Shown here: piece after piece, positions 1 to 64,000 of the stretch | Numbering within the stretch: position 1 is the first letter of the stretch | Layout: the number at the start of each line of letters is the position of its first letter | Source of the DNA: Candidatus Chazhemtobacterium aquaticus | GTDB lineage: Bacteria > Patescibacteriota > Microgenomatia > UBA1400 > Chazhemtobacteraceae | Direction of reading: 5' to 3' | Assembly (NCBI RefSeq): GCF_009936135.1 | Contig: NZ_CP047901.1 | Location: 475,643-539,642, forward strand | DNA: 64,000 nt | The notes under the pieces: generated by a model | What the model was told of the DNA's origin: nothing | Database searches by the model: none | The model's input: only the letters and a program-made list of their open reading frames with translations | Translations under genes and position numbers: made by a program

Positions 1-1142
1 GCGGCCATCCTCTTTTTGCCGCTTACTTAACTGGTCTGGTTCATCTGCTTACCACTCTTGCTCTTTTTCTATTTCTCAAAAAGCATACCAAGCATGATCT
101 TATTGCTCTTGCCTCAAGCTTACTTTATGCTTCCACTCTTCATCGCACGGCTTGGAATGTTATGTTCATTCCCCTCCTCTTTATTCTTTTTCTTAATCTA
201 CTCCTTCGTTCCCGCCAGACCCCCAAGAGCTTCTCTTTGCTTTTGTTTTTGGTCAGCCTAGGTATTCACTTTCACTTTCAGTTTGTTTTACTCGCTCCTT
301 TCTTAGGCATATACTTGTTGCTTAATCGTTCCAAACTTCCCTCGCTTAGGTCCAAAAACCTTGCCCTTTATTTTATTGCCCTTCTCATTCCTCTCTTGCC
401 CCTAATCGCCTTTGATCTACGTCATGATTTCATTAACTCCCGCTCTTTCTTAAACTTCTTTGGTTCTGCTCTGACCACCTCTTCAAATTTGCCTTACTTA
501 CAGTTACTTCGTTTCTCTGCCCGCAACATTATCCGCGAAACCTCTCTCTATACCCCCCTCCCGCTTAATCTCGACTATCTCTTCCTCCCTTTAGCTTACA
601 TTGGTTCCTTAATTGTGGTTTTAAGGAAGAAAAGATCTCTTCTTCCCTTGGCTCTTTTCCCAGTAATCTCTCTCTTTGCTCTTTCTCTTTACTCACCCCC
701 CACCTGGCCCGAGTACTATCACCTCCTTGCCGTTCTCTCCTTCATTGTTCTTGTTTCATATTTGATTGCTTCATCTCCTCATCTCATCAAGTCTCTTTAC
801 TTCGTTTTTGTTCTCATTGCTCTGGTCACCTCTCTTCAATATCTCCACACATATACCAACTCAGACGGTTACGACTCTCGCCAGGCTGTCATTAAGTATA
901 TTCTTGACACCTCCTCACCTCTTCAACCCAATATCCGTTACCACTTCCCTCCCGGTCAGGGCTTAGGTTTTACCCCCATCAGAGACTATCTCTCCACCCA
1001 GTATGACTTAACTGATCAGTACTCAAATACTCAATTCGACGTCTTTTTTACTTCCTCTCCTCCTCCTGCTCTTCCTACTTCCACCGACCAAGTTAGTTTC
1101 GGCGTTTACACCGTTTCGCTTTCCTCGACAGAAGAGAGATAG
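1..1142 (+). CDS. 5'-truncated polytopic membrane protein, GT-C-fold glycosyltransferase-like. The frame is open from the window start (nt 3); the ATG at 162 is internal.
   Basis: Frame 0 has no stop codon from nt 3 to 1142. The product is hydrophobic and multi-TM (e.g. RTAWNVMFIPLLFILFL). It sits next to other GT-C genes. Function is inferred from context. Confidence 0.45.
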   Translation, partial: GHPLFAAYLTGLVHLLTTLALFLFLKKHTKHDLIALASSLLYASTLHRTAWNVMFIPLLFILFLNLLLRSRQTPKSFSLLLFLVSLGIHFHFQFVLLAPFLGIYLLLNRSKLPSLRSKNLALYFIALLIPLLPLIAFDLRHDFINSRSFLNFFGSALTTSSNLPYLQLLRFSARNIIRETSLYTPLPLNLDYLFLPLAYIGSLIVVLRKKRSLLPLALFPVISLFALSLYSPPTWPEYYHLLAVLSFIVLVSYLIASSPHLIKSLYFVFVLIALVTSLQYLHTYTNSDGYDSRQAVIKYILDTSSPLQPNIRYHFPPGQGLGFTPIRDYLSTQYDLTDQYSNTQFDVFFTSSPPPALPTSTDQVSFGVYTVSLSSTEER

Positions 1143-1158
1143 AAAAGACTATAGTTAT

Positions 1159-1827
1159 ATGCCCAATAAACACATCCAAGATATTAATAAAAAGCTACAG
1201 CAAAACAACTGGTCAAGAGATAATCCTCAGTCTTCCAAAGAGATTGTCAAATTTTTGATAACATCATCCAACATCTTTTCAAACATTCCTGGCTACATTA
1301 GTGTTTTAAGGTCAATTTCACAAAGTCTAAATGATACGGCCGCTTTACGTTGGATAAATCATTTTTCATCAATCAGATCTGCCTATTTCTTACAGAGCAA
1401 AAACATTAACGTTTCTGCATTTGAAAAGAAAAGCGGAAATAAAAAAGTCGACTTAGAACTGAACAACAAAACTCTATGCGAAGTAAAGTCCTTTGAACCA
1501 ATCATGAGCAGATCTAACAGTGCTCTTCAAAATGTGGAATACGTCATGAATAATTTTCTAAAAAACAAACTGATGCCAGCATTTAATGATCAAAGGGCTG
1601 ACTTGGTAATAATTGATGATATCTTTTCTGACAATTCAAAAAATTATCAACTTCTTAATTATTTCCTATCATTCATTAATGATCCTGCAACAGAGCGATA
1701 CGGAACAATTAATTCAATTCTTGGTAAATATCTTTCGAGAATTATTGTGGTTAGCTTTACTCAGTCAATAGTTAAAAACCCCACACTACGATTCGTCGGA
1801 GATCAATGGGAAAAACTCTTGAAATAA
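1159..1827 (+). CDS. Hypothetical soluble protein, AT-rich orphan.
   Basis: Intact 222-aa ORF with no recognisable motif. GC is markedly lower than the neighbours, which suggests horizontal acquisition. Confidence 0.4.
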   Translation: MPNKHIQDINKKLQQNNWSRDNPQSSKEIVKFLITSSNIFSNIPGYISVLRSISQSLNDTAALRWINHFSSIRSAYFLQSKNINVSAFEKKSGNKKVDLELNNKTLCEVKSFEPIMSRSNSALQNVEYVMNNFLKNKLMPAFNDQRADLVIIDDIFSDNSKNYQLLNYFLSFINDPATERYGTINSILGKYLSRIIVVSFTQSIVKNPTLRFVGDQWEKLLK

Positions 1828-1830
1828 CTA

Positions 1831-2349
1831 CTATCTTGTGACATCCCTCCCTATTCCATCTCGAAATCCATCAAACTTTTTTCTCATGTCTTGTCTGTTT
1901 CGTATTCCGATATCCCAGGAATCCAGTCCTTTGTCAACAATAACCATGCCCGAAGTGTGTCTCAAACCAATGTTTAGGTTGGCTGCATCAACATAGTATC
2001 TTTTCCCCTTTATCTCAATCTCGGCAATCACATGTCCAACAATTGGATCACCACCTTTTTCCAGCCATTCCCGACTTAACATCTCCACATACCAGGCTTT
2101 TATCCCCGCCGCTCTCGCCAATACTAAAAACACCAGTGTAAAATCCGTACAACCTGTTGCCCAGCCATTGCCTACAATCTCTGCCGCCGTTCTGCGCCTA
2201 AATACCTCAGGCTTCCTCTCTGATCGTATGTTGCCCTTAATCCATTCCAAAATTTCCAAAACTGATTCCACGTCATTCCCAAACTTATTTTCCTCCACTA
2301 CTCTTTCTATCTCCCCAGTTATCTTCGTCTGTTCACCGCTTTCCATCAT
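1831..2349 (-). CDS. Transglutaminase-like (Cys-His-Asp) superfamily protein.
   Basis: A catalytic-Cys motif GWATGCTDFTLVFLVLARAAGI is followed by His (GHVIAEI) and Asp (YYVDAAN) in the order seen in transglutaminase-like cysteine proteases. There is no signal peptide. Confidence 0.6.
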   Translation of the reverse strand: MMESGEQTKITGEIERVVEENKFGNDVESVLEILEWIKGNIRSERKPEVFRRRTAAEIVGNGWATGCTDFTLVFLVLARAAGIKAWYVEMLSREWLEKGGDPIVGHVIAEIEIKGKRYYVDAANLNIGLRHTSGMVIVDKGLDSWDIGIRNRQDMRKKFDGFRDGIGRDVTR

Positions 2350-4006
2350 TTTTGAATTTAAATGAATTCATTAATAACCAGAATATTATCACAGCACCAC
2401 CGATAACACTCATTATATTAGCCCCCTTTTCAATATTTGTTTGTCTAATGGTTAGTACCACCTCATTTACACCACTGGGTAACTCAATCTCAATATACCC
2501 ACCATCCTCACTTGGCTTGCTCTCAACCACCTCTCCGTTTACCTCTACCTGCCAGAGGGGTAGATAATACTTTGATATCTCAACCTTTCCCTCATTCTCC
2601 ATCTCCACACTCCACCTACCTCTCTCTCCATGTCGTACTTCTTTAGTTTCCAGTTTGGCAATACCCTCACCCCGTATCTGCCAATCAACCTGCCAGTTTT
2701 GTTGAGATGCTGTTTTAGGTAGAGCCTCCCAGGCAATATCAGTTGATCCTGGTTGTAACCTGGCTTCTTGTTCCCACTTACTTAGAGGTTGCATTCCCCC
2801 GGTCAGTGTTCTAGTGATGTTTCGATTGCTCACTCCTGCCAGTAGCAGTAGCAACACCATCATCCACCAGCCGCTTTTCTCCACCAACCAAGCAGCCAAA
2901 AAGCTCACTCCAACCGCACTCACAATCAACCATCGCCAGGGAAATTGAATCTGCGCTAGGATACTAACTTTTTGCCACAACCATTCGGATACTGGTAGCA
3001 TCAGGTACAAGCCAAGCAGTACCACTCCGCCAGATACTAGTGCCATCTTTGTTTTTGTTTTCTCTTTGTTTTGTTCTTTTCTAAAGAATGTCACCAGTAA
3101 AGCTATTACCGACAGTCCGAACACTACCCACTGGGTGATCCCCAGCATGAAGGACATGCCATCATCGTCTCCACTCTCCGAGTATCCATACCCCCATCTG
3201 GAATATATTACTTGTCTTAAGGTCGGCCAGTGTTGTTGATAATCAACTGCATTGTGGTTAGACAACGCTACCCAGTCCATCTCCGCAATTGCCGGCAGCC
3301 AAAACCAGGCTGCCATCACCACCCCCAGCAATCCAAAGATGATTAGTTTAAACCAACCTTTTTTGTACCATCTGGCTAGTGCCAAACCATAAATCGCGAT
3401 TACTGGAGCAAAGATCAAGGCAGTTACATTATGTGCTGGGATCAAGCCAGCTACCCCAAGACTTACCAAACCCAGATACTTTTCTTTTTGTTTAACCATC
3501 ACCTCACTCATTGCCCACAGTACCACCATCGCCATTGCCCAAGCCAAAATAGTTCCAAAAGATCCAATCACTAAAGTAATCAAAAATCGATAGGGGACAA
3601 GTAGTAGCAGTACTGCTCCGGTTAACGCCGCTTTTTTCTCAAAAAAGCATCTCATCCACTTATATCCTGCCCACACCGACAGCCAGCTACACAGCAACAC
3701 CACCACCTTGATTGCATCTTGAGCTGTTAACCCCAGTAACACCAAGCCGGCAGTAAAGTAGTGGAATAAAGGATATGCGTAATTAAATACTGGATAGCCT
3801 CGACCATAAGCCAGCTCATCAGCCATTCGCACCGGAAACTGACCTAAAGAAAGTTCATGAGCCATCGCCTCCACTCTGATTAAGTGAAACAGCCCATCAT
3901 GAGACTCATAAAACCCAGGTTGCAGTAATGCCTTAAACACAATCAACACCAGTAGCAGCAAGCCTACTGCTATTCCCACCTCTATTCGTATATCCTTAGT
4001 CTTCAT
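2333..4006 (-). CDS. Polytopic membrane protein with C-terminal extracytoplasmic domain, putative GT-C-like glycosyltransferase (HDGxFHL subfamily).
   Basis: 557 aa. After the first TM the N-terminus carries the motif ESHDGLFHLIRVEAMAH. At least 10 predicted TM segments are followed by a soluble roughly 170-aa tail that ends in a TM. Confidence 0.5.
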   Translation of the reverse strand: MKTKDIRIEVGIAVGLLLLVLIVFKALLQPGFYESHDGLFHLIRVEAMAHELSLGQFPVRMADELAYGRGYPVFNYAYPLFHYFTAGLVLLGLTAQDAIKVVVLLCSWLSVWAGYKWMRCFFEKKAALTGAVLLLLVPYRFLITLVIGSFGTILAWAMAMVVLWAMSEVMVKQKEKYLGLVSLGVAGLIPAHNVTALIFAPVIAIYGLALARWYKKGWFKLIIFGLLGVVMAAWFWLPAIAEMDWVALSNHNAVDYQQHWPTLRQVIYSRWGYGYSESGDDDGMSFMLGITQWVVFGLSVIALLVTFFRKEQNKEKTKTKMALVSGGVVLLGLYLMLPVSEWLWQKVSILAQIQFPWRWLIVSAVGVSFLAAWLVEKSGWWMMVLLLLLAGVSNRNITRTLTGGMQPLSKWEQEARLQPGSTDIAWEALPKTASQQNWQVDWQIRGEGIAKLETKEVRHGERGRWSVEMENEGKVEISKYYLPLWQVEVNGEVVESKPSEDGGYIEIELPSGVNEVVLTIRQTNIEKGANIMSVIGGAVIIFWLLMNSFKFKNDGKR

Positions 4007-4049
4007 TTAAGTTAGAATTAACATAGACAACCAACACCAGTCTATCATT

Positions 4050-4943
4050 ATGAAACCAACCATCGACATCATCATCCCTAGCTTCAAAGGCAAGAAGTTA
4101 CTTCAAAGGCACTTACCTGATGTACTCAAACACTCTCCTGATTGCGGCATCATTGTCATCAATGATGGTCCCGATGATGGGACTGTAGAGTACCTAAACA
4201 AGCATTTTCCCAAAATTAAATACCTGCAAAATTCAAAGAATCTAGGTTTCCCCAAAACCATCAATCGGGGAGTAGCTGCCTCTAAAGCTGACTATGTTGT
4301 ATTAATGAACAACGACGTCTCACCTCAAAAAGGATATCTCACCTCTGCTCTTAAGATTTTAGATGATCCCAAAGTCTTTGCCGTTACCTTTAATGAACAG
4401 CAATCCTCCTGGCCAAAAGTTGTCTGGCAGAATGGCAAGATCACTTTTACCAGAGGCCAAGACAAAAACAAGGCCCGCTACTCTGCCTGGGCCAGTGGTG
4501 GCAGCTCCATCATCAAACGCTCTCTCTGGAACAAGCTTGGTGGATTTAATCCTCTTTACTCACCCGGTTACTGGGAAGATATTGATCTAGGTTGGCGGGC
4601 TTGGAAACTGGGTTTCCGCATTGTCTGGGATCCTGACTCCCACGTCATCCATCAGCATGAGTCTACCTTCAAGACTCTGCCTCAAAACAAACTCAATCTC
4701 CTAAAACAAAGAAACGAGCTTTTGTATCACTGGCAGACCATCACCGACTCCAATCTGGTTTTCTCTCACCTTAAGTTCTTACTCACCCACACTCTCGCCC
4801 ATCCGGGTTACATAAAGGTCATATTGGCAGCTCTTCTACTTACTCCTCAGGTAACCAAAAACTATATCAAGCTAAGCAGGCAAGCCAAGGTAACTGATCG
4901 TCATATCCTAAAAACAGTTAACACTCCCTACTCGCGTTCGTAG
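4050..4943 (+). CDS. Glycosyltransferase family 2.
   Basis: N-terminal GT-A signature IIIPSFKGKKLLQRHLP...GIIVINDGPDDGT...NLGFPKTINRGV...VVLMNNDV (DxD-like). Confidence 0.75.
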   Translation: MKPTIDIIIPSFKGKKLLQRHLPDVLKHSPDCGIIVINDGPDDGTVEYLNKHFPKIKYLQNSKNLGFPKTINRGVAASKADYVVLMNNDVSPQKGYLTSALKILDDPKVFAVTFNEQQSSWPKVVWQNGKITFTRGQDKNKARYSAWASGGSSIIKRSLWNKLGGFNPLYSPGYWEDIDLGWRAWKLGFRIVWDPDSHVIHQHESTFKTLPQNKLNLLKQRNELLYHWQTITDSNLVFSHLKFLLTHTLAHPGYIKVILAALLLTPQVTKNYIKLSRQAKVTDRHILKTVNTPYSRS

Positions 4944-4980
4944 TTTCCCCCTTGCTTTCTTTGCTATCATCATCTTAAGG

Positions 4981-5649
4981 GTGATCCCTACTTTCATGGT
5001 CATATCCGGCTCTTTAGTCACCGACCAACTCTTACAACTCCGCTTTCCTACAAGCGGTCAGTTAAGTCACCTTAATTTTTCCATCGGTAATCGAGTCAGT
5101 AAGGGCCAGCTACTAGCCAGGCTTAATCAATCAGATCGTCAGACATATCTTGACCGGGCACTTAAGCAATATGAAAAAACCAGAGCTGAGTTTGATGCCA
5201 AAACCAAGACAGATCTAACCGAATACGAACGCACCAAGCTACAATCAGAACTAGACATCTCAGTCAAAAATGTTGAGCTGGCCAAGATCGATCTTGAAGC
5301 CACCAATCTCTACTCTCCCATCACTGGACTTGTTGTCGCCGCCGACTCTGGTGCCGTCGGCATGAATATCACCCCAGCCGCCTTTACCATTACCTTGCTT
5401 GATCCCAACTCCATATATTTTCAAGGGTATATTGACCAAAAAGACCTCTCCTCCATAGAGGTTAGTCAGCCTGCCACCATTGCACTTACTGCTTACCCGG
5501 ATTTGGTTTTAACCGGTCAAGTTACCAGAGTAGGTTTCTTACCCCACAAAAGCAGTTATCCAGTTGCTGTCTCCATTGATGGTGACAAGGACCATCTTCG
5601 TCTTGGTCTAACCGGCAAAGCCACTCTCACCCATGGCCAAGAAAAATAG
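4981..5649 (+). CDS. HlyD-family periplasmic adaptor-like protein lacking the N-terminal TM anchor and with only a short coiled-coil hairpin; possible gene remnant.
   Basis: Lipoyl half-motifs (NFSIGNRVSKGQLLARLNQ ... YSPITGLVV) flank a short coiled coil, followed by a beta-barrel-like C-terminal part. It starts with GTG, there is no upstream ORF in frame, and no membrane anchor. Confidence 0.45.
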   Translation: MIPTFMVISGSLVTDQLLQLRFPTSGQLSHLNFSIGNRVSKGQLLARLNQSDRQTYLDRALKQYEKTRAEFDAKTKTDLTEYERTKLQSELDISVKNVELAKIDLEATNLYSPITGLVVAADSGAVGMNITPAAFTITLLDPNSIYFQGYIDQKDLSSIEVSQPATIALTAYPDLVLTGQVTRVGFLPHKSSYPVAVSIDGDKDHLRLGLTGKATLTHGQEK

Positions 5650-6313
5650 CCCGCCATCTGCCAACTTAAAAAAGCTTGTCATCAGTTCTACTCTTGCTGC
5701 CACCTTGGTTGGTTCTGCCTTCTGGATTGTTAACAACAACAAACCAGTTCAACCCCTTCCTTCATATCAAGTCAAACAAGTTATAGACGGTGATACCTTC
5801 ATTACTACCGACAATCAACACGTCAGACTTCGTGATGCCCAGGCTCCTGATCAGGGCCACTGCGGTTACCAACAAGCCAAAGACGAGCTCTCCCGCCTCA
5901 TCTTAAACAAACCTGTATACCTTATTGTCCGCTATCACGACTCCTATCGCCTCTACGCCGATGTCTTCACCCCTGATGGGGAAGTCAACGAGTTAATGAT
6001 CAAAAGCGGTTGGGCCCGATATGACAGAGGCCTAAAACCCCACCTCGTTGCCGCCCGTCAACACGCCCAGCAGCAGAACTTGGGTATATATGGTTCCTGC
6101 ATTACCACCACGCCAGATGACCCCAACTGTCTTATTAAAGGCAACATCAACACCAAGACCGGTGAAAAGATCTACTATTTTCCCGGCTGTATCTCCTACA
6201 ACCGCACCATTGTTGACAAGGATCTAGGCGAGAGTTGGTTTTGTAGCGAGATTGAGGCTCGGCAATCAGGCTTCAGAAAAGCTCTAACCTGTTTCTCCCG
6301 TTCCTGGCCATAA
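5633..6313 (+). CDS. Membrane-anchored thermonuclease (staphylococcal-nuclease-like) with Cys-rich C-terminal module.
   Basis: N-terminal TM (LVISSTLAATLVGSAFWIV). SNase signature VIDGDTFITTDNQHVRLRDAQAPD. The C-terminus has 7 Cys and a GEKIYYFPGCISY motif. Overlaps the previous ORF by 17 nt. Confidence 0.65.
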   Translation: MAKKNSPPSANLKKLVISSTLAATLVGSAFWIVNNNKPVQPLPSYQVKQVIDGDTFITTDNQHVRLRDAQAPDQGHCGYQQAKDELSRLILNKPVYLIVRYHDSYRLYADVFTPDGEVNELMIKSGWARYDRGLKPHLVAARQHAQQQNLGIYGSCITTTPDDPNCLIKGNINTKTGEKIYYFPGCISYNRTIVDKDLGESWFCSEIEARQSGFRKALTCFSRSWP

Positions 6314-6349
6314 TCTTACTCACTGTTGCACATGAGTTAGAATCTACTC

Positions 6350-7162
6350 ATGGATCTCTCCATCATCATCATCACTTACAACTCAAGACAACACATCACT
6401 CCTTTGCTTAACTCAATTAAAAAATCACCCGATCGTCTCAAGAAAGAAATCATTGTTGTTGACAACGCCTCGCGAGATGACTCTGCTGATCTAGCCTCAA
6501 AACATCCATTAAAACCCAAAGTCATTCGCTCCAAGATCAATCAGGGCTTCTCCAAGGCCGTCAATCAGGCAATCAAAGCTTCATCAGGTCAACATCTCCT
6601 CCTGCTCAACCCTGACACGCGCTTAGTGGGCAACTGTTTAACATATCTTCACGACTTTGCTTCAAAAACCTCGCCCCTAGGCGCTGTCTCTCCACGTCTG
6701 CTTGGTCTTAATGGCCGCCCCCAGCCTTCCGTTTTTCGCTTTCCCACTATTATCAATGCCATCCGTCACTACTTCTTTAATTGCCAAAACTGCTTTGGCA
6801 AATACCTGCCACCCAACAAAACCACCAAAGTAGATGTTGCCGTTATGGCTGCCATGCTCATACCCCGTTCTACTATAGATACCGTTGGTGTTCTTGACGA
6901 GAGATTCTTCCTTTACTATGAAGATATTGAGTTTTGCAGACGACTCAAAAAACACCGTCTGCCGCTCTATTACCTTCCCCAGGCTAAAGTTAAACATGCC
7001 CACGGAGCATCAGGCCACTTCCGCTCTCATCTAGACAGCCCCTTACTTAAATCAGCCCAAATCTACCATGGTCGAGTTTACTCTACCCTGCTTAATCTCA
7101 CTCTCTTGCTTGGTCAGAAATGGCAAAAGTTCATCCGTCACCCCCTTCCTAAACTTGGCTAA
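6350..7162 (+). CDS. Glycosyltransferase family 2.
   Basis: LSIIIITYNSRQHI...IIVVDNASRDDS...KINQGFSKAVNQAI...LLLLNPDT. Confidence 0.75.
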   Translation: MDLSIIIITYNSRQHITPLLNSIKKSPDRLKKEIIVVDNASRDDSADLASKHPLKPKVIRSKINQGFSKAVNQAIKASSGQHLLLLNPDTRLVGNCLTYLHDFASKTSPLGAVSPRLLGLNGRPQPSVFRFPTIINAIRHYFFNCQNCFGKYLPPNKTTKVDVAVMAAMLIPRSTIDTVGVLDERFFLYYEDIEFCRRLKKHRLPLYYLPQAKVKHAHGASGHFRSHLDSPLLKSAQIYHGRVYSTLLNLTLLLGQKWQKFIRHPLPKLG

Positions 7163-7174
7163 ATATTTTCCCTC

Positions 7175-7201
7175 TTGACCTTTTTACTTTCGTTATATAA
7201 A
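7175..7201 (+). promoter_or_regulatory. Sigma70-like promoter candidate (TTGACC -35; TATATA/TATAAA -10 with 13-15 bp spacer).
   Basis: TTGACC at 7175-7180; ttatataaa at 7193-7201. It lies 13 bp after the GT2 stop and immediately upstream of a hairpin, SD and sORF. Confidence 0.3.
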
Positions 7202-7257
7202 GCACGCCTTAATGCACACCCGTGCATCAACGTACATTTGTTGTAAGGAGGTGTTCT

Positions 7258-7362
7258 ATGTTCACCGGTCGCGCTCGCATTCGTGGAAGTCCGATCAACG
7301 TTTCCGAGAACCTCACGCTGGCGCCATCGAACATCACCATCCTGGGCCGCGAGGAAGGATAG
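7258..7362 (+). CDS. Candidate 34-aa sORF (MFTGRARIRGSPINVSENLTLAPSNITILGREEG) preceded by a near-consensus Shine-Dalgarno; a leader peptide or small protein.
   Basis: AAGGAGGTG at 7245-7253 lies 5-6 nt upstream of the ATG at 7258. Stop is TAG at 7360-7362. The ORF sits inside a GC-rich (about 60%) segment, so it could instead be part of a structured RNA. Confidence 0.25.
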   Translation: MFTGRARIRGSPINVSENLTLAPSNITILGREEG

Positions 7363-7420
7363 CCGCGTCGATCTGCCGCATCCTTGCCTCCAAGTAATAC
7401 AACAGCAGTACCCGCATCAC

Positions 7421-7470
7421 GCCCCGCCGCCTGGCACACACACCGCCGACGACGGGGCCCCTTTTTATCT
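7421..7470 (+). terminator. Intrinsic-terminator-like GC stem followed by a U-tract.
   Basis: GCCCCG (7421-7426) pairs with CGGGGC (7453-7458), followed by CCCTTTTTAT. The palindrome GGGGCCCC is directly followed by TTTTT. Confidence 0.3.
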
Positions 7471-7509
7471 TCCTTTCCTCTTTTTTCTCCGACACGCTAC
7501 AATATCCTT

Positions 7510-8736
7510 GTGAAATTAAAACTTCCTCGCTTAGTCATCTTTTCCATCGTTATTGGTATTCTGCTCCGTCTCATTTTTGCTCTCACCACCTATCACGGTG
7601 ATCTGGCTGCCTTGGTTCTAGCCGGTGACTCTCTGGCGGTTAAACACCAGTTCATCAACTTCTACGAATCGGTTTTCACCATTGGCACTCAGGGTGAGCT
7701 CAAGCTCCCCGACCACCAGATGACCTTCATCTACCAACCCTTAGCCTACTTCATCCCCGGTCTTATCTACCTTCCCTTTGCCGGTGTCTTAAAAGGCTTA
7801 GTCGATGGTTTGCTTCACATCAATCCCTATTTACTGGCAGGCAAATCTCTCTTCTTCCCTCTCCTTATATACAAGCTCCCCCTTATTCTCGCTGACCTAG
7901 GCACTCTCTTCCTGTTGCCTAAATTCTTTACCAAGAAGAAAGATCAACATCTCTCCCTCATCCTCTGGTCGCTTAATCCCCTCGCTATTTACGTCTCTTC
8001 CATGGTCGGCCAGGTTGACGCCATCCTTACCTCCTTCCTGGTTGCCGGACTCCTTGCTTTCAAGAAAGATCGCCTCTACCTCTCCATTTTCTTCTTTACT
8101 CTTTCCGCCTTAGTCAAACCCATTGGTTTGGTTCTTCTTCCTGCCGTTGCCCTTTACCACTACTCGCTTCATCGCCGATTGCTGGATGTCGTCAAACTAG
8201 TTTCCTCAGGACTCCTCACCTATCTTCTGGTCATCGCCCCCTTCCTACCCTCTTTAGCTTATCGCCAGTACACTCTCTTTGCTGAACACATAAACAAGAC
8301 CCTCTTTGCCGGTATTGCCATCTCACCCGGCACCCTCATTCCCTGGTTTTTCATCACCTATGCTGCCATCCTGGTTCTCTTGCTTAATCGCCGTATCTCA
8401 CCTTTCTACGCTCTTGGTGCCGCTTTGTTAGCCAGTCTCTCCTTTACCCATTTCCACCCTCAGTGGTTAATCTGGCTCACTCCTTGGCTCGTTATATACC
8501 TAGTTACCACTAGGGATTGGCTAACTCCTTTGGTTACCCTTTTTTCGTGGTTGGTTATTCTTTTCTCTTTTGAACCAAGCCTAACCTATCATCTTTTCTT
8601 CGGTCTTAATCTAAATCCCATTGCTCTTTCCTCCTCGCTTGCTTCCTTCACTCCTCATTTAATTTCCCTGTCCCGGGCCTGGATTGCTGCCCTTCTGCTC
8701 CATTTCACTCTACAAAAGCCAGCTCATGAAACTTAA
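7510..8736 (+). CDS. Polytopic membrane protein, GT-C-fold glycosyltransferase-like. The start is placed at the in-frame GTG at 7510; the ORF-track start at 7384 lies inside the GC-rich element.
   Basis: At least 10 TM segments. The first loop has an acidic motif (YHGDLAALVLAGDS). A TACAAT box at 7498-7503 lies 6 nt upstream of the GTG, which would fit a leaderless mRNA. The start is uncertain. Confidence 0.45.
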   Translation: MKLKLPRLVIFSIVIGILLRLIFALTTYHGDLAALVLAGDSLAVKHQFINFYESVFTIGTQGELKLPDHQMTFIYQPLAYFIPGLIYLPFAGVLKGLVDGLLHINPYLLAGKSLFFPLLIYKLPLILADLGTLFLLPKFFTKKKDQHLSLILWSLNPLAIYVSSMVGQVDAILTSFLVAGLLAFKKDRLYLSIFFFTLSALVKPIGLVLLPAVALYHYSLHRRLLDVVKLVSSGLLTYLLVIAPFLPSLAYRQYTLFAEHINKTLFAGIAISPGTLIPWFFITYAAILVLLLNRRISPFYALGAALLASLSFTHFHPQWLIWLTPWLVIYLVTTRDWLTPLVTLFSWLVILFSFEPSLTYHLFFGLNLNPIALSSSLASFTPHLISLSRAWIAALLLHFTLQKPAHET

Positions 8737-10456
8737 AAACAAATCTCTCCTTGCCCTGCTTATCCTTACCCTTCTCGGGTTTATTCTCCGCTTTACCAAT
8801 CTTGACCAAAACCCTCCTGCTCTTAACTGGGATGAGGTCAGTCATGGCTACAACGCCTTCTCTATCCTAAAAACCGGTAAGGATGAGTGGGGTGTTGCCT
8901 TCCCCTTAATTTTCCGTGCCTTTGGTGATTACAAACTCCCTTTATACATCTACCTCACTGTTATTCCAGTCGCCCTCTTTGGCCTTAACGCCATTTCAGT
9001 AAGGTTAGTCTCGGTCCTAGCTGGCACCCTGGCTATTCCCGGCATCTACTTGCTTACCCGTCAGCTTTTTCCCAAGGTAGCTTTAAATTTTAAATTCAAA
9101 AAGCGATCTGTTTCTTTGTCATTACCTTTTCTTGCAGCTTTCTTTTTAAGCTTACTTCCTTGGCACCTCTTTATATCCCGCCCTGCTCTTGAAGCCAATC
9201 TAGGCCTGACTCTTTTCCTCTTTGCCGTTTACTTCCTGCTTAAATTCAAAGACAATCCCAAGCATTTACTCATCTCCTCCATCTTTTTCTCTCTCACTCT
9301 TCACACCTACAACACCTACCGAGTCTTGACCCCTCTCTTTCTCTTTCTCTACTTCCTACCTAAAGTTAAACCCTCATCTATCAAGCGTTTCTTAAATAAA
9401 CAACAACCTCGCCTGCTTTGGTTGTCACTAGCCGTATTTTTTCTTTCCTTCTCTCTAGTTATTTCCCAGACTCTTAGTGGCACTGGCACTGCCCGTTACC
9501 AGAAACTAGCTATCCTCAATGACCAGACAGTTTTCCAGATAGGGGAGGCTCGTCAAAACAGCTCTCTGCCGCCAGTGTTGGCTCGACTTCGTCACAACCG
9601 TCCTCTTTTCTTTGTAGAGCAGTTTGCCCACAACTATCTTAACTACTTCACTCCCCAGTTCCTCTATCAATCCAACGGAGCCCAGACCCAGTTCGCTATT
9701 CCTTACAAGAATCTGCTTACCCTTAATCTAACCATCTTGGCTGTATTGGGTTTCTTTGTCGTAATTAAACATATTAAGAACTCTTCCCATCGTCTGGTTT
9801 TACTTCTACTCGCCTTAAGTCCGGCCGCCGCTGCCATTACTGCCAGTCCGCCGCAGGCCCTGCGTCCTACTCCATTAATCATTCCCCTGACCTTGTTAGC
9901 CGCTCTTGGATTCTTTGTAGTAGTCAATCTTTTTTCCTCTCGCAACTGGGCCAAGTCAGCCGTTGCCTTTATTCTGCTTGTCAGTTTCATGTCCTCATCC
10001 TTTAGCTATCTCTCTACCTACTGGAACTCATATCGATTTGAGTACTCCACCTCCTGGCAATATGGTCATCAACAGCTTTTCGAGTATCTTGGGAAAAATC
10101 AGGATCAGTACGACCGCATTTTCATCACCAAGTATCACGGTGAGCCCCACATCTTTTATGCTTTCTTTATGAAGCTTAACCCTCATCTGCTTCAGCCCGG
10201 TGGTGACAGTTTGCGCTTTAAGCAATCAGATTGGTACTGGACTGATCGTATTGGCAAAGTCTATTTCGTCAACGACTGGGACATTCCCTACTTCTCTCCC
10301 GCCCCTGCCATTCCGCTTGAGTCAGGTGATCTTATACCCACCTCCAATGCCTTGCTTATCACCTCAGTTGAGCACTTGCCATCAAACACAGAGATTGTTG
10401 AGTTAATCGAGGACTTATCTGGTAACATCGCCTTTGTAGTTGCCAGATTTAAGTAA
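8726..10456 (+). CDS. GT39/PMT/ArnT-like GT-C membrane glycosyltransferase (paralog 1).
   Basis: Motifs LRFTNLDQNPPALNWDEVSHGYNAFSIL (DE motif in the first loop) and FRAFGDYKLPLY. Multi-TM with a C-terminal soluble domain containing WQYGHQQL...YDRIFI. ATG at 8726 (MKLKNKSL) overlaps the upstream stop by 11 nt. Confidence 0.7.
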   Translation: MKLKNKSLLALLILTLLGFILRFTNLDQNPPALNWDEVSHGYNAFSILKTGKDEWGVAFPLIFRAFGDYKLPLYIYLTVIPVALFGLNAISVRLVSVLAGTLAIPGIYLLTRQLFPKVALNFKFKKRSVSLSLPFLAAFFLSLLPWHLFISRPALEANLGLTLFLFAVYFLLKFKDNPKHLLISSIFFSLTLHTYNTYRVLTPLFLFLYFLPKVKPSSIKRFLNKQQPRLLWLSLAVFFLSFSLVISQTLSGTGTARYQKLAILNDQTVFQIGEARQNSSLPPVLARLRHNRPLFFVEQFAHNYLNYFTPQFLYQSNGAQTQFAIPYKNLLTLNLTILAVLGFFVVIKHIKNSSHRLVLLLLALSPAAAAITASPPQALRPTPLIIPLTLLAALGFFVVVNLFSSRNWAKSAVAFILLVSFMSSSFSYLSTYWNSYRFEYSTSWQYGHQQLFEYLGKNQDQYDRIFITKYHGEPHIFYAFFMKLNPHLLQPGGDSLRFKQSDWYWTDRIGKVYFVNDWDIPYFSPAPAIPLESGDLIPTSNALLITSVEHLPSNTEIVELIEDLSGNIAFVVARFK

Positions 10457-10461
10457 ACAGA

Positions 10462-11238
10462 GTGAATCCGACAATTATTCCAACTCAATTCTCAATACTA
10501 CTTCTTAGTCTCCTAGGATATATTGTTATTACCCATAAATCCTACATCGTTTTTTTATATCTTATTTCCGTTCCTTTCTTCTTTTATTTTCCGCTCCAAC
10601 CGGTAACTTTAGTAATTTCTATAATTTTCGGAATTCTTCTTTTTGAATTGTTTAATAAGCCAAACAAGAAAAACTTTATTCTATCTTCACTCGTACTTTT
10701 TATTGCTTTTTTTCTCCTCCATCAAAACAGTCATCTATATATTCCCACCAGCAACATTATTGATCACCAAAGAGGTGCTCATCCCGATTGGCAATACAGC
10801 TCAATCCCTCGCTTACTGCACAACAAATTTTACTTAGTTTTCCAATACCTAGACATACTTATTAGTAAACTTTCACCTTCACGTCTGTTTGTCTATGGTT
10901 GGTACCCAAATTTGTCTCCATATCTACCATTAGGTTATTTTTTTGCTTCAGATTTAATTTTTCTATATGCATTTCTCAAATCACGACTTGGTCATCCAAA
11001 GTCACCCATCTTATATTTTTTCCTTTCTTTGGTTCTTCTGGGAATAGCTATATTTGAAGGGCAGATCTCTCTTTTCTTCTTATCCTCACTGGTTCTTTTC
11101 ATGGCACTATGCATTTCACACTTTATAGCCGGACTGCCACGCAAATACTCACTTACCACTCTCTCGGTTTATGCATTAACTTTGTTATGGATTAACCCAA
11201 CCATTAACCTATTTTGGAACATTGGTTTTCGTCCTTAG
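10462..11238 (+). CDS. Small polytopic membrane protein (about 7 TM), unknown function.
   Basis: Hydrophobic 258-aa ORF immediately downstream of GT39 paralog 1. Confidence 0.45.
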   Translation: MNPTIIPTQFSILLLSLLGYIVITHKSYIVFLYLISVPFFFYFPLQPVTLVISIIFGILLFELFNKPNKKNFILSSLVLFIAFFLLHQNSHLYIPTSNIIDHQRGAHPDWQYSSIPRLLHNKFYLVFQYLDILISKLSPSRLFVYGWYPNLSPYLPLGYFFASDLIFLYAFLKSRLGHPKSPILYFFLSLVLLGIAIFEGQISLFFLSSLVLFMALCISHFIAGLPRKYSLTTLSVYALTLLWINPTINLFWNIGFRP

Positions 11239-11241
11239 TCT

Positions 11242-12915
11242 ATGAAACTAAACCGCTTATATCTTCTAGCCGCCATTATATTTGTCCTCGCAGTTCTACT
11301 CCGTTTTCTTTATATAGACACTATTCCCAACAACTTAACCATGGATGAAGTAAATAACGGCTACACAGCTTACTCGCTTCTTAAAACAGGTCACGACGAA
11401 TGGGGAAATTTTCTTCCTTTTTCATTTCGTTCGGTCGGTGATTACAAACCTCCAATACTGATTTACCTAACTGTTCCATCTATTGCTCTTTTCGGTCTAA
11501 ACGAATTTTCTGTTCGTTTCCCTGTAGCTCTTGCTTCACTCTTTTCCCTCCTTTTTACCCTTCTCCTTAGTAAGAAATTTTTATTTGCCAAACAACCACT
11601 CTGGTTTCACCTATTCGTATTATTTTTGTTCGCCACATCCCCGTGGCACATCATATTCTCCCGATCCGGATACGAAGCCGTTGTCGCCCTCCTCTTCTTT
11701 CTTATTAACATTCTCCTTCTTTTACAGTTTATTAAGGAAAAAAGACCTATTCTGCTTGCTTTAGCCATCACTTTTGCTTTCCTTTCTGTCTTCACTTATC
11801 ACTCCTACAAAGTCTTTACCCCTCTGATGAATTTGCTGGTCATCTTCGTTTATCGTCAGACATTACTAGAACATTTTAAGCATGTTTTTGGCACCTCCAG
11901 ACTTCATTGCTCTTATTTGGCTGTCCTTGGCCTACTCATCTTCCTCAGCTGGTTTTTGATTACTCAATACCTTACCGGGCCCGGGGCAACCAGAGCTTCA
12001 ATGGTTTTCATATCTTCAGATTATGAATACAAAGTCGCTCTGATTGATAAACTGCTTAAATATGATTTTCACCATTATCAATATCTCTTTTTCCCCCTCT
12101 TTTGGTTTAAACGCTATCTTGACTATTTCTCACCCAATTTCTACCTATATTCAGGGTTAGAATTAACCCAACCCGGACACATAGGGTCAGGCGTTACTGG
12201 TTTTGCTGTATTCAGTCTTTTCGTTACTGGTCTATATGCACTCCTTTTTAATAAAGGTAAGTTGCTTATTAGGCAGCCTATCCGCACGATTCTTTTAGGT
12301 TGGCTCTTTATTGGCTTTCTGCCTGCTTCTCTGGCAAACAATATTCAACAACCTCTCCGTGCCCTAGCCGCCTTGCCAGCAATTCTATTTATTGCAGCTC
12401 TAGGTTTATTGCATTTATTTCAATCTTTAAGAAATCGTTTTCATCTCATAGTCATTGCTGTATTTCTAACTACATTATTTGTCTTTGATTATGTTAGATT
12501 TGCTGATCATTACCTCATTCACTACCCATACGATCTGGCAGAAGGACGTCACTATGGCTGGAAGCAGATTTATCAATATTTGGAACCTATAAAAGACAAC
12601 TACCATCAAATTTACGTCGATCAACGTTATGGCCACACGGGTAGAACAACTTACTCAGTCCCGTACCTCTACTTTCTTTTTTACTCACAATACGATCCCC
12701 TCGTATTTCAGCAAGATCCCCGAAGGAAGCAGCACGATGCCAACTTTGATCAATTCATCTTTGGTGACATAGATTGGCAGTCCCAGGATCTGGGCAAAAA
12801 CAATCTGTTTGTTGCCTCACCCTGGAGTTTTACCATCTACCAAGGGCCCATCTTGCACACCGTTTATTTCCCCGACGGGGTTCCTGCCTTGCATATTATC
12901 GAAGGACCAAAATAA
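11242..12915 (+). CDS. GT39/PMT/ArnT-like GT-C membrane glycosyltransferase (paralog 2).
   Basis: Motifs LRFLYIDTIPNNLTMDEVNNGYTAYSLLKTGHDEWG and FRSVGDYKPPILIYL, clearly paralogous to the 8726 and 13603 genes. Confidence 0.7.
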   Translation: MKLNRLYLLAAIIFVLAVLLRFLYIDTIPNNLTMDEVNNGYTAYSLLKTGHDEWGNFLPFSFRSVGDYKPPILIYLTVPSIALFGLNEFSVRFPVALASLFSLLFTLLLSKKFLFAKQPLWFHLFVLFLFATSPWHIIFSRSGYEAVVALLFFLINILLLLQFIKEKRPILLALAITFAFLSVFTYHSYKVFTPLMNLLVIFVYRQTLLEHFKHVFGTSRLHCSYLAVLGLLIFLSWFLITQYLTGPGATRASMVFISSDYEYKVALIDKLLKYDFHHYQYLFFPLFWFKRYLDYFSPNFYLYSGLELTQPGHIGSGVTGFAVFSLFVTGLYALLFNKGKLLIRQPIRTILLGWLFIGFLPASLANNIQQPLRALAALPAILFIAALGLLHLFQSLRNRFHLIVIAVFLTTLFVFDYVRFADHYLIHYPYDLAEGRHYGWKQIYQYLEPIKDNYHQIYVDQRYGHTGRTTYSVPYLYFLFYSQYDPLVFQQDPRRKQHDANFDQFIFGDIDWQSQDLGKNNLFVASPWSFTIYQGPILHTVYFPDGVPALHIIEGPK

Positions 12916-12920
12916 ACACC

Positions 12921-13601
12921 ATGAAACCAGTCAAGAAAAATAAACCAAACTTATCTGCCCATATCATCTACCTTCTCTTCTTTACGGCTGTCATCATGCT
13001 TCTTCCTCCTTTACTTCATCTACCTTTAGTTCTCTCCTTTCTTCCCTCCTTGTCTATTTCTTCTCATTGGTTTCTCGAGTTAAGTTTTCTTTTTGGCGTT
13101 ACCCTCATTCCTCTGCTTGTTATCTATGTCTTCTCTAAACTCATTTTAGTTATTAAAAAGCCATCTTACTTTATTATTCTCTCTGCTCTGCTTCTGATTC
13201 TTGTCTCGTACTTGAATCTTGATTACTCCTTCATCTTAGTCAATCAAGCTAATGCCACTCGCCTGCTTGTTTTTGGTCTTATCTTTACCCTCTATACCAG
13301 TCTTGTCTTAAGTTATTTCTGGAAGAAAATATTTGTCAAAGGTTATGTTTCTTATGCCCATCTGCTTAAACCCTCTCTCTATCTAGTTGCTTTCCTCTTG
13401 TTTATCGAGTGGTTGATTATGATTACCACTGGTCGCAACCTACTTCTCGATTTATACATTCTCCTGGGCGAATCACTCATAGAGTTAATCAACATCTTCT
13501 ATCTCGATTTCTATGGCTTTGTCGGCATTTTCTTTAGCCTGCTTGCCTCAACCACTGCCCTGATCTCTCTCTTTATCCATTCCCGCTGGCATTTGTCATA
13601 A
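12921..13601 (+). CDS. Small polytopic membrane protein (about 6 TM), unknown function.
   Basis: ATG at 12921 (MKPVKKNK). The 12774 upstream extension overlaps the previous gene and is rejected. Follows GT39 paralog 2. Confidence 0.45.
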   Translation: MKPVKKNKPNLSAHIIYLLFFTAVIMLLPPLLHLPLVLSFLPSLSISSHWFLELSFLFGVTLIPLLVIYVFSKLILVIKKPSYFIILSALLLILVSYLNLDYSFILVNQANATRLLVFGLIFTLYTSLVLSYFWKKIFVKGYVSYAHLLKPSLYLVAFLLFIEWLIMITTGRNLLLDLYILLGESLIELINIFYLDFYGFVGIFFSLLASTTALISLFIHSRWHLS

Positions 13602-13602
13602 T

Positions 13603-15285
13603 ATGGGTATGAAGTTATCTAAAGACTTAATCATAGTCCTTCTTCTAGCCGCCTTGCTTCGTCTTCCTTTCTTAGGCCAATATCCTGCTGGACTTAACGC
13701 TGATGAAGCAGCTCTTGGCTACAATGCCTACTCCCTCATTCAAACTGGTGCTGATGAACACGGTGTCTCCTGGCCCCTGGTTTTCCGCTCCTTTGATGAC
13801 TACAAACCGCCTCTCTATGTATATATTGTTCTTCCCTTTGTCTACCTTTTTGGCTTAACGCCTTTTGTTGTTCGTCTCCCTTCTGCTTTGCTAGGTATTG
13901 CCACCGTCTATCTCACCTATCTCCTGACTCATCAGCTTTTTCCCAAAAAAGAGATTGTCTTAAACAAGAAAAAGTTAAGTTTAAGTTTACTGGCAACTTT
14001 CTTACTTGCCATCAGCCCCTGGCATCTCCACTTTTCTCGCGGTGCTTGGGAAGTCAATGTCGCCCTCTTTTTCCTCACGCTTGGCCTTTACACCTTCTTT
14101 AAAGCTTTAAACTCTCCTCGCTTCTATATCCTCTCCGCCCTTTCCTTTGTCGCCTCCCTATATACCTACCACTCCATTCGCATCATCGCGCCCCTGCTTT
14201 TGTTAGTTTTGGTCATTCTTCACCACAAACAACTACTCACTCAGCTTAAAAACTCTGCCTCTAGAGGTTTCCTGTTGGTCGCCTTTGTCCTCGGTCTGTT
14301 CTTAACCCTTCCTCTAGCTTCTCAAATGCTCTCCCAGGAAGGTCAGTCCCGTTTCTCTGGTGTCTCCATTTTTGCCGACTCCGGTCCTCTCTGGGAAGCT
14401 TTAGAGAAACGCCGTCTAAGTCCCGATCCTGACTCGCTCTTAACCAGACTTCGCTACAACCGTTACTTGAGTTACTCCAAGCGATTTGTAGAAAACTATC
14501 TGTCTCACTATCAACCCGACTTCCTCTTTATCTCCGGTGATGAGATAGCCAGAAGCAAGGTTCCAGGTTTTGGCCAAAGCTTTGTTATATTCGCCCCCTT
14601 CTTCTACCTTGGCCTCGTTGTTTTGTTCTTTAAGCGCACTTCGGCTCATCGCTTTCTTTTTGCCTGGTTGTTACTAGCCCCCTTAGCTGCCGCCCTTACC
14701 TTTCAGTCTCCCCATGCCTTAAGAAGTCAAAACATGGTTATCCCTTTTAGTCTCACTCTTGGTATTGGCATCCTCACCTTTTTTTCCTGGCTTAAGGGCT
14801 TTAAACCCAAGAGCGTCCTTATTATCTTTGTCCTCTTAGGCCTTCTTACCGCCAAACACTTCATCTCTTACATAAACAGCTACTATTTCCACTACCCCAA
14901 AGTCTATCCCTTTGCCTGGCAGTATGGTTTTGACCAACTGGCAGAGTATTTAAGCCCCATTCAGTCTGACTACGACACCATCGTCATCTCTGACCGCTAT
15001 GATCAGCCATATATCCTGCTTGCCTTCTTCCTTAAATACGATCCCAACAGATTGCAGCAAGAGCTAGTCTTTTCTGATCGTGATAACTTTGGTTTTTCTA
15101 CCGGCAGAAGCTTTGGCAATTACAAGTTCCACCGCATCACCGACCAGGACTTTGATTTACCCAACACCTTGATTGTGGTTGCCGATGAACCGGTTCCAGA
15201 TGGCCTTACTCCCATCCACACCCTCTACTATCCCAACCAGCAACCTGTCTTCACCATCTATCAGACCTCTAAATTGGTAGAATAA
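13603..15285 (+). CDS. GT39/PMT/ArnT-like GT-C membrane glycosyltransferase (paralog 3).
   Basis: Motifs LRLPFLGQYPAGLNADEAALGYNAYSLIQTGADEHG and FRSFDDYKPPLYVYI; C-terminal WQYGFDQLAEYLSPIQSDYDTIVI. Confidence 0.7.
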   Translation: MGMKLSKDLIIVLLLAALLRLPFLGQYPAGLNADEAALGYNAYSLIQTGADEHGVSWPLVFRSFDDYKPPLYVYIVLPFVYLFGLTPFVVRLPSALLGIATVYLTYLLTHQLFPKKEIVLNKKKLSLSLLATFLLAISPWHLHFSRGAWEVNVALFFLTLGLYTFFKALNSPRFYILSALSFVASLYTYHSIRIIAPLLLLVLVILHHKQLLTQLKNSASRGFLLVAFVLGLFLTLPLASQMLSQEGQSRFSGVSIFADSGPLWEALEKRRLSPDPDSLLTRLRYNRYLSYSKRFVENYLSHYQPDFLFISGDEIARSKVPGFGQSFVIFAPFFYLGLVVLFFKRTSAHRFLFAWLLLAPLAAALTFQSPHALRSQNMVIPFSLTLGIGILTFFSWLKGFKPKSVLIIFVLLGLLTAKHFISYINSYYFHYPKVYPFAWQYGFDQLAEYLSPIQSDYDTIVISDRYDQPYILLAFFLKYDPNRLQQELVFSDRDNFGFSTGRSFGNYKFHRITDQDFDLPNTLIVVADEPVPDGLTPIHTLYYPNQQPVFTIYQTSKLVE

Positions 15286-15289
15286 AGGT

Positions 15290-16144
15290 ATGCCTAAATC
15301 AGCCACTCTCTCAATCGCTCTGGCAACCTACAATGAACAGGACAATATTGTTGATTGTTTAAAGTCGCTTAAAGGCATTGCCACGGAGGTGATTGTGGTT
15401 GACGGTTCCTCCACCGACCAAACCAGGCAGCTGGCTAAAAAACACAAAGCTAAAGTCTACAAAACCACCAACAAACCCATCTTCCATATCAACAAGAACC
15501 TAGCTATCAAGAAATGTAAAGGTGATTGGATTCTCCAGCTTGATGCTGATGAGCGTCTCACCCCAGAATTAAAGGAAGAGATTGCCCAGGTACTGTCAGG
15601 ATCATATTTTGGCTACACCGACTGGCGTTCAAGTCAAAAATATCAGGCAGACACTCCACCGGTTGCTTACTGGCTTAAGCGTCGCAATTACTTTTTAGGT
15701 CATTACTTCACCAAATCAGGCCAGTATCCTGATCCAGTCATTCGTCTCTTCAGGCGTGGTTTTGCCACTTTACCAGCCAAAAGTGTACATGAACAGATGA
15801 AGGTAAATGGCCCACTTGCCTGGTTAAAATCAGATCTTGATCACTTTGCTACCCCAACATTTTCACGATACATTCAACGCGAAAACAGATATTCCTCACT
15901 TACAGCTCAAGAGCTGAAGGATGGGGGAGTTACCATCAATCCCTTCTCGTTTATTAACTTTATCTTCATAAAACCTCTCTCCACCTTCCTTGCTATCTAT
16001 CTTCGCCACAAGGGTTTTCAAGACGGCTTCTCCGGTTTTGTTTTTGCTCTTTTTTCAGGCCTTCACCATGCCTTAAGCTATATCAAACTCTGGGAGCTAA
16101 AAAGCGGCAAGCGGAATCTTAATTTGCAAACTGATTGGAGCTAA
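15290..16144 (+). CDS. Glycosyltransferase family 2 with C-terminal TM.
   Basis: LSIALATYNEQDNIVDCLKSL...VIVVDGSSTDQT...LQLDADE. Confidence 0.7.
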   Translation: MPKSATLSIALATYNEQDNIVDCLKSLKGIATEVIVVDGSSTDQTRQLAKKHKAKVYKTTNKPIFHINKNLAIKKCKGDWILQLDADERLTPELKEEIAQVLSGSYFGYTDWRSSQKYQADTPPVAYWLKRRNYFLGHYFTKSGQYPDPVIRLFRRGFATLPAKSVHEQMKVNGPLAWLKSDLDHFATPTFSRYIQRENRYSSLTAQELKDGGVTINPFSFINFIFIKPLSTFLAIYLRHKGFQDGFSGFVFALFSGLHHALSYIKLWELKSGKRNLNLQTDWS

Positions 16145-17202
16145 TGTCACCTCTTCGTGTCCATATCCCTACCGACTCCCGCTCCACCGGTCGTGGTATT
16201 GGTTTTTACACCGCTAATCTGATTGATGCTCTAAAAAAGATTAAGGACATCAAGCTTGTTGATACTCAACCTGACCTTATTCACTATCCCTACTTTGATC
16301 TCTTCTATCCAACCCTCAATCCTACTGAAAACATTCCCTCTATAGTCACCATCCATGACGTTACCCCTTTAGTTCTGTCTCGTTTCTACCCCAAAGGCAT
16401 CAAGGGTAGGTTTAATTTGTTTAAACAAAAACAGGCCCTTAAACGCGTCACTGCCGTCATTACCGACTCAAACAACTCCAGGCAGGATATCATCAAGCAC
16501 CTCAGGGTTCCTGAAAACAAGATTCATGTCACCCCTTTAGCTGTTGACCCCTTCTATGCCAAACCAGTCAGTAGTAAGGCTATCAGCGAGGTTAAGGCCA
16601 AGTACTCTCTTCCTGATGTATTTCTTCTTTATGTTGGTGGAGTCAATCCCAACAAAAATCTACCCCGCCTTATAACAGCCGTTACCAAGCTCAATCTGCC
16701 TTTAGTTCTAGTTGGCTCAGAGTTTACTCGGCCCACTCCTCCCATTTCTTCTCTTAAAGCCAAGCTAGGCCTCCAATCAGTTCATCCCGAGTTAAAGGAT
16801 TTACGATTCATTAAACACTCACTTGAAACCAATCCCTTACTTCACGCCCTAGGCTTTGTTTCCAACCAAGATCTCTCAGCCATATATCGTCTGGCTCTAG
16901 CCTACTGTCAGCCCTCACTGTATGAAGGCTTTGGTCTGCCAGTCCTGGAAGCCATGTCTGCCGGTTGTTTGATCGTTGGTAGCAACCAGAGCAGTTTGCC
17001 AGAGATCTATCCCCCCCAAGCCATTACCTTTGACCCAAAAAGCACTCAGTCAATGCTTAATGCTTTAAAAAAAGTTATTGGTCTCAAACCCAAGGACAGA
17101 GAAACTCTCATCAAGCTTGGACTAGAAAGATCTAAAGATTTCTCCTGGGACGCCACCGCCAGACTCACTGCCACTGTCTACTCACTTGCCAAAAATACAT
17201 AA
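16135..17202 (+). CDS. Glycosyltransferase family 4 (GT-B).
   Basis: C-terminal GT4 signature [36 protein letters not shown]7 tract sits at 17011-17017. Confidence 0.75.
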   Translation: MELMSPLRVHIPTDSRSTGRGIGFYTANLIDALKKIKDIKLVDTQPDLIHYPYFDLFYPTLNPTENIPSIVTIHDVTPLVLSRFYPKGIKGRFNLFKQKQALKRVTAVITDSNNSRQDIIKHLRVPENKIHVTPLAVDPFYAKPVSSKAISEVKAKYSLPDVFLLYVGGVNPNKNLPRLITAVTKLNLPLVLVGSEFTRPTPPISSLKAKLGLQSVHPELKDLRFIKHSLETNPLLHALGFVSNQDLSAIYRLALAYCQPSLYEGFGLPVLEAMSAGCLIVGSNQSSLPEIYPPQAITFDPKSTQSMLNALKKVIGLKPKDRETLIKLGLERSKDFSWDATARLTATVYSLAKNT

Positions 17203-17217
17203 AAAAACTCAAACTCC

Positions 17218-18699
17218 CTATCTCACCACCGTCAGCCAACGCCAGAAGAAGGGGATCCGTATCTCCGACAACCAGGTTGATGGTCCCATCGGGCAGGTAA
17301 TACTCTCACAATCAATCGAGAAAGCGGAATAGATGTATTTAGCGTTAAAATACGCTCCCGCTAGGATGACTCCAACAAGCAATACTCTTGATATGTTTTT
17401 AAGCATTTCCCTTGGCCAGATCATGTTGATTAAAGAAGGGGAGACCAGTAGTAGGTAAACAACTCTAAATACGTTCGGATCCGTTGTTGGTCGAAAAGCG
17501 TTATGTAAGAAGTATCTGCCGGACAGTAACAAGCCTACCGCCAAAGCCATATTCACAAACCTTACGTCTTTCAGGAATTTAATTAACCCCAATCCTCCCA
17601 TAATCGCCATTAAAGGAAACATTGGGTAGCGGTACCACGGCAGCATATCCTGCTCGGTTCCCGAGAACACCGCCACCATCAGCCAGTAAATCCAGAACAG
17701 TACGACCCACCCAAGCTCCTTACTCTTCTTGCTCTTAAAGGCAAAAAAGAGAGTGCTAAGCAAAGCAAAAATATACCAGCCGTCAAACATCGGCCAGATA
17801 TCATATCCAGGCGAGCTAAAGATGTAAGCAAGTCCAGTCCAGCCGGCAAATCTTACCCCCTGGATCTCCACGATTGTTTTAAACAATTCCCAGTCAAGCC
17901 AGTAGCCATAAGCTACGAACAAGCCAACTCCAGCCAAGGTTAAAAGCAAGATAATAAGAACATCAGCCCAGCGCTTTTTTCTAGCCGACACAAACATCAT
18001 TAAAGGAGCAATAAAAAAACCAGTTGGCTTCATCAATCCGCCAATCACCGCCATCACTCCCCACACTCCCGCCATCCACTTACTTGGTTTCTTGTCATAT
18101 TTAGGCATCATTGCCAAAGACATCAATGTCATTAAGGCAATTATGTTTTCCGGTACCGACAAACGGGAGCCAAACACCATGATTGGCGACACTCCATAAA
18201 CCAACATTGCCATATATCCAGCCCAAAATCCAAAGAAGTGATAACCCACCCAGAACACCAGTCCAAGCGTTATCAAACTAGCCAACACGCTAGGTATTCT
18301 CGTGTGGGAAGTTGGCAGCACCATCTCCCTATCATCTCCATACAGATGAGCCGCTCCCCCAGCTAGCAGTGAGTAAAGCGGTGGCTCATCCACCCACGGC
18401 TTGTATAGTTTGGCCGGCAAATACACTCCGTTTTTATCTCCTACAATCCCATCAAACACCAGATTTTCATCCGGGTAATCAAGGGTTGACCAAGACACCG
18501 GTTCTCCAGTCTCAATCAAATGTATCCCAGACCAACCATAAAGTAGCTCCTCAGCATGACTCGCACCCGGCACCCGGTCATAATCATGCAGCCTTATTAC
18601 CGCCAAAAACAAGAAAGTTATCACCAAAAGCCAGAACCATCCGCCTTTAAACCACTTAATCATCCCCCTTATTCTCTTTAAATTAAACTCATCAGTCAA
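17218..18699 (-). CDS. ArnT/GT39-related GT-C membrane glycosyltransferase.
   Basis: HDYDRVPGASHAEELLYGWSG (acidic loop motif) and WVDEPPLY. At least 10 TM segments. Confidence 0.55.
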   Translation of the reverse strand: MTDEFNLKRIRGMIKWFKGGWFWLLVITFLFLAVIRLHDYDRVPGASHAEELLYGWSGIHLIETGEPVSWSTLDYPDENLVFDGIVGDKNGVYLPAKLYKPWVDEPPLYSLLAGGAAHLYGDDREMVLPTSHTRIPSVLASLITLGLVFWVGYHFFGFWAGYMAMLVYGVSPIMVFGSRLSVPENIIALMTLMSLAMMPKYDKKPSKWMAGVWGVMAVIGGLMKPTGFFIAPLMMFVSARKKRWADVLIILLLTLAGVGLFVAYGYWLDWELFKTIVEIQGVRFAGWTGLAYIFSSPGYDIWPMFDGWYIFALLSTLFFAFKSKKSKELGWVVLFWIYWLMVAVFSGTEQDMLPWYRYPMFPLMAIMGGLGLIKFLKDVRFVNMALAVGLLLSGRYFLHNAFRPTTDPNVFRVVYLLLVSPSLINMIWPREMLKNISRVLLVGVILAGAYFNAKYIYSAFSIDCESITCPMGPSTWLSEIRIPFFWRWLTVVR

Positions 18700-18750
18700 G
18701 GATCTCTTTATCTTTCCTCAATTGGGAAGATAAATAGTAAAATCACCCCA

Positions 18751-19989
18751 GTGAAGCAAATAACCAAACACCTAACCACCTCTACTGCCAAAAACTCCTC
18801 CCTCTTCTATTTCGGCAGCTTGTTTATCAACTTTGGCCGCTATCTCTTTCACTTACTTCTCCTCCGCTTCCTCTCTCCCTCTTCCTATGGTGAGTTTCTC
18901 TCTTACGTTTCCCTTCTTTATCTTCTTACCATTCCCTCCGGCGTTATTCAGACCCTAGTCAGTCGAGACGTCTCTCTCTTTTTTGGTAAGCAAGACTTTC
19001 GCTCCATCAAGCATTTCTTTTACTTTCTCTCACCGCTAGCCCTGGTTCCTGCTCTCCTCATATCTGTTCTGGTCATTTTCTTTGCCAATCCATTAGCTCA
19101 TCTTCTTACTGCCGACCCTGCGGCCTTCATAGTCTTGAGTCTGATGACCGTCACCTCTATCCTTGGTGCCGTTCTTCGCTCATACCTGCCTGCTCTTCAG
19201 CGCTTCACTACTCAAGTTCTTATTGGCTTCATCGAGCTCCTTATCCTTATCGCCTCGGCTTATATCTTCCTCATTTTTAAATTAGGTGCTCTAAGCGGTG
19301 TTCTGGCCATGTTTCTCTCTGGTGTCATTGCCATCCTTCTCTCTGGCTACCTGCTTCGTTCATATCTTCTACCCAAGCCTAAAAAGGTGACCACTTTCAA
19401 GATCAACCATATCTTTCTCTACTCCCTCATCTTTTCCGCCGGCACCCTCTCCCTCATGTCCACCGATGTTTTACTCGTCCGTTACTTCTTTTCTTCTCAT
19501 GACTCTGGCCTTTACTCAGCTCTTTCCGTCATCGGTCGCATGATTTTCTTTGGTCTTACTCCCATCGGTAGCTTAATCCTCCCCATTGCCGCCAGCCGTT
19601 ACGCCAGCAAACAACCCACCAACTCAGTTTACTTAAAACTCATCATTTCAGCTGGCTTTTTAGGTATTGGCGCTGTTTCTCTCTTCTCTCTCTTCCCTGA
19701 CTTAGTTGTTCGCTTGCTTTCAGGTAGCGAGTATCTAGCCATCACTTCATTAATTCCCTTCATCTCCCTGACCATGTTCTTCTTAAGTCTTAACCAGCTC
19801 ACCCTCTCGTATCTACTCGCCGTTGGTAAAGAAAAAGGTACTTACTTACTCTTCTTTTTCGCCTTACTTCAGCCTTTATTAATCATCTTTATTCATTCCT
19901 CTCTCTATCAGGTCATTACCTTAAACCTGACTCTCCAGCTTTGTCTCTTTATCACCCTCGTTATATACAATACCCTTAAGAAAGTATGA
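18751..19989 (+). CDS. Wzx-like oligosaccharide flippase (polysaccharide biosynthesis protein, MOP superfamily).
   Basis: About 12 TM over 412 aa, with the layout typical of Wzx flippases and the motif QTLVSRDVS. Transcribed divergently from the 17218 gene. Confidence 0.5.
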   Translation: MKQITKHLTTSTAKNSSLFYFGSLFINFGRYLFHLLLLRFLSPSSYGEFLSYVSLLYLLTIPSGVIQTLVSRDVSLFFGKQDFRSIKHFFYFLSPLALVPALLISVLVIFFANPLAHLLTADPAAFIVLSLMTVTSILGAVLRSYLPALQRFTTQVLIGFIELLILIASAYIFLIFKLGALSGVLAMFLSGVIAILLSGYLLRSYLLPKPKKVTTFKINHIFLYSLIFSAGTLSLMSTDVLLVRYFFSSHDSGLYSALSVIGRMIFFGLTPIGSLILPIAASRYASKQPTNSVYLKLIISAGFLGIGAVSLFSLFPDLVVRLLSGSEYLAITSLIPFISLTMFFLSLNQLTLSYLLAVGKEKGTYLLFFFALLQPLLIIFIHSSLYQVITLNLTLQLCLFITLVIYNTLKKV

Positions 19990-20786
19990 AACCCCAACCA
20001 GCCGACCCCAATCTCTTAAGTGTCATTGTCCCTACCTACAAGTGTCCAACTATAGTAAGAGACTTAAAAAGCATCACCCGATATCTTGATCAGCTCAATC
20101 GTCCTTACGAGGTTCTCTGCATTGTTGATGGCAAAGCTCATGCTCGTGACACCACTCTTCAAAAAGCCAGGAAAGCCAGGAGCACCAAGGTCTCCGTCTA
20201 CTCATATCCTCAAAACAGAGGTAAGGGTTATGCCGTCCGTTACGGTATGGCCAGAGCCAAGGGTGGTCTGATTGCCTTCATAGATGCAGGATCCGATCTT
20301 CACGCCTCCGGTATTGGTATGGCCCTAGAGCATCTTAAGTGGTACGAAGCCGATATCATCATCGGTAGCAAACGCCACAAAGCCAGCAAGGTCACCTATC
20401 CCTTTAAGCGCAGAGTCATCAGTACCCTGGCTCAATGGGCCATCCGTCTCTTCTTTGGTGTCCGCGTCTCTGATACCCAAACAGGCTTAAAGCTTTTCCG
20501 TAGGCAAGTTTTAGAACAAGTCCTTCCTCGTCTAGTCATCAAGCGTTTTGCTTTTGATTTAGAGATCCTAATCGTGGCTCACCGTTTAGGCTTCAATCGT
20601 ATCTACGAGTCTCCCATCGAGCTAAACTACAACTTTTCAAGCACTATTAACGGTTCAGCTCTCTATCACTCTGCCGTCGATTTCCTAGCCATCATCTACC
20701 GCACCTATATCCTTCGCTACTACGACGATCGCCATCAGGATATCTGGGAACATGATCCCAAATTAGCTCTCCGCTACCACTCATGA
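19986..20786 (+). CDS. GT2 polyprenyl-phosphate sugar synthase, Dpm1/GtrB-like (dolichyl-/undecaprenyl-phosphate mannosyl- or glucosyltransferase family).
   Basis: LSVIVPTYKC...YEVLCIVDGKAHAR...QNRGKGYAVRYGMARAKGGLIAFIDAGSDL...IIIGSKRH...VSDTQTGLKLFRRQVL. The domain order matches Dpm1/GtrB/ArnC. It is the expected lipid-linked donor synthase for GT-C enzymes. Confidence 0.7.
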   Translation: MKPQPADPNLLSVIVPTYKCPTIVRDLKSITRYLDQLNRPYEVLCIVDGKAHARDTTLQKARKARSTKVSVYSYPQNRGKGYAVRYGMARAKGGLIAFIDAGSDLHASGIGMALEHLKWYEADIIIGSKRHKASKVTYPFKRRVISTLAQWAIRLFFGVRVSDTQTGLKLFRRQVLEQVLPRLVIKRFAFDLEILIVAHRLGFNRIYESPIELNYNFSSTINGSALYHSAVDFLAIIYRTYILRYYDDRHQDIWEHDPKLALRYHS

Positions 20787-21781
20787 GTTCCTCTCGACCT
20801 TTGGTTTCCATCATCATCGTTGATTACAAACGAAACAATCCTTATCTAAAAGAAAGTCTAAAGGCAATCGATCAGCAAACATATACTCATTTCGAGATCA
20901 TTTTAGTCACCGACTATCCCGTTAATTTAACCCATCCCAAGTTAAAGAAAAAATCTTATGGTCATTATGTCGGTCCGGCTCAAAAAAGGGATGCTGGAGC
21001 CAAGCTGGCTCGGGGTAGTATCTTGAGTTTCCTGGATGATGACGCCTATCCTTCTCCTGGTTGGCTTCAGGCTATAGTCGACAACTTCGCTGACCCTAAG
21101 GTGGCTGCCGTTGGCGGACCTGGTGTTACCCCCCCTGATTCATCTTGGGACAAACAGGCTTCTGGTTGGGCCTCTGCCTCACCTTTGGGCTCAGGATCCT
21201 ACACCTATCGTTTCTTGCCTGGCAAGAAGCGACTAGTTGACGACTATCCTTCCATGAATTTGTCTGTCAGAAAATCAGATTTTAATAAGGTTAAGGGTTT
21301 TGACTCTCATTACTATCCAGGTGAGGACACCAAGCTTTGTCTAGATTTAACTCACAAACTAGGCAAAGTGATTGTCTACGAGCCCAAAGCCCTGGTTTAC
21401 CACCATCGGCGCTCTCTCCTCATCCCTCATCTTAAACAGAATGGTAACTACGGATTGCACCGAGGTTTCTTTGCCAGAGTCTTACCCAAGACCTCCCTTA
21501 GACCTCTTTATTTTCTGCCCTCTCTTATGGCCTTAGGTCTGATCTTTCTTCTCTTCTCTCCTTTATATACTCACCCCTTGCTAGCTCTTGTAACTCAAAT
21601 AGGTCACACTCTCCTTGGCTTCTATATTGCTGCCCTTTGCCTTAATGCTCTTTGGATTCTTAACCGTTCTCGCCAGCCTTTGCAAGCTTTCCTCTCCCTC
21701 CCTGTTATATTCCTCACTCATTTCTGGTATGGCCTAAGATTTCTTCAGGGTTTTCTCTTTACCCGCAAGTTGAGTCGCTGA
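20783..21781 (+). CDS. Glycosyltransferase family 2 with C-terminal membrane domain.
   Basis: LVSIIIVDYKRNNPYLKESLKAIDQQTY...FEIILVTDYP...FLDDDA. C-terminal TMs. A C7 tract sits at 21129-21135. Confidence 0.65.
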   Translation: MSSSRPLVSIIIVDYKRNNPYLKESLKAIDQQTYTHFEIILVTDYPVNLTHPKLKKKSYGHYVGPAQKRDAGAKLARGSILSFLDDDAYPSPGWLQAIVDNFADPKVAAVGGPGVTPPDSSWDKQASGWASASPLGSGSYTYRFLPGKKRLVDDYPSMNLSVRKSDFNKVKGFDSHYYPGEDTKLCLDLTHKLGKVIVYEPKALVYHHRRSLLIPHLKQNGNYGLHRGFFARVLPKTSLRPLYFLPSLMALGLIFLLFSPLYTHPLLALVTQIGHTLLGFYIAALCLNALWILNRSRQPLQAFLSLPVIFLTHFWYGLRFLQGFLFTRKLSR

Positions 21782-21782
21782 T

Positions 21783-23516
21783 CTATTCCTTGGTCACCAG
21801 GAAATACGCCACCTCACTATTATCAGGGTAGGGTATACTCTCGATGACTTTTACCCTACTTGGCAGACTTCCTTTCTCAGGCCTAATATCTCCCTTAGCG
21901 TCTTGCTGAGTGATTAGATAAAGAACGCCTTCCTCGAGTGCTTCACCCATCTCATGAGGCATCTGTTTACCCTCAGTTACCTTACTCCAGCTCATCATCT
22001 TCACCTTGTCCAACCCCATACCCTTAATTACCTCAGGTCCAAACTCAACTCCATACTCCTGCACATCTTTCGGTGGGATTTGGGCCCAAAACAGGTAATA
22101 CAGCATGGCCGGATCATTGGAGTTAGTCAGCATTACTTTGTCATAGTCCTTCTCTATCTCTTTAATCTTCAACATCGCCTGTTGGTATCCATAACCATGC
22201 CACCTGGCCGCTTCCAGAGGAAAGTGGACAAAGTATTTGTGAGCCACGTTTATAAACACCAGTAGGTAGACACCAACCAAAGCTATATTGATAAGCCCTC
22301 CCCATTTTTGCTTTGCTAGCATCTTGGTAATCTGCCACCAGCCCAAGCCTACAATGATAAGTAGCGGTCCGGCCATCATGATCAGTCTCGAAGCGTGATT
22401 AGCTCCATCCACAGTCAGATCGGCAGGTAATGGGGAACTTAACAGCCACAGGCCCAGTAGTTGGTTTTCTTTGCGCTTAATGTTTTTGGTTAGCCAAAAC
22501 AGTCCTGCTGCCAAACCGATAATATCAATCCATAACAAAGCCCCAGTTTTACCCATCCCTTGCCGCAGGTTACTATCTCCCGTTGCAAACAGGAAGGTGG
22601 TGGAGATGCTTTTAAGATAGTTGTTCTTCAAAGAAGACAAATACTCCACCCCCTTATTATGAAACAAGTATGAGTACCACACCGGTCGGTTGCCAACCGT
22701 CTCTTGAAGATAATCACCCGAGTCTACCTCCCTACCCCTGATTACATAAATTGGAGCCAATGGATCAGAGAAGATCGATAGCTGTTCAAATCGGGTTTGG
22801 TCGGGTGTCTCCACCGCTGTGTAGTACAGGAAGGGTAAGATGATTGCCGCCGCCACCATCCCTCCGATCACCACTCTCTTTATACCCATCCCCAGTATCT
22901 CTCTCCAGTAAACCAGCCCAACCATTAGAAAAGTTAATGGCACGTAGAAACTCATGATCCGATAGCTATATACCCCCAACGACAACAGGACTACTGAGAG
23001 ATAAAAGGTTTTTACATTTTTACTCTTAAGCCAGTTAAAAAAGGTAAGTAAAAAGCCAAGATACATCATCAAGGCAAACATGGCCTCAAAAGCAATCCGG
23101 CTAAACTGAATCAGCCAGGGATTTAAGGCCATCACTGCTCCAACTAAGAAAGCCGCTCTCTTATCCTTACTCCACTTTAGGGTTAGCAAAGCCGCCAATA
23201 CCACCACCGCCATACCAGCCAAAGCCGTTGTCACTCTTGCCTGCAAGACTCCAGGGCTAAATATCATCGCTGCTGGGATTGATAGATATATCGGTAATGG
23301 AGTCTTAAGATCATGCATCGACCAGGCGTAAAAAGGACTAAAGGTGCCTCGATAGTCTCGGCCTGTCTCCAGCAAACTTCTAGCTTGGTAAGCCAGATCT
23401 ACTTCGTCATAATAAAGACCAGCCGGCACCTCCTCCAGCTGGTAAAATCGAACCAAACCTGCCACCAAGACAACCAGTAACAGCCACCACCATTTCGTTA
23501 ATACCTTCATTCTCAA
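21783..23516 (-). CDS. GT39/PMT/ArnT-like GT-C membrane glycosyltransferase (paralog 4, inverted).
   Basis: LVRFYQLEEVPAGLYYDEVDLAYQARSLLETGRDYRG; C-terminal WHGYGYQQA...YDKVML. Confidence 0.7.
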   Translation of the reverse strand: MRMKVLTKWWWLLLVVLVAGLVRFYQLEEVPAGLYYDEVDLAYQARSLLETGRDYRGTFSPFYAWSMHDLKTPLPIYLSIPAAMIFSPGVLQARVTTALAGMAVVVLAALLTLKWSKDKRAAFLVGAVMALNPWLIQFSRIAFEAMFALMMYLGFLLTFFNWLKSKNVKTFYLSVVLLSLGVYSYRIMSFYVPLTFLMVGLVYWREILGMGIKRVVIGGMVAAAIILPFLYYTAVETPDQTRFEQLSIFSDPLAPIYVIRGREVDSGDYLQETVGNRPVWYSYLFHNKGVEYLSSLKNNYLKSISTTFLFATGDSNLRQGMGKTGALLWIDIIGLAAGLFWLTKNIKRKENQLLGLWLLSSPLPADLTVDGANHASRLIMMAGPLLIIVGLGWWQITKMLAKQKWGGLINIALVGVYLLVFINVAHKYFVHFPLEAARWHGYGYQQAMLKIKEIEKDYDKVMLTNSNDPAMLYYLFWAQIPPKDVQEYGVEFGPEVIKGMGLDKVKMMSWSKVTEGKQMPHEMGEALEEGVLYLITQQDAKGDIRPEKGSLPSRVKVIESIPYPDNSEVAYFLVTKE

Positions 23517-23580
23517 CCCATCTTACTTTCCACCTCGTTTAAATACAACAATCTTTATATTACCCGTATCACTCCTCCTC

Positions 23581-25113
23581 TTACTTCTTTCCGTCTACTC
23601 TGTTTGCCTCAGTCAAGTTAAAGATGTGTTGTCTTACTCTTCGTACCGCCCTCCAGCCATAGGTAAACAGGAACTGCCAGTCTTTTTTCTTGAATGTCTT
23701 TAAGTAAGTGATCTGTCTCCACAAGAATTTAGGATGGAAAGCAATGGAGTACATCTCCCTGATGGCTTGGTAATATCGCTCGTGAGGTAGGGGAGTCTTG
23801 ACGATTAGCTTACTCATATCAAAGTCATCATAATCGTCAGTCAGTAGTACTCCTTTGTTAATACACTCCTGGTGGTAAGGGGTGTAATCAAGTGGTGTAC
23901 ACAAAGTTACCTGCAGAGTCCGAGCCAGTCCTGAGAACATCAGGTACTTCACATAATCAATGGTTTCAGAGAGCATTTTCTCAGTCTCCCAGTAATAGCC
24001 CACCATGATAGTCAGGTGAGGGTGTAGTCCAGCCTCCGTCATCCACTTCAAAGCTCTCTCAATGTATTTCTTCTGATATCCTTTGTTTAATCTTTTTAAT
24101 GTCTCATCACTCCCTGATTCAAGGCCGATTAATACAAAGCGGAAGTTAGCCTTAGCCATCAGCTCTATCGTTTCCTTATCAAGATACTCAAAGCGAGTAT
24201 TCAAACCAAAATAACACCCTTTTTTGTGAAGTCCTCGATCAATGATCCCCTGGGCAAACTTTCTGGCATCCTCGCCCCTATACCACACCCCCGAGTCATC
24301 AAAAATCTCTTTTACTCCATACTCGTTAATAAGTCTTTCATACTCATCCAGAGATCTCTCCACCGACATCTTCGAGAAGGTCATCTCCGGCCCGTTGTAT
24401 CTACAAAAAGTACACTTGCCAAACATGCAGTCTCGAATCACGCTGGTGGCATATGTTCCAGGAGTTTGCAGGAAGTTACCGTTCTCGTACGCGTAGTTTT
24501 TCCAATTCACTAAGTCACGGTCAATCAAAGGCGACTTATTTAATGGCTCTACCTGACGGAAGTTGCCCGTATCCCGATACTTACTCCCTCTTACTCTAAT
24601 GGTTAACCCTTCGATCTTGCAGGATCTTCTCCAGTCCTTATTACTCTCCAAGTAGGGGATCAGCCGATGCAACACAAAATCAATATGGTTGCTTTTAAGC
24701 ACAATATCCGTCTTGCTGTGATCAAGCGTCTCCTCAGGCTTTCTCATCGAGTGGTAGCCTGACATGATAAAGATGGTTTTGGGTAGCTTTTTGTTAAGTT
24801 CGTTTATCGTCTTCCAGTAAAACTTCATTACCGGAGTCGTACTCTCAAACACCACTACATCTGGTTGCCATCTGACCAAGTCACTAAACCATTTCTCATA
24901 GGTCTTTAACTGGGCATTGCCATCATCCCACCTCACGTTATATCCCATCTGCTTAAGCCAGGTTGCTGCCTGAGCCTGGACAACTGGTAGTAGGTAAGTC
25001 GGAGTCTTGAAATACTGCACATTGCGGTTCTGAGACACCATTGCCTTCTGCCCCAGCTTGTTAACAATTGGGGGATACGAGATGGCGATTTTTAGTTTCT
25101 TTTTTCTAGCCAT
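23581..25113 (-). CDS. B12-binding-domain radical SAM enzyme (class-B rSAM, probable methyltransferase or other radical tailoring enzyme).
   Basis: N-terminal Rossmann-like B12-binding-type domain (KIAISYPPIVNK...). Cys triad RDCMFGKCTFCRY has unusual Cx4Cx2C spacing. A long C-terminal domain follows. Confidence 0.5.
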   Translation of the reverse strand: MARKKKLKIAISYPPIVNKLGQKAMVSQNRNVQYFKTPTYLLPVVQAQAATWLKQMGYNVRWDDGNAQLKTYEKWFSDLVRWQPDVVVFESTTPVMKFYWKTINELNKKLPKTIFIMSGYHSMRKPEETLDHSKTDIVLKSNHIDFVLHRLIPYLESNKDWRRSCKIEGLTIRVRGSKYRDTGNFRQVEPLNKSPLIDRDLVNWKNYAYENGNFLQTPGTYATSVIRDCMFGKCTFCRYNGPEMTFSKMSVERSLDEYERLINEYGVKEIFDDSGVWYRGEDARKFAQGIIDRGLHKKGCYFGLNTRFEYLDKETIELMAKANFRFVLIGLESGSDETLKRLNKGYQKKYIERALKWMTEAGLHPHLTIMVGYYWETEKMLSETIDYVKYLMFSGLARTLQVTLCTPLDYTPYHQECINKGVLLTDDYDDFDMSKLIVKTPLPHERYYQAIREMYSIAFHPKFLWRQITYLKTFKKKDWQFLFTYGWRAVRRVRQHIFNLTEANRVDGKK

Positions 25114-25117
25114 ATTT

Positions 25118-25804
25118 TTAGAAAAATACCTCCGTTACTATATTACTTCCATTTATCCCAGCCTCACTTAAGATATCATAGACGTCGTTGATCATCTCAC
25201 TGTTACCGCACAAGTAGTATCGGGCTCTCTTGTCGATTTTGTTTGACCTTAAATACTCCGTTACTCTACCGCTAAAGTCTCCACCCTTTTCTCTTGACAC
25301 ACAGGCTACATATCGGTTTTTGGCATAGTCCTTGCGGTCATACTGCTCGTTTGCATATCTGATTCCATGGATGATCTGGTAATCAAGTTTAGGGTATGTC
25401 TTAACAAAGGAATGGAATGGAGCTATTCCTGTTCCAGTAGCAATCAGGATATGTTTTTGATTTAACTTCTTCTCGTCTAAGGTAAATAGGCCATAAGCTC
25501 CATCAAGAGACACCTTATTTCCTGGTTTGAGTTTAGAGAGCCTAGGAGTTACTGCGCCACCCTCGACTGTCTTAATCAAGAACTCTAGCTTGTCATCATT
25601 GGGGGATGAGTAGCTGGAGTACTCGCGGTTAATCGCTTCATTTACCAAACCAATGTTGACACATTGACCGGGGATGAATTTAAAGTTTTTCTTCTCAATC
25701 TGGAGTACAAAAGCTGAATCAGTCAAATGTCTTATACCCAATACCTTATGAGTTCCTTGTTGTCTGCCGTACTCTATTGTTTGCATACACATGCATTCTA
25801 TCAC
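25118..25804 (-). CDS. FAD/NAD(P)H oxidoreductase of the ferredoxin-NADP reductase (FNR) family.
   Basis: RxYS-type FAD-binding motif (NREYSSYSS) and an NAD(P)-binding GTGIAPF motif. 228 aa. Lies 4 nt upstream of the rSAM gene on the same strand. Confidence 0.55.
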   Translation of the reverse strand: MIECMCMQTIEYGRQQGTHKVLGIRHLTDSAFVLQIEKKNFKFIPGQCVNIGLVNEAINREYSSYSSPNDDKLEFLIKTVEGGAVTPRLSKLKPGNKVSLDGAYGLFTLDEKKLNQKHILIATGTGIAPFHSFVKTYPKLDYQIIHGIRYANEQYDRKDYAKNRYVACVSREKGGDFSGRVTEYLRSNKIDKRARYYLCGNSEMINDVYDILSEAGINGSNIVTEVFF

Positions 25805-25848
25805 CCTCGTCTCAATTGGTCTCGTTCTTGTACCATTTTTGAGCTAAA

Positions 25849-26697
25849 ATGATCCTTATGAAATCCGCTCTCCCATTAGTCTCCGTGGTTATTACCACCA
25901 AGAACGAGGAAAAACACATTGTCTCTTGTCTTAAGTCCATCAAGAATCAGGACTATCCTCGGGAGAAAATTGAGATAATCGTTGTTGACAACCACTCTAC
26001 TGATGACACTGTCAAACTAGCCAAGCAATACACCAAGAACATTTTCACCAAAGGTCCAGAGAGGTCAGCTCAGAGAAACTATGGCATGATCACCAAGAGT
26101 CACGGTCAGTACGTCATGTACGTAGACGCTGATATGGAGTTAAGTAAAAAAGTTATATCTTCATGTGTTTCCAAAGTTACTAAAAATCCTGACATCATTG
26201 GTTTGTATATTCGAGAGATAGTTACTGGGGACAGCTACTGGAGTAAGGTCAGGCGTTTTGAACGCAGTTTCTATGAGGGTACGGTTATAGACTGCGTTAG
26301 GTTTATTAAAAAGTCTGCTTTTGTAAAAGTAAAAGGTTTTGATAAACAAATAACCGGCGGTGAAGATTGGGATCTGGACAAAAAAATCCGTCAACTTGGG
26401 AAAGTTGATTTAATAAAACAGCCTATCTATCACAATGAAGCTGAGTTTAACCTAAAGAAGTATCTGGCTAAAAAAAGTTACTATTCGAAAGGTCTTGACA
26501 TATATATTAAAAAGTGGGGAAAAGATGACCCTGATGTTAAGAAACAGTTCAGCCCCATATACAGGTTAGTAGTGGTGTTTTTAGAAAGAGGAAAATGGCA
26601 AAAACTACTACACCAACCAAGACTAGTGTTGGGTATGGCCTTATTAAGGATTGGAGTAGGATTCTCCTATGTTAAGCATCAGGTTATTTCGAAATAA
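25849..26697 (+). CDS. Glycosyltransferase family 2.
   Basis: LVSVVITTKNEEKHIVSCLKSIKNQDYPREKIEIIVVDNHSTDDT...YVDADM. Confidence 0.7.
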   Translation: MILMKSALPLVSVVITTKNEEKHIVSCLKSIKNQDYPREKIEIIVVDNHSTDDTVKLAKQYTKNIFTKGPERSAQRNYGMITKSHGQYVMYVDADMELSKKVISSCVSKVTKNPDIIGLYIREIVTGDSYWSKVRRFERSFYEGTVIDCVRFIKKSAFVKVKGFDKQITGGEDWDLDKKIRQLGKVDLIKQPIYHNEAEFNLKKYLAKKSYYSKGLDIYIKKWGKDDPDVKKQFSPIYRLVVVFLERGKWQKLLHQPRLVLGMALLRIGVGFSYVKHQVISK

Positions 26698-26706
26698 TTT
26701 CCAAAT

Positions 26707-27861
26707 ATGAGAAAACAAACAACGCCGAATATATCTTCACCAAGCAAAACAACAGTTTTGCAGACCGCTCATGTTACAAAGGTTTATGGACCAGTTCAAT
26801 CACTAGCAAAATTCATATCAGAAAAAAAGCGCTTTGATTTTTATCAAATAATTCATCCACTTAACAACAATGCCTCTCCAGAGTCTGTTTTTTTACGAAA
26901 CGGCAAAAAAATTAGTGAAGTTAGGATAAACACATATTCCATATTCCGCTACTTCCTAGATTTTATTATCACCTCATACTGGCTATTTAAACTACCCAAG
27001 AAAATAGATGTCGGATTCGGTATGAATAGCTTTGATACGCTTCCCTTGGTGATTTTTCGCCACAAGATAAACAAAATCGTATTTTTTAACACCGACTTCG
27101 CCAGAAACAGATTTAATAACAAACTAATTAATTCAATATATGTATCCATTGATAAATATTGCGCCCAGAAAGCAGATCTGGTTTGTTGTAATACAAACAG
27201 GACCATCGACGCCAGGATTGATGAAGGAATAAATAAAAACAAACTACTTTTAACGCCGAATGGCGTCGATTTTGACAAAATCGGAAAAATCAAGCCAAAA
27301 ACAAAATACAGTAAATCGCTCATATATGTCGGCTACCTTTCAAAAGAGCATGGACTTCAGACGGTAATAAAAGAATTACCCAAACTAGATCTGAAGCTTA
27401 TCGTTATAGGTAGCGGAGAATACGAGCGGAAACTTAAAAATCTGGTAAAAAAATTAAACCTCGACGACTCAGTCACGTTTTTGGGAAATCTTAAGCATCA
27501 GCAAGTTATCAATATATTGAAAAAATTTGGGGGCTTTGGATTAGCTCCATACAACAACAGTAGTGAATGGACTTACTATTGCGATCCAGTTAAAATTAAA
27601 GAATATCTTGCTTGCTACGTACCAGTTATCATTTCCTCAAGACCTGAAGTTAGTGAAACCATTGCTAGAGAAAAATTAGGATTTAGATATACAAATGAAG
27701 ATGAAATTAAAACAATCCTGGAGAAAGTTAGGAAAATGTCAGAAAAGGAATACAAAGAAACTCAGGAGAATATTAGCAAGTTTCGTAACGAATTTAACTT
27801 AAACACTATTTATCAAAATATTTGGCAAAGAATAAATCAGCCCGTATACACACATGAGTAA
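26707..27861 (+). CDS. Glycosyltransferase family 4-like (GT-B), very AT-rich.
   Basis: C-terminal GT-B half with IYVGYLSKEHGLQ...GFGLAPY...KEYLACYVPVI. GC about 33%. Confidence 0.55.
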   Translation: MRKQTTPNISSPSKTTVLQTAHVTKVYGPVQSLAKFISEKKRFDFYQIIHPLNNNASPESVFLRNGKKISEVRINTYSIFRYFLDFIITSYWLFKLPKKIDVGFGMNSFDTLPLVIFRHKINKIVFFNTDFARNRFNNKLINSIYVSIDKYCAQKADLVCCNTNRTIDARIDEGINKNKLLLTPNGVDFDKIGKIKPKTKYSKSLIYVGYLSKEHGLQTVIKELPKLDLKLIVIGSGEYERKLKNLVKKLNLDDSVTFLGNLKHQQVINILKKFGGFGLAPYNNSSEWTYYCDPVKIKEYLACYVPVIISSRPEVSETIAREKLGFRYTNEDEIKTILEKVRKMSEKEYKETQENISKFRNEFNLNTIYQNIWQRINQPVYTHE

Positions 27862-28525
27862 AACAATAAGAAATTTGCAAGGCGGAGATAACAACTTACC
27901 TGATGATTTGTACAAGCTGACAAGTCACTGGATCAAAGACGGAGATAGCATATTAAACTTAGGTTGTGGAAGCCAGTTCAATTTTGAAAAAATAATTTCA
28001 AAAGAAAAAGATGTTCAAATCACATCAATAGACATTGTCTCGACAAATAAACCATCATATGTCAATCGATTCGTTACTAAAGATGTAGAAAAACCATTTT
28101 CCCTAAACAAAAAGTACGATGTTGTTACTTTTTTTGAACTGATCGAACACATAGATAATACTGATGTTCTCTTAAGGAACTGCTATCGAAACCTTAAAAA
28201 TAATGGTCTACTTATTTTTTCCTTTCCTAATCTCGCCTCTTTGTATTCACGTATAGAATTATTACTCGGTTACCAACCCCATATTCTTGAGATAAGCAAT
28301 GAAAAAGCCAATCTTGGTACCGGTATTTTTGGAAGAATTAATAATCCCGACGACAATCCAATACATCACATAAGAGGGATTACACACAATGCGATGAAAG
28401 ATATGGTGCATTTTCACAAATTTAAAATATTAAGCATGATAGGTTATGAGTATCGGTTAGGGAAAATATTCAAACACTTTCCGTCCCTGGCTCCTGTCAA
28501 TATTTTTATTCTTAAGAAATTATAA
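27854..28525 (+). CDS. Class I SAM-dependent methyltransferase.
   Basis: Motif I ILNLGCGSQ and motif II/III DVVTFFELIEHIDN...NGLLIFSFP. Confidence 0.65.
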   Translation: MSKTIRNLQGGDNNLPDDLYKLTSHWIKDGDSILNLGCGSQFNFEKIISKEKDVQITSIDIVSTNKPSYVNRFVTKDVEKPFSLNKKYDVVTFFELIEHIDNTDVLLRNCYRNLKNNGLLIFSFPNLASLYSRIELLLGYQPHILEISNEKANLGTGIFGRINNPDDNPIHHIRGITHNAMKDMVHFHKFKILSMIGYEYRLGKIFKHFPSLAPVNIFILKKL

Positions 28526-28627
28526 ATATTTATCGTCAGAATAGCGAAATAAACATGTCCGTACTCTGGTTAATTAAGAACTCGATCAAGCTAGACTTGC
28601 TATTTATCAAAATAAGCAAATAACCAT

Positions 28628-31600
28628 ATGGTCCAACCTTTAATAATTTTCTTTTCAATATTTCCTTTTTTCAAATTGTTAAACCTGGATGGTTTGATAG
28701 CCAATGTTGACTTCACCCAATTTTTTTTATTAAACACCAATTTTCTGGATCTATACCCATACGTTTGGAAGGATTACTTGTCTGGAATATTCAACTCAAT
28801 CTATATCATCAATTGGTCGTCTTTGGTCATCATATCTGCGGCATTGAAAGCAATAGGACTAAATACAGAAATGATTAACAGAGTATGGTTGGTTACTCCC
28901 TTCATACTATTCAATCTGTCAGTTTTTTATTTCATCAACAAACATTTTAAAAAATTTGGTTTCAACCGAAGGGATGTTCTTTTAATCGTTATGTTTACAG
29001 CCTACTCGTCTCCCACTGTCAACTTCCTTTCCTTTGGTTGGCAACAAATATATTTTTTACCTGCAGCTGCAACAATAATGTTGCTGGATAGTCTGATCAG
29101 TTTTTCTAAAAGTCTAGAAAAAAAATACCTGTTTGTCGCCGGAATACTATCAATATTCTCTGCACAACTTATGCACTTGTTTATCTTTGCTAACATCTGC
29201 TTCTTCTTGTATTTAGTCATCCTCGACAAACACCCAAAATACACCAAAATTAAGACTCTAGGTCATTGGTCATTTACCGCAATTTTCATCAATCTCTGGT
29301 GGGTTCTTCCGCTCATCGGCAATTTTGTTTTCAGTGAAATCGTCAATTATCGATACGATCCAATCACAGACCTGAACAATATAAAGAACATGGTCTCGTT
29401 CCAAGATGTCATTTTTCTTAACTCGGTCCACGGAACAACAACAGTACAGCAACACACTACCAGCAAAGTTAATCTAATAATCAGGACATCGTATTTTCTG
29501 GCATTTACCATCGGCTATCTCAAAGCAATCAAGACAAAAAAAACAAGAAAGATCAGTCTTACCCTGGGAGTTGCATTATTAGTCGTAATTTTTTTTAGCG
29601 CAGGCGCCCACCAACCCTTTGGATCACTATTTGTATGGGCATTTAAGAACATACCAATGTTTTACATGTTTAGAGATGTATCAAAATTTGGAATCTTTAT
29701 TGTGTTTATATACGGCATATTTATTACCTACCTCATTAAAACCAGAGAGAAACGTAAACGAAATATCGTCCATGTTGGCCTTTTGTTTTTAATTGCCATT
29801 ACATCGTTTCCGATGATCACCGGTAATTTGGGCGGCGATTTTCAAACCCTTGAATTGCCGGATGAATATCTTTCGACAAACATCTTAATTAACAAAGAAG
29901 AATTGGATGCGAAGCTGCTGGCCTTACCAATGCCAAGATGGACCTCTAAGTTTACCTGGATGGATGACGAGGAAAAAGGCTCACAAATATACAACCCGCT
30001 TTATACCATAACTAGCAATCCCATTATCTTTGACGAATTAAATAATACGGGATTAATACCACTACACACTGCAGCTCTTAATTCTATATGTGCGCAACAA
30101 AATAACGAAAATATATTTCTGTCACTTCTAAACATCAAGTACATCATTTTTCAAAAAGATCAACTAAACGAACCTCTTGGTTTTTGTCCTAACGAGCAGA
30201 TGCTCAAAAACGTCGACAAATTATTTACTAAGGTACGAGAGGCAGAATACATAAATCTATATCAGATTGCCGAGGACGAGTATTTACCGCACTTTTACAT
30301 TCCGGTTGAAACGGTTTATTCCACCAGTGAACTAGCATCAATATCAGAAATTCAACGACTTAATGACTACCAAACGCGAACAGCCTTTTTCTTTAAATCA
30401 AACGAAAGCACAGATAATAAGGTTATATCGCCAGACAAAACTGATTCTGTAGTCATAGAGGGGGTATTACTCGAACCCGCCAAGGATGCAATCGATGTCG
30501 AGGAAATCGCCAAAACAGAAATATTCTACCCACATGTAAAAAATAAGCCATCAAGTCCTAGATGGCACGTCGGCTTCATAAAAGAAAGATATGAACTGAG
30601 CAATATAAAAGACGTTAATAGCAAATTAGAAAAGAAACTTTTTTTTGCAAACAAACGCATAAGTGAGATTCAAAAATGGGGCAATATTTCTGTTGAAAAA
30701 TCACGGCCGTTATTCCGCGTATTTGGCCTTAAAGAACTGGAGAACCTACTTGATTTATGGCAATCACAAGTCCAACAATCAATAGATCTAGTCATTCAGG
30801 ATGAAGATAAGGGTAGAAAAGCAACGTTAGCAAAATTAATCAAAGAAAATTACTCTGATAATCTCAAGAAGCTGGCAGAACTTGGCCTCTCAGAATTGTC
30901 CACAGCGTCAATCAAGTCAGATTTTGATAGACAACTAAGTGTGTATCTACCAGAAACCGCAGTCGATCAGAAGTCATATCGACTTAATACCCCCATATCC
31001 GGAGAGTACTCTATATATCTTGAAACATTGAAAGACAAACCATACGCCTCTTTCATAAAAGAGATCTTGATTGATGATACAAAAATCGACATCAATCTTG
31101 TTGACAGCCCTGATCAGGATTACCAACATCTTGGAGAGGAGTATCTTGATTCAGGTGAACATACAATCACCCTCAAATTCAATAATGAAATTAACCTGTT
31201 GCCCGCAGAAAGGCAGCCTATCAATCTTGGCAACAAAAATAGGTTTAATTACCAAACCATTACGGATTGGTTACCAAACCAGTGGTACCAAGTGTCGGGC
31301 AACTACGAACTCAATAATGGCGGAGTCGAGCTTGCGATTGAAGAAGAAGTCTTAAAGAGCGACATCGACAAAGAGAGAGACAATGAGTCCACAAGTCAAA
31401 TAACGAAAAAGGTCGGCATCCCTCCTGGACAAGGCACGTTCAAGTATTACGTCAAATCGGGAAATGATCCAATATCAGGGGGTTTATCTATAGAAGTCGA
31501 CCTCAATGCCTCGGCGACAATAAATGATTTATCAGTAACTCCAATTTACGAACCCAAATTCATAATTAGGAGTCGGATGAACGAAAAGCCTAACAAGTCA

Positions 31601-32113
31601 AAACCGGTCATCGCCTTCCAGAGAATTAACCCAACAAAATATCGAGTTGAAGTAAGAAACGCCACCGAACCCTATCTTCTAGTATTTAGTGAAAACTATA
31701 ACAGAGGATGGAACGTTTTCAAGAAAGACGACGGCAACAATACCTCAATATCATTTTCTAAAGTTGTTGGTGATTTAGTTAGCGTCTTCCTTCACCGTCA
31801 TCCAGTAAAAGAAGTAGTTACAAGTTACTTCGATGGTGATATCAATGAATATAAGCACAGGACCACATTTCTTGAACCAGACACTTTTGAGACATGGGAT
31901 AAAAAACCCATTGCAACAGACCAACATTACCTAGCCAACAGCTATGCCAATTCATGGTACATATCACCTGACATGGTTGGAGGAGACACCGAATATGAGC
32001 TAATCATTGAATTTATCCCCCAAAGACTACTCTACATCGGTATCTTTATATCTGTAATATTCATATTGATTTTCATAATCTACATCGCTTTTCAGAAACT
32101 AATCAAAAAATAA
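28628..32113 (+). CDS. Giant (1161 aa) polytopic membrane protein with a roughly 750-aa extracytoplasmic domain and a C-terminal TM anchor; possibly a GT-C-like polymerase or transferase.
   Basis: About 12 N-terminal TM segments precede a large soluble region; the terminal TM is IGIFISVIFILIFIIYIAF. AT-rich. T8/A8 homopolymer tracts at 28721-28728, 29536-29543, 29589-29596 and 30639-30646. Confidence 0.55.
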   Translation: MVQPLIIFFSIFPFFKLLNLDGLIANVDFTQFFLLNTNFLDLYPYVWKDYLSGIFNSIYIINWSSLVIISAALKAIGLNTEMINRVWLVTPFILFNLSVFYFINKHFKKFGFNRRDVLLIVMFTAYSSPTVNFLSFGWQQIYFLPAAATIMLLDSLISFSKSLEKKYLFVAGILSIFSAQLMHLFIFANICFFLYLVILDKHPKYTKIKTLGHWSFTAIFINLWWVLPLIGNFVFSEIVNYRYDPITDLNNIKNMVSFQDVIFLNSVHGTTTVQQHTTSKVNLIIRTSYFLAFTIGYLKAIKTKKTRKISLTLGVALLVVIFFSAGAHQPFGSLFVWAFKNIPMFYMFRDVSKFGIFIVFIYGIFITYLIKTREKRKRNIVHVGLLFLIAITSFPMITGNLGGDFQTLELPDEYLSTNILINKEELDAKLLALPMPRWTSKFTWMDDEEKGSQIYNPLYTITSNPIIFDELNNTGLIPLHTAALNSICAQQNNENIFLSLLNIKYIIFQKDQLNEPLGFCPNEQMLKNVDKLFTKVREAEYINLYQIAEDEYLPHFYIPVETVYSTSELASISEIQRLNDYQTRTAFFFKSNESTDNKVISPDKTDSVVIEGVLLEPAKDAIDVEEIAKTEIFYPHVKNKPSSPRWHVGFIKERYELSNIKDVNSKLEKKLFFANKRISEIQKWGNISVEKSRPLFRVFGLKELENLLDLWQSQVQQSIDLVIQDEDKGRKATLAKLIKENYSDNLKKLAELGLSELSTASIKSDFDRQLSVYLPETAVDQKSYRLNTPISGEYSIYLETLKDKPYASFIKEILIDDTKIDINLVDSPDQDYQHLGEEYLDSGEHTITLKFNNEINLLPAERQPINLGNKNRFNYQTITDWLPNQWYQVSGNYELNNGGVELAIEEEVLKSDIDKERDNESTSQITKKVGIPPGQGTFKYYVKSGNDPISGGLSIEVDLNASATINDLSVTPIYEPKFIIRSRMNEKPNKSKPVIAFQRINPTKYRVEVRNATEPYLLVFSENYNRGWNVFKKDDGNNTSISFSKVVGDLVSVFLHRHPVKEVVTSYFDGDINEYKHRTTFLEPDTFETWDKKPIATDQHYLANSYANSWYISPDMVGGDTEYELIIEFIPQRLLYIGIFISVIFILIFIIYIAFQKLIKK

Positions 32114-32125
32114 ACAATTCAAATC

Positions 32126-33205
32126 ATGGCTAAACTCAAATCAGTATTTCCTCAACAACTCAAGAAATTGATATTAGTGCTGTTTATCTTAGGTTTTATC
32201 TATGACGTAGTCCTTCCCCTGCCAGTATCAGATTTATCGCTCCTGATCATAATAGCTTTGCTTGTTGGATCCGTCATTATGTGGAATATTGACGGAATGG
32301 TTTTAATCAAACACTCCGTCTGGCTAGCAATCCTTTGCTCAATATTTGCGATCCTAGAATATAACCGTATCTCGGAAAGACTAGCCATATGGTGGTATAT
32401 CTTTTTCACTGTTGGTGCTTTACATTTAACAGTCACCTATCGGCTAAAACCAGGCAAAAAATACTTGGATTCCAAACAACTAATTCAAGAAATCCTTCGT
32501 TCATATTCTCCCATTATTAAACTCAAACTTTCCGCCGTTAAATTAGCCCACCTTACCATTCCTGTCATCACCTTCACTCTCGAAGAAGTTAAAATTACCA
32601 ATCTTGTTCCGGCAATTCTTAACCTCACCAAGACATGCTCTGTTTTCCTTAGCTTATATCTAGTTTATTCTCTAGTATCCAATACCCTAAGCACCATAGA
32701 GGTATATCAAAGTTTTTACCCTTCAAACTCATTAAACTACTTTATCCAACAAACCGGACAATATGCAGCCATATCTTTATTAATTGGTATAGTAATCGGT
32801 CTTGGCCTATTTTTTGTTATCAAAAATCGCCGGACCCTAGCTTTCATCGTCACCCCCGCCTTATTGTTCTCTCTGTTTTTGATAACCAATTATGTTTACG
32901 TCCACACCACCCAGTTTCAGTACGATATCCGTCTTTGGTCAGTTAGCCCGAAAAAAGCCACGCTTTGGGATGAAATTAAACTATCTGGTCGCAATTTCCG
33001 TGACCTACCCTTTAAGGGCAAAGTCTATATTGATGGCGTTGAACACGCGATTACCTCCTGGACCGATAAGCAGATCGTTATTCAAGCCGACCCCACCAAG
33101 ACCAGCAGCGGAGAAATTAAGGTTATCGATTATTATGGCAAAGAGAGTGTAAACACTCTCCCAATAGAGTATTATGACTTTGAAACCAAAGAATTAATTG
33201 AATGA
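32126..33205 (+). CDS. Polytopic membrane protein with C-terminal IPT/TIG-like beta-sandwich domain.
   Basis: About 8 TM. The C-terminus (KATLWDEIKLSGRNF...KVYIDGVEHAITSWTDKQIVIQADP...SGEIKV) matches the IPT/TIG pattern. Confidence 0.45.
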   Translation: MAKLKSVFPQQLKKLILVLFILGFIYDVVLPLPVSDLSLLIIIALLVGSVIMWNIDGMVLIKHSVWLAILCSIFAILEYNRISERLAIWWYIFFTVGALHLTVTYRLKPGKKYLDSKQLIQEILRSYSPIIKLKLSAVKLAHLTIPVITFTLEEVKITNLVPAILNLTKTCSVFLSLYLVYSLVSNTLSTIEVYQSFYPSNSLNYFIQQTGQYAAISLLIGIVIGLGLFFVIKNRRTLAFIVTPALLFSLFLITNYVYVHTTQFQYDIRLWSVSPKKATLWDEIKLSGRNFRDLPFKGKVYIDGVEHAITSWTDKQIVIQADPTKTSSGEIKVIDYYGKESVNTLPIEYYDFETKELIE

Positions 33206-34581
33206 AGATAAACAAAGTCATCCTCCCCCTCATCCTGATTCTTTTTGCTCCTACTCTATTTAATTTTTTCTCTGCCGATGACTGGTTTCATCTGCGTTTA
33301 GCACAGATTAGTAGTATTACTGAGTTTCTCAGCTTCTTTTCATTCTCTGCCACTGCTCAGTCTGCTTCTTTCTATCGTCCTCTTTCCACCCAGGTCTTCT
33401 TCTTTATTTTCCATTCTCTCTTTGGTTTTAATACCTTCTTTTACTATCTCTTCGGGCTTCTTCTCTTTGTCCTTATACTCTTCCAGTTAAAAAACCTCGT
33501 TTCATCATTGTTTCCCAAAATTTCTCCAATCACAGCTCTTGTTGTTTATGGTTTCTCAGTTACTAACTTCACCAGGCTTTATTTCCTCTCCGCCTATCAA
33601 GAACTCTTCATGGTTCTTTTCGCCCTGCTGGCTCTTAACGCTCACCTTCGCTCTCAAGGAAAGAAAACCTTATTGTTCTTCATTCTCGCCTTGTTAAGTA
33701 AAGAGACTGCCGTAGTCATACCCGGTCTCATCCTCCTTATAGATCTCTATCAGGGCAAATTAAAGTTAAGCAAATACCTACCCATCTTCTTACTTACTAC
33801 TGTCTATCTATATCTTCGTCTTTTCCATTTTGGCTTGGCAGAAGGGGATACGTACATCTGGGACTTTTCACCCAAAATGGCTCTTAATACCCTAATGTGG
33901 TATACCCTTTGGTCTTTTGGTGCACCTGAGCTTTTAGTTGATTACATAGGTGGGGGACTAAGACCCATTCCTCGTTTCTACACCGACTATCCTTTCTTCT
34001 CTTACTTCATTCTTTTCTTTTTGTTAATTCTTCTTGGGTCTTTCACCTTTCTTATATTCCGCTCTCTAAAGAAAAACCTGCGTCAATATCTTTTTACTGG
34101 CCTGTTCTTTGTTGTCCCTCTCCTTCCCGTTCTCTTTCTTCCTCACCACAAGTTTACCCTTGAGTTAGGTCTGCCTTTAGTTGGTTTTTCTCTTCTTTTT
34201 GCTTTAGTTGCTGATTCAGCTAAGGGTAAATGGGGGACTCTCCTACTTGGCTTGTTTTTAATTCTTAATCTCTCCATGAACTATCTCACCTATACCCGTC
34301 ACTACTCGGTCAATCGCTCTCGCTTATCTCATCGACTCTATGACTATCTCACCACCCAATATCCTCAGTATCCATCCAATCCCCTTTATTTCACCGATCC
34401 GGAAAATGCTGGCCGATTTGAAGATTACGCCAAGCAGCTCTCTCTTGCTACCTCTAGGGCTGATATGTTCCAGGTCATCTACAATGATCCTAATCTGGTT
34501 GTTTACTATGATGGGGTCAACCAGCCGCCAGAAGACCAGCCAGTTATTAAGATCAAAGCTCAAGACTTCTTTACCCGATGA
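33202..34581 (+). CDS. Polytopic membrane protein, GT-C-like (DDWFHL subfamily, related to the 2333-4006 protein).
   Basis: N-terminal FSADDWFHLRLAQ after TM1 and FYRPLS. At least 10 TM. Confidence 0.5.
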   Translation: MKINKVILPLILILFAPTLFNFFSADDWFHLRLAQISSITEFLSFFSFSATAQSASFYRPLSTQVFFFIFHSLFGFNTFFYYLFGLLLFVLILFQLKNLVSSLFPKISPITALVVYGFSVTNFTRLYFLSAYQELFMVLFALLALNAHLRSQGKKTLLFFILALLSKETAVVIPGLILLIDLYQGKLKLSKYLPIFLLTTVYLYLRLFHFGLAEGDTYIWDFSPKMALNTLMWYTLWSFGAPELLVDYIGGGLRPIPRFYTDYPFFSYFILFFLLILLGSFTFLIFRSLKKNLRQYLFTGLFFVVPLLPVLFLPHHKFTLELGLPLVGFSLLFALVADSAKGKWGTLLLGLFLILNLSMNYLTYTRHYSVNRSRLSHRLYDYLTTQYPQYPSNPLYFTDPENAGRFEDYAKQLSLATSRADMFQVIYNDPNLVVYYDGVNQPPEDQPVIKIKAQDFFTR

Positions 34582-36203
34582 AACTTAAAAAAACTCACCT
34601 TATTTTACTTGTCATTCTTGTCGTCTCCTTCTTTCTTCGTTTTTATCGTTTAGATCAAAACCTGCCAGAGATTTATGCCGATGAAACAGGACACTATATC
34701 CTTCTTCACCAGCCATCTCTCTACCATCGTATTTTTTCATTTACATGGTTCCTAGGTCTTAATCCTTTAGGAGTCAGAGCGGCTGCAGCATTTTATAGCT
34801 CACTCATCTCTCTGGCCATCTTTTTGCTTGCTAGCCGTCTTTCAAAAAATCAAGCGGTTCCCTTTGTTGCCGCGATCATAAGTGTATTTCTACCCTGGAC
34901 CTTTCTCATTGGCCGTATTGGTCACAGCCACATTCCCTTATTGGTCATCACCAGCACCCTCTCTGCTTACTTTTTCCTAAGCAAGTCAAAATCAAGTTAC
35001 CTCCTTTCTCTTTTGTTCCTCCTAGTCTCTGCTTACCTTTACCAATCAGCCCTTGTTATTGCCCCCTTTGTCTTTCTGCTTACTGGTTATTACCTGTATC
35101 GCTCCCTTAAACCTAAACAACGCCGCCTTGGTCTTTTGGCCGTTGCTATTTCCTTTTTGGTTGTTGGTGTCTTGTTCGTTACTCGTTTTCAAGGACTCTC
35201 TTTATCAGGCCGAGGTCTTGATCTGGCCATCTGGCGTGATCCTAATACTACTCACTTTAGTGATAAGTATCGCGCCCTTTCTTGGGTATCCAAGCCAAGC
35301 TTGTTTAGTTTTTGGTTACCTACTGAAACATTAGCCGCTCCTTTAGTTTACAACCGCTTGACTGCCAACCTCTCCATTTTTACTCGCAACTATCTCTCTT
35401 TCTTTTCTCCCGACTTCCTTTTCTTAAAAGGTGATCCGATCCTGCGTCACTCCACCGGCCAGTTTGGCGTCTTCTATCCCTTTCTCTTACCCCTCATTCT
35501 CTATGGTGCATATCGCTTCTTCTTGACTGCCCCACCCAAAGCTCGTCACCTTTTCTTAGTTTGGATTCTTGCCTCCCCGCTACCTGCCGCCATCACTAAG
35601 GATGGCTCTGGCTACCTGCTTCGTGTCATCACTCTACTTCCTTTCCTTACTTACTTTGCTGCTCTTGGTATCACCGACTCCCTATCTTGGTTTAAAACGA
35701 AATGGTTAAGACTTTTGTATGTCTTAGGTCTTTCTCTAGTTGGCATCTATTCCGCTTATGCCTTTTTCTTCTCATATTTCCACGTCTATCCATATCAGCT
35801 TGAGACCGCCAGAAGTTATGAGTATGGCTTTAAAGCCCTTTCTGACTTTCAAGTAGAGAATGACGGAGCTTCTCTTCTGATTGTTTGGGATGGTCACTAT
35901 CCTCAGTACCACTTCTATTTCTGGCAAAAGTTACCAGAGTCAGATTACCGAGAGTTAGTGTTTGAAGATATTGTAGTGGGGGAGTCCCACTTCTATCACC
36001 CCGCCCCCAATCTCTACTTTGTTAATCCCTACACCACCAGTGATGTACTTGAGTTTATTGATATGCACCAACCTAATTATCTGGTTCTACCAGATCGTTA
36101 CTTCGTTAAATATCCAACAGATCTAGTCCCAGAGGATGAGCAGCCGGTCAAGCAGATTCTCTATCCCACTGGTGAGGTTGCCTTCTCTATCTACTCTCTC
36201 TAG
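34578..36203 (+). CDS. GT39/PMT/ArnT-like GT-C membrane glycosyltransferase (paralog 5).
   Basis: LRFYRLDQNLPEIYADETGHY; C-terminal YEYGFKAL domain similar to the other paralogs. 4-nt overlap with the upstream gene. Confidence 0.65.
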   Translation: MKLKKTHLILLVILVVSFFLRFYRLDQNLPEIYADETGHYILLHQPSLYHRIFSFTWFLGLNPLGVRAAAAFYSSLISLAIFLLASRLSKNQAVPFVAAIISVFLPWTFLIGRIGHSHIPLLVITSTLSAYFFLSKSKSSYLLSLLFLLVSAYLYQSALVIAPFVFLLTGYYLYRSLKPKQRRLGLLAVAISFLVVGVLFVTRFQGLSLSGRGLDLAIWRDPNTTHFSDKYRALSWVSKPSLFSFWLPTETLAAPLVYNRLTANLSIFTRNYLSFFSPDFLFLKGDPILRHSTGQFGVFYPFLLPLILYGAYRFFLTAPPKARHLFLVWILASPLPAAITKDGSGYLLRVITLLPFLTYFAALGITDSLSWFKTKWLRLLYVLGLSLVGIYSAYAFFFSYFHVYPYQLETARSYEYGFKALSDFQVENDGASLLIVWDGHYPQYHFYFWQKLPESDYRELVFEDIVVGESHFYHPAPNLYFVNPYTTSDVLEFIDMHQPNYLVLPDRYFVKYPTDLVPEDEQPVKQILYPTGEVAFSIYSL

Positions 36204-36233
36204 ACAGAAAGAGGCAATACCATCAAGGACTTT

Positions 36234-36935
36234 CTAGTTACCCTTACGCCCCGTTTTTCTTAAAAGTAACAGTGAAATGGTTTCTTCTCGCAATTTCGCT
36301 CTTGCCCAATCTTTTCTTCCTTCGCTTAATAACTCTCCCACCCCGTCCAAAATCTTCCGTGCACTCAGCTTTTCCAACTTGTTAACACACTCGTCTATCA
36401 CTTTATCAAAGGGCATCCCCGCTCTTTGTTCGACGATATCTTGATTAATCGGAAACCTGTTCTCAAGGAAAAACCAAACATCATAAATATCTCTACTTGT
36501 TTTGCCGATCCTTTCATACATCGCCATCAGTTTATGGGCAAACATGTCCTCAGGAACCATTACCAACATCGACACTCCCAAGTACGTTTTTACCTCATAT
36601 CTCGACCCAAACTGTATCTTGTTAATCTCAATCTTAATATTATGTGCCCTGTCTTCGTAGGAGAGTAGGCAAAAAAGATTATGCCGCTTCATATGCGAAT
36701 CCTTCAACTTGCCGTGTCTCTGTACTATTTCCACCACTTTTTCAAAAACCTCTTTCTCGTTACTGTCATCAAGTAGATCAAAATCCAAATCAACCGAAAA
36801 ACGGTCCAACCCGTGGTACATCATTGCCGCCGTTCCTCCTTTAAAACCCAAGTAAGGGGAGACATTAGTATCCGAATAGATATCTTTCAAGATTTGAAAC
36901 AATATCGTCTTGTGTAAGGTCTTATCTAATGTCAT
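36234..36935 (-). CDS. abiEii: AbiEii/AbiGii-family nucleotidyltransferase toxin (type IV toxin-antitoxin / abortive infection).
   Basis: GFKGGTAAMMYHGLDRFSVDLDFDL matches the DUF1814/AbiEii nucleotidyltransferase motif (GGTAL...R.S.DIDF). The start ATG overlaps the stop of the upstream gene (ATGA). Confidence 0.75.
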   Translation of the reverse strand: MTLDKTLHKTILFQILKDIYSDTNVSPYLGFKGGTAAMMYHGLDRFSVDLDFDLLDDSNEKEVFEKVVEIVQRHGKLKDSHMKRHNLFCLLSYEDRAHNIKIEINKIQFGSRYEVKTYLGVSMLVMVPEDMFAHKLMAMYERIGKTSRDIYDVWFFLENRFPINQDIVEQRAGMPFDKVIDECVNKLEKLSARKILDGVGELLSEGRKDWARAKLREETISLLLLRKTGRKGN

Positions 36936-37522
36936 TGTACACCTTGATCTTTAGTCTCCTTGCGTATTTGCCTTACCTTCTTAGTCAATCTTTTATTGTC
37001 ATAGATTGGCAGTAAAGACTCGACTGTATCCCAGTTAACCGACCTTAAGTTATCAAAGTGATAATCTGTCTTGCTATACAACACGTCTAAAAAAGCTCGT
37101 TCTCGGCTGGCTATCCACAGATTTTCTTGTTGCATAACCCCATCTGTATTAGTCAAGACCGAATCCTTTATCTTTCGATATTCATATTTCTGGCCGTCCA
37201 TCACAATCTCCCTAGTTAGGTATGACGCTACTGTAATTGAGTCCTGATACTGAAAAATCAAGCCCTCCCTAGCCAATACCGTTTCAAAGCTTACATACGC
37301 AGGTGTAAACACTCTCACCGCCAGCTCCAACTTGTCATAGTTTTTATCTTTGACATACACCCCTCTGCGAACCCTATGCAGACTACCACTCCTTACGTAA
37401 TAGTTTAACCTCGCCCTGATCGAATCGTCATCACCCTCTTGCCACAAAAGCGCCACGTCCTTAAGTGTGAACACTGTTTTTTCAGATCTTAAGATACTAT
37501 CCAGATACTCACCTTTATTCAT
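36932..37522 (-). CDS. abiEi: AbiEi-family antitoxin/transcriptional regulator.
   Basis: N-terminal wHTH region with LHRVRRGVYV. Its position and the ATGA overlap with abiEii are typical of AbiE operons. Confidence 0.7.
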   Translation of the reverse strand: MNKGEYLDSILRSEKTVFTLKDVALLWQEGDDDSIRARLNYYVRSGSLHRVRRGVYVKDKNYDKLELAVRVFTPAYVSFETVLAREGLIFQYQDSITVASYLTREIVMDGQKYEYRKIKDSVLTNTDGVMQQENLWIASRERAFLDVLYSKTDYHFDNLRSVNWDTVESLLPIYDNKRLTKKVRQIRKETKDQGVQ

Positions 37523-37625
37523 TATTTAAACTAAATGTTAGGTTTAATACAACTTATGGTTCAAATATAGACTAAATAAAACAATTCTGTCAAGCGAATG
37601 TTAAGCTCACACACTTGTCTAAATA

Positions 37626-39425
37626 CTACTGCTCAACCACTATGTAGTATCCGTTCTCAAACACCTTATCTTCCCTGTCTATCCTCCTCAAGTTATCCTG
37701 CCCGTACTCAGCCTGTTTGTCGATTACTTCTCCTTTGTATTTACTCACCTCATATTCCTGTTTACCAAACCACTCAAAGTCAGGAGTTAGTTTCTTCTTG
37801 ATCGACAGAAAGTTTTCTAAGATCGGGAACTCAAAGTAAAACTTACCAGTCTTAATGTTCGGCCATCTGACTCCAACCAAGTGCTCTTCATCTACTTTTA
37901 ATCCAAGAAATTTTTCACCCTCAATACTTGAGTAGCGGATATCGGGTATTAGTTGAGTCGCTCTAACTATCCACTCCTTAACACAGCTATACGGCTCCTT
38001 GTATCCGCCAGCCAATCCAAAACAACCTCGTTCCTCTGGATTAGTTTCATCAGTAATTTTCTCAGGGATCTCTCCTGGCTTGAATCCTTCAAAAACAGGC
38101 TCTTCCTTTTTAAGCTTAATTGTCTTGTCTTCGAATCTAATTACATAACCATCCTCAATCTCTTGTATCTCAAAGCCATCACTCTTACCCAAGACTATTT
38201 GATTTCCCAAAGCCACCTCATCTACTAATGCAGGGACTAGACGACTTAAGTTATGCCGTCCATCCCTTCTTACCTGGTCGTTATCACGCCACAAGTTCTG
38301 GTGATAGTAGCGATAGTCCTTTAAGATCACCTGATTGTCCTCCACAAACAAACCCAACCGGTAATCAGGAGACATGTACCAGTATGATTCGTAAGTTTTG
38401 CTAGGTTGGCTTGAAACAAGTAGAGTAGCGGACTCACTCGTTTTTTCTCGGTAAAAACGGTTAAAATCACTCATTGTCACCACTTTAAAGTCTTCTCCCT
38501 CCATTTCTTTTAGAGTTTCCAGTTGTCGGGATAGTTCTGCCAAAAAGACCTCATTTACCTCGCCCACCTCCAGGCCAATCACTACCTGAGACACACTCCC
38601 TTTTACATTAATGGTTAAGTCATTAAGCAGCCTTACAAAGTAGTCGTGGGGCAACCCCTTGCCTCGGTTATAGTCGTTTACCTGCAAACTGAAGTTACTA
38701 AACTCCACACTATCTCCAAAGCTTAAAGTTGGTTCTCTTGGTGCCCACAATATCTTTACTACCCCGCTGTTATCTTCCTCGTGTTTAGCTGGCTCAATCG
38801 CTGACTTCTTGCTTACGTAATATGGTTGGTTAATATATTGTCCCCAGGTTTGGTAGCCATCGGTTGAGTACTGATCAGCTAGCCCCAGGACCACCTCAGC
38901 CCCATATTTCTCTCTGATGTACTCCATCGTGTATCCATCCACATACCAGCAGCCATAGGCTTTAGGGTACTCACCAAATTTTTCCCTAAATTTATTAAAC
39001 GCCTCATCAACTAGCTTCCTTCTTTCCTCTAAGGTGTATCCAGAACTAAACAACTTATCTGCCGCACTCCAGTGTTCTTCCTCCCAGTCAAATTTAACCC
39101 TTGCTTCCTCTGCCCATCTTCTGGTCACCTCTAAAAACAGCCCGATTTCCTGGTTATCTGGTAGGTTAGTCAGCTCCTTCATCAGGTAGTTGTCGACTAA
39201 CACATCATAGTGAATCAGCCAGGTTGCTGGCAACTCGCTTTCAATCACCACATTCCTTAAATCATCAAAATGTTTAGTATCACACCCCTCCCTCCAGTAA
39301 CTACAATCTCTAACAGGAAATACTGGTGTCACCATGTTCAACTCGGCCGCTCTTGCCTCAGTAGTCAGCAGTAGCATTAATCCCAGTAACAAAGCCGTCA
39401 CACCACTTCTCTTGTTCATGACCAT
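37626..39425 (-). CDS. Secreted approximately 600-aa protein (signal peptide), possible carbohydrate-active or glycan-modifying enzyme, function unknown.
   Basis: Start chosen at MVMNKRSGVTALLLGLMLLLTTEARAAE, a signal peptide. The longer MSGDT extension is rejected. No diagnostic motif was recognised. Confidence 0.45.
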   Translation of the reverse strand: MVMNKRSGVTALLLGLMLLLTTEARAAELNMVTPVFPVRDCSYWREGCDTKHFDDLRNVVIESELPATWLIHYDVLVDNYLMKELTNLPDNQEIGLFLEVTRRWAEEARVKFDWEEEHWSAADKLFSSGYTLEERRKLVDEAFNKFREKFGEYPKAYGCWYVDGYTMEYIREKYGAEVVLGLADQYSTDGYQTWGQYINQPYYVSKKSAIEPAKHEEDNSGVVKILWAPREPTLSFGDSVEFSNFSLQVNDYNRGKGLPHDYFVRLLNDLTINVKGSVSQVVIGLEVGEVNEVFLAELSRQLETLKEMEGEDFKVVTMSDFNRFYREKTSESATLLVSSQPSKTYESYWYMSPDYRLGLFVEDNQVILKDYRYYHQNLWRDNDQVRRDGRHNLSRLVPALVDEVALGNQIVLGKSDGFEIQEIEDGYVIRFEDKTIKLKKEEPVFEGFKPGEIPEKITDETNPEERGCFGLAGGYKEPYSCVKEWIVRATQLIPDIRYSSIEGEKFLGLKVDEEHLVGVRWPNIKTGKFYFEFPILENFLSIKKKLTPDFEWFGKQEYEVSKYKGEVIDKQAEYGQDNLRRIDREDKVFENGYYIVVEQ

Positions 39426-39476
39426 ATCATACCTTTTAATAACACTAATTTTTCTTGTTAGGATATAATCCAACCC

Positions 39477-40502
39477 ATGCCCCAAAAAAAGAAAATAGCA
39501 TTCATTACCGGTGTCACCGGACAAGACGGCTCATATCTCGCCGAGTTTCTCTTGAACAAAAATTATCATGTCTACGGTCTGCTTCGTCGTAAAAGCAAAC
39601 CCGACCTAGGCAACGCCGCCCACTTACTTCATCACATCGACCTAGCTTATGGAGATCTCTCTGACCAGTCGTGTCTTAATATGTATATCTCCAAGATCAA
39701 GCCCGATGAGATCTACAATCTGGGCGCCCAGTCCCATGTTCACGAGTCCTGGCATCAGCCTCTAGCTACTGCTGATCAAACCGGCATGGGAGCTCTCCGC
39801 ATCTTCGAAGCCGTCCGCAATCTTCACCCCAAAGCCAAGGTCTATCAAGCCAGCACTAGCGAACTATATGGCGAAACCACCATTACCCCCCAAGACGAAA
39901 ACACCTCTATTCATCCTGCCAACCCCTATGCTGCAGCCAAGGCGTTAGCTCACTTTGACGCTCAGATTTACCGTCGCTCTTTTGGTCTCTTCATCTCCAC
40001 TGGCATTCTCTTCAATCACGAGAGTCCCAGGCGCAGTCCTGACTTTGTTACCCGCAAAGTTACTCTTGCCGCTGCCACAATCAAATTAGGGTTAAAGAAA
40101 AACATCCCCTTAGGTCAGGGTGGTGACCCCATCATCAACAAAGACGGCAAACTAGAGTTAGGTAGCCTTGATGCCAAGCGTGACTGGGGTTTTGCCGGCG
40201 ATTACGTTAAGGCCATGTGGATGATGCTTCAACACGATACTCCTGATGACTTTGTCGTTGCCACTGGTAAGGTTCACACAGTTAAGGACCTGGCCCGCAC
40301 AGCCTTCAAGCAAGTTGGCCTAAACTGGAAAGATCACGTTGTCATCAATCCCAAATGGGTTCGTCCTACCGAGACCGGCCCCTTAGTCGGTGACGCTAGC
40401 AAGATCAAAAAGACCTTGGGTTGGCAGGCCGAAACCTCTTTTGAACAGCTAATCTCTATGATGGTCAAACACGACCTTGAGTTGCTCAAACAGCAAAAAT
40501 AG
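39477..40502 (+). CDS. gmd: GDP-mannose 4,6-dehydratase.
   Basis: KIAFITGVTGQDGSYLAEFLLNKNYHVYGLLRRKS plus the FNHESPRR motif and SDR YxxxK. Length 341 aa. A TATAAT box at 39464-39469 lies 7 nt upstream of the ATG. Confidence 0.85.
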   Translation: MPQKKKIAFITGVTGQDGSYLAEFLLNKNYHVYGLLRRKSKPDLGNAAHLLHHIDLAYGDLSDQSCLNMYISKIKPDEIYNLGAQSHVHESWHQPLATADQTGMGALRIFEAVRNLHPKAKVYQASTSELYGETTITPQDENTSIHPANPYAAAKALAHFDAQIYRRSFGLFISTGILFNHESPRRSPDFVTRKVTLAAATIKLGLKKNIPLGQGGDPIINKDGKLELGSLDAKRDWGFAGDYVKAMWMMLQHDTPDDFVVATGKVHTVKDLARTAFKQVGLNWKDHVVINPKWVRPTETGPLVGDASKIKKTLGWQAETSFEQLISMMVKHDLELLKQQK

Positions 40503-40526
40503 TTCCCCACCTGCTAGAATCAAACT

Positions 40527-41768
40527 GTGATCGGCAAGATAAAGACTTTACTTTTTTCTGACACCTCCCGGGATACTGCTGTCATTATGGGTGGCAACCT
40601 AGCTGTTGCTTTAGGTGGCACCCTATTTACCATTGTCGTTGCCAGGAGTCTCTCTCCGATTAACTTTGGCATCTTTTCCGCCATCTTTGCTTTAGCTACC
40701 TTGTTTAGTTCCCTTGCTGACTTAGGTATCTCCTCAGCGCTTATAAACTTCCTTCCCAAGGTTAAAGGTGGTCGCTCCACCATCATCTCTGTCACTTTTT
40801 GGATGCAGTTAGGAATTGCCCTTCTTCTTAGCTCTCTGTCCCTTGGCTTCCTCCCCATTCGTCAGGACACGCTGCCAGGTGCTCAGTCACTTCACATTAT
40901 CTATCTCTCCATCCTCATCATTCCCCTAGTCTTTGAAAGCTTTGCCCTCGCTATCTTAAAGGCCGAGAAACGCTTCTTCTTTGTCTCCCTCATCATGACC
41001 CTAGACTCCTGGATGAAACTGATTCTTACCTACTTACTCCTGCGCTTCAACCTTCTTGATATCTCCTCAGTCCTGCTTGCCTCCATTGCTGCTTCTTCTC
41101 TAGCTACTGCCTTTGCCATCTCCAAGGAGTTAAAATACGTTCGCCCCATTTTCCCCAAGGCTCAGGTTTCCCGCATTGTCCACTTTGCCAAATGGATTGC
41201 CTTGGTTCGAGTCTTTTCAGTTGGTATCTCTCGTATCGACATCATTCTCCTTAATGCCATTGGTAGTAGCTTTCAAGCTGGTATTTACGCCGCTTCCAGT
41301 CGCATCACCCTTCTATATGCCATGTTAGTCTCAAGCCTTGGCAGTGTGGTTGCTCCTCGCTTTTCTGCTTTTACCACCAAACAACAGGTCAAGGATTATA
41401 TCCTCAAGCTTCTCCTCCTCACTACCTTCTTTGCTCTGGGTATGATTGCCTTACTTGAGTTCGCTCCCTTAATCATTCGTATCGTTTATGGTGAGGCATA
41501 TCTTTCTACCGTTCCCATCTTCCGCTACCTCACCTACGCCATGATTCCCTTCCTTTACGCTACCGTCACCACCAACCCACTCATCTTCTATTTCAACAAA
41601 CCCAATTTTATAGCCTTTACCACCGTCATCCAGATCTTTATAATCGTCGCCCTAGATCTTGCCCTCATTCCCAGTTTCGGTGCTATCGCTCCCGCTATTT
41701 CTCTAGCTGTTTCCAACTCGGTCGTTCTTCTTCTTACTGGCTGGAAGTTGATTAGACTTCTTAAATGA
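40527..41768 (+). CDS. Wzx-like oligosaccharide flippase (MOP family).
   Basis: 12 TM. The N-terminal region GGNLAVALGGTLFTIVVARSLSPINFGIFSAIFAL is typical of polysaccharide-biosynthesis / Wzx proteins. GTG start. Confidence 0.6.
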   Translation: MIGKIKTLLFSDTSRDTAVIMGGNLAVALGGTLFTIVVARSLSPINFGIFSAIFALATLFSSLADLGISSALINFLPKVKGGRSTIISVTFWMQLGIALLLSSLSLGFLPIRQDTLPGAQSLHIIYLSILIIPLVFESFALAILKAEKRFFFVSLIMTLDSWMKLILTYLLLRFNLLDISSVLLASIAASSLATAFAISKELKYVRPIFPKAQVSRIVHFAKWIALVRVFSVGISRIDIILLNAIGSSFQAGIYAASSRITLLYAMLVSSLGSVVAPRFSAFTTKQQVKDYILKLLLLTTFFALGMIALLEFAPLIIRIVYGEAYLSTVPIFRYLTYAMIPFLYATVTTNPLIFYFNKPNFIAFTTVIQIFIIVALDLALIPSFGAIAPAISLAVSNSVVLLLTGWKLIRLLK

Positions 41769-41787
41769 AAATGATTTAATAATATAT

Positions 41788-42108
41788 ATGGCCCTGACTC
41801 AAACAGATATCACTAAGCTTTCTAAAATATTTGCCACTAAGGAAGATCTTCGGAAAGCTCTTGCTCCCTACGCTACCAAGGAAGATCTTCGAAAAGCGCT
41901 TGCTCCCTACGCTACCAAGGAAGATCTAGAAAAGTATCTCACGGTTGACGAATTTCGTCAGTTTAAGGATGATGTTCTCACCGGTCTTGACAAAGTTATG
42001 GGTGAATTAAAAAAAATTAGAGAGGAACAAATCTTCATGCACAACAAAGTTTATCAGGATCACGAAAAAAGAATCACTCGCCTTGAACAAACCCAAAGCC
42101 TTGCCTAA
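41788..42108 (+). CDS. Small coiled-coil protein containing a tandem ATKEDLRKALAPY repeat.
   Basis: 106-aa ORF. The repeat unit is present 2.5 times at the protein and DNA level. Confidence 0.4.
   Translation: MALTQTDITKLSKIFATKEDLRKALAPYATKEDLRKALAPYATKEDLEKYLTVDEFRQFKDDVLTGLDKVMGELKKIREEQIFMHNKVYQDHEKRITRLEQTQSLA
41833..41935 (+). repeat. 39-bp direct tandem repeat (2 full copies plus 1 partial) inside the 41788 ORF.
   Basis: gccactaaggaagatcttcggaaagctcttgctccctac / gctaccaaggaagatcttcgaaaagcgcttgctccctac / gctaccaaggaagatctagaaaag... Confidence 0.6.
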
Positions 42109-42931
42109 GAGCAAAATCATCGTCCACTGTTTAGTCAAAAACGAAGAGCGTTTCATCTGGTATGCCCTTCAGTCGACCCTTCCTTATGTTGACCACATCA
42201 TGGTTTGTGACACTGGCTCAACCGACAAGACCCTTGATATTATCCGTTCCATTAAGTCTTCCAAGATCTCACTTAAGACCTTTAAATCTGTCTCAGCTAC
42301 TACTCATACCAAACTTCGCCAACAGATGCTGCAAGCTACACCAAAAGGTAAGTATGACTGGCTTATGATCTTAGATGGTGATGAGGTCTGGCCTGAAAAA
42401 TCAATTAAAAAAGTTCTTAAATACCTATCATCCCATCAAGATGTTGGCGCTCTTGTTGTTAAAACCACCAATGTAGTAGGGGACATCTACCACGCTTTAC
42501 CAGAATCCGCCGGCCAGTATGTCATAGCTGGTCGCAAAGGTAACTTTAATATCAGATTCATCAATCTAAAACTTCCAGGGCTTACTATTAATCATCCTCA
42601 TGGTCGTCAGACCTACACCACCAAGGGCATCCCTCTTCAGCAACTTTCCCCCTCACAACTCCACTTCCTTGACGTTGCATATATCCACACCACCCATCTC
42701 GTCAGATCAAGCCTTGATCAAAAAACCCTCAAAAGATCATTTAAGTTTAAATACGAGTTGGGCAACCAACTTGATCCAAAAGACTTACCTCAAGTCTTCT
42801 TCCAGGATCATCCTTCTTTAGTTCCTGATGTCACCACCCCAATGACATATACCTTTTTCCTAAAAGCCCTCATTCTCACTCCCATCAAAAGGCTTCGCCG
42901 CGCCCTAATTACCCCACCATCTGGTTACTAG
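42083..42931 (+). CDS. Glycosyltransferase family 2-like.
   Basis: IIVHCLVKNEERFIWYALQSTLPYVDHIMVCDTGSTDKT...LDGDE. Confidence 0.55.
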   Translation: MNKPKALPKSKIIVHCLVKNEERFIWYALQSTLPYVDHIMVCDTGSTDKTLDIIRSIKSSKISLKTFKSVSATTHTKLRQQMLQATPKGKYDWLMILDGDEVWPEKSIKKVLKYLSSHQDVGALVVKTTNVVGDIYHALPESAGQYVIAGRKGNFNIRFINLKLPGLTINHPHGRQTYTTKGIPLQQLSPSQLHFLDVAYIHTTHLVRSSLDQKTLKRSFKFKYELGNQLDPKDLPQVFFQDHPSLVPDVTTPMTYTFFLKALILTPIKRLRRALITPPSGY

Positions 42932-42932
42932 T

Positions 42933-43700
42933 ATGTCTCGTGATCAAAAATACTATCAACTAGCCCGTCAAGCTAGTCTAGAAATCGGTTCTCATCCTGG
43001 ATTAAAACAACTCCAACAAATAGCTCGTCGCAGTAAAAACATTCTTGATTTCGGTTGTGGGGAAGGTACTCGGCTTAACACTTTATTGGGTGATAACCAA
43101 CAGGGTCACGGAGTTGATATCAATCGTTTTGCCATTTCTTCAGCCAAAAAACAATATCCTCGCCACCACTTCAAACGCTACTCCGGTCAACGGCTGCCCT
43201 ACCAGGACAACACCTTTGATCTAGTTTACTCAGCCTTTGTGCTAGAGCACACCACCGATCCAGAAGTGGTTATTAAAGAAATGATTCGAGTTACCAAGCC
43301 CAATGGCAAGTTGGTTATCTTATGTCCCAATTTCGGCGCCCCCAACAGGCGTTCACCCAACTCTGTAAAAAACCCTATCACCAAGTTAATCACCGGCTTG
43401 ATTCACGATTTCCTTCCTCCATCACCAGAACACCTGCCCTGGACCTTTGTTAATCCTAAAGATACTTACGATCAACCAGACGATGACACCACCGTCGAGC
43501 CATATCTACTTTCTTTAAAGAGATACTTAACTAATCAAAGAATGCTTGTTGATACCAGCTCCAGTCTCTGGTCTCAGGAATTGACGACCAAGAATCCTCG
43601 CAAACTACTTTTTAAGTTTCTAGGAGAACGTAGTCTTTTTCCCTTCAACTTTTGGGGACCGCAAGTTTTTATCATCGCTACCAAGCCAGCAGATATATAA
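42933..43700 (+). CDS. Class I SAM-dependent methyltransferase.
   Basis: ILDFGCGEGTRLNTLL...DLVYSAFVLEHTTDPEVVIKEMIRVTKPNGKLVI. Confidence 0.7.
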   Translation: MSRDQKYYQLARQASLEIGSHPGLKQLQQIARRSKNILDFGCGEGTRLNTLLGDNQQGHGVDINRFAISSAKKQYPRHHFKRYSGQRLPYQDNTFDLVYSAFVLEHTTDPEVVIKEMIRVTKPNGKLVILCPNFGAPNRRSPNSVKNPITKLITGLIHDFLPPSPEHLPWTFVNPKDTYDQPDDDTTVEPYLLSLKRYLTNQRMLVDTSSSLWSQELTTKNPRKLLFKFLGERSLFPFNFWGPQVFIIATKPADI

Positions 43701-43708
43701 TCAAAGCC

Positions 43709-44452
43709 ATGCCCCTAACTGACCAGGATCTTATCAGCAAATTTAAACTAAAACCCTCTGATCGCATTCTTGATATTGGCGGTGGTAGTAAGCAGCATGA
43801 TCAGATCAACATTCATACCTTAGTAGATATTCTTCCACCAGAAAAGGCTCCCTACACCTACGCTTCTAAGCTAAAAGCTCGCCACTTCGTTCAACTAAAC
43901 ATAGAAACTGATCCACTCCCCTTTCCTGACAATCAATTTGACTTTGTTCTCTGTACTCACACCCTTGAGGATCTTCACTCACCCCTTCACATCATTAAAG
44001 AAATGTCTCGTGTTGGTAAAAAAGGCTACATTGCCACCCCTTCAAGAGGGATTGATATGGTCTTTACAGACTTTGATATCACCAACTGGCTAACTGGCGC
44101 CCGTCGTGTTCCTGGACTAGCCCATCACAAATGGTTTTTTGAGAACAAAAAAGGAGTGCTCCATCTTACTCCCAAAAACTATCCATTGCTTTACTCGTCC
44201 GAGTTTCAATATGTTGACTGGTCCGGGCCGGACGAGTGTCAGTATTCCTGGCAAAAACAAATTAACATCAAATACGATCCCAAACTAGACATCGATATTC
44301 ATTTACTTATCAAAAACTACCGCCGCTTTATCTCACAAAACCAAAACCATCTGCGCAAAGCCACCACCAATATCTTTATTGACGATCCCATTACCGTCGC
44401 CAAAGCTTATTTAAAACTCCTCCTAAAGCGGGGAGTTGGTTTCCGACAATGA
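43709..44452 (+). CDS. Class I SAM-dependent methyltransferase.
   Basis: ATG at 43709 (MPLTDQ). ILDIGGGSKQ...FDFVLCTHTLEDLHSPLHIIKEMSRVGKKGYIATP. Confidence 0.65.
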   Translation: MPLTDQDLISKFKLKPSDRILDIGGGSKQHDQINIHTLVDILPPEKAPYTYASKLKARHFVQLNIETDPLPFPDNQFDFVLCTHTLEDLHSPLHIIKEMSRVGKKGYIATPSRGIDMVFTDFDITNWLTGARRVPGLAHHKWFFENKKGVLHLTPKNYPLLYSSEFQYVDWSGPDECQYSWQKQINIKYDPKLDIDIHLLIKNYRRFISQNQNHLRKATTNIFIDDPITVAKAYLKLLLKRGVGFRQ

Positions 44453-45540
44453 AAATCGCTTTCTTAAGTTTCTACTCTGGCCATCTTAACCGCGGTGTCG
44501 AAACCTATCTTGATCAACTTGCCACTCGATTGAGTCCTCATCACCAGGTCACCGTCTATCAATCAGGACCAAAGGTAAATAGCAGAGCATTCACCACCCA
44601 TGTCATCCCCGTTAAGATATCTAGCTCATCTAATGATCTACCAGCTACTCACCTCACCAAGCGTTTATTTATCGACCACTCCAAAAGACAAGAGTTTATT
44701 TTCTTTTTAAAAGTCTTACCCTATCTGCTTAAGAACAACTACGATATTATCTATCCCCTAAACTCCGGTTGGCCCATTCCCATTCTTCGCCTTCTCACCA
44801 TAATTACCCAAGACAAACTGGTTCTTGCTGGACACTCTGGTCCGGGTTGGGACGACCGTTGGAATCTTCTCTTCCGTCCCGACCTCTTTATTTGCTTCAC
44901 CTCTGCCCAACTAGCCTGGGCAAAAAAAGCCTCACCCTGGCCCAATCAGCGCTTAGTTTATCTTCCTCACGCTGTCGATACCCGCATTTTCTCGCCCTGG
45001 GGACCAATCCGAAACCTTAAATTACAAAGACCTATAATAATAAATGTTGCTGCCTCCACCAAGGAGAAAAGGGTAGAGCAGGGGATACGTGCCGTCGCCA
45101 GGCTAAAACGAGGCTCTTTTATCCATCTAGGCCAGGGACCCTTAGACGAAAGAATCAATAATTTAGGCTATAAGCTGCTTGGTAAATCCCGCTTTTTACA
45201 CACCCTAGTTCCTCATCAACAGATACCTGATTACTACCGCTCCGCCGATCTATTTACCTTCTGTCCTTATGATCGGGAAGCCTTTGGTTTGGTATATCTT
45301 GAAGCCCTTGCTTCCAATCTGCCTGTGGTTGCCACCAACGACCCTATTAGAAAAGAAATCATTGGCAAAGCCGGCCTCTATGTCACCAATCCGCAAGATG
45401 TTGATGAGTACGCTTCAGTTTTAAAACAAGCTCTTGCTAAAAAATGGGGCAGTCAACCCAGAAGGCAAGCCCAAAAATTCTCCTGGGACAAAATAACCGA
45501 CCAGTACCTTAAGCTCTTTAATCAACTTGTGTCCTCATAA
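44449..45540 (+). CDS. Glycosyltransferase family 4.
   Basis: REAFGLVYLEALASNLPVVATNDPIRKEIIG. Confidence 0.7.
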   Translation: MKIAFLSFYSGHLNRGVETYLDQLATRLSPHHQVTVYQSGPKVNSRAFTTHVIPVKISSSSNDLPATHLTKRLFIDHSKRQEFIFFLKVLPYLLKNNYDIIYPLNSGWPIPILRLLTIITQDKLVLAGHSGPGWDDRWNLLFRPDLFICFTSAQLAWAKKASPWPNQRLVYLPHAVDTRIFSPWGPIRNLKLQRPIIINVAASTKEKRVEQGIRAVARLKRGSFIHLGQGPLDERINNLGYKLLGKSRFLHTLVPHQQIPDYYRSADLFTFCPYDREAFGLVYLEALASNLPVVATNDPIRKEIIGKAGLYVTNPQDVDEYASVLKQALAKKWGSQPRRQAQKFSWDKITDQYLKLFNQLVSS

Positions 45541-45611
45541 TTCATATTTATATTCTCTTATCAATAAAATCGTTATTGACAAACAAATGACAAGTAAAGT
45601 AGTCTAAGTTT

Positions 45612-45815
45612 ATGAAAAGTAGACGTCAGCTAAACTCTACTACCTACCTCCTCCTAGCTGCCCTTGCCGCCTTTATCTCTCTGGCCATTGTTCTCTACTC
45701 TTCCACCATTACCGATGTTAAACCCACCCCACCCCAGACAGTGTTAGGCGCTAGTAGCGATCGTCCCAGCAGCTTAAAACAAGCCGTTCTGGAACTCTTC
45801 TCCTCCTCGCGCTAA
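45612..45815 (+). CDS. Possible 67-aa single-TM small protein.
   Basis: One hydrophobic helix (YLLLAALAAFISLAIVLY). Preceded by a 71-bp intergenic region containing TTGACA and a TGACAA-N5-TGACAA direct repeat. Confidence 0.3.
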   Translation: MKSRRQLNSTTYLLLAALAAFISLAIVLYSSTITDVKPTPPQTVLGASSDRPSSLKQAVLELFSSSR

Positions 45816-45824
45816 GATTCACTC

Positions 45825-46559
45825 ATGAAACTAACCGTTGTTATTCCCGCTCTTAATGAGCAGCAGGACTTACCCCGCACCCTTGACTCGCTAAAGTTTG
45901 CCGATGAAGTCTTGGTCATCGACTCAGGTTCCACCGACCAGACTGTTAGTCTTGCTAAAAAAGCCGGAGCCAGAGTTCTCCATCATTCATTTAAGAACTT
46001 CGCCGACACCAGAAACTTTGCCGACAGCCAAGCCAAAAACGACTTCATCCTTTCCATCGAGGCTGACGTGGTCGTTCCCAAACAGTTAGCCCAGGAAATT
46101 GCTTCTCTACCTGATACCCCAGCTGCCTATCGTATTGGCCGGGTCAACATTATCTTTGGTAAGCCCATTCTTCACACCGACTGGGGACCTAAAGACGACA
46201 ACCATATCCGTCTATACCATCGCTCCCTTGGCTCCTGGGGTGGCCAGGTTCATGAGCTATTTGCGACTAACTCTCGCCCCCATCATCTCCGTCATCATCT
46301 GCTTCACTACAACTACAACCATGTCTCCGAGTTTATCGACAAGATCAACACCTACTCTGATCTGGAAGTTAAAAAAAGACTCGCTCGTCACCAGTCCTTT
46401 TCCTACCTCAATTTATTTCTAGAGCCCACCAAAGACTTCATCAAGCGCTACTTCTACAAACTAGGTTTCCTGGATGGCCTCCACGGCTTCTTTTTAAGCC
46501 TGCTTCAAGCCATCTACTATCTTACTGTCAACATCAAGCTCAAGTCAGCCTCGACTTGA
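45825..46559 (+). CDS. Glycosyltransferase family 2.
   Basis: LTVVIPALNEQQDLPRTLDSLKFADEVLVIDSGSTDQT...EADV. Confidence 0.75.
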   Translation: MKLTVVIPALNEQQDLPRTLDSLKFADEVLVIDSGSTDQTVSLAKKAGARVLHHSFKNFADTRNFADSQAKNDFILSIEADVVVPKQLAQEIASLPDTPAAYRIGRVNIIFGKPILHTDWGPKDDNHIRLYHRSLGSWGGQVHELFATNSRPHHLRHHLLHYNYNHVSEFIDKINTYSDLEVKKRLARHQSFSYLNLFLEPTKDFIKRYFYKLGFLDGLHGFFLSLLQAIYYLTVNIKLKSAST

Positions 46560-46639
46560 GTCTATTTGACACTTACTTTGACCCCATTCGCTATACTTGA
46601 GCTAATCAAATACCTGCCCTATTACTACATACAAGACCT

Positions 46640-48076
46640 ATGATCTACTTTATCCTCCTCCTTGGTTTTATCTTCCGCCTTATCTTAATCAATCAAAGCT
46701 TCTGGCTTGATGAGGGTGCTTCACTAGTTATCAGCAACCGTCCCTTCACTGACATCTTTTCCTATCTCTCCACCGATTTCCATCCCCCTCTCCATTATCT
46801 AATCACCCACCTTACTTTAGAGCTAGGTTTCCGCTCCGAAGCTTTACTACGTCTCCCCAATGTCATCTTTGGCGTCTTGACCATCTATTTCCTCTATCTT
46901 CTCCTCGAGCTTCTTAATCACAAAGCCACTCTAAAAATCTTCTCTCGCAAGATTCCTCACTCACTCATAGCTGCCCTATTCTTAAGCCTTAATCCGCTTC
47001 ACATCTACTACTCTCAGGAACTACGCATGTACTCCCTCTCTGCCTTACTCGTTGTCCTCTCCTGGTACCTACTTGCACTCTTTATCAAAACCAAACGCCA
47101 TCTTCATTTAGGTGTGTTCACCCTTGTTTCTACCTTAAGCATCTACACCTTCTATGGAGGCTTTTTTAACCTCTTTGCTCAGCTTGTCTTTATCTTCATC
47201 TCCCATCGCCGTCTCTTGGTTCGCTTCTTGAGTTCTCTTCTGGTCACCCTCCTTCTCTTCCTTCCCTGGTTACCCACTCTCTTACTTCAGTTTCAGGGTA
47301 GTGCCTTCTTAAAGAGTCTGCCTGGTTGGGTAGAGATCTCAGGTCAGTTAGATCTTAAGTCTCTGCTGATGATTCCCGCCAAGTTTTCTTTTGGTCGCAT
47401 CAACTTCTCCGCCTCCAACAGCTTCCTTCTCTCGGGAGCCATCGTCACTCTCTACTATGTTTCCCTGGTTATCTTAAGTCTCAAGCGTCCAGTTAGTCGC
47501 CTCTTTCTTCTCTGGCTGGTTCTACCCATTGTTACAGCCGCCGTTCTTTCTCTCTTCTCTCCCATGCTTGGTTACTGGCGCTTCATCTATCTGGTTCCCG
47601 CCTTTACCACCCTCATGGCCTTAGGTTTACTGGCTCTTCCTCCCCGGCTAGCCATTTTTAATCTCTTTGTCATTATTTCCACTTCTCTACTGGCCAACCT
47701 CATCTTCTATATCACTCCCTCATTCCACAGAGAAGACTGGCGCTCCGCTTCCCAGTTTGCTTTGGATCAACAACAAACCCAAGGCGCCCAGCCCATCTTT
47801 GTTTTTGCCGACGCCTTTGCTCCGGTTCTCTGGTACGCTCCTGATCTTGTCTACACTGCTCCCCTAAAAGATCTAAACAATGACCCTATTCTACTAGACC
47901 AGCGTCTTTCTGATGGTACTGCTGGCAACTCAGATATTCTTTACTTTCATTACCTAGCCCAGATGACTGATCCCGGTCGCAACATCCCGACCTGGCTTGA
48001 TAACGCCGGCTATCACTTACTCACCACCTACGACTTTTCAGGAGTCGGTTTTGTTGATTATTACACCGCTAAGTAA
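46640..48076 (+). CDS. GT-C-fold membrane glycosyltransferase (ArnT/PMT-related).
   Basis: LINQSFWLDEGASLVISNRPF (DE motif). 11 or more TM segments. Confidence 0.6.
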   Translation: MIYFILLLGFIFRLILINQSFWLDEGASLVISNRPFTDIFSYLSTDFHPPLHYLITHLTLELGFRSEALLRLPNVIFGVLTIYFLYLLLELLNHKATLKIFSRKIPHSLIAALFLSLNPLHIYYSQELRMYSLSALLVVLSWYLLALFIKTKRHLHLGVFTLVSTLSIYTFYGGFFNLFAQLVFIFISHRRLLVRFLSSLLVTLLLFLPWLPTLLLQFQGSAFLKSLPGWVEISGQLDLKSLLMIPAKFSFGRINFSASNSFLLSGAIVTLYYVSLVILSLKRPVSRLFLLWLVLPIVTAAVLSLFSPMLGYWRFIYLVPAFTTLMALGLLALPPRLAIFNLFVIISTSLLANLIFYITPSFHREDWRSASQFALDQQQTQGAQPIFVFADAFAPVLWYAPDLVYTAPLKDLNNDPILLDQRLSDGTAGNSDILYFHYLAQMTDPGRNIPTWLDNAGYHLLTTYDFSGVGFVDYYTAK

Positions 48077-48088
48077 CTTTTTTACCTT

Positions 48089-49183
48089 ATGAAAATAGCC
48101 ATTGACGTTACCCAAGCCATCTACGGCACCGGAGTTTCCCAGTACACCCGCCACCTTGTTTCCGAGTTGCTAAAACTTAAAACCAAAGACTCTCTGATTC
48201 TTTTTGGCGGATCGCTTCGTCGCAAGGCCGAACTTGACCACTGGATTCGCCATCAATCAGGAGCTATAGGTAAGACCCATCGTCTCTCGCCCAAGATGGC
48301 TCATTTCCTCTGGAACACTCTTCATCTTTATCCAGTCGAGCGCATTACTGGTCTAGTTGACGTCATCCACACTTCCGACTGGGCCGAGCCACCAGCCAGA
48401 GCACCCAAAGTCACTACCATCCACGATCTGGCTATGTTCAAGGATCCTCAATACGTTCATCCGGAAGTTGGTCGGGTTCACCGTAAGCGGCTTTTCTGGG
48501 TTATTAAAGAATCAGCTCGCATCATCGCTGTCTCCCAGGCCACCAAGAACGACATCATTCGCTACCTTGAGGTAGATCCAGAGCGTATCGATGTTATCCC
48601 TGAAGCACCCACCTTGCCCCCTCCTACCCTAAACACTCAGGAAATCGTCACCAATCAGTTCCGCCGTCTCGGCATCACCAAGCCCTATATCTTAGTCCCC
48701 GGTTCCGGCCATCCCCGCAAAAACATTCATAAAGCTGTAGCTGCCTTTAAGCGTGCCAAGTTAGACCTCCTCCTCGTCATTGTCGGCCGCCCCAGTGAAG
48801 ACGAAGCCAAGCTGGCTTCTCCCTCAGTTATCTTTACCGGCTTTGTCTCCGATCTTGATATGGGCCTACTCACCTCTCAGGCCCAGGTTGTTCTCTTTCC
48901 TTCTCTCTACGAAGGTTTTGGTCTACCCGTTTTAGATGCGTTCGCCGCTTCAGTTCCAGTCGTTACCAGTGACACCAGCAGCCTGCCGGAAGTGGCTGGT
49001 CCAGCCGCCGTTTTGGTTAATCCCTTATCAGAAGAAAGTATTGCCGATGGTATAATCGAAGGTCTTGAGAACCGATCTGAATTAATCAGAAAAGGCCACC
49101 AGCAACTTAAGAAATTTAGCTGGCAAAAAACCGCCCGAATGACTCTCAAGCTCTACCAAGAAGTGGCCCAGAATCACCAATAA
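48089..49183 (+). CDS. Glycosyltransferase family 4.
   Basis: [35 protein letters not shown]. Confidence 0.75.
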   Translation: MKIAIDVTQAIYGTGVSQYTRHLVSELLKLKTKDSLILFGGSLRRKAELDHWIRHQSGAIGKTHRLSPKMAHFLWNTLHLYPVERITGLVDVIHTSDWAEPPARAPKVTTIHDLAMFKDPQYVHPEVGRVHRKRLFWVIKESARIIAVSQATKNDIIRYLEVDPERIDVIPEAPTLPPPTLNTQEIVTNQFRRLGITKPYILVPGSGHPRKNIHKAVAAFKRAKLDLLLVIVGRPSEDEAKLASPSVIFTGFVSDLDMGLLTSQAQVVLFPSLYEGFGLPVLDAFAASVPVVTSDTSSLPEVAGPAAVLVNPLSEESIADGIIEGLENRSELIRKGHQQLKKFSWQKTARMTLKLYQEVAQNHQ

Positions 49184-49193
49184 CCATATATAT

Positions 49194-50300
49194 ATGTTAA
49201 TTGCCATCGACGGAAACGAAGCCAACATCTCCCAACGAGTCGGTGTCAATCAGGTTGCTTTTGAGCTACTCCACCATCTAGCCAAACTAAAAACCAAGCA
49301 CAAATTTGTTGTTTTCTTAAAAAATCGCCCCCTGCCTGATCTGCCTCCTACCTCCAACAACTTTACCTACGAGGTCTTTGGTCCCACCAAAGCCTGGGTC
49401 TTAACTGGTCTTACCATGCGTCTGCTTCGCTCCCCTCGTCCTGACGTGCTCTTTACTCCCAGCCACTATATCCCCCTAGTCTCTCCGGTTAAGCGAGTCT
49501 TTGCCATTATGGACCTTTCTTACGAAAAATTTGGGGCAGAGTACTTTACCCAATACGATCTAAATCAACTTCGCCGCTGGACCGCTCAATCCGCCAAAAA
49601 AGCCAAAAGAATCATCACCATCAGCGAGTACACCAAGAAAGACATTGTTGAGATTTACAATACCTCACCTGACAAGATTGATGTTGTCTATCCAGGCTAC
49701 GACCAGGAGCTATTCCATCCCCGCATTCCCTTAACCAAACAACAACAAGTTCGCCAAAAATATGGCATCACCGGCAAGTATTTTGTCTACGTTGGTACTC
49801 TCCAGCCTAGAAAAAACATCGCCAATCTCATCAAGGCCTTTTCTCGTCTGGGTGGTGGCACTAAACTAGTCATAGTCGGTAAAAAGGGCTGGTTGTTCGA
49901 GGAGATCTTCAAGGTCGTCAAGCGCTACAAGTTGGAGAAGAAAGTTATCTTCACCGGTTTTGTCGAAAGTAGCGATCTGCCTGCTCTCTACAAGTCCTCT
50001 GTCGCATACGTTCTCCCCTCACTTTATGAAGGCTTTGGCATCCCCGTTATCGAAGCTCAAGCTTGTGGAGCTCTTACCGTTGTTTCTCGTGTCAGCAGTT
50101 TACCTGAGGTAGCCGGAGACGCCGCCATCTATATTAACAACCCCCATTCTGTTGATCAGATTGCCGAGAGCTTAAGGGAAGCCTTATCCCTACCCCGTCT
50201 TAAGCGGGCACAGCGGATTAAGCAAGGCAAGCAAAACGCCACTCGTTTCTCTTGGGACAAAGCCGCCCAAAAAACGCTTAAAATCCTTACCAGTCTTTAA
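49194..50300 (+). CDS. Glycosyltransferase family 4.
   Basis: [35 protein letters not shown]. Confidence 0.75.
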
Positions 50301-50320
50301 TTACTGTTAGAATACCAGAT

Positions 50321-50956
50321 ATGAAAATCGCCAATCTTAAAATCACCTCCCAAGGCTTCCAGTTTGTTGACAAACAGGGCAAATCTCTTTCGCTCAATGT
50401 GGCCATCGGCAAGATTATTAACCGTTTCTTTAGCTATTTTCTCGATTTCGAGTTAATGCTTTTAAACTACGTCGGTCACATACCCATTCATTTCCTCCGC
50501 CATTCTATCTACCGTCTTTCTGGCCTACAACTCCATCCTTCCTCCACTATCCACACTGGCGCCCGTTTCTTCAACCCCCGCCGTATCAAAATCGGAGAGG
50601 ATACCATCATTGGTTACCGTGCTTTTCTTGATGGCCGTGCCCCCTTAACCATTGGTTCTCATGTCGATATTGCCTCTGAAGTCATGATCTACAACTCAGA
50701 ACACGACGTTCACTCCACTGATATGAAAGCCATTGAGGAACCAGTAAAAATCGAGGATTACGTTTTTATCGGTCCCCGAGTCATCATCATGCCCGGCGTC
50801 ACTGTTGGCAAAGGTGCGGTTATTGCCGGTGGGGCGGTCGTCACCAAAGACGTTCCACCAGGGTCTATAGTTGGCGGAGTTCCTGCCAAGGTCATCGGTG
50901 AACGTCGTCTCAGGAAGTTCAACTATCATCTTGGCCGCCCCCGACTCTTCCAATAG
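50321..50956 (+). CDS. Hexapeptide-repeat (LbH) sugar O-acetyltransferase.
   Basis: Tandem hexapeptide repeats: [15 protein letters not shown]...[14 protein letters not shown]...[25 protein letters not shown]. Confidence 0.7.
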
Positions 50957-50981
50957 CCTTAAAATGCTATTATCTACCTAA

Positions 50982-51557
50982 ATGAAGCTCCTCACTCGAC
51001 TTCTCATCCTTTTTCTCTATCTTTCAGGTTTAGTCTATCTCGCCCTTCCCCAACCCGAGGTGGTAGCTTTACCCAATGCTCTTCGCTCCACTGAGCCAGG
51101 CGACACCTGGCAAAACCCAGATCAATCTGCCTATTACACTAACCTTGGTAGAAGCGAAGTTCTAGAGTTCTATCAAGACACCTTCTCGCTTAATCTTTTT
51201 GGACTAACCCTGCCCTCATATCGCCTCAATTACCCCCCTGAGGACAGTCGTGTCTACGTCCGTGATCACCTACTTACCTATTACCTTGAGGAAATCAATC
51301 ACCCCTTAAGAGAAAGCCTTTTTGTTGCGGGCTGGAATCCTAGGTTAAGCCCCATCTCCAACTATCTCTTTGACTCACAGTACGACCGCTGGGCCATGGT
51401 CATCGATGGTGTTGAGTACCAATCAAAAGTCACTCTAAAACCTTACTACTCCTCTCCCTATACCCGTTTCTTTATCTGGACTAGTATCTTCCCCCTCACC
51501 TATCTTGTCTTCAATCATTTCCGTCTCTCACTCAAACGCCTACTTAGCTTAAGGTAA
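50982..51557 (+). CDS. Membrane-anchored hypothetical protein.
   Basis: N-terminal TM/signal (LLILFLYLSGLVYLAL) and a C-terminal TM. No recognisable motif. Confidence 0.4.
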   Translation: MKLLTRLLILFLYLSGLVYLALPQPEVVALPNALRSTEPGDTWQNPDQSAYYTNLGRSEVLEFYQDTFSLNLFGLTLPSYRLNYPPEDSRVYVRDHLLTYYLEEINHPLRESLFVAGWNPRLSPISNYLFDSQYDRWAMVIDGVEYQSKVTLKPYYSSPYTRFFIWTSIFPLTYLVFNHFRLSLKRLLSLR

Positions 51558-51562
51558 TCTCT

Positions 51563-52453
51563 ATGAAACTAGACCTTTCCATCATCATCGTTTCCTACAA
51601 CACCAAAAAATATCTGCGTGATTGTCTTAACTCCTTATATTCCAACACCAAGGGAGTTAAATTCGAGGTCATCGTCGTCGACAACCACTCCACCGACGGT
51701 TCTCAACAAATGCTTGCTAAGCACTTTCCCAAAGTAAAGTTGATTAAAAGTGAGCAAAACCTAGGCTTTGGTAGAGCCAATAACTTAGGCGCCAAACAAG
51801 CCAAAGGTAAATATCTGCTTTTCTTAAATCCAGATACTCTCATCACCCCCGATTCAATAAAGGAAAGTGTCAAGTTAGCAGACCAGACTTCCAAGTTAGG
51901 AGCCTTAACTATCCGCCTCCTTTTTGCTGATGGCACCATCCAGCCTACTGGTGGTTACTTTCCCACATTGCTCCGCCTGTTTGCTTGGCACACCGCTCTT
52001 GATGAGCTGCCGGTACTAAAGCACTTGATTGGCCCCATTCATCCCCCCGCTTCCTTTTATACCCACTCCTTTGAGCCTGACTGGATCACTGGCGCCTTCA
52101 TGCTTATACCATCCCCAGTCTTTAACAAGGTAAGCGGTTTTGATGAACACATCTTTATGTATGGTGAGGATCTAGAGCTCTGCTACCGACTTAAACAGCT
52201 TGGGTACAAGGTTATCTACTCCAGCTCTCCTTCCATCACCCACCTGCAATCCAAGGCCTCCTCATCTCAGTTTGCTCTCATCTCAGAGATTACTGGTATC
52301 AAGTATTTTTACAAAAAACACAAACCTTCCTGGCAGCTGCCGTTAGTCAATATCATTTTCAAGCTCGGCTCATTGCTGCGGCTATTACTCTTTGGGATAA
52401 TACTAGGCGATGACGCCAAAAAACAAGCCTACCACCAAGCGCTCAAACTCTAA
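51563..52453 (+). CDS. Glycosyltransferase family 2.
   Basis: LSIIIVSYNTKKYLRDCLNSL...VIVVDNHSTDGS...NLGFGRANNLG...LLFLNPDT. Confidence 0.75.
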   Translation: MKLDLSIIIVSYNTKKYLRDCLNSLYSNTKGVKFEVIVVDNHSTDGSQQMLAKHFPKVKLIKSEQNLGFGRANNLGAKQAKGKYLLFLNPDTLITPDSIKESVKLADQTSKLGALTIRLLFADGTIQPTGGYFPTLLRLFAWHTALDELPVLKHLIGPIHPPASFYTHSFEPDWITGAFMLIPSPVFNKVSGFDEHIFMYGEDLELCYRLKQLGYKVIYSSSPSITHLQSKASSSQFALISEITGIKYFYKKHKPSWQLPLVNIIFKLGSLLRLLLFGIILGDDAKKQAYHQALKL

Positions 52454-53822
52454 CAACTCCTTGCTAGAGTCTCTGCTTAAATACACCTTCGCGGCCCTCC
52501 TTATTTTTATTCCGCTCTACCCCAAGTTTCCCTTGTTTAATGTTCCTGGCACCTATGTTGCCGTCAGAGCCGAGGATTTCATCATTGCCCTACTGGCTCT
52601 TCTCCTCCTCCTCCTCCTATTACTCCGCCCTTACTTCAAGTTTTTTACCAAAAGCCCCACCGCCAAAGCTATCCTGGTTTTTTGGTTAGTTGCTTTTTTT
52701 GCCACTCTAAGCGGTGTTTTCTTAACCAAAACCACCCCTCTATCTCTGGGTCTGCTTCACTGGGCCAGGCGAGTCGAGTACACCATTCCTTTCTTTGCCG
52801 GTTTACTACTTGCCAGAAACAAAGACAACCTACTTTTCTTTGTTAAGCTAATTCCCTTAATCGCTCTGGCCGTCTTTGTTTATGGCCTAGCTCAGATCTA
52901 CTTAAATGCACCCGTTATCTCCACCCAGAGTGCCGAGTACTCCACTGGTATCGCCTTAACCCTTCAGCCAGGTGTTAACCTCTCCTCCACCTTTGCCGGT
53001 CACTACGATTTAGCTACCTACCTCACCATGACCCTAAGTCTATCTGCTGGTCTACTTCTTCTCTTCCGTCGCCATTTACCTCGATTGCTTGGTGTTACCT
53101 TCTTACTCATTCTCTTCTGGTTGCAACTACGCACCGGCTCTCGCATTGCTTTCGGTGCTACCGTTCTATCATTGAGTCTAGTTTTCCTACTTGGTAAGAA
53201 GCCTCTCTGGATTATCCCTGTTTTTCTAGTTGCTTTTGTTGGTTTGGTTAACACTCCCAGCATCTCTGATCGCTTCGGCAATCTCTTTGATGTTTTTAAA
53301 TTCTCCCGCTTCCAGGATCAGGTCAAAGGCTTGATGGACTCTCGTACCCAGCTACTCATCCCTCCTCTCTATGCAGCTGACGCCAGCCCTTCATCCACTC
53401 CCAAGCCCACCCCCATCGAAAACAAACGAGCCATCCAAGAAGACCGCTCCACCTCGATTCGTCTTGATGTTGAGTGGCCCAGAGCCTTAAGAGCTCTCAA
53501 GAAAAATCCCTTCTTTGGTACTGGTTATGCCTCCATCTCACTCGCTACCGACAATGATTACCTAAGAGCTTTAGGCGAAACCGGACTCCTTGGCTTCATT
53601 GCCCTCATCACCATCATCATCAATATCATTACTGATCTCCTCTCTAATCTAAAGAAAAAACTGTCTTCTCTCGAACGTTTTTATAGCCTAGGTACTTTAG
53701 GCCTAGTCATTGGCTTTCTAATTATCGCCACCTTTATCGACGTCTTTGAAGCTAGCAAAGTAGCCACCCTCTTTTGGATGTATACTGGCCTAGCCTCTGG
53801 TATTGCTCTCAAACACTCATGA
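52410..53822 (+). CDS. O-antigen ligase / Wzy-like polymerase family membrane protein.
   Basis: About 10 TM plus the Wzy_C-type loop with FGTGYASISLATDNDYLRALGETGLLGF. The start is ambiguous: the ATG at 52410 overlaps the upstream gene by 44 nt. Confidence 0.55.
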   Translation: MTPKNKPTTKRSNSNNSLLESLLKYTFAALLIFIPLYPKFPLFNVPGTYVAVRAEDFIIALLALLLLLLLLLRPYFKFFTKSPTAKAILVFWLVAFFATLSGVFLTKTTPLSLGLLHWARRVEYTIPFFAGLLLARNKDNLLFFVKLIPLIALAVFVYGLAQIYLNAPVISTQSAEYSTGIALTLQPGVNLSSTFAGHYDLATYLTMTLSLSAGLLLLFRRHLPRLLGVTFLLILFWLQLRTGSRIAFGATVLSLSLVFLLGKKPLWIIPVFLVAFVGLVNTPSISDRFGNLFDVFKFSRFQDQVKGLMDSRTQLLIPPLYAADASPSSTPKPTPIENKRAIQEDRSTSIRLDVEWPRALRALKKNPFFGTGYASISLATDNDYLRALGETGLLGFIALITIIINIITDLLSNLKKKLSSLERFYSLGTLGLVIGFLIIATFIDVFEASKVATLFWMYTGLASGIALKHS

Positions 53823-55246
53823 AACACAAAATCTTACTCATCCTTATCCTTCTACTTGCCCTTATCTTACGTTGGTACAAAATCGATAATCCTTTAGCTG
53901 ACTGGCACTCCTGGCGTCAGGCCGATACTGCCTCTGTTTCTCAGGAATACCTAAAAAACGGTATTGATTTGCTTCACCCTCGCTTCCACGATCTTTCCTC
54001 CTTCCCTTCTGATATTGATAACCCACAAGGCTATCGCATGGCCGAGTTTCCCCTCTACAATGCCATCCACGCTTTTATAGCCGGCAACTTTACTACCTTT
54101 GATCTTGATCAATGGGGCAGAGTCCTCTCCATTGTCTACTCCCTTATCTCCATCATCTTTCTCTACGCCCTAGTCTCACTCCTAACTGATCGTTACACCG
54201 GTCTGTTATCAGCCTTCTTTATGGCCGTTCTCCCTTTCAGTATTTACTACTCGAGGGTTGTTCTACCCGATCCCTTAATGATTACCCTTACTCTGGCTGG
54301 TTCATATTACTTTGTTAAAGCTACCCGTCAGCCCAACCTCGCCCATTTCTTCCTATCAAGCACCCTGCTTGCCTTTGCCTTACTGGTCAAGCCCTATGCC
54401 GTCTTTTACTTTCTCCCTTTAGTCTGGTTAGGTCTTATTACCTGGGGTTTCAAGCTTTTGCTTAAACCCTCCACCTACATCTTCCTTATCATTGTTTTTG
54501 CTCCCTTAATTCTCTGGCGTCTCTGGATTCAACAGTTCCCTGAAGGCATCCCAAGCAATCTCTGGCTCTACAACTACATGAACATCCGCCTTCGTCCCGC
54601 CTGGTGGCGCTGGCTCTTTTACGAACGGCTCTCTCTCTTGATTCTCGGCGCTTTTGGCTTACTGCCTTTCCTCACTGGTCTAGTCACCAAACTCAAACCC
54701 AAAGAACACTATTTCTTCCATCTTTGGTTGGTTGGCATCTTTGCCTACCTAGTTATATTCGCTGGTGGCAATGTCACTCACGACTACTACCAAGCCATCA
54801 CCATTCCCGTTCTGGCCGTCTTCTTAGCTAAAGGCACCCTTTTTCTAGTTAAACCTAACCCATCTTTAATCTGGCCCTTTACACCTCTGCTTGTTTCAGC
54901 CTGTATCGCTCTCTCCCTTGCTTTTTCCTGGTATCAAATCAAAGGTTACTACCAAGTCAACAACTGGAGTATTGTTGAGGCTGGTATCAGAGCTGACAAA
55001 CTTCTCCCTGCCGATGCCAAGGTCATTGCTCCCTACAATGGCGACACTGCTTTCTTATATCAAACCAGACGTTCTGGCTGGCCCATCTCCTTCTGGGGTA
55101 TTCCATACCTGCTTGAGCGAGGTGCTACCCACTACGTCTCGGTCAACTTTGATGACCAAACCAACCAGGTCATCAGTGATCCCAACAACACCATTCTTGA
55201 ACAAACTGACCGTTATGTAATTGTTGAATTAAACCAAAACAAATGA
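53819..55246 (+). CDS. GT-C-fold polytopic membrane glycosyltransferase-like protein.
   Basis: ATG at 53819 (MKHKILLIL) overlaps the upstream stop (ATGA). First-loop motif DNPLADWHSWRQADTA. 11 or more TM. Confidence 0.5.
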   Translation: MKHKILLILILLLALILRWYKIDNPLADWHSWRQADTASVSQEYLKNGIDLLHPRFHDLSSFPSDIDNPQGYRMAEFPLYNAIHAFIAGNFTTFDLDQWGRVLSIVYSLISIIFLYALVSLLTDRYTGLLSAFFMAVLPFSIYYSRVVLPDPLMITLTLAGSYYFVKATRQPNLAHFFLSSTLLAFALLVKPYAVFYFLPLVWLGLITWGFKLLLKPSTYIFLIIVFAPLILWRLWIQQFPEGIPSNLWLYNYMNIRLRPAWWRWLFYERLSLLILGAFGLLPFLTGLVTKLKPKEHYFFHLWLVGIFAYLVIFAGGNVTHDYYQAITIPVLAVFLAKGTLFLVKPNPSLIWPFTPLLVSACIALSLAFSWYQIKGYYQVNNWSIVEAGIRADKLLPADAKVIAPYNGDTAFLYQTRRSGWPISFWGIPYLLERGATHYVSVNFDDQTNQVISDPNNTILEQTDRYVIVELNQNK

Positions 55247-56454
55247 AAATCTTAATGCTCACCCCATATCTTCCATATCCAGACTCTTCTGGTGGACAGA
55301 TCCGCACTCAGAATTTACTGAAACACCTCAAGAAAAAACATGACATCACCCTAGTTTCTTTAATTAAAGACCCGACCGAAACACAATATATCCCAATTTT
55401 AGAAAAAAACTTTTGCAAAAAAGTTAAGGTCTGTCTGCGTTCCCGTAAGCCTTTTACGCTAAAAAACATCATCAAAACCGGTTTTTCGCTTCAGCCATTC
55501 TTAGTTGTTCGCAATTTTTCCAAGCAAGCCCAGCAAGCCATTGCCTACGAGCTAGCCAACAATCATTACGACCTCATCCATGTCGAGACTTTTTACGCCA
55601 TGCCTCACATTCCCTCCGGAACAAAAGTTCCAGTCGTATTGGTTGATCAGACCATTGAGTTCAAGGTCTACCAGCACTATGTTAAGGAAGTTGCCCCGCT
55701 ACCTCTACGACCTCTTCTAAACATTGATGTTCTAAAATTAAAGCACTGGGAACGCTTCTACTGGCGTCGGGCCAATCGGGTTATTGCTGTGTCCGACAAA
55801 GACAAGGAAGAAATCTTAAGACTAGAACCAAATCTTCGCGTTGATATTGTTCCCAATGGAGTCAATCTTGATTTCTTCAAACAAAAAACATCCTGGAAAA
55901 CCAGCAAACCGACCATCCTCTTTGTCGGTAATTTCCATTGGCTTCAAAATATTGAAGCAGCCCAGACTTTAATCACCAAGATCCTGCCTTTAGTTAAGAA
56001 AAAACTCCCCCAAGCTCGTGTCTGGATTGTTGGTCAGCACCAACCCGATTCGCTAAAAGCCTTGGCCTCCGACTCTGTCTTAATCTCAGATATTGCCGAA
56101 GATGATGCCGACAGTATTGTCAAAGCCTACAAAGAGGCTGATATTTTTTGTACTCCCATTAAAGGCCCAGGTGGCACCAGATTGAAAAATCTAGCTGCTA
56201 TGGCCAGTCGTCTTCCCATTGTCAGTTCATCTGTTGGTATGGCTGGCTTAGGTATTAATCCAGGCGAACATGCCATTATTACCGACTCACCCAAATCCAT
56301 GGCTACTGCCATCATTGATCTAGTAAACAACCCCAAAAAAGCCGAGTCACTCACTCTCGCTTCTCGCCGTTATGTCGAGCAAAACTTTAGTTATCAGGTC
56401 ATTGCTGATAAACTAAGTCGCATCTATCAGCAAGTATCCAGCCAGACACCATGA
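55243..56454 (+). CDS. Glycosyltransferase family 4.
   Basis: N-terminal MKILMLTPYLPYPDSSGGQIRTQNLLKHL and a C-terminal GT-B domain. Confidence 0.7.
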   Translation: MKILMLTPYLPYPDSSGGQIRTQNLLKHLKKKHDITLVSLIKDPTETQYIPILEKNFCKKVKVCLRSRKPFTLKNIIKTGFSLQPFLVVRNFSKQAQQAIAYELANNHYDLIHVETFYAMPHIPSGTKVPVVLVDQTIEFKVYQHYVKEVAPLPLRPLLNIDVLKLKHWERFYWRRANRVIAVSDKDKEEILRLEPNLRVDIVPNGVNLDFFKQKTSWKTSKPTILFVGNFHWLQNIEAAQTLITKILPLVKKKLPQARVWIVGQHQPDSLKALASDSVLISDIAEDDADSIVKAYKEADIFCTPIKGPGGTRLKNLAAMASRLPIVSSSVGMAGLGINPGEHAIITDSPKSMATAIIDLVNNPKKAESLTLASRRYVEQNFSYQVIADKLSRIYQQVSSQTP

Positions 56455-57350
56455 GCCTGTCTATCATCATCGTCTCCTACAACACCAAGCAGCTGCTATC
56501 AGACTGCCTCAAATCAGTCTATAAATCTCAGAGTCCCAAAGATGGTCTCGAGGTTATAGTTGTTGATAATAACTCGCCTGATGACTCAGTCCAAATGGTC
56601 GAGGCGGATTTTCCCCAAGTTAAATTAATTGCCAATCAAGACAACAAAGGTTTTGCTGCTGCCAACAATCAGGCTGCCGCCATCGCCCAAGGCAAATACT
56701 TGCTCTTTCTAAACTCAGACACCAAGCTTACTCCTCACGCCTTAGTCAAACCTTTAAAATATCTCCGCACTCACCAGGATGTTGGTGCCATCACCGTCAA
56801 GCTACTTTTACCCACTGGCCAGATCGATCTTGATAATCACCGAGGTTTCCCCACTCCCTGGACTGCTCTTACCAAGATGTTAAGACTAAATACCCTCTTT
56901 CCCAATAGTCGTCTCTTTAACAACTACTACCAAAGCTACAAAGGCTACGACCGTATTCACTCCATCGATGTGGCCGCTGGTTCCTACATCATGCTCTCCA
57001 AAAAACTTTTCGACAAAATTGGCGGTTGGGACGAGAGCTACTTCTTTTACGGAGAAGATATCGACCTCTGCTACCGCATTCGCCAAACTGGCAAAAAAAT
57101 CATCTACTATCCCAAAGTCACTACCATCCATTACAAAGGTGCCAGCTCTGGCTTAAGAAAAGAATCAGCCAACAAAGCTCGTCCGCCCAAGGCCACTCGC
57201 ATCAAGGTGGCCAAGGCCTCGACCCAGGCCATGAAAATTTTCTATCGCAAGTTCTATCAAAACCAGTACCCCTTCTTCATCACCTACCCCATCCTTCTAG
57301 CCATCACCCTGCTTGGCTGGCTTAGAGTTATCAAGCACCAACTAACTTAA
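56451..57350 (+). CDS. Glycosyltransferase family 2.
   Basis: LSIIIVSYNTKQLLSDCLKSV...VIVVDNNSPDDS...NKGFAAANNQA...LLFLNSDT. Confidence 0.75.
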   Translation: MSLSIIIVSYNTKQLLSDCLKSVYKSQSPKDGLEVIVVDNNSPDDSVQMVEADFPQVKLIANQDNKGFAAANNQAAAIAQGKYLLFLNSDTKLTPHALVKPLKYLRTHQDVGAITVKLLLPTGQIDLDNHRGFPTPWTALTKMLRLNTLFPNSRLFNNYYQSYKGYDRIHSIDVAAGSYIMLSKKLFDKIGGWDESYFFYGEDIDLCYRIRQTGKKIIYYPKVTTIHYKGASSGLRKESANKARPPKATRIKVAKASTQAMKIFYRKFYQNQYPFFITYPILLAITLLGWLRVIKHQLT

Positions 57351-57357
57351 GTAGTTT

Positions 57358-58464
57358 ATGAAAATCGGTATCGACGCCCGCCTCTATGGCCCCAAACACA
57401 CCGGCATCGGCCGTTATGTCCAGGAGCTGGTTAGTCAGCTCATCCCTCTCTCTCCCAAAGACCAGTTTATTATTTTCGGTGATCCCAAACTCCTCTCTGA
57501 TCTAGAGTCCTTCTCCAACGTCACCATCGTTCCTCTCAAGACCCCTATCTACTCGCTTGCCGAGCAACTCATCAATCCCTTCATTTTCTACTCCCATCAT
57601 CTTGATCTGCTCCACGTTCCCCACTTTAACGCTCCCTTGTTGTACTTCAAAAAAACTATCATCACCATCCACGACCTAATCAAACATCTCTCCACTGGCC
57701 CCGACACTACCACCTTGCCTTCCTGGCAGTATCGCATCAAGCACCTAGCCTATCGCTTCCTTATCAGTCGCAATCTTAAAACCTCTACCGCTATCATCAC
57801 TCCTTCTCACTACTGGAAAAACTATCTCATCACTCAATTAAAGGTGCCCTCAGCCAAAATCTTTGTCACCTACGAAGCGGTTAACGCTGGTCTCAAACCA
57901 GTCGATACTCCAGACAAAACCTTGCTTAAAAAATACTCCCTCAAAAAGCCCTATATCATCTACACCGGCAATCTCTACCCCCACAAAAACGTCAATCTCC
58001 TCATTAACGCCGTCAATTCTTTTAACGCCAATCACTCTCTTAACCTTAAACTCGGTATCATTGCCGGCCGTTCTGCTTTTCACAAACGGGTTACTAAAAG
58101 CGATGCCATTGTCCCTCTAGGCTACGTACCCGACCAGGACTTACCCCACATATATGCACAAGCCCTTGCCTTAGTTCAGCCATCGTTAATCGAGGGCTTT
58201 GGTTTAACTGGTCTTGAAGCCATGAAATTAAAAACCCCAGTTGTCAGTAGCAACGCCACCTGTTTACCCGAGGTTTATGGCCAGGCCGCCCTCTACTTTG
58301 ACCCATACGACCAGCAGGATCTGGAAGAAAAAATTTCCTGGATTGTTAAGGAACATGACTTAAGACAGCGCTTGGTTGATAGGGGACTGTCCCATGTCAC
58401 TCAGTTCAGCTGGACCAAGACTGCTCGTCAGACTCTCAAGGCCTACAAATATGCGTTCAAGTAA
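57358..58464 (+). CDS. Glycosyltransferase family 4.
   Basis: VQPSLIEGFGLTGLEAMKLKTPVVSSNATCLPEVYG. Confidence 0.75.
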   Translation: MKIGIDARLYGPKHTGIGRYVQELVSQLIPLSPKDQFIIFGDPKLLSDLESFSNVTIVPLKTPIYSLAEQLINPFIFYSHHLDLLHVPHFNAPLLYFKKTIITIHDLIKHLSTGPDTTTLPSWQYRIKHLAYRFLISRNLKTSTAIITPSHYWKNYLITQLKVPSAKIFVTYEAVNAGLKPVDTPDKTLLKKYSLKKPYIIYTGNLYPHKNVNLLINAVNSFNANHSLNLKLGIIAGRSAFHKRVTKSDAIVPLGYVPDQDLPHIYAQALALVQPSLIEGFGLTGLEAMKLKTPVVSSNATCLPEVYGQAALYFDPYDQQDLEEKISWIVKEHDLRQRLVDRGLSHVTQFSWTKTARQTLKAYKYAFK

Positions 58465-59599
58465 TCTAAACGACTTAAAAATTGCCTTAGTATACGATCG
58501 AGTTAACAAGTTTGGCGGGGCCGAGCGAGTCATTCAACAACTCCATCAACTCTTTCCCAAAGCTCCTCTCTATACCCTTGTTTACGACCCAGCAAAGGCT
58601 ACCTGGGCCTCCGGTATGGATGTTCGTCCCAGTTTCCTTAATCTTCCATTCCTGCGTTCCCATCATGAACTCTTAGCCCCTCTTGCCCCCCTAGCTTTTG
58701 AGACCTTTAACTTTAATGATTATAATTTGGTCATCTCCATCACCAGCGAATCAGCCAAAGCCGTTATCACCAAGCCTAATACTCTGCATGTCTGTTACTG
58801 CCTTACTCCCACCCGCTATCTCTGGTCGGGACGGCAAGAGTATTTAACACACCCCGGTTTGGGTATCTTATCTCCTCTAGTGAAAAGATATTTGCACAAG
58901 AACATAAAAAAATATCAAAAAAACGATCTTTACCTTTCTCATCGACCTGATCACTACATCGCCATCTCCCAAGAGGTTCAATCAAGGATAAGACGCTACT
59001 ATCACCGACCCTCATCCGTTATCTATCCACCCATTAACTACGACTATTTCTCCAGAGCACCTAGATTAAAACGGACTCACTATCTCTTCGTCAGTCGCTT
59101 AGTTCCTTACAAAAAAGCCGATTTGGTCATCAACGCTTTTGCCCATCCCAGCCTTCAATCATCCAACTTAATCGTGGTTGGCTCAGGTTCTCAAAGCTCA
59201 TCACTTAAACGCCAAGCTACTCACAACGTCAAGTTCCTCTCCTCTGTCTCTGACCAACAATTAAGGCGTCTTTATGCTTCCGCCAAAGCCTTGATTTTTC
59301 CTTCCCATGAGGACTTTGGACTTGTCCCCCTTGAGGCTCAGGCCTGCGGCACGCCGGTTCTTGCCTACAACCAGGGCGGTGCCCAAGAAACTGTCATTGA
59401 GGGCAAAACAGGCCTCTTCTTTACCTCTCAGACAATCAAAGCTATCATCAATGCCATCACTAAATTCGAAAAGCAAACCACCATATCCTCCGTTCTCTGC
59501 CGCAAAAACGCCGCTCGTTTCTCGCCCCTTGTCTTTCAACATCAATTATCTGCTACATTAAAAATACTATGGCAAAAGCACCAGCAAACCTATATGTAG
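58451..59599 (+). CDS. Glycosyltransferase family 4.
   Basis: ATG at 58451 (MRSSNLNDLKIALVYD). FPSHEDFGLVPLEAQACGTPVLAYNQGGAQETV. Confidence 0.7.
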   Translation: MRSSNLNDLKIALVYDRVNKFGGAERVIQQLHQLFPKAPLYTLVYDPAKATWASGMDVRPSFLNLPFLRSHHELLAPLAPLAFETFNFNDYNLVISITSESAKAVITKPNTLHVCYCLTPTRYLWSGRQEYLTHPGLGILSPLVKRYLHKNIKKYQKNDLYLSHRPDHYIAISQEVQSRIRRYYHRPSSVIYPPINYDYFSRAPRLKRTHYLFVSRLVPYKKADLVINAFAHPSLQSSNLIVVGSGSQSSSLKRQATHNVKFLSSVSDQQLRRLYASAKALIFPSHEDFGLVPLEAQACGTPVLAYNQGGAQETVIEGKTGLFFTSQTIKAIINAITKFEKQTTISSVLCRKNAARFSPLVFQHQLSATLKILWQKHQQTYM

Positions 59600-60669
59600 T
59601 TATCATCGCCGGCGGTGTTGGCACCCGTCTCTGGCCCAAATCAAGGAAGGCTCTGCCCAAGCAATTCTTCCACCTTGATGGCGATTTATCCTTAAGTCAA
59701 TTAACCTACCAAAGGCTAAAAGGCTTTATACCCGATGATCACATTTACGTAGTTGCTCCTGCCCATTACCGATCTCAGATTCAAAAGAATTTACCCCAGA
59801 TCCCTAAACAAAACCGGCTTTTAGAGCCGGTTAAACAAGGTACTACTGCCGCCAACTTGTTAAGTGCCTCGGTTATCTACCATCGTGACCCCAATGCTAT
59901 CGTTCACCTCCTAGTTGCCGACGACTATCTTCAAGACATTCCCCGTTTCCATCGCATGTCTAGTCTAGCTGCCCAGCAAGCCGCTGATGACTCGGTCATA
60001 GTTTTCGGCGTCAAGCCCCGTTCACCTCACACCGGCTTTGGCTATATCAAAACCGGTAAAAAGCTCTCTACTCATGGGGATATTCAGGTTTTCAAAGCCC
60101 TAAAATTTGTTGAGAAACCCGACGAAAGAAGAGCTCGTCGTTACGTTAGCTCCAGTAATTACTACTGGCATGGTTCTGGTTTTGCTGCCCCAGTTCAGCT
60201 CATTCTTGATACCCTTTCGGCCAGTCCTCAGATCAACTCGATTGTCACCAAGATTAACCAGCACGTTGCTTCTGGTAAGAGCCTTAACCGGCCCGCTTTC
60301 CTTAAGCTATACAAACAGATCACCAAGGACCCCATCGAGACAACCTTTCTAGAGAAAGTTAAATCCACCAAGATGATTACTCTGGAGGATACCTGGAATG
60401 ATGTTGGCAGCTGGGCGCAGGTTTATGAGATCTTTCCCAAAGATGCTCAGCGCAATGTTATCCTAGGCAATCCCAAGAATGTCGTCACCCGAAACTCCTT
60501 CCACAATCTCATCTTCGCCAGTGATCGCCTCATCGCTATCACCGACATGGAGGGCATGGTTATAGTTGATACTGGTGACGCTCTTCTGGCCTGCCCCATG
60601 GTTAATGCCCAGAATGTTAAAGCTTTAGTCGAAATTCTAAAATCATTAAAACTAGACAAATTAATTTAA
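59569..60669 (+). CDS. manC: Mannose-1-phosphate guanylyltransferase (GDP-mannose pyrophosphorylase), short form without PMI domain.
   Basis: LYVVIIAGGVGTRLWPKSRKALPKQF nucleotidyltransferase motif. Length and domain order match ManC/CpsB. Confidence 0.8.
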   Translation: MAKAPANLYVVIIAGGVGTRLWPKSRKALPKQFFHLDGDLSLSQLTYQRLKGFIPDDHIYVVAPAHYRSQIQKNLPQIPKQNRLLEPVKQGTTAANLLSASVIYHRDPNAIVHLLVADDYLQDIPRFHRMSSLAAQQAADDSVIVFGVKPRSPHTGFGYIKTGKKLSTHGDIQVFKALKFVEKPDERRARRYVSSSNYYWHGSGFAAPVQLILDTLSASPQINSIVTKINQHVASGKSLNRPAFLKLYKQITKDPIETTFLEKVKSTKMITLEDTWNDVGSWAQVYEIFPKDAQRNVILGNPKNVVTRNSFHNLIFASDRLIAITDMEGMVIVDTGDALLACPMVNAQNVKALVEILKSLKLDKLI

Positions 60670-60679
60670 AAAAACACTC

Positions 60680-61306
60680 ATGTTCTACGATCTAGCCAAA
60701 CGCTTACTTGATCTACTCGCCGCCCTCACTCTCATTGTCCTCTTCGTCCCCGTTTGGATCATTGTGCCACTCTTAATCAAGTTTGACTCAGCAGGTCCCA
60801 TCTTCTTTCTTCAGAAGCGTCTTGGTAAAAATGGCCGGGTCTTTAAGATCATCAAATTTCGCACCATGCGTACCGACGCCGAGGAATACTGGAAGAATCA
60901 CCCCAAACTCTACCAGAAGTTCAAGAAACAAAGCTGGAAGCTTACCCTAGATGAAGATCCTCGTGTTACCAAGTTAGGCCGGGTTCTTCGCCAAACCTCG
61001 ATAGACGAGTTTCCCCAGGTCTTCAACGTTCTACTTGGTAGTATGAGTTTAATCGGTCCCCGTCCCATCCGTGATATCGAAGCCAAAGACGCTATCAGGC
61101 GGTATGGTAAGAAGATTAAAGAGCAGATTGATACAAGTCTAACCGTCAAACCAGGTATCTCCGGCCCCTGGCAAGTCTCTGGTCGCAACGACATTCCCTG
61201 GGACAAGCGTCTAAAAATTGACGCCCAATATGCTAGTCGTCGCAATCTTTTAGATGACCTGCGCATCATTCTCAAGACCCCTCTGGCCATGATCAGCAAA
61301 TGGTAG
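60680..61306 (+). CDS. Polyprenyl-phosphate hexose-1-phosphate transferase (small bacterial sugar transferase, PglC/WbaP-C-terminal type); initiating enzyme.
   Basis: Single N-terminal TM plus [55 protein letters not shown]...PRP...GPWQVSGRN. Confidence 0.8.
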
Positions 61307-61341
61307 TCTTCCATTTCTATATTTTGGTAAACTAAATCGAT

Positions 61342-63345
61342 ATGCAACTCAAGAAGCTTGATCTAAGTGAAGGTGTTTCTGCTGCCGAGGATGTTAAACC
61401 TGTATCAGATCCAGACGTATCATCAACTGATCCGGTCAAACCTGCTCCTGACACATCAAAATCTGAACCAACTGATCCCAAAACACTCAAGACTCGTCGT
61501 AGCCTTAAAAAACCCTTAATTATTCTCTCAGTTATACTCCTGCTTCTTCTTATAACCACGGCCGCCCTAGCTATTCCTGCCTATCTCATGATGACTCCCG
61601 CCAAGCTTACCTTAAGCTCTGCTCAAAATGCCGCCGCCGCTCTTCAAAGTCAGGACCTGGCTGCCACCCAATCAGAGTTAGTTGCTGCCAAGGATCACCT
61701 AGTCAAAACTCAACAACAGTATCGCTATCTCTCCTGGACCAAGTATGTCCCCATCATTCGCAACTACTACCTTGATGGTGAACGAGGCCTACAAGGTGCC
61801 TATCACGCCATCGAAGCTGGTCAATCCCTGGCCGTTGCCATCGAGCCCTATGCCGACCTACTTGGCTTTAAAGTCAGTACTGAGTCGGCTCAACCGGATG
61901 CTACCTCAGCCGAGGAGCGCATTGTTTTCTTGGCCCAGACTCTGGAAGCCATCTCTCCGCAACTAGAACAGGTAGCCAAGGATCTTGACCTGGCTCGTGA
62001 CCAGATCAACCAAATTGATCCCAACCGCTATCCGGTTACCGTTGCCAACAAACCAATTCGCGCCAATGTCAAAAAACTTCAGGAAACCCTCTCTGCAGCC
62101 CATCTGGCTCTAACCGAAGCCAAGCCCTTGATTGCTCTCTTGCCTGACCTGCTTGGCCAAAACGGCGAAAAAGTATATATGCTTCTTTTCCAAAACGATG
62201 CTGAGCTTCGCCCCACCGGAGGCTTTATGACTGCCTACGCTTATGTCAAGGTTGATCGAGGCAAATTGACCCCGCTTGATTCTTACGATATCTACGATCT
62301 GGATGCTCGCTGGAACAAAATCCTACCCGCCCCCGATCCCATCAAAAAATACCTGCCTCTGGTCAACAACTGGAATCTTCGTGATATGAATCTGAGTCCC
62401 GACTTCAAGGTTAGTATGGAAACCTTTCTAAAACATTACCAAGAAATTCCCGGGGTCAGACAGATCGATGGTATCATCGCCCTTGATACCCAGGTTCCAG
62501 TAGAATTACTCAAAGTTCTAGGCCCCATCGGCGTTGGCGGCTGGGGAGAGTTCAGTGCTGAAAATGATCCCCGTTGTGATTGTCCGCAGGTTGTATATGC
62601 CCTGGAAAATATCGCCACCAGACCCACCAACTATATCCGTGAAGACAGAAAGGCTGTTTTAGGTCCTTTAATGCATTCCATTATTGCCAATGCCATGGGT
62701 TCGCCCAAATCCACCTGGCCTCAGCTACTTAATGTTGGCCTCAATGCCTTAAAGGAAAAGCATCTTTTGCTTTACTTCCCGCAGGAGTCTTCTCAAACCT
62801 CAGCCGAGGGCTTTAATGCTGCCGGCCGTATTCGTTCCTTTGAGGGTGATTATCTCCACATCAACGACACCAACTTTGCCGGTGCCAAGTCCAATATGTT
62901 CATCACCCAGACTGTTGAGCAAGACATCACCCTAGACGCCAATGGTTCTGTCACCAAGACCGTCACTATTACTTACGACAACCCTCATCCGCCCAGCAAC
63001 TGTGACCTCGAGACAGCCGGCCTCTGTCTTAACGGAGTTTACCGAGACTGGGTCAGACTTTATGTTCCTAAAGGATCTACCCTAACCGAGGTGGTTGGTT
63101 CTGAAGTAGCTGCCGTCACTAACGAGGACTTAGGTAAAACCGTTTTTGAAGCCTTCTTTACTCTAAGGCCCCAGTCATCCAGCAAATTAGTCTTTACCTA
63201 CCAGCTGCCCGACACTTACTCCACTCCTTTCCCCATGCTCATCCAAAAACAACCTGGCAAACCCAATATCACCCACTCCATTATCTTCAACGGCCAGCCT
63301 GTTGAGTACACCGTTCAGGGTGATCTGGAGATTACCCTTCCATGA
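61342..63345 (+). CDS. DUF4012-domain membrane-anchored protein (polysaccharide-locus associated).
   Basis: N-terminal low-complexity region then a TM, and [29 protein letters not shown] matching the DUF4012 N(A/P)ELRPTGG core. Confidence 0.6.
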
Positions 63346-63896
63346 GCGAGTTAAAAAACTTCTCTGATCAAGCTGTTGTCATCAAAAGACATAACTTCGG
63401 TGAGGCCGATCGCATTGTTACCCTGTTTACCCTCAAACATGGTAAGTTAGTCGCCGTCGCCAAGGGGGTGAGAAAATCCACTTCCAGAAAAGCGCCTCAT
63501 ATCGAGCCGTTTTCGTACTCCAGTCTCTACTTTGCCACCACCAGAGGCATGCCCATCATTACTCAAGCCGAGACCATCAACAGCTTTGACCACATCAGGA
63601 ACAATCTTCAAACTACCAGGTTGGCCTTTCACGCCATCGAGGTTATCGACAAAATCTTTGTCGAACAGCAAGCCCAGCCAGAAGCCTTTCACCAACTTCT
63701 AAAACTACTAACCCTGCTTGACCAATCCAACCTTATCACCCAGACCGATCAGGAACTCGCCCTCACTCAGTTTCACAAAGATCTTTTAAGTGACTTAGGT
63801 TTCGGCATGCCCAGACATCAAGACGCCAAGTCCTTACTAGATTACATTGAGCACATCATTGACCGCCGCTTGACCGCCAGCAAACACCTTTCTTAA
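63342..63896 (+). CDS. recO: DNA repair protein RecO (short form).
   Basis: N-terminal OB-fold region AVVIKRHNFGEADRIVTLFTLKHGKLVAVAKGVRKSTSRK, typical of RecO. At 184 aa it is short. Confidence 0.65.
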   Translation: MSELKNFSDQAVVIKRHNFGEADRIVTLFTLKHGKLVAVAKGVRKSTSRKAPHIEPFSYSSLYFATTRGMPIITQAETINSFDHIRNNLQTTRLAFHAIEVIDKIFVEQQAQPEAFHQLLKLLTLLDQSNLITQTDQELALTQFHKDLLSDLGFGMPRHQDAKSLLDYIEHIIDRRLTASKHLS

Positions 63897-64000
63897 AAAC
63901 CAAATCTAGCCACAAACATTCTCAATCTTGACATTAACGGGTAGTATTAAATGGTCGGCTCAAAACCCCCCTATATTAATAATTAGCTTGTTAAAAAAGC

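Follow-up and report, generated by a model that had tools for sequence, protein, structure and literature searches.

What does a bacterium build with 31 sugar-transferring enzymes, 13 of them of the GT-C type, encoded within 63 kb, and do they work as one system? The question is raised by the window, the whole stretch of 64,000 nucleotides analyzed here, and these numbers point to an elaborate, essentially unstudied sugar coat. The explanation that we favor, with some reserve, is that the window covers the greater part of a region for cell-envelope glycans that spans 72 kb or more. This region would be a mosaic with three modules or more, among them a core (A), a variable middle (B) and a Wzx/Wzy-type locus (C), with glycan elaboration outside the cytoplasm.

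Setting and gene content

The window is ~98% coding; of its 57 ORFs, 48 lie on the plus strand. It matches a 165-kb metagenome contig of Collierbacteria-like Microgenomates (CPR), and the comparable overlap (11.8 kb) is identical. Relatives of g14 (41-56% identity) were found in MAGs of Collier-, Woese-, Davies-, Blackburn-, Ames- and Shapirobacteria. The lineage is indeed one other than mycobacteria, as claimed earlier. The window also has an extreme C-over-G strand bias, as in Collierbacteria and their relatives (Kadnikov et al. 2020, PMC7143001). By such comparisons, the organism is an uncultured, Collierbacteria-like bacterium of the order UBA1400 (Microgenomates, CPR/Patescibacteria). Since the genomes of complete relatives measure ~0.6-1.1 Mb, ~6% of such a genome would be taken up by the locus.

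The sequence-only reading placed the cluster at 1-63345. The left boundary is no end: cluster genes go on upstream of position 1, and the glycan region extends at least 8.8 kb past the left edge. The right boundary at 63345 was correct; a RecO gene (RecO_N 2e-22) comes next. A third Wzx is located in the upstream flank, which is not alike between strains of the same species. Just upstream, sister strains carry a canonical triplet of a LAB_N small membrane protein, a GT2 and a YfhO/PMT_2 protein.

The gene counts of the sequence-only reading stood. Ten GT2 proteins (g05, g08, g15, g19, g20, g24, g37, g41, g47, g51) matched PF00535 and eight GT4 proteins (g16, g25, g40, g43, g44, g50, g52, g53) matched PF00534, all above the gathering score. 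The 13 GT-C proteins were g01, g04, g09, g10, g12, g14, g17, g21, g27, g29, g30, g42 and g49, with evidence of uneven strength. Protein searches also recovered the PGT, both Wzx, Wzy_C and DUF4012 proteins, and ManC and Gmd by family matches, together with the three methyltransferases, the acetyltransferase and the B12-radical SAM enzyme (Table 1). With 31 glycosyltransferases in 56 genes, such a concentration cannot have arisen by chance.

Table 1. Genes of the window with their positions, strands and supporting evidence
Gene and assignment	Position	Strand	Evidence
g01, GT-C (PMT_2-type)	1..1142	+	5′ end cut by window edge, frame open from base 3; full protein 461 aa; whole gene at L087 8599-9984; PF13231 in homologue P0279 and 13 others; hhalign 90% to g14 family
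g03, transglutaminase-like protein	1831-2349	-	Transglut_core 5e-8
g04, GT-C (YfhO/PTPS_related-type), 2333-4006, overlapping g03	1831..4006	-	family matches
g05, GT2	4050..4943	+	PF00535 1.9e-20
g08, GT2	6350..7162	+	PF00535 2e-21
g09, GT-C (GT87/PIG-M-like), first gene of conserved core	7510..8736	+	family and profile matches
g10, GT-C, g14 paralogue in tandem array	8726..10456	+	phmmer 1.5e-81 to g14
g11, small polytopic protein, left out of GT count	10462..11238	+	resembles middle part of g14-type GT-C (hhalign 96% to g14 positions 259-356); loop-1 DE motif absent
g12, GT-C, g14 paralogue	11242..12915	+	phmmer 1.5e-57 to g14
g13, small polytopic protein within array	12921..13601	+	9 hydrophobic segments; no family match in protein searches
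g14, GT-C (PMT_2), reference member of array	13603..15285	+	PMT_2 above gathering score
g15, GT2, conserved partner right behind array	15290..16144	+	PF00535 3e-21
g16, GT4, conserved core	16135..17202	+	PF00534 4e-22
g17, GT-C (PMT_2)	17218..18699	-	PF13231 6.9e-9, above gathering score
g18, Wzx/MOP-type flippase, conserved core	18751..19989	+	Polysacc_synt_3 3e-5; paralogue of g35, 2.9e-12
g19, GT2, best candidate polyprenyl-phosphate sugar synthase (PpgS/ArnC/AglJ-like)	19986..20786	+	NCBIfam profiles
g20, GT2 with two C-terminal TM helices	20783..21781	+	PF00535 3.9e-15; MftF/EpsD/AglG-like
g21, GT-C, g14 paralogue	21783..23516	-	phmmer 4e-41 to g14; weak Agl23 match 1.4e-6
g22, B12-binding radical SAM enzyme, and g23, FAD/NAD(P) reductase	23581..25804	-	g22: Radical_SAM 5.9e-18, B12-binding; g23: FAD_binding_6, NAD_binding_1
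g24, GT2; g25, GT4; g26, methyltransferase; low-GC island begins	25849..28525	+	PF00535 1.5e-23; PF00534 4e-19; Methyltransf_23 1e-15
g27, AftD-like GT-C, 1161 aa	28628..32113	+	profile and predicted model
g28, membrane protein with C-terminal IPT/TIG domain	32126..33205	+	TIG 1.4e-4; no link to GT-C families by hhalign
g29, GT-C (remote PMT_2-like)	33202..34581	+	hhalign 95.7% to g14 family, 93.2% to g49 family; ADD motif after TM1
g30, GT-C, g14 paralogue	34578..36203	+	phmmer 4e-21 to g14, 1.6e-26 to g21
g31/g32, AbiEii/AbiEi toxin-antitoxin pair, not glycan-related	36234..37522	-	AbiEii 1.1e-19, AbiEi_4 1e-3
g33, secreted protein	37626..39524	-	no Pfam match; domain recurs fused to polytopic protein upstream of window (1.8e-16 to N-terminal part of u1023)
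g34, GDP-mannose 4,6-dehydratase (Gmd)	39477..40502	+	GDP_Man_Dehyd 6.4e-115
g35, Wzx flippase	40527..41768	+	Polysacc_synt_3 4.9e-19, Polysacc_synt 8.9e-17
g37, GT2; g38 and g39, methyltransferases; g40, GT4	42083..45540	+	protein family searches
g41, GT2 (g15 subfamily)	45825..46559	+	PF00535 7e-17
g42, GT-C (PMT_2)	46640..48076	+	PF13231 2.6e-7, above gathering score; hhalign 100% to g14 family
g43, GT4; g44, GT4; g45, hexapeptide acetyltransferase	48089..50956	+	protein family searches
g47, GT2	51563..52453	+	PF00535 2.6e-29
g48, Wzy_C polymerase/ligase-type protein	52410..53822	+	Wzy_C 3.9e-14
g49, GT-C (PMT_2/PMT)	53819..55246	+	PF13231 1.4e-11, PF02366 1.2e-7, both above gathering score
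g50, GT4; g51, GT2; g52, GT4; g53, GT4	55243..59599	+	protein family searches
g54, ManC (mannose-1-phosphate guanylyltransferase)	59569..60669	+	NTP_transferase 7e-33, ManC_GMP_beta-helix
g55, small phosphoglycosyl transferase (Bac_transf), priming enzyme	60680..61306	+	PF02397 6.6e-60
g56, DUF4012 protein, last gene of cluster	61342..63345	+	DUF4012 1.9e-23

The GT-C proteins

Known enzymes of this type work at the outer surface of the cell membrane. The 13 proteins of the window fall into at least four GT-C subfamilies. PMT_2 was above the gathering score in g14, g17, g42 and g49, and phmmer showed g10, g12, g21 and g30 to be g14 paralogues (E 1e-15 to 1e-81). All candidates have an acidic motif after TM1, and D34-E35 was invariant in 43 g14-family sequences. 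The labels GT39 and GT83 given earlier proved loose: the GT-C status held, MIR domains were absent and the sequence link to ArnT was marginal (E 0.014).

Three members represent other subtypes. As a single sequence, g04 had a PMT_2 match of 6e-5 that fell short of the gathering score. Its family alignment matched PTPS_related in 12 of 15 members, PMT_2 in four and YfhO in three, and hhalign linked it to the g17 and g49 families (89-95%). For g09, six of 14 family members matched PF09594 (GT87), the profile matched the solved GPI mannosyltransferase 1 (7e-9), hhalign gave 93-96% to the g14, g17 and g42 families, and a precomputed record held a weak MptA_B_family match. GT87/PIG-M-like families are mannosyltransferases that use polyprenyl-P-mannose. 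The third, g27, has an N-terminal GT-C domain, a large beta-rich extracytoplasmic domain and a C-terminal TM anchor. Its family profile matched M. abscessus AftD (6w98/6wbx) at E 1.4e-21, and PF11847 was matched by 10 of 30 relatives. With its predicted model, the top three Foldseek hits were AftD (2.8e-12), and the soluble part gave CBM16/CBM4-like matches. Only five close homologues of g27 were found among 5.8 billion proteins.

Modules and a possible assembly route

The module borders are those suggested by composition and comparison. Conservation of the core was counted over 80 Microgenomates loci of 21 kb each. Each locus had three to seven tandem GT-C genes, and the order GT2-GT4-(g09-like)-Wzx-GT2 was kept. 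Genes were present in 75 (g15), 74 (g10), 70 (g16), 50 (g19), 40 (g21) and 36 (g18) of the loci, and g14 and g10 had reciprocal-best positional orthologues in all 10 genomes tested. Thus compared, g09-g21 (~15 kb) is the window's sole ancient conserved unit, syntenic across Microgenomates. No priming PGT lies inside this core; the only one in the window, g55, is 40 kb off.

Module B (g22-g33) is variable, partly low in GC and probably imported. At 26-32 kb, an island has a GC of 0.35 and a weaker skew, and the AbiE pair marks a module boundary. Module C, g34-g56, is a heteropolysaccharide locus of the Wzx/Wzy type.

The mechanism with the best support is one in which glycans are elaborated outside the cytoplasm from polyprenyl-phosphate sugars; we infer its donor, acceptor and product as well as the order of its steps. 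In module A, a polyprenyl-linked primer would be assembled on the cytoplasmic face by the GT2/GT4 enzymes g15, g16 and g20, and then flipped by g18. The PpgS/ArnC-like g19 would put a sugar on polyprenyl phosphate, probably mannose from GDP-mannose. On the outer face, the diverged GT-C paralogues (g09, g10, g12, g14, g17, g21) would then each add a specific residue or linkage. Module B adds the AftD-like GT-C with its CBM-like domains, two further GT-Cs, a GT2, a GT4, and methyltransferase and radical-SAM tailoring enzymes. The glycan of module C would be primed by the small PGT, supplied with mannose or 6-deoxyhexose through ManC and Gmd and tailored by methyl and acetyl groups, with g42 and g49 decorating or ligating it outside the cell. 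No recognizable reductase or epimerase that would act after Gmd on GDP-4-keto-6-deoxymannose was found in the window. The window also lacked an LCP-type ligase, a recognized acceptor protein and a chain-length regulator.

The feeding by polyprenyl-phosphate sugars proposed earlier is retained, with a thin donor side. For the Dpm1/GtrB-like synthase there is one candidate, most likely g19 and not g20, the GT2 with C-terminal TM helices. PpgS matched g19 over its full length (5.4e-13), and the ArnC, AglJ and PgfS profiles matched as well, all below cut-off; g19 stayed far under the curated NCBIfam threshold, with 49 bits against 370, and its best PDB match was ArnC (1.7e-4). By these matches, g19 would be the only credible polyprenyl-phosphate sugar synthase in the window for 13 GT-Cs. 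Protein family searches found no GtrA-type small flippase in the window, which leaves the flipping of the polyprenyl-P-sugar without explanation.

Alternative readings and known systems

It is possible, although we doubt it, that the locus serves protein glycosylation. The GT-C paralogues would then work as O-mannosyltransferases of the PMT kind or as oligosaccharyltransferases like STT3/AglB, every one specific for a protein or sequon of its own. Together they would coat S-layer, pilus or adhesin proteins of an episymbiont with glycans that the GT2, GT4 and Wzx proteins make. The PMT_2 and PMT matches and the PMT-like loop-1 DE motif agree with this. So does a near-invariant AWQYGF after the last TM helix (position read from the predicted model), presumably where OSTs carry WWDYG. 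The best solved relatives of g15 and g41 were the protein and peptide glycosyltransferases GmaR and SunS, about as close as DPMS, and by this likeness some GT2s may act on proteins. However, MIR domains were absent, the C-terminal domain is only ~120 aa long, and searches of the PDB gave no OST or PMT at the sequence level. In the window, no Ser/Thr-rich or sequon-rich protein offers itself as an acceptor. The GT87-, AftD- and YfhO-type members point elsewhere; such enzymes have been described in glycolipid and polysaccharide pathways and are not known from protein pathways.

On another reading, which we consider unlikely, the genes are decoration systems of three components (GT2, flippase and GT-C, like CsbB/GtcA/YfhO or GtrABC). 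Multiplied and diversified to evade phages or to vary the host range, these would attach single sugars to a wall polymer or lipid that is already there and would build no backbone. GT2/GT-C adjacency does recur (g04/g05, g08/g09, g14/g15, g41/g42), the upstream triplet of the sister strains has this composition, and a variable island with a toxin-antitoxin pair is typical of surface-variation regions. Against it, the window has no GtrA-like protein, and g19 is alone in resembling a GtrB/ArnC-type synthase. The g14 and g10 orthologues keep their position across candidate phyla and are therefore not fast-turnover decoration genes.

That all ~31 transferases build one giant heteropolymer in a single assembly line, the sequence-only reading taken to its strongest form, is improbable. 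The genes are contiguous, dense and mostly co-oriented, but at least three modules are juxtaposed, with two Wzx in the window and the third upstream against one Wzy and one PGT. The toxin-antitoxin pair and unrelated genes break up the region, the low-GC island differs in skew, other Microgenomates keep only g09-g21 as a unit, and the upstream part varies between strains.

Misread transporters or artefacts inflating the counts have almost no probability: seven of the 13 GT-C proteins lacked a single-sequence Pfam match at E<0.01, but fold, profile or paralogy tied every one to GT-C families and refuted this reading, MFS transporters surfaced only at a probability of ~0.1, all the genes are full-length ORFs except g01, cut solely by the window edge, and the protein-by-protein check, named beforehand as the refuting test, left all 13 in place.

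Under the preferred mosaic reading, module A would follow the logic by which mycobacteria make PIM/LM/LAM and by which dolichol-linked oligosaccharides are assembled. The GT-C subtypes that resemble those of the mycobacterial lipomannan/arabinogalactan machinery are found in g09 (GT87/PIG-M-like) and g27 (AftD-like). Together with the GT4s, the PpgS/ArnC-like g19 and the GDP-mannose supply, they make the mycobacterial analogy drawn earlier an apt one.

Gene content and boundaries of the cluster

Genes occupy about 98% of the 64-kb window. Its 57 ORFs (g01 to g57, left to right) leave no gap without an assigned gene longer than 284 bp. Every window protein was scanned against Pfam, with the gathering score as the cut-off. 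Ten proteins passed it for GT2 (PF00535; g05, g08, g15, g19, g20, g24, g37, g41, g47 and g51) and eight for GT4 (PF00534 with the Glyco_transf_4 N-domain; g16, g25, g40, g43, g44, g50, g52 and g53). This protein-by-protein scan bore out the 10 GT2, 8 GT4 and accessory genes of the sequence-only reading.

Features of the window and of its upstream neighbourhood (window positions unless L087, the matching contig stretch to the left, is named)
Feature	Position	Strand	Description	Pfam match
g03			transglutaminase-like, glycan-unrelated
g06			HlyD-like, glycan-unrelated
g07			SNase-like, glycan-unrelated
g11	10462-11238		small polytopic protein
g13	12921-13601		small polytopic protein
g14, residues 438-443	14914-14931		AWQYGF motif
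g18, g35			Wzx/MOP flippases	g35 Polysacc_synt_3 4.9e-19
g22 + g23	23581-25804	-	B12-binding radical SAM enzyme and adjoining ferredoxin-reductase-like FAD/NAD(P) reductase
g22/g23 and g24-g28	23581-32113		segments with deviating skew
g26, g38, g39			methyltransferases
g31/g32	36234-37522	-	AbiEii/AbiEi type IV toxin-antitoxin pair, mid glycan region, glycan-unrelated
g33	37626-39524	-	secreted protein, about 600 aa, without family match
g34			Gmd	6e-115
g36	41788-42108		106 aa, Lys/Glu-rich, between Wzx and GT2
g45			hexapeptide acetyltransferase
g48			Wzy_C protein	3.9e-14
g54			ManC
g55			small Bac_transf phosphoglycosyl transferase (PGT)	6.6e-60
g56			DUF4012 protein
RecO	right end of window		glycan-unrelated
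1023-aa protein	L087 336-3407		contains the g33 domain
Upstream 8.8 kb	L087 1-8842		Wzx, 1023-aa protein, three GT2, one GT4, YfhO-like GT-C fragment

Some of these proteins have further features. The g36 protein contains a near-perfect internal repeat, ATKEDLRKALAPY, in about 2.5 copies. The domain of g33 is also the N-terminal half of the upstream 1023-aa protein. There it is joined to about 590 aa of polytopic sequence, for which homologues occur in further Microgenomates loci. This polytopic C-terminal half showed no link to GT-C enzymes in profile comparison. The g22/g23 pair was present in nine of 80 related loci and may supply its own reductant for a radical tailoring step, such as C-methylation of a sugar.

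The window corresponds to positions 55,413-119,412 of Logan contig SRR6186653_9908 (165,481 bp), without a mismatch over the 11.8 kb that were comparable; its genes also occur on MAG contig DYGF01000003.1 and in a JGI metagenome. We searched for relatives of g14, the reference GT-C enzyme of a tandem array, using a three-sequence alignment (A2), since the six paralogues of another alignment (A1) had diverged too far for scanning genomes. In data with one genome per species, the relatives (41-56% identity) came first from Candidatus Collierbacteria and next from Woese-, Davies-, Blackburn-, Ames- and Shapirobacteria, all of which are Microgenomates (OP11) within the CPR. Complete genomes of this g14-bearing group measure 0.6-1.1 Mb. 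The array-bearing MAG records L009, L010 and L013 and about 35 others are titled "uncultured Pseudomonadales", "Gammaproteobacteria" or, in one case, "Spirochaetia". Judged by gene content and by protein identities of 41-56% to Collierbacteria and Woesebacteria, these titles look like mislabelled or placeholder taxonomy.

The plus strand had a GC skew of -0.25, and third codon positions ranged from -0.3 to -0.55, with the same sign for genes of either strand; 48 of the 57 genes lie on this C-rich plus strand. The asymmetry was also found in related loci (L001-L006) and in the three stretches from the same species (L087-L089). Kadnikov et al. 2020 (PMC7143001) describe a C/G strand disparity in Collierbacteria, Beckwithbacteria and Ch65, with unidirectional replication proposed. 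The bias of the window is of this type, which independently supports its placement among Collierbacteria and their relatives.

The cluster had been delimited at 1-63345. Its right end is real, because g56 is followed by RecO, GlyRS and the dcw cluster. Position 1 is not its left end, as the cluster extends at least 8.8 kb further upstream. In two other strains of the same species (L088 and L089), this upstream GT-rich stretch is replaced by Fur/ABC genes and a triplet of LAB_N, GT2 and YfhO/PMT_2 genes. A Fic/RhuM gene is inserted between g05 and g06 in L089.

The GT-C proteins

All 13 GT-C proteins counted in the sequence-only reading were tied to the superfamily by Pfam, paralogy, profile or fold. 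As single sequences, only g14, g17, g42 and g49 (for which the called start differs from a TTG start) matched PMT_2 above the cut-off; g04 and g10 matched below it and seven had no match. In all-against-all phmmer, g10, g12, g21 and g30 came out as paralogues of g14 (E 1e-15 to 1e-81), and g42 as a more remote one. For profile comparisons, each family was aligned from sequences of related loci. Against the g14 family, the probabilities were 100% for g42 and g49, 96-98% for g17, 93-96% for both g09 and g29, and 89-95% for g04. Among 15 members of the g04 family, 12 matched PTPS_related, four PMT_2 and three YfhO. Gene g01 is cut by the window edge, with its frame open from base 3; the full protein on the identical contig has 461 aa, gave 90% against the g14 family and has homologues that bear PMT_2. 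As a single sequence, g09 had no Pfam match at E<0.01. Six of 14 members of its family matched GT87 (PF09594, best 3.5e-8), and the family profile matched the solved GPI mannosyltransferase 1 at 7.2e-9. At the family-profile level, g09 belongs to the GT87-like families (GT87/GT50 type; PimE, PIG-M).

The 1161-aa protein g27 could be assigned only through exhaustive search and a family profile, because single-sequence searches were empty or marginal in Pfam (PF11847, GT-C_AftD, at E 0.061, below threshold), in NCBIfam (a weak MmpA match) and in the PDB. A word-indexed search of 5.8 billion proteins returned only five close homologues, and the exhaustive search 3009 remote relatives. PF11847 was matched by 10 of 30 relatives, and the family profile aligned with Mycobacterium abscessus AftD (E 1.4e-21) over positions 10-561, the GT-C domain. 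The three best Foldseek matches of the AF2 model (pLDDT 76.9) were all AftD. Its soluble part resembled CBM-like beta-sandwiches in Foldseek, and a C-terminal helix spans residues 1131-1160. At the family-profile level, g27 belongs to the wider AftD/DUF3367 family, whose layout is an N-terminal GT-C_AftD domain, then a large soluble carbohydrate-binding region and C-terminal TM helices.

The structures superpose on solved GT-C enzymes, which places the proteins in the GT-C superfamily by fold, and transporters appeared in Foldseek only at a probability of about 0.1. An acidic motif directly follows TM1 in all 13 candidates; in 43 g14-family sequences, D34-E35 is invariant. From fold and charge distribution, the acidic TM1 loop is predicted to lie outside the cell. 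More than 3000 homologues of g14 were found and its structure was modelled with high confidence. The structure-comparison figures, as listed, were 24.1 for ALG12, 23.1 for AglB, 22.4 for ArnT, 22.1 for STT3B and 21.5 for Pmt4. The g14 fold is equidistant from ArnT, STT3/AglB, ALG12 and Pmt4, with ArnT no closer than STT3 or ALG12. The count of 13 stands, and these proteins comprise at least four subtypes: PMT_2-like, GT87/PIG-M-like, YfhO/PTPS_related-like and AftD-like.

Four other proteins were considered and not counted. Profile comparison gave no link to GT-C enzymes for g13, g28 and g48, while the match of g11 was confined to the central part of g14-type GT-Cs and the protein lacks the catalytic loop. 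Inside the array, g11 and g13 flank g12. Three Collierbacteria loci show this arrangement too, with the g12 orthologue between a protein like g11 and an ORF of comparable length without assignment. As a fragment-like protein derived from a GT-C, g11 may be either a conserved relic or an accessory subunit.

Modules, donor supply and product

The window had been read as one supercluster serving one extracytoplasmic assembly line. The enzymology and the mycobacterial analogy of that interpretation held, but the single supercluster with one assembly line did not: the cluster is a mosaic of at least three modules.

Module A (g09-g21) is a 15-kb core whose order is common to several candidate phyla of Microgenomates. 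In 80 Microgenomates loci, the 21-kb window around the g14 orthologue held 3-7 tandem GT-C paralogues, followed in the same order by a GT2 (g15-like), a GT4 (g16-like), a g09-related 9-TM protein, a Wzx (g18-like) and another GT2 (g19-like). Many of these loci are incomplete; g15 was present in 75, g10 in 74, g16 in 70, g19 in 50, g21 in 40 and g18 in 36. In all 10 genomes tested, g14 and g10 had reciprocal-best, positionally conserved orthologues, which implies that the duplications predate the split of the candidate phyla and that the copies have specialised. That streamlined genomes keep the core order suggests that the surface glycoconjugate matters and may even be essential.

In module B (g22-g33), GC falls to 0.35 and the skew weakens at 26-32 kb. 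The GC3 skew was -0.17 for g22 and +0.15 for g23, and the g24-g28 island had a GC of 0.35 and a skew of about -0.1. Both segments look like recent imports that are off the strand bias of the genome. No tRNA or integrase was found at the island borders. The toxin-antitoxin pair follows the low-GC island.

Module C (g34-g56) combines a priming PGT, a Wzx, a Wzy_C protein, six GT4 and four GT2 enzymes, the complement of a Wzx/Wzy-type locus. Such content is usual in heteropolysaccharide loci; two GT-Cs are embedded in the module. Pfam revealed no Wzz, GNVR or LytR_cpsA_psr match (chain-length regulator or LCP ligase) in this module, and g56 occupies the terminal position, where a chain-length regulator would be expected.

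GT-C enzymes as a family use polyprenyl-phosphate sugar donors and act on the outer face of the membrane, and those of the window would do the same. The best NCBIfam matches of g19 were PpgS (5.4e-13), ArnC, AglJ and PgfS, each scoring far short of the curated cut-off, and its best solved relative was ArnC (1.7e-4). We tentatively regard g19 as the only credible candidate for a polyprenyl-P-sugar synthase in the window. The best matches of the other GT2s were sub-threshold and mutually inconsistent (g15 and g41 were about as similar to GmaR as to SunS and DPMS), which left them without an assigned donor or acceptor. A PpgS/ArnC-like g19 in the core is circumstantial evidence that the GT-Cs use polyprenyl-P-sugars. 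None of the 57 window proteins matched a GtrA or EamA-type (ArnE/F-like) flippase; the small membrane protein LAB_N occurs only in the sister strains, outside the window. There was no PGT within g09-g21, and no acceptor, ligase, chain-length regulator or enzyme acting after Gmd was recognised in the window.

We propose that a lipid-linked primer would be built inside the cell by GT4 and GT2 enzymes and flipped by Wzx, and that each GT-C paralogue would then add one defined residue outside. ManC would supply GDP-mannose, the resemblance of g09 to GT87/PIG-M points to polyprenyl-P-mannose as a donor, and g19, by analogy, would load the donor sugar onto polyprenyl phosphate.

The final product could be either a polysaccharide or glycolipid, following mycobacterial-type logic, or a protein glycan, following PMT- or OST-type logic. 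In g14, a near-invariant AWQYGF opens the C-terminal soluble domain behind the last TM helix, where oligosaccharyltransferases have WWDYG; the two motifs may be equivalent. Against the protein logic, g14 lacks MIR domains and has no sequence-level match to any OST. A more specific form of this logic, which we consider improbable, would make the Microgenomates core a bacterial counterpart of the ER/archaeal LLO-to-protein pathway, giving a lineage-wide glycoprotein coat. A glycan begun inside would be flipped and extended stepwise outside by dedicated GT-Cs, and one array member would move it en bloc to surface proteins. The core does contain GT4 and GT2 enzymes, a MOP flippase, a DPM1/PpgS-like GT2 and the tandem array, whose fold is as near to ALG12, AglB and STT3 as to ArnT. 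If this were true, the glycoprotein coat of ultra-small episymbionts would mediate host attachment.

These cells are thought to be host-attached, which makes the glycans on their surface prime candidates for roles in recognising hosts and resisting phages. Uncultured Microgenomates could be captured with lectins or antibodies, for which the locus offers concrete targets, and the many g14 homologues, compact GT-C enzymes diversified by nature, lend themselves to work on structure and specificity. The cluster of 63-72 kb equals about 6% of a 1.09-Mb complete Collierbacteria genome; about 6% of a genome of about 1 Mb is thus devoted to envelope glycosylation. CPR/Patescibacteria have genomes of about 1 Mb and lack most biosynthesis, including that of lipids, nucleotides and amino acids (PMC7143001). 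The same paper gives one sentence to the 29 glycosyltransferases of a sister genome. Envelope glycans are not a topic of a 2024 perspective on the biology of Patescibacteria (PMC11665869), and another paper deals with glycosyl hydrolases only (PMC4381525). Our literature search found no paper that ties CPR to GT-C enzymes or describes the tandem array. The enzyme families and their logic are known; their dosage is unexpected, and they form a conserved tandem array in a minimal-genome lineage.

Comparison with known systems

Public pipelines label the g14 family "GT39" or "ArnT-like" on weak homology only. GT39, the family of fungal and actinobacterial PMTs, combines PF02366 with luminal MIR domains in loop 5. 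No window protein has a MIR domain, and PF02366 passed the cut-off only in g49; its match in g14 is marginal, and the loop and C-terminal domains are short. The g14 family thus falls outside GT39 proper. The sequence link to ArnT (GT83) is also marginal, with a profile match to 5ezm at E 0.014 over 70 residues. The acceptor of ArnT is lipid A, which to our knowledge is not expected in these organisms, described as monoderm-like.

Module C resembles Wzx/Wzy O-antigen and capsule loci in its PGT, GT2/GT4, Wzx, Wzy_C, sugar-nucleotide and acetyl/methyl tailoring genes. It differs in having two GT-Cs and no recognisable chain-length regulator or export component, in being closed by DUF4012, and in adjoining the dcw cell-division cluster.

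The three-component systems (GtrA/GtrB/GtrX, CsbB/GtcA/YfhO, ArnC/ArnE-F/ArnT and PpgS/Rv3632/Rv3630) pair a polyprenyl-P-loading GT2 with an outer-face GT-C, roles for which the PpgS/ArnC-like g19 and the GT-Cs of the window would be candidates, and the sister strains bear a textbook triplet beside the locus. However, the window is without a GtrA-family flippase and has one synthase candidate per 13 GT-Cs, and the array consists of orthologous groups that diverged long ago, unlike serotype-converting genes, which can replace one another. The parts list of the dolichol-linked oligosaccharide pathway (ALG enzymes, Rft1/MOP, DPM1/ALG5, luminal ALG3/9/12/6/8/10 and STT3/AglB) is matched, although there is no sequence-level homology to ALG or STT3 families and no WWDYG motif was confirmed.

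The mycobacterial and corynebacterial PIM-LM-LAM and AG machinery (PimA/B', Ppm1, PimE/MptA/MptB/MptC, EmbA/B/C, AftA-D) lets cytoplasmic GT4/GT2 steps precede many extracytoplasmic GT-C steps with polyprenyl-phosphate sugars, as in the route proposed here. It shares the GT87/PIG-M-like (g09) and AftD-like (g27) subtypes and a GDP-mannose supply with the window. GT-C clustering there is classically represented by embCAB-aftA-aftB. Our locus belongs to a CPR lineage with a genome of about 1 Mb, its GT-Cs are mostly PMT_2-type tandem paralogues rather than Emb or Mpt types, and no phosphatidylinositol anchor enzymes were identified in it. UbiA and DprE1/2 of the decaprenyl-phospho-arabinose pathway were likewise absent from the Pfam results of the window. 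The locus is also denser, with 13 GT-Cs per 64 kb. By analogy, its closest functional counterparts appear to be the LM/LAM/AG machinery, the GtrB/GtrA/GT-C systems and the dolichol LLO pathway.

What the first reader, a model, noticed from the sequence alone, without database searches (positions are those of the whole stretch)
4981..6313. Anchor-less HlyD-like adaptor fragment fused in an operon with a membrane-anchored, Cys-rich thermonuclease between two GT2 genes
A secretion-adaptor-like ORF lacks its N-terminal TM and has only a short coiled coil. It overlaps by 17 nt a TM-anchored SNase-family nuclease (VIDGDTF...VRLRDAQAPD) carrying a 7-Cys C-terminal module (GEKIYYFPGCISY). An extracellular, membrane-tethered nuclease in a small-genome organism could serve nucleotide scavenging or eDNA/biofilm remodelling. 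The truncated adaptor may be a relic of the secretion system that once exported it, or a novel periplasmic partner.
Basis: partly seen in the sequence, partly recalled or inferred. Interest (0 to 1): 0.5.

Follow-up and report, generated by a model that had tools for sequence, protein, structure and literature searches.

The report
Leaderless adaptor-like protein paired with surface nuclease
Two intact, overlapping genes of a Patescibacteria (CPR) bacterium encode an ordinary membrane-tethered DNA/RNA-cutting enzyme and a complete but anchor-less copy of an efflux-pump adaptor; the two kinds of gene turn up side by side in many relatives, so they probably work together in a way not yet described.

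Summary
The sequence facts hold. ORF1 (4981/4996-5649) is adaptor (MFP/HlyD)-like. It overlaps by 17 nt ORF2 (5633-6313), which has a TM helix, an SNase domain and a Cys-containing C-terminal module. Both sit between two GT2 genes.

The "truncated relic" reading fails.
- ORF1 belongs to a conserved family of about 211-aa leaderless proteins in Microgenomates.
- A confident model shows a complete lipoyl + hairpin + beta-barrel core (TM-score about 0.8 to MexA/MacA).
- dN/dS is 0.06-0.12.
- In most relatives an in-frame stop lies 1-10 codons upstream of the conserved ATG.
- It lacks the anchor and the membrane-proximal domain, and no transporter gene is adjacent.

ORF2 is an ordinary member of a large CPR family of signal-anchored thermonucleases. 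It has six Cys, not seven, and all are invariant in the family. Its C-terminal module is the catalogued "sunset" domain. D21, R35 and R87 are kept; D40 is Gln and E43 is Asp.

The new point is linkage. SNase genes lie next to this adaptor-like gene in 8 of about 16 lineages, in four arrangements and with two SNase subtypes.

The nuclease probably scavenges nucleic acids at the cell surface. The adaptor-like protein is probably its accessory, with location and mechanism unresolved. Interest is moderate.

The parts
4050..4943 (+). Upstream GT2 glycosyltransferase. This is context only. It is conserved only in the closest relatives L012 and L013.
   Evidence: Pfam Glycos_transf_2 1.9e-20; synteny clustering.
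4977..4984 (+). Shine-Dalgarno-like AAGGGTGA, 11 nt upstream of ATG 4996.
   Evidence: Sequence; the same motif is in L013.
4996..5649 (+). Leaderless MFP-core protein of 217 aa (the maximal ORF runs from GTG 4981). It has a barrel-sandwich (lipoyl) domain, an alpha-hairpin and a beta-barrel. It has no TM anchor and no membrane-proximal domain.
   Evidence: Pfam HlyD_D23 and HlyD_3. TIGR01730 matches profile positions 17-247 of 322 at 72 bits, below its cut-off. AF2 pLDDT 93.9. Foldseek TMq 0.80-0.84 to MexA, MacA-MexA and Spr0693. Family alignment. dN/dS 0.06-0.12.
5131..5298 (+). Alpha-helical hairpin of the MFP core (residues 46-101; helices 46-70 and 76-101).
   Evidence: DSSP on the AF2 model.
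5633..5649 (+). 17-nt overlap of the two coding sequences. The nuclease ATG lies inside the last codons of the MFP-core gene. Relatives L012 and L013 overlap by 17 nt and L001 by 20 nt.
5633..6313 (+). Signal-anchored thermonuclease of 226 aa: TM helix + SNase + sunset domain.
5675..5731 (+). N-terminal hydrophobic helix (residues 15-33). It is preceded by four Lys, which predicts an N-in / C-out signal anchor.
   Evidence: AF2 helix 10-34; Kyte-Doolittle 19-residue maximum of 1.90 at residue 15. The topology is inferred from the positive-inside rule.
5765..6097 (+). SNase (OB-fold) catalytic domain (residues 45-155). The active-site loop V64-R-L-R-D-A-Q-A-P-D73 lies at 5822-5851.
6128..6292 (+). 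C-terminal 'sunset' domain (residues 166-220) with four invariant Cys (166, 186, 204, 220).
   Evidence: NF051437 3.1e-9, matching residues 168-217; 60 of 61 family members match; Cys conservation.
6350..7162 (+). Downstream GT2 glycosyltransferase (context only).
   Evidence: Pfam Glycos_transf_2 2e-21.

Best explanation
The locus is a two-gene module of a Microgenomates-type Patescibacteria genome. Here it sits inside a large cell-envelope glycosylation cluster.

Gene 2 encodes an ordinary CPR signal-anchored thermonuclease. An N-terminal helix holds it in the membrane (N-in / C-out). The SNase domain and the Cys-containing sunset domain face outward. There it cuts environmental or host DNA/RNA in a Ca2+-dependent way, feeding nucleotide salvage in an organism that cannot make nucleotides.

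Gene 1 is not a broken secretion adaptor. It is an intact member of a conserved family of about 211-aa proteins consisting of exactly the lipoyl + hairpin + beta-barrel core of a membrane-fusion protein. Both the anchor and the membrane-proximal domain have been removed cleanly.

The two genes are translationally coupled here. Their families are recurrently adjacent in relatives, so I take the MFP core to be an accessory of SNase-type nucleases.

It has no export signal, so it most likely stays on the cytoplasmic side. There it could act as an oligomeric escort or antagonist of the newly made nuclease, or as a coupling factor towards uptake, rather than as a secretion channel.

Shown: gene integrity, fold, lack of signal, purifying selection, recurrent adjacency and the active-site census.
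Inferred: topology, Ca2+-dependent nuclease activity, the scavenging role, the cytoplasmic location and the partner role of the MFP core.
For: MFP core:
- Pfam and NCBIfam hits.
- 44 relatives of 203-224 aa at 41-99% identity, with a conserved start Met.
- An in-frame stop lies 1-10 codons upstream of that ATG in 12 of 14 loci.
- No hydrophobic segment.
- AF2 pLDDT 93.9 and TMq 0.80-0.84 to MexA, MacA-MexA and Spr0693 cores.
- dN/dS 0.06-0.12 against L013 and L001.
- An exhaustive profile search finds many further 203-225-aa leaderless relatives beside anchored forms of about 340 aa.

Nuclease:
- More than 200 relatives of about 220 aa, named thermonuclease family protein, in Patescibacteria, Microgenomates, Shapirobacteria and Beckwithbacteria.
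- SNase fold.
- D19, D21, R35 and R87 present in 61 of 61.
- Sunset domain in 60 of 61.

Linkage:
- An SNase gene is adjacent in 8 of about 16 lineages.
- Co-directional and overlapping: window, L012, L013, L001.
- Co-directional with a gap: L025/L023.
- Reversed order: L019, L020.
- Convergent: L033; also L011 and L027, which carry a different, sunset-less SNase subtype.
- Sources.
- Linked members are scattered over the MFP-core tree.
- Flanking genes are otherwise unrelated.

Literature:
- SNc-type secreted nucleases occur in 15 of 28 Patescibacteria MAGs, with a salvage hypothesis (PMC11495043).
- S. aureus Nuc2 is a signal-anchored, outward-facing SNase (PMC3994088).
Against: - Half of the informative MFP-core loci have no SNase within about 5 kb (L004, L005, L006, L009, L010, L018, L034, L035).
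- Three sampled SNase-sunset loci have no MFP-core neighbour, so neither gene needs the other nearby.
- No precedent exists for a cytoplasmic MFP fold or for an MFP-fold nuclease partner.
- The family is only mildly acidic (median pI 5.4), so it does not look like a DNA mimic.
- Cytoplasmic tails of the linked nucleases are short and not conserved, which argues against a stable cytoplasmic complex with the mature enzyme.
- In the window clade the general-base position is Asp and the D40 position is Gln. In S. aureus nuclease, E43D costs orders of magnitude of activity (from memory), so full activity is not assured.
- Adjacency could be partly inherited synteny.
Confidence: 0.5

Rival explanations
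1. ORF1 is a truncated relic of a HlyD-type secretion system that once exported the nuclease. It is now decaying or non-functional.
For: It lacks a TM anchor and a membrane-proximal domain, and it scores below the TIGR01730 cut-off. A hydrophobic in-frame stretch without a start codon lies just upstream at 4912-4980.
Against: - The same 203-224-aa architecture occurs in 44 relatives down to 41% identity, and further relatives exist.
- dN/dS is 0.06-0.12.
- The three-domain fold is complete and confidently predicted.
- An upstream in-frame stop lies within 1-10 codons in most relatives.
- The upstream hydrophobic translation is absent in L013, where a stop lies 10 codons upstream. It fits the T/C-rich composition of this strand.
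Confidence: 0.03
2. The MFP core is exported by an unrecognised route, or rides on a partner. It assembles outside the membrane as an MFP-like ring or funnel next to the tethered nuclease. It would channel degradation products to an importer encoded elsewhere, in analogy to Mycoplasma SNase-like lipoproteins encoded in ABC-transporter operons.
For: - All characterised MFPs are extracytoplasmic, and the nearest longer relatives (about 340 aa) have N-terminal TM anchors.
- The fold matches oligomerising cores of MexA, MacA and Spr0693.
- SNase-less loci place the gene near nucleobase/nucleoside salvage genes: Xan_ur_permease and CTP synthase in L004, and PNP and the Bmp nucleoside-binding protein in L035.
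Against: - No signal peptide, TM, lipobox or hydrophobic stretch exists in any member.
- There is no membrane-proximal domain, the part that contacts the transporter.
- No ABC, RND or MFS gene is adjacent in any locus.
- CPR bacteria are monoderm and have no TolC-type partner.
Confidence: 0.2
3. There is no functional link. The two genes are neighbours through inherited synteny and local inversions. The MFP core has an unrelated, unknown role.
For: Half of the lineages lack the adjacency, and most SNase-sunset genes stand alone. A second recurrent neighbour exists, rplS with or without yraN, in L004, L035 and L010.
Against: - Adjacency survives down to 35% protein identity while all other flanking genes differ.
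- It occurs in four arrangements and with two SNase subtypes.
- It is scattered across the MFP-core tree.
- With about 1,000 genes per genome, chance adjacency is about 0.2% per independent event.
Confidence: 0.22

Closest known systems
Membrane-fusion / periplasmic adaptor proteins (MexA, AcrA, MacA; Gram-positive Spr0693 and YknX)
   Same: The same three core domains in the same order: barrel-sandwich/lipoyl, alpha-hairpin of MexA-like length, and beta-barrel. Foldseek E about 1e-13 to 1e-15 and TMq up to 0.84. Pfam HlyD_D23 and HlyD_3 are above their cut-offs.
   Different: There is no signal, TM or lipid anchor, and no membrane-proximal domain. No cognate ABC, RND or MFS transporter gene is adjacent. 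It scores below the TIGR01730 cut-off. It is linked to a nuclease gene instead.
Staphylococcus aureus Nuc2 (signal-anchored, surface-exposed thermonuclease; PMC3994088)
   Same: An N-terminal membrane helix is followed by an SNase domain predicted to face outward. The size of the catalytic domain is similar.
   Different: The CPR protein carries an extra C-terminal sunset domain and six invariant Cys. The D40 and E43 equivalents are Gln and Asp. Topology and activity are untested here.
CPR 'thermonuclease family protein' clade (TM + SNase + sunset; e.g. P0024, P0041, P0054, P0094, P0095)
   Same: Full-length homology at 36-91% identity, with the same architecture and the same invariant residues.
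   Different: The window clade (with P0002 and P0003) has RLRDAQ/NAPD instead of the usual RLxNxD/EAPE. It is fused by overlap to the MFP-core gene.
Secreted nuclease with an adjacent cytoplasmic antagonist (B. subtilis NucA/Nin, Anabaena NucA/NuiA, barnase/barstar). This comparison is from memory and is a working analogy only.
   Same: A small leaderless protein is encoded next to an exported nuclease, with variable orientation between lineages.
   Different: The folds are unrelated. The MFP core is not strongly acidic. No inhibition has been shown. Most SNase-sunset genes lack it.
Mycoplasma SNase-like membrane nucleases encoded in ABC-transporter operons (mhp379 and MAG_5040, from memory; Mycoplasma membrane nucleases and salvage, PMC11729948, listed)
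   Same: A small-genome, nucleotide-auxotrophic organism, a surface-tethered nuclease of SNase type, and genetic linkage to a transport-related component.
   Different: Here the linked gene is only an adaptor-like core. No permease or ATPase is present, and the core has no export signal.

Membership tests
MFP / periplasmic adaptor (HlyD, RND_mfp TIGR01730) | Barrel-sandwich (lipoyl) domain | tested here: met
   Pfam HlyD_D23 1.1e-12; precomputed BSH_RND and BSH_CzcB on relatives; AF2 plus Foldseek.
MFP / periplasmic adaptor (HlyD, RND_mfp TIGR01730) | Alpha-helical hairpin | tested here: met
   Helices 46-70 and 76-101 at pLDDT above 90.
MFP / periplasmic adaptor (HlyD, RND_mfp TIGR01730) | Beta-barrel domain | tested here: met
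   Pfam HlyD_3 7.9e-12 over residues 110-209; Foldseek superposition on MexA and MacA cores.
MFP / periplasmic adaptor (HlyD, RND_mfp TIGR01730) | Membrane-proximal domain formed by N- and C-terminal segments | tested here: not met
   The TIGR01730 match stops at profile position 247 of 322. The protein ends a few residues after the last barrel strand. Anchored relatives are about 120 aa longer.
MFP / periplasmic adaptor (HlyD, RND_mfp TIGR01730) | N-terminal signal peptide, TM helix or lipobox (extracytoplasmic location) | tested here: not met
   The conserved Met is followed directly by a beta-strand. Upstream in-frame stops lie close to the ATG. No hydrophobic window is present.
MFP / periplasmic adaptor (HlyD, RND_mfp TIGR01730) | Curated family score cut-off | tested here: inconclusive
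   Pfam cut-offs are passed (48.2 against 30; 46.3 against 22.2). The NCBIfam TIGR01730 cut-off is not passed (72.2 against 94.9).
MFP / periplasmic adaptor (HlyD, RND_mfp TIGR01730) | Genetic linkage to an ABC, RND or MFS inner-membrane transporter | tested here: not met
   None is adjacent in any of the related loci, and the 12 window ORFs scanned beyond the pair and its GT2 flanks that matched Pfam are all other families (ORFs beyond 32 kb were not scanned). No MFP paralogue exists in the window.
Staphylococcal-nuclease (SNase, PF00565) family | SNase OB-fold domain above the family cut-off | tested here: met
Staphylococcal-nuclease (SNase, PF00565) family | Catalytic Arg35 and Arg87 and Ca2+ ligand Asp21 (plus Asp19) | tested here: met
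   R65, R106, D54 and D52 are invariant in 61 of 61 relatives.
Staphylococcal-nuclease (SNase, PF00565) family | Ca2+ ligand Asp40 and general base Glu43 | tested here: inconclusive
   In the window, D40 is Q70 and E43 is D73. In the family, the D40 position is D24/E17/N7/Y7/other, and the E43 position is E55/D4/other. An Asp at 68 is specific to the window clade.
Staphylococcal-nuclease (SNase, PF00565) family | Ca2+-dependent nuclease activity | not testable with these tools
   This needs an enzyme assay.
Sunset domain (NCBIfam NF051437) | Match above the curated cut-off | tested here: met
   36.7 bits against 27 over residues 168-217; 60 of 61 relatives match.
Signal-anchored (type II) surface nuclease like S. 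aureus Nuc2 | N-terminal uncleaved TM helix with the C-terminus outside | tested here: inconclusive
   The hydrophobic helix 15-33 and a Lys-rich N-terminus predict N-in / C-out. Cleavage and topology need PhoA/GFP fusions.

The most novel reading that the evidence does not exclude
The roughly 211-aa leaderless proteins are the first MFP-fold family that works outside a tripartite or ABC export machine. They would be dedicated partners of SNase-type nucleases in Patescibacteria, acting in the cytoplasm as an escort or antagonist, or as a coupling device between surface nucleolysis and uptake.
Probability: 0.25. Interest if true: 0.65.

Novelty: new variant of a known kind. Interest (0 to 1): 0.42.

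Why it matters
CPR/Patescibacteria cannot make nucleotides and must harvest them. The surface nuclease is a likely front end of that harvest, and this idea is already in the literature.

The new part is the linkage. A clean domain-level cut-down of an efflux adaptor (no anchor, no transporter-contact domain, no transporter gene) is conserved, under purifying selection and repeatedly linked to SNase genes.

If the link is functional, it would give the membrane-fusion-protein fold a role outside export machines. It would also identify a second component of nucleic-acid scavenging in ultra-small bacteria.

If the link is not functional, the locus is two ordinary genes, and only the orphan adaptor family remains to be explained.

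Tried and rejected
1. Hidden anchor upstream. The in-frame translation upstream of ORF1 (4912-4980) is hydrophobic (FPLAFFAIIILRVIPTF). It has no ATG, GTG or TTG, it is interrupted in L013, and relatives have stops 1-10 codons upstream. Rejected.
2. Fusion of the two ORFs by a programmed frameshift at GAA-AAA-TAG. The nuclease frame is +1. A fusion is impossible in lineages with reversed or convergent order. Not pursued.
3. Paralogues or a full-length HlyD gene in the window. phmmer against all six-frame ORFs found only the two genes themselves.
4. Defence-system reading, prompted by Fic, PD-(D/E)xK, HicA, Pif1 and RusA neighbours in L001. PADLOC gave no hits. PHROGs gave only weak hits of unknown function.
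5. DNA-mimic inhibitor idea. The family pI has a median of 5.4, so it is not strongly acidic. No support.
6. RNA elements. No Rfam family and no tRNA was found in the window. Promoter and terminator scans were not above shuffles.
7. Literature on the 'sunset domain' and on HlyD in Patescibacteria. Nothing relevant was found.
8. AFDB fold search. The library was not available.

Full report
**1. What is in the sequence**

ORFs on the + strand:

| Coordinates | Product | Note |
|---|---|---|
| 4050-4943 | GT2 | upstream flank |
| 4981-5649 | 222 aa | GTG start |
| 5633-6313 | 226 aa | overlaps the previous ORF |
| 6350-7162 | GT2 | downstream flank |

- The two middle ORFs overlap by 17 nt (5633-5649).
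- Pfam gives HlyD_D23 (1.1e-12) and HlyD_3 (7.9e-12) for the first, SNase (6e-6) for the second, and Glycos_transf_2 for both flanks.
- NCBIfam gives TIGR01730 RND_mfp at 3.6e-20. This is 72 bits, below the 94.9 cut-off, and covers profile positions 17-247 of 322.
- For the nuclease, NCBIfam gives the 'sunset' domain NF051437 (3.1e-9, above its cut-off) on residues 168-217.
Its details need correcting, as set out below.

**2. The adaptor-like gene is complete, not a fragment**

- A search of 5.8 billion proteins found 44 relatives at 41-99% identity. All are 203-224 aa long. The named ones are annotated as adaptor subunits of Patescibacteria, Gottesmanbacteria or Shapirobacteria.
- In a 19-sequence alignment every relative starts at a conserved Met that corresponds to ATG 4996, not GTG 4981.
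- The GTG lies inside an AAGGGTGA Shine-Dalgarno-like motif.
- In 12 of 14 loci an in-frame stop lies 1-10 codons upstream of that ATG, so no anchor can be hidden upstream.
- No 19-residue window reaches TM-like hydrophobicity.
- AlphaFold2 on a 48-sequence alignment gives pLDDT 93.9. The model has a barrel-sandwich domain, a hairpin (helices 46-70 and 76-101) and a beta-barrel.
- Foldseek against the PDB returns only membrane-fusion proteins: MexA, MacA, AcrA, EmrA, ZneB and pneumococcal Spr0693. E-values are about 1e-13 to 1e-15, and TMq reaches 0.84 against crystal cores.
- Compared with anchored relatives of about 340 aa, two things are missing: the N-terminal TM segment and the membrane-proximal domain.
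- dN/dS against L013 and L001 is 0.06 and 0.12.
- An exhaustive profile search of 1.84 billion representatives found 134 clusters at E below 1e-30. They mix anchored forms of about 340 aa, several dozen further leaderless forms of 203-225 aa, and multi-repeat proteins of 740-1300 aa.
- The 'relic' reading is therefore rejected.

**3. The nuclease is an ordinary CPR thermonuclease with a catalogued C-terminal domain**

- More than 200 relatives of about 220 aa exist. The named ones are called thermonuclease family protein, from Patescibacteria, Microgenomates, Shapirobacteria or Beckwithbacteria.
- AF2 (pLDDT 91.7) predicts an N-terminal helix 10-34, an SNase fold and a small C-terminal domain.

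Residues aligned to S. aureus nuclease A, with counts from 61 relatives:

| S. aureus position | Window residue | Family census (61 relatives) |
|---|---|---|
| D19, D21, R35, R87 | conserved | 61 of 61 |
| P42 | conserved | 59 of 61 |
| D40 | Gln70 | D24, E17, N7, Y7, other 6 |
| E43 | Asp73 | E55, D4, other 2 |

- The protein has six Cys (77, 156, 166, 186, 204, 220), not seven. All six are invariant or nearly so.
- The sunset domain is present in 60 of 61 relatives.
- The same NCBIfam domain names C-terminal variants of ribosomal proteins L17, L4 and L20, and of ArfC.
- A Lys-rich N-terminus before the helix predicts N-in / C-out. S. aureus Nuc2 has this topology, shown experimentally (PMC3994088).
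- SNc-type secreted nucleases were reported in 15 of 28 Patescibacteria MAGs and proposed to serve nucleobase salvage (PMC11495043).

**4. Linkage of the two families**

Loci were fetched by exact-protein look-up and by genome and metagenome scans. They were screened with tblastn and ORF clustering. An SNase gene lies directly beside the MFP-core gene in 8 of about 16 lineages.

| Arrangement | Loci |
|---|---|
| Co-directional, overlapping | window, L012, L013 (90-96% identity); L001 (64%) |
| Co-directional, 32-nt gap | L025/L023 (45%) |
| Nuclease first | L019, L020 (46-48%) |
| Convergent, 4-nt overlap | L033 (49%) |
| Convergent, different sunset-less SNase subtype | L011, L027 (35-43%) |

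- No other gene family is shared by these loci. The GT2 flanks are kept only in the closest relatives. L001 instead has Fic, PD-(D/E)xK, HicA, Pif1 and RusA neighbours.
- Linked members are scattered over an NJ tree of the family.
- Eight lineages have no SNase within about 5 kb (L004, L005, L006, L009, L010, L018, L034, L035).
- Three sampled SNase-sunset loci have no MFP core nearby.
- No ABC, RND or MFS transporter gene is adjacent to any MFP core.
- In L004, L035 and L010 the neighbour is rplS, with or without yraN. Nucleobase and nucleoside salvage genes lie a few kb away in L004 and L035.
- Chance adjacency of two given genes in a genome of about 1,000 genes is about 0.2% per independent event. 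At least four distinct arrangements were seen. Inherited synteny remains the main alternative.

**5. Mechanism**

Well supported:
- The nuclease is membrane-tethered and outward-facing.
- It is built like a Ca2+-dependent SNase.
- Its extra C-terminal domain may bind nucleic acid and is held by disulfides or a metal.

Inferred:
- It degrades extracellular nucleic acid for salvage.

For the MFP core:
- The evidence supports a functional tie to SNase nucleases.
- The lack of any export signal means a cytoplasmic location by default.
- My preferred reading is an oligomeric cytoplasmic accessory: an escort or antagonist of the nascent nuclease, or a coupling factor. I give that specific role roughly 0.25-0.3.

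Rivals:
- An exported scaffold or funnel, by an unknown export route: about 0.2.
- No functional link: about 0.2.
- A relic: below 0.05.

Points against the preferred reading:
- The family is not acidic enough to suggest a DNA mimic.
- The cytoplasmic tails of linked nucleases are short and variable.

**6. Novelty and verdict**

- The nuclease is a known kind.
- The sunset module is catalogued.
- The scavenging idea is published.
- The leaderless MFP-core family and its recurrent pairing with SNase genes appear to be undescribed. Two literature searches found nothing relevant.
- This is a new variant of a known kind and is of moderate interest.

Noticed in passing
window 1-64000: The top-strand GC skew is very large, -0.25 overall and down to -0.38 in 2-kb windows. 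It is independent of gene orientation. Third-codon-position skew is -0.28 to -0.58 in + strand genes and mostly +0.2 to +0.46 in - strand genes (one of eight is -0.15). About 48 of 58 large ORFs lie on the C-rich strand. Relatives L012, L013, L011 and L027 share it (-0.22 to -0.30), while other related loci are near zero.
   Followed up: partly
window 26000-32200: A low-GC stretch (0.35-0.39) with near-zero skew lies inside the skewed window. It carries GT2, GT4 and methyltransferase genes and a 1161-aa ORF (28628-32113) with no Pfam hit. It may be a foreign insert in the glycosylation cluster.
   Followed up: no
window 7245-7470: A GC-rich island (up to 0.61) lies between the downstream GT2 gene and the next membrane-protein gene. 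It contains a 34-codon ORF (7258-7362, MFTGRARIRGSPINVSENLTLAPSNITILGREEG) behind a strong AAGGAGGTG Shine-Dalgarno sequence. A GGGGCCCC + T-run follows at about 7455-7470. There is no Rfam hit, and the fold z-score is only -1.6.
   Followed up: partly
window 4996-6313 against L012 982-2314: Synonymous divergence differs about ninefold between the two adjacent genes in the same pair of genomes (MFP core dS 0.046, nuclease dS 0.41). This suggests a recombination breakpoint inside the pair.
   Followed up: no
proteins P0177, P0179, P0241, P0256, P0292, P0303: Proteins of 740-1300 aa contain 4-6 separate matches to the MFP-core profile. They are tandemly repeated adaptor units in one polypeptide, with N-terminal signal-like segments.
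   Followed up: no
L004 5317-6636; L035 2332-3636; L010 2089-3130: Where no SNase is adjacent, the MFP-core gene sits beside rplS, with or without a UPF0102/YraN nuclease-like gene. Nucleobase and nucleoside salvage genes lie a few kb upstream: Xan_ur_permease and CTP synthase in L004, and PNP_UDP_1 and Bmp in L035.
   Followed up: partly
L009, L016, L017 (MFP-like match from about residue 14-19; ORF of only 126 aa): In this lineage the MFP-core gene appears 5'-truncated or frameshifted, so it may be a pseudogene.
   Followed up: no
window 6128-6292 (sunset domain): The sunset module aligns weakly with the Cys4 Zn/DNA-binding domain of E. coli Ada. FPGC aligns with RPSC42, and the last Cys aligns with C72. 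This hints at a nucleic-acid-binding, possibly metal-binding, fold rather than a purely disulfide-knotted one.
   Followed up: partly
window 2333-4006, 7384-10456, 13603-15285, 17218-18699: The window has an unusually dense run of large multi-pass membrane proteins with weak PMT_2 (GT-C-like) hits. They are interleaved with GT2 and GT4 genes and a flippase-like gene. Together these form a cell-envelope glycosylation cluster of more than 25 kb surrounding the finding.
   Followed up: no

Follow-up and report, generated by a model that had tools for sequence, protein, structure and literature searches.

The spacer at 7163-7509 between a GT2 and a GT-C glycosyltransferase gene of Candidatus Chazhemtobacterium aquaticus (Microgenomates, CPR) carries an element that looks real and lineage-specific, and comparison of otherwise near-identical strains shows, at the level of sequence, that its body of ~150 nt behaves as a cassette exchanged by recombination within near-invariant modules. 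As a tentative explanation we propose an autonomous translated small-ORF cassette, which would split an ancestral operon and, acting in cis, insulate the GT-C gene or regulate its expression like a valve, to an extent that varies with the strain. CPR bacteria (Patescibacteria) have tiny genomes, from which few regulatory elements or small proteins have been described, and their surface glycans are thought to be important for host attachment and with respect to phage pressure. The locus provides a concrete and testable case in which strains of an uncultured lineage would differ in how envelope genes are controlled. We found no paper on small ORFs or leader peptides in glycosyltransferase clusters of CPR bacteria.

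Setting and composition of the spacer

The window analyzed here is the whole stretch of 64,000 nt (64 kb) of C. aquaticus DNA, which was compared with about 40 related contigs. The features of the locus are as follows.

6350-7162, + strand: GT2-family glycosyltransferase gene, 270 aa (Pfam PF00535 at 2e-21)
7175-7201, + strand: promoter-like box TTGACC-N15-TATAAA (TTGACC 7175-7180, TATAAA 7196-7201; direct reading)
7212-7227, + strand: perfect 6-bp hairpin ATGCAC-ACCC-GTGCAT (-7.0 kcal/mol)
7239-7253, + strand: UGUUGUA plus Shine-Dalgarno (SD) sequence, AAGGAGGUG, 5' arm of a predicted long-range helix
7245-7253, + strand: SD sequence AAGGAGGTG (direct reading)
7258-7362, + strand: small ORF of 34 codons, MFTGRARIRGSPINVSENLTLAPSNITILGREEG (allele A), ATG 7258, TAG 7360-7362 (ORF listing)
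7268-7420, strand not given: hypervariable cassette body, allele classes A-E (strain alignment)
7351-7391, + strand: hairpin across the stop codon, GAGGAAGGAU pairs with AUCCUUGCCUC (-18.2 kcal/mol)
7387-7404, + strand: anti-SD CCUCC and UACAACA, conserved islands in the variable 3' UTR, 3' arm of the long-range helix
7421-7466, + strand: terminator-like interrupted 12-bp hairpin, then CCC and a T-run (-18.9 kcal/mol)
7468-7509, + strand: polypyrimidine tract (7468-7491), then CACGCTACAATA (direct reading)
7510-8736, + strand: GT-C gene (GT87/MptA_B-like), 408 aa, start GTG 7510 (gene calls L001-L003)

Direct reading of the sequence located each of the motifs listed in the first-pass annotation at the coordinates given there. 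Its figure of about 60% GC applies to 7258-7460 (63%), but not to the whole of 7163-7509 (52.7%); the flanking genes have 46-47.6% GC. Over the 64 kb, GC content peaks in a core of 177 nt (top 0.07% of windows), and the locus has an excess of G on an otherwise G-starved strand (27.6% vs 16.5%). The genome paper of C. aquaticus reports a G/C strand disparity and contains nothing on the GT2/GT-C spacer locus (PMC7143001). Two forward frames and two ORFs of the reverse strand are free of stops through much of the core, in line with the earlier remark on spurious ORFs, whereas the frame of the small ORF stops at 7360. The TTG at 7384 had rightly been suspected to be a false N-terminus: GT-C begins at GTG 7510 in every gene call and in the orthologs. 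Caution is advisable in annotation, since the GC-rich body yields false N-terminal extensions of GT-C (calls of 433-506 aa) and breaks metagenome assemblies.

The GT2 product is identical to QHO63481.1/WP_161931861.1 of C. aquaticus. For the GT-C copy of the window Pfam-A gave no match at 1e-3; its homologs carry PF26314/PF09594, and one of them is named “glycosyltransferase 87 family.” The neighboring genes are GT2, SNase-like, HlyD-like, GT-C and PMT_2-like, and no tRNA or tmRNA genes were found. GT2 and GT-C adjoin or overlap in L010, L011, L013, L014, L079, and L084. The spacer is restricted to C. aquaticus and its sister lineage L007, the GT-C of which is 60% identical, and because the two genes abut in more distant relatives it is regarded as a lineage-specific insertion.

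Near-invariant modules around a recombining body

The 5' module, consisting of box, hairpin, SD and ATG, is nearly invariant among strains (0-5% divergence; 11-12% in allele D), and so is the 3' module of hairpin with T-run, polypyrimidine tract and TACAAT (0-1.2%; A vs A2 3.6%), which contrasts with 15-25% divergence at the 4-fold sites of the flanking genes. Neighboring 100-nt windows are also 93-100% identical among strains, so that recent recombination, instead of purifying selection, may account for some of the similarity of the modules. The promoter-like box at 7175-7201 is identical across all strain variants; it was left uncalled by a consensus scan for 16-18 nt because its spacer has 15 nt (13 nt to TATATA). 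The hairpin at 7212-7227, which retains 5 bp with an altered loop in allele B, probably lies at the 5' end of the transcript, where it would serve as a 5' stabilizer. The near-perfect SD is spaced 6 nt from a conserved ATG, and its duplex with the anti-SD (-14.9 kcal/mol) is the strongest in the window, the best of 55 long ORFs reaching -10.7 and their mean being -1.5 kcal/mol. On the G-poor + strand of the window AAGGAGG occurs a single time, namely in this SD. Both findings exceed what chance would give.

At the other end of the spacer, TACAAT (7498-7503) sits 6 nt upstream of the GTG of GT-C, and L007 has the block CACGCTAGAATA with the identical distance of 6 nt to the GT-C start. Since the box is conserved in both lineages (TACAAT/TAGAAT), it is suggested that the GT-C gene restarts on its own; TACAAT would then be its own promoter and possibly give a leaderless mRNA. 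No SD precedes the GTG (+0.4 kcal/mol).

Between the modules the body differs among classes by 43-48% substitutions plus 15-18 indel columns, whereas within a class 0/149 to 0/153 differences are found. Neutral drift alone, gauged by the divergence of the flanks at 4-fold sites, was rejected as the source, since classes differ in the body about two times as much as the flanks do, with zero divergence inside a class. Furthermore, the alleles are uncoupled from the flanking haplotypes, including GT2. L064 carries allele A on a B-like GT2 background (0.08-0.09 at 4-fold sites), which is at a distance of 0.22 from the window; the GT2 genes of L071 (allele B) and L072 (allele D) are identical; and the window (allele A) and L059/L049 (allele C) share 200-300 identical nt on either side of the body. 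Contig breaks or runs of N fall exactly at the body.

Mutagenesis of the DGR type was rejected, as the differences between B and C cover all four bases and a second copy is missing; a reverse-transcriptase domain was not found among the neighboring gene calls. Searches for repeats, for motifs with 3 mismatches and with nhmmer, using a profile of alleles A-D and L007, covered the 64-kb window (of a genome of 801 kb) and 130 loci and gave no further copy. With regard to a MITE, the only repeat seen was CACCG(C). This short direct repeat lies at the edges of natural deletion alleles (L062/63 and L067), in which ~178 nt (7268-7445) are missing. There the 5' arm of the terminator-like hairpin is gone and the strong promoter-like box and SD are joined to the GT-C gene: in L062/63 the ATG is fused in frame to GT-C (433-aa call), and in L067 the reading frame ends at a TGA that overlaps the GTG of GT-C.

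The small ORF and its peptide

The ORF has 34 codons in alleles B and C as well and 33 in allele D, i.e., 105/105/105/102 nt in alleles A-D, and the ORF of L007 has 21 codons ending in CREEG. Allele E (104 nt) is a 1-nt deletion, and thus a frameshift, of the 105-nt form with 34 codons. In the intact alleles the indels inside the ORF are in frame, comprising either 3 nt (in D, and in E relative to A) or 6 nt that compensate each other, those outside the ORF are of 1-2 nt, and all share the ending (G/C)REEG-stop. Within the REEG-stop block A, B, and L007 differ at third codon positions only; these changes are A/G transitions and also compatible with a conserved SD-like RNA motif. The middle of the peptide is unconstrained: allele A is polar there, B-D are hydrophobic, and L007 has a short acidic stretch. 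On four contigs the ORF is annotated as “hypothetical protein” (JGI/Logan/ENA). The ORFs of the minus strand (70, 53, and 93 aa) show no conservation between alleles. We infer from these patterns that the small ORF is translated and that selection acts on a fixed frame leading to a fixed stop and on the RNA fold, not on the sequence of the mid-peptide. Programmed read-through into GT-C was rejected although the ATG of the allele A ORF is in frame with GTG 7510, since indels in the T-run and the 3' UTR shift the relation of the two frames between alleles.

The first-pass annotation had described an autonomous micro-locus and offered an independent small protein gene as one alternative. An autonomous micro-locus is supported: the ORF looks real by the invariance of the modules, the retention of frame and length in four deep alleles and the equivalent in the sister lineage. 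The same retention of frame and length speaks against a functionless relic, i.e., a foreign GC-rich fragment or decayed gene that is drifting and being lost, with only the flanking promoter and start signals still mattering. Natural deletion and frameshift alleles exist, its composition and codon usage are unusual (G3 0.18-0.26 vs 0.13 in genes), and peptide and nhmmer searches found no homologs elsewhere, all of which speaks for a relic. However, the ORF and the REEG-stop block predate the split from the L007 lineage, the classes show no internal differences in 149-153 nt although their backgrounds differ by 8-25% at 4-fold sites, and a neutral insert rich in G would be expected to erode under the strong G-depleting strand bias (PMC7143001). 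A relic is considered very unlikely.

It is conceivable but doubtful that the 34-aa product is itself functional, as a micro-protein acting in trans or as an exported peptide, for example a secreted or processed one with (G/C)REEG as the active C-terminus. The allele classes would in that case be specificity types that frequency-dependent selection keeps, much like those of pheromone or bacteriocin loci. The strong SD, the conserved frame and the conserved C-terminus would fit such a product, and deep classes that are uncoupled from their flanks and co-occur within samples are what characterizes social or recognition peptides at the population level. Moreover, the N-terminus of alleles B-D resembles a signal peptide, with the positive n-region RRVRNK, a hydrophobic stretch (12-aa Kyte-Doolittle mean 1.9-2.4) and AxA, followed by EPGREEG, and every allele contains at least one N-x-S/T sequon (three in allele A, as in 0.04% of local 34-aa windows) in a locus within a glycosylation island. 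However, allele A and L007, with best 12-aa Kyte-Doolittle means of 1.2 and 1.05, have neither a hydrophobic core nor signal-like n/h/c regions; L007 is also devoid of a positive N-terminus. Neither Pfam nor NCBIfam gave a match to the peptide at E<=10, and phmmer against 1.84 billion representative proteins returned the peptide itself and P0109 only, a repetitive adhesin-like protein of 4742 aa that was judged to be a compositional or repeat match. The frameshift and deletion alleles are tolerated, and a co-varying receptor, processing or export partner is not found nearby, GT2 and the N-terminus of GT-C being uncoupled from the alleles.

The pheromone loci comC, agrD, and phr resemble the element in their small ORF, deep discrete classes, conserved flanks, recombination and co-occurrence. 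Systems of the Phr type have their activity in the C-terminal pentapeptide. Unlike in these loci, the C-terminus is constant here and the N-terminal and middle part is variable, so that the presumed carrier varies while the presumed signal does not, which is the reverse of known pherotype loci; in addition, no receptor, kinase or processing gene lies next to it (no Phr/RRNPP-type cognate TPR/HTH receptor among the neighboring genes), and signal features occur in B-D only. A more specific version, in which the cassette would encode strain-specific exported, processed or glycosylated peptides and the alleles would be recognition or signaling types under frequency-dependent selection, is very unlikely; if true, this would be a first for a CPR episymbiont, whether as a peptide-based social or recognition system or as a dedicated glycopeptide. 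A glycocin/RiPP precursor with a SunS-type GT2 does not fit, as GT2 reaches 22.3 bits where the SunS cut-off is 350 and the GT2/GT-C pair occurs in relatives without any peptide gene.

RNA folds and possible control of the GT-C gene

Three folds are predicted in the transcript of the unit downstream of its start codon. In the hairpin across the stop codon, GAGGAAGGAU comprises the EEG codons and the beginning of the stop codon; one compensatory A-U/G-C pair distinguishes allele A from B-D, and L007 has an equivalent, GGGCU/AGCCC, at the matching position. The long-range helix would pair the SD with the anti-SD island of the 3' UTR: the pairing probability of GGAGG is 0.89-1.0 in alleles A-D, the mean of shuffled cores being 0.8, and the observed long-range pairing is reached by 0/100 shuffled cores for allele A, 8/100 for C, 13/100 for D, and 19/100 for B. 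Pairing above the shuffled-core controls is thus clear in allele A only, and suggestive overall. The terminator-like stem (GCCCCG 7421-7426 / CGGGGC 7453-7458, then CCC-TTTTT-AT) is invariant in 12/12 pairs, and its T-run varies by strain from 5 to 7 T. A terminator scan misses it because CCC separates the T-run from the stem and the loop has 9 nt.

The idea of a structured non-coding RNA or sRNA had also been raised, in which the GC richness would reflect the fold, the ORF would be there by coincidence and the variable body would recognize targets or form co-adapted helices. The peak in GC and the local G excess are consistent with this, as are the conserved islands CCUCC, ACAAC, and GAUCYGCC in the 3' UTR, the similar folds of alleles A and C (outer 5'-3' helix, two inner hairpins, terminator) and allele E, which retains all RNA islands despite its frameshifted ORF. 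There are three compensatory pairs, a number reached in 5/500 shuffles with four sequences that are effectively two clades. The folding z-scores are weak (-1.6 for allele A, -0.1 for allele B), and what little covariation there is was scored on a fold predicted from these very sequences. The proposed Rfam check was carried out and no Rfam family accounts for the element: the whole window gave no match at gathering thresholds, and at E<=10 nothing credible appeared in 6800-7900 (best 13-15 bits vs thresholds of 42-55). Moreover, the indel lengths track the reading frame inside the ORF only, and an sRNA leaves the near-perfect SD, 6 nt from a conserved ATG, unexplained. GC-rich ncRNA islands of AT-rich genomes are similar in their local GC or G excess bracketed by promoter and terminator, but they differ in just these points, i.e., the missing Rfam family, the weak thermodynamic and covariation support and the frame-following indels. 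Hence, an sRNA appears unlikely.

A type I toxin-antitoxin-like module, in which the mRNA of a toxic peptide would be silenced by 5'-3' fold-back of the SD and controlled by antisense RNA, is exceedingly improbable. Such toxin mRNAs (hok/Sok, aapA1/IsoA1) likewise have an ORF of 20-35 codons with the SD paired to a distant 3' anti-SD, as predicted here with the closing helix UGUUGU/ACAACA, and are lineage-restricted intergenic insertions with frequent loss or pseudogenization, which matches the presence/absence and pseudogene polymorphism of the element. In contrast to them, the peptide is not a transmembrane helix, being polar and not hydrophobic in allele A and L007; in B-D the hydrophobic stretch spans only 14-16 residues, and the longest uncharged run of allele B has ~16 aa. 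Consensus scans of the minus strand of 7163-7509 picked up neither promoter-like nor terminator-like sites, an antisense gene was not detected, no minus-strand ORF is conserved, and sequestration of the SD is not clearly above composition controls and not statistically distinctive.

The favored interpretation of the first-pass annotation was a transcription-attenuation leader, in which the position of the ribosome on the leader peptide would choose between antiterminator and terminator upstream of GT-C. Promoter, SD-led short ORF, hairpin with T-run and structural gene do follow each other in this order on one strand, the frame is conserved with an unconstrained peptide as in leader ORFs, and the deletion allele shows an upstream promoter able to read into GT-C. 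The known leader attenuators and regulatory uORFs (trpL/hisL; tnaC, speFL, ermCL) share the SD-led short ORF on the same strand, followed by hairpin and T-run, and the conservation of frame and stop-proximal residues with the remaining peptide free. However, when alleles A-D were folded without the 3' arm of the terminator, its 5' arm had no conserved alternative pairing: in A, C, and D it finds no partner in the upstream sequence, and in B its pairing is not conserved. There is no conserved antiterminator, and therefore the attenuator is left without its defining feature. Furthermore, with 17% G the 3' UTR is too poor in G to pair with the C-rich 5' arm, 58 nt (7363-7420) separate the stop codon from the stem that begins downstream at 7421, ORF and terminator do not overlap, in contrast to known leaders, the small ORF has no regulatory codon runs, the L007 hairpin is without a U-run, and the conserved -10-like box directly upstream of GT-C in both lineages appears to provide this gene with its own start. 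A recombining allelic cassette body is not known from leaders. This interpretation is not supported and appears distinctly unlikely.

We return to the small-ORF cassette as a valve in cis, which is put forward tentatively and which alone leaves the depth and discreteness of the allele classes unexplained. It is weakened, too, by the 15-nt spacer of the promoter-like box, the CCC in front of the T-run, the missing U-run of the L007 hairpin, the weak z-scores, the frequent SD pairing in shuffled cores and the covariation in effectively two clades, and allele E and the deletion alleles show the ORF to be dispensable. The unit would comprise, in this order, promoter-like box, 5' hairpin, SD, 34-codon ORF, fold-back 3' UTR and terminator-like hairpin, and would have been inserted between GT2 and a GT-C of the GT87 type, which are contiguous or translationally coupled in other Microgenomates. 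Translation in the fixed frame would end at the conserved (G/C)REEG-stop block inside its hairpin. The hairpin with T-run may then end the unit's own transcript as well as read-through from the GT2 operon, and transcription of GT-C would start anew at the TACAAT box. The level at which GT-C, in its surface-glycan operon, is expressed could then depend on the type of body, on the length of the T-run or on whether the cassette is lost. The extreme would be represented by the deletion alleles, in which strong promoter and SD would act directly on GT-C, either through the in-frame fusion or through the stop codon overlapping its GTG.

Anatomy of the gap

Reading the sequence directly recovered every motif that the first-pass annotation had named in the gap between the GT2 gene and the GT-C gene (7163-7509), each where it had been placed, and the anatomy drawn there is correct:

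7175-7180 and 7196-7201, + strand: promoter-like box TTGACC and TATAAA, spacer 15 nt, read in the sequence
7212-7227, + strand: perfect hairpin ATGCAC-ACCC-GTGCAT, -7.0 kcal/mol
7245-7253, + strand: Shine-Dalgarno (SD) sequence AAGGAGGTG
7258 (ATG) to 7360-7362 (TAG), + strand: small ORF (sORF) of 34 codons
7421-7458: terminator-like interrupted 12-bp hairpin, -18.9 kcal/mol, then CCC, T5 and a polypyrimidine tract

Both the promoter and the terminator escape simple consensus scans, the former owing to its spacer of 15 nt and the latter to its 9-nt loop and CCC spacer. The GC content of about 60% proposed for the gap does not apply to the whole of it (52.7%) and is reached only at 7258-7460 (63%); the flanking genes have 46-47.6%. 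A 177-nt core has the highest GC content of the 64-kb window, the sole other 177-nt stretch with at least 58% being 50767-50951, inside the ORF 50321-50956. This core is stop-free in two forward frames and carries two reverse-strand ORFs, and the sORF frame stops at 7360. The overlapping ORFs, including the start at TTG 7384, are therefore spurious, as had been suspected, and gene callers and orthologues place the GT-C start at GTG 7510.

The SD of the sORF is exceptional, with a duplex of -14.9 kcal/mol compared to -10.7 for the best and -1.5 for the mean of 55 long ORFs, and it is the single AAGGAGG on the + strand of the window. This strand contains 16.5% G and 27.5% C with negative GC skew nearly throughout, which agrees with the published strand disparity of the Candidatus Chazhemtobacterium aquaticus genome (C 29.8%, G only 15% on one strand; PMC7143001), and GGAGG occurs eight times on the + and 99 times on the - strand. 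With 27.6% G the sORF therefore opposes the genome strand bias.

Origin of the spacer and exchange of its body

Among the related loci compared (L numbers), GT2 and GT-C abut or overlap in the more distant orthologous ones (L010, L011, L013, L014, L079, L084), and L006, L009 and L074 (GT-C identity 63-64%) have another upstream gene and lack the element. In the sister lineage L007 (GT-C identity 60%) this site is occupied by a spacer of 236 nt, with a promoter-like box TTTACC-N17-TACAAT, an SD (-7.9 kcal/mol) weaker than that of the window, a 21-codon ORF MLVANVSGNVVDTVCSCREEG, a 15-bp hairpin and a block CACGCTAGAATA exactly 6 nt upstream of the GT-C GTG, whose window counterpart CACGCTACAATA lies at equal distance. 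The spacer is thus a lineage-specific insertion. In about 40 contigs with the locus from NCBI, JGI, ENA and Logan, the flanking genes share 95-97% protein identity and differ from the window strain at 15-25% of 4-fold sites.

Strain divergence along the spacer
7192-7267, 5' module: 0-5%; allele D 11-12%
7268-7420, body between allele classes: 43-48% substitutions plus 15-18 indel columns (A vs B/C/D)
7268-7420, body within a class: 0/153, 0/152 and 0/149 differences
7421-7503, 3' module: 0-1.2%; A vs A2 3.6%

Allele classes of the body
A (window, L001-3, L064/65): peptide MFTGRARIRGSPINVSENLTLAPSNITILGREEG
B (L008, L069, L071): peptide MFTASRRVRNKSSPVVASVCSMAVAVAEPGREEG
C (L049-56, L059-61): peptide ...AILSVSSLAIADAEPGREEG
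D (L072/73): 33 aa, 3-nt in-frame deletion
E (L127/128/130): mosaic, 5' part B-type, 3' part A-type including the 3' UTR of A
Deletion allele (L062/63, L067): about 178 nt missing (window 7268-7445), with short CACCG(C) repeats at the edges

The body allele is uncoupled from its flanks. In L064, allele A sits beside a GT2 gene whose distance at 4-fold sites is 0.22 to the window and 0.08-0.09 to the B and D strains; the GT2 genes of L071 (B) and L072 (D) are identical; and the window (A) matches L059/L049 (C) exactly over 200-300 nt on either side of the body. The body is therefore a cassette swapped by recombination inside conserved modules, and this polymorphism is the interesting part of the locus. 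L004, L005, L057, L058, L068, L070 and L129 end, start or have an N-run exactly at the body, the effect expected of co-occurring alleles on assemblies.

Coding potential and RNA structure

It is likely that the sORF is translated. SD and ATG are conserved across alleles, and the ORF measures 105, 105, 105 and 102 nt in A-D and 105 nt in repaired E, where a 1-nt deletion cuts it to 22 aa and restoring the base gives 34 codons ending in SNFTLVREEG. Indels among intact alleles are of 3 nt or compensating 6 nt within the ORF and of 1-2 nt outside it. All differences between A, B and L007 in the REEG-stop block are at third codon positions, and in a 39-nt patch differing between B and C the sORF frame has the most conservative substitutions, by a modest margin. 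Against a constrained product count the variable middle of the peptide, the enrichment of G at all three codon positions in A, and the frameshift and deletion alleles. We read the pattern as selection on frame, stop position and fold rather than on peptide sequence. In B-D the middle of the peptide is hydrophobic and resembles a signal peptide; that of A is polar and that of L007 short and acidic. Allele A has three N-x-S/T sequons (NVS, NLT, NIT; 7297-7338, sORF codons 14-27), a number reached by 0.04% of 34-aa stretches in the local proteome, and the other alleles have one or more each; none of the neighbouring genes was seen to encode an STT3/PglB-type oligosaccharyltransferase.

The sORF peptides have no match in Pfam or NCBIfam, and phmmer against 1.84 billion representative proteins retrieved the peptide itself, annotated by some pipelines as 'hypothetical protein' on four contigs, and one repetitive adhesin-like protein of 4742 aa, judged a compositional or repeat match and no true homologue. 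Rfam gave no match at gathering thresholds in the whole window and just 13-15-bit noise at E<=10 around the locus, and no tRNA or tmRNA genes were found. The feature is real, lineage-restricted and outside any known family.

For RNA structure speak conserved 3' UTR islands, CCUCC (7387-7391), UACAACA (7398-7404) and GAUCYGCC, of which the first pairs with the SD and the second with UGUUGUA (7239-7245), and a hairpin spanning the stop codon (7351-7391, -18.2 kcal/mol) with one compensatory pair. Against RNA structure count the weak folding z-scores (-1.6 and -0.1), the SD pairing, which shuffled-core controls often show as well (0.8), the long-range pairing, which rises clearly above controls in allele A only, and the covariation, three pairs in sequences that are effectively two clades.

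Proposed control of the GT-C gene

The arrangement of leader ORF and terminator had been likened to a transcription attenuator of the GT-C gene. Such a classical attenuator is not borne out, as its defining feature is missing: no conserved antiterminator forms when each allele is folded through the terminator's 5' arm, the 3' UTR contains little G, 58 nt (7363-7420) separate the stop codon from the stem downstream of it, and the GT-C gene has a -10-like box. This box is conserved 6 nt upstream of GTG 7510, which is SD-less (+0.4 kcal/mol), and the GT-C mRNA may be leaderless and GUG-initiated. The hexamer exactly 6 nt before GTG is TACAAT in the window or TAGAAT in L007, in the conserved block CACGCTAnAATA (start region 7493-7512 in the window, 895-913 in L007).

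We favour an autonomous, translated small-ORF cassette that would control GT-C expression. Rival readings, each judged less likely, are a peptide that acts in trans or is exported, the classical attenuator, a non-coding RNA, a relic with no function and a module like a type I toxin. From the anatomy we infer that the cassette would shield the GT-C operon against transcription from upstream, and that allele, T-run length (5-7 T) or cassette loss would set the expression level. The T-run after the terminator stem (7462-7466; same site in L008, L049, L059, L064, L067) is 5, 6 or 7 T long among alleles with no other difference. The clearest case for such control is the deletion allele, in which the terminator's 5' arm is removed and the strong promoter and SD are joined to the GT-C gene; the number of T in the T-run settles whether the outcome is an in-frame sORF/GT-C fusion, as in L062/63 (433-aa call), or a short ORF ending at a TGA that overlaps the GT-C GTG, as in L067. 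GT-C calls of 433-506 aa in L059-L061, L064, L072 and L062/63 reflect callers running upstream through the stop-free GC-rich body, the false N-terminal extensions (25-98 aa) varying with allele and T-run length.

The protein of the GT2 gene has exactly the sequence of QHO63481.1 from C. aquaticus, a Microgenomates (CPR) member with a genome of 801,504 bp. Upstream of the spacer lies a generic GT2 gene and downstream a GT87/MptA_B-like GT-C gene, and the window as a whole forms a large glycosyltransferase island. An ORF at 41789-42100, absent from the list of ORFs of at least 120 aa, contains about three copies of a tandem 39-nt (13-aa) repeat ATKEDLRKALAPY, and an ORF of about 67 codons with a hydrophobic stretch (45612-45815) lies in a 285-nt gap before the gene at 45825. 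The MAG GCA_022705705.1 (L001) has the GT2/sORF/GT-C locus as in the window, but its downstream gene order differs, an inverted PMT_2-like gene replacing the 258-aa and 557-aa ORFs of the window (L001 14123-15756 compared with window 10462-12915).
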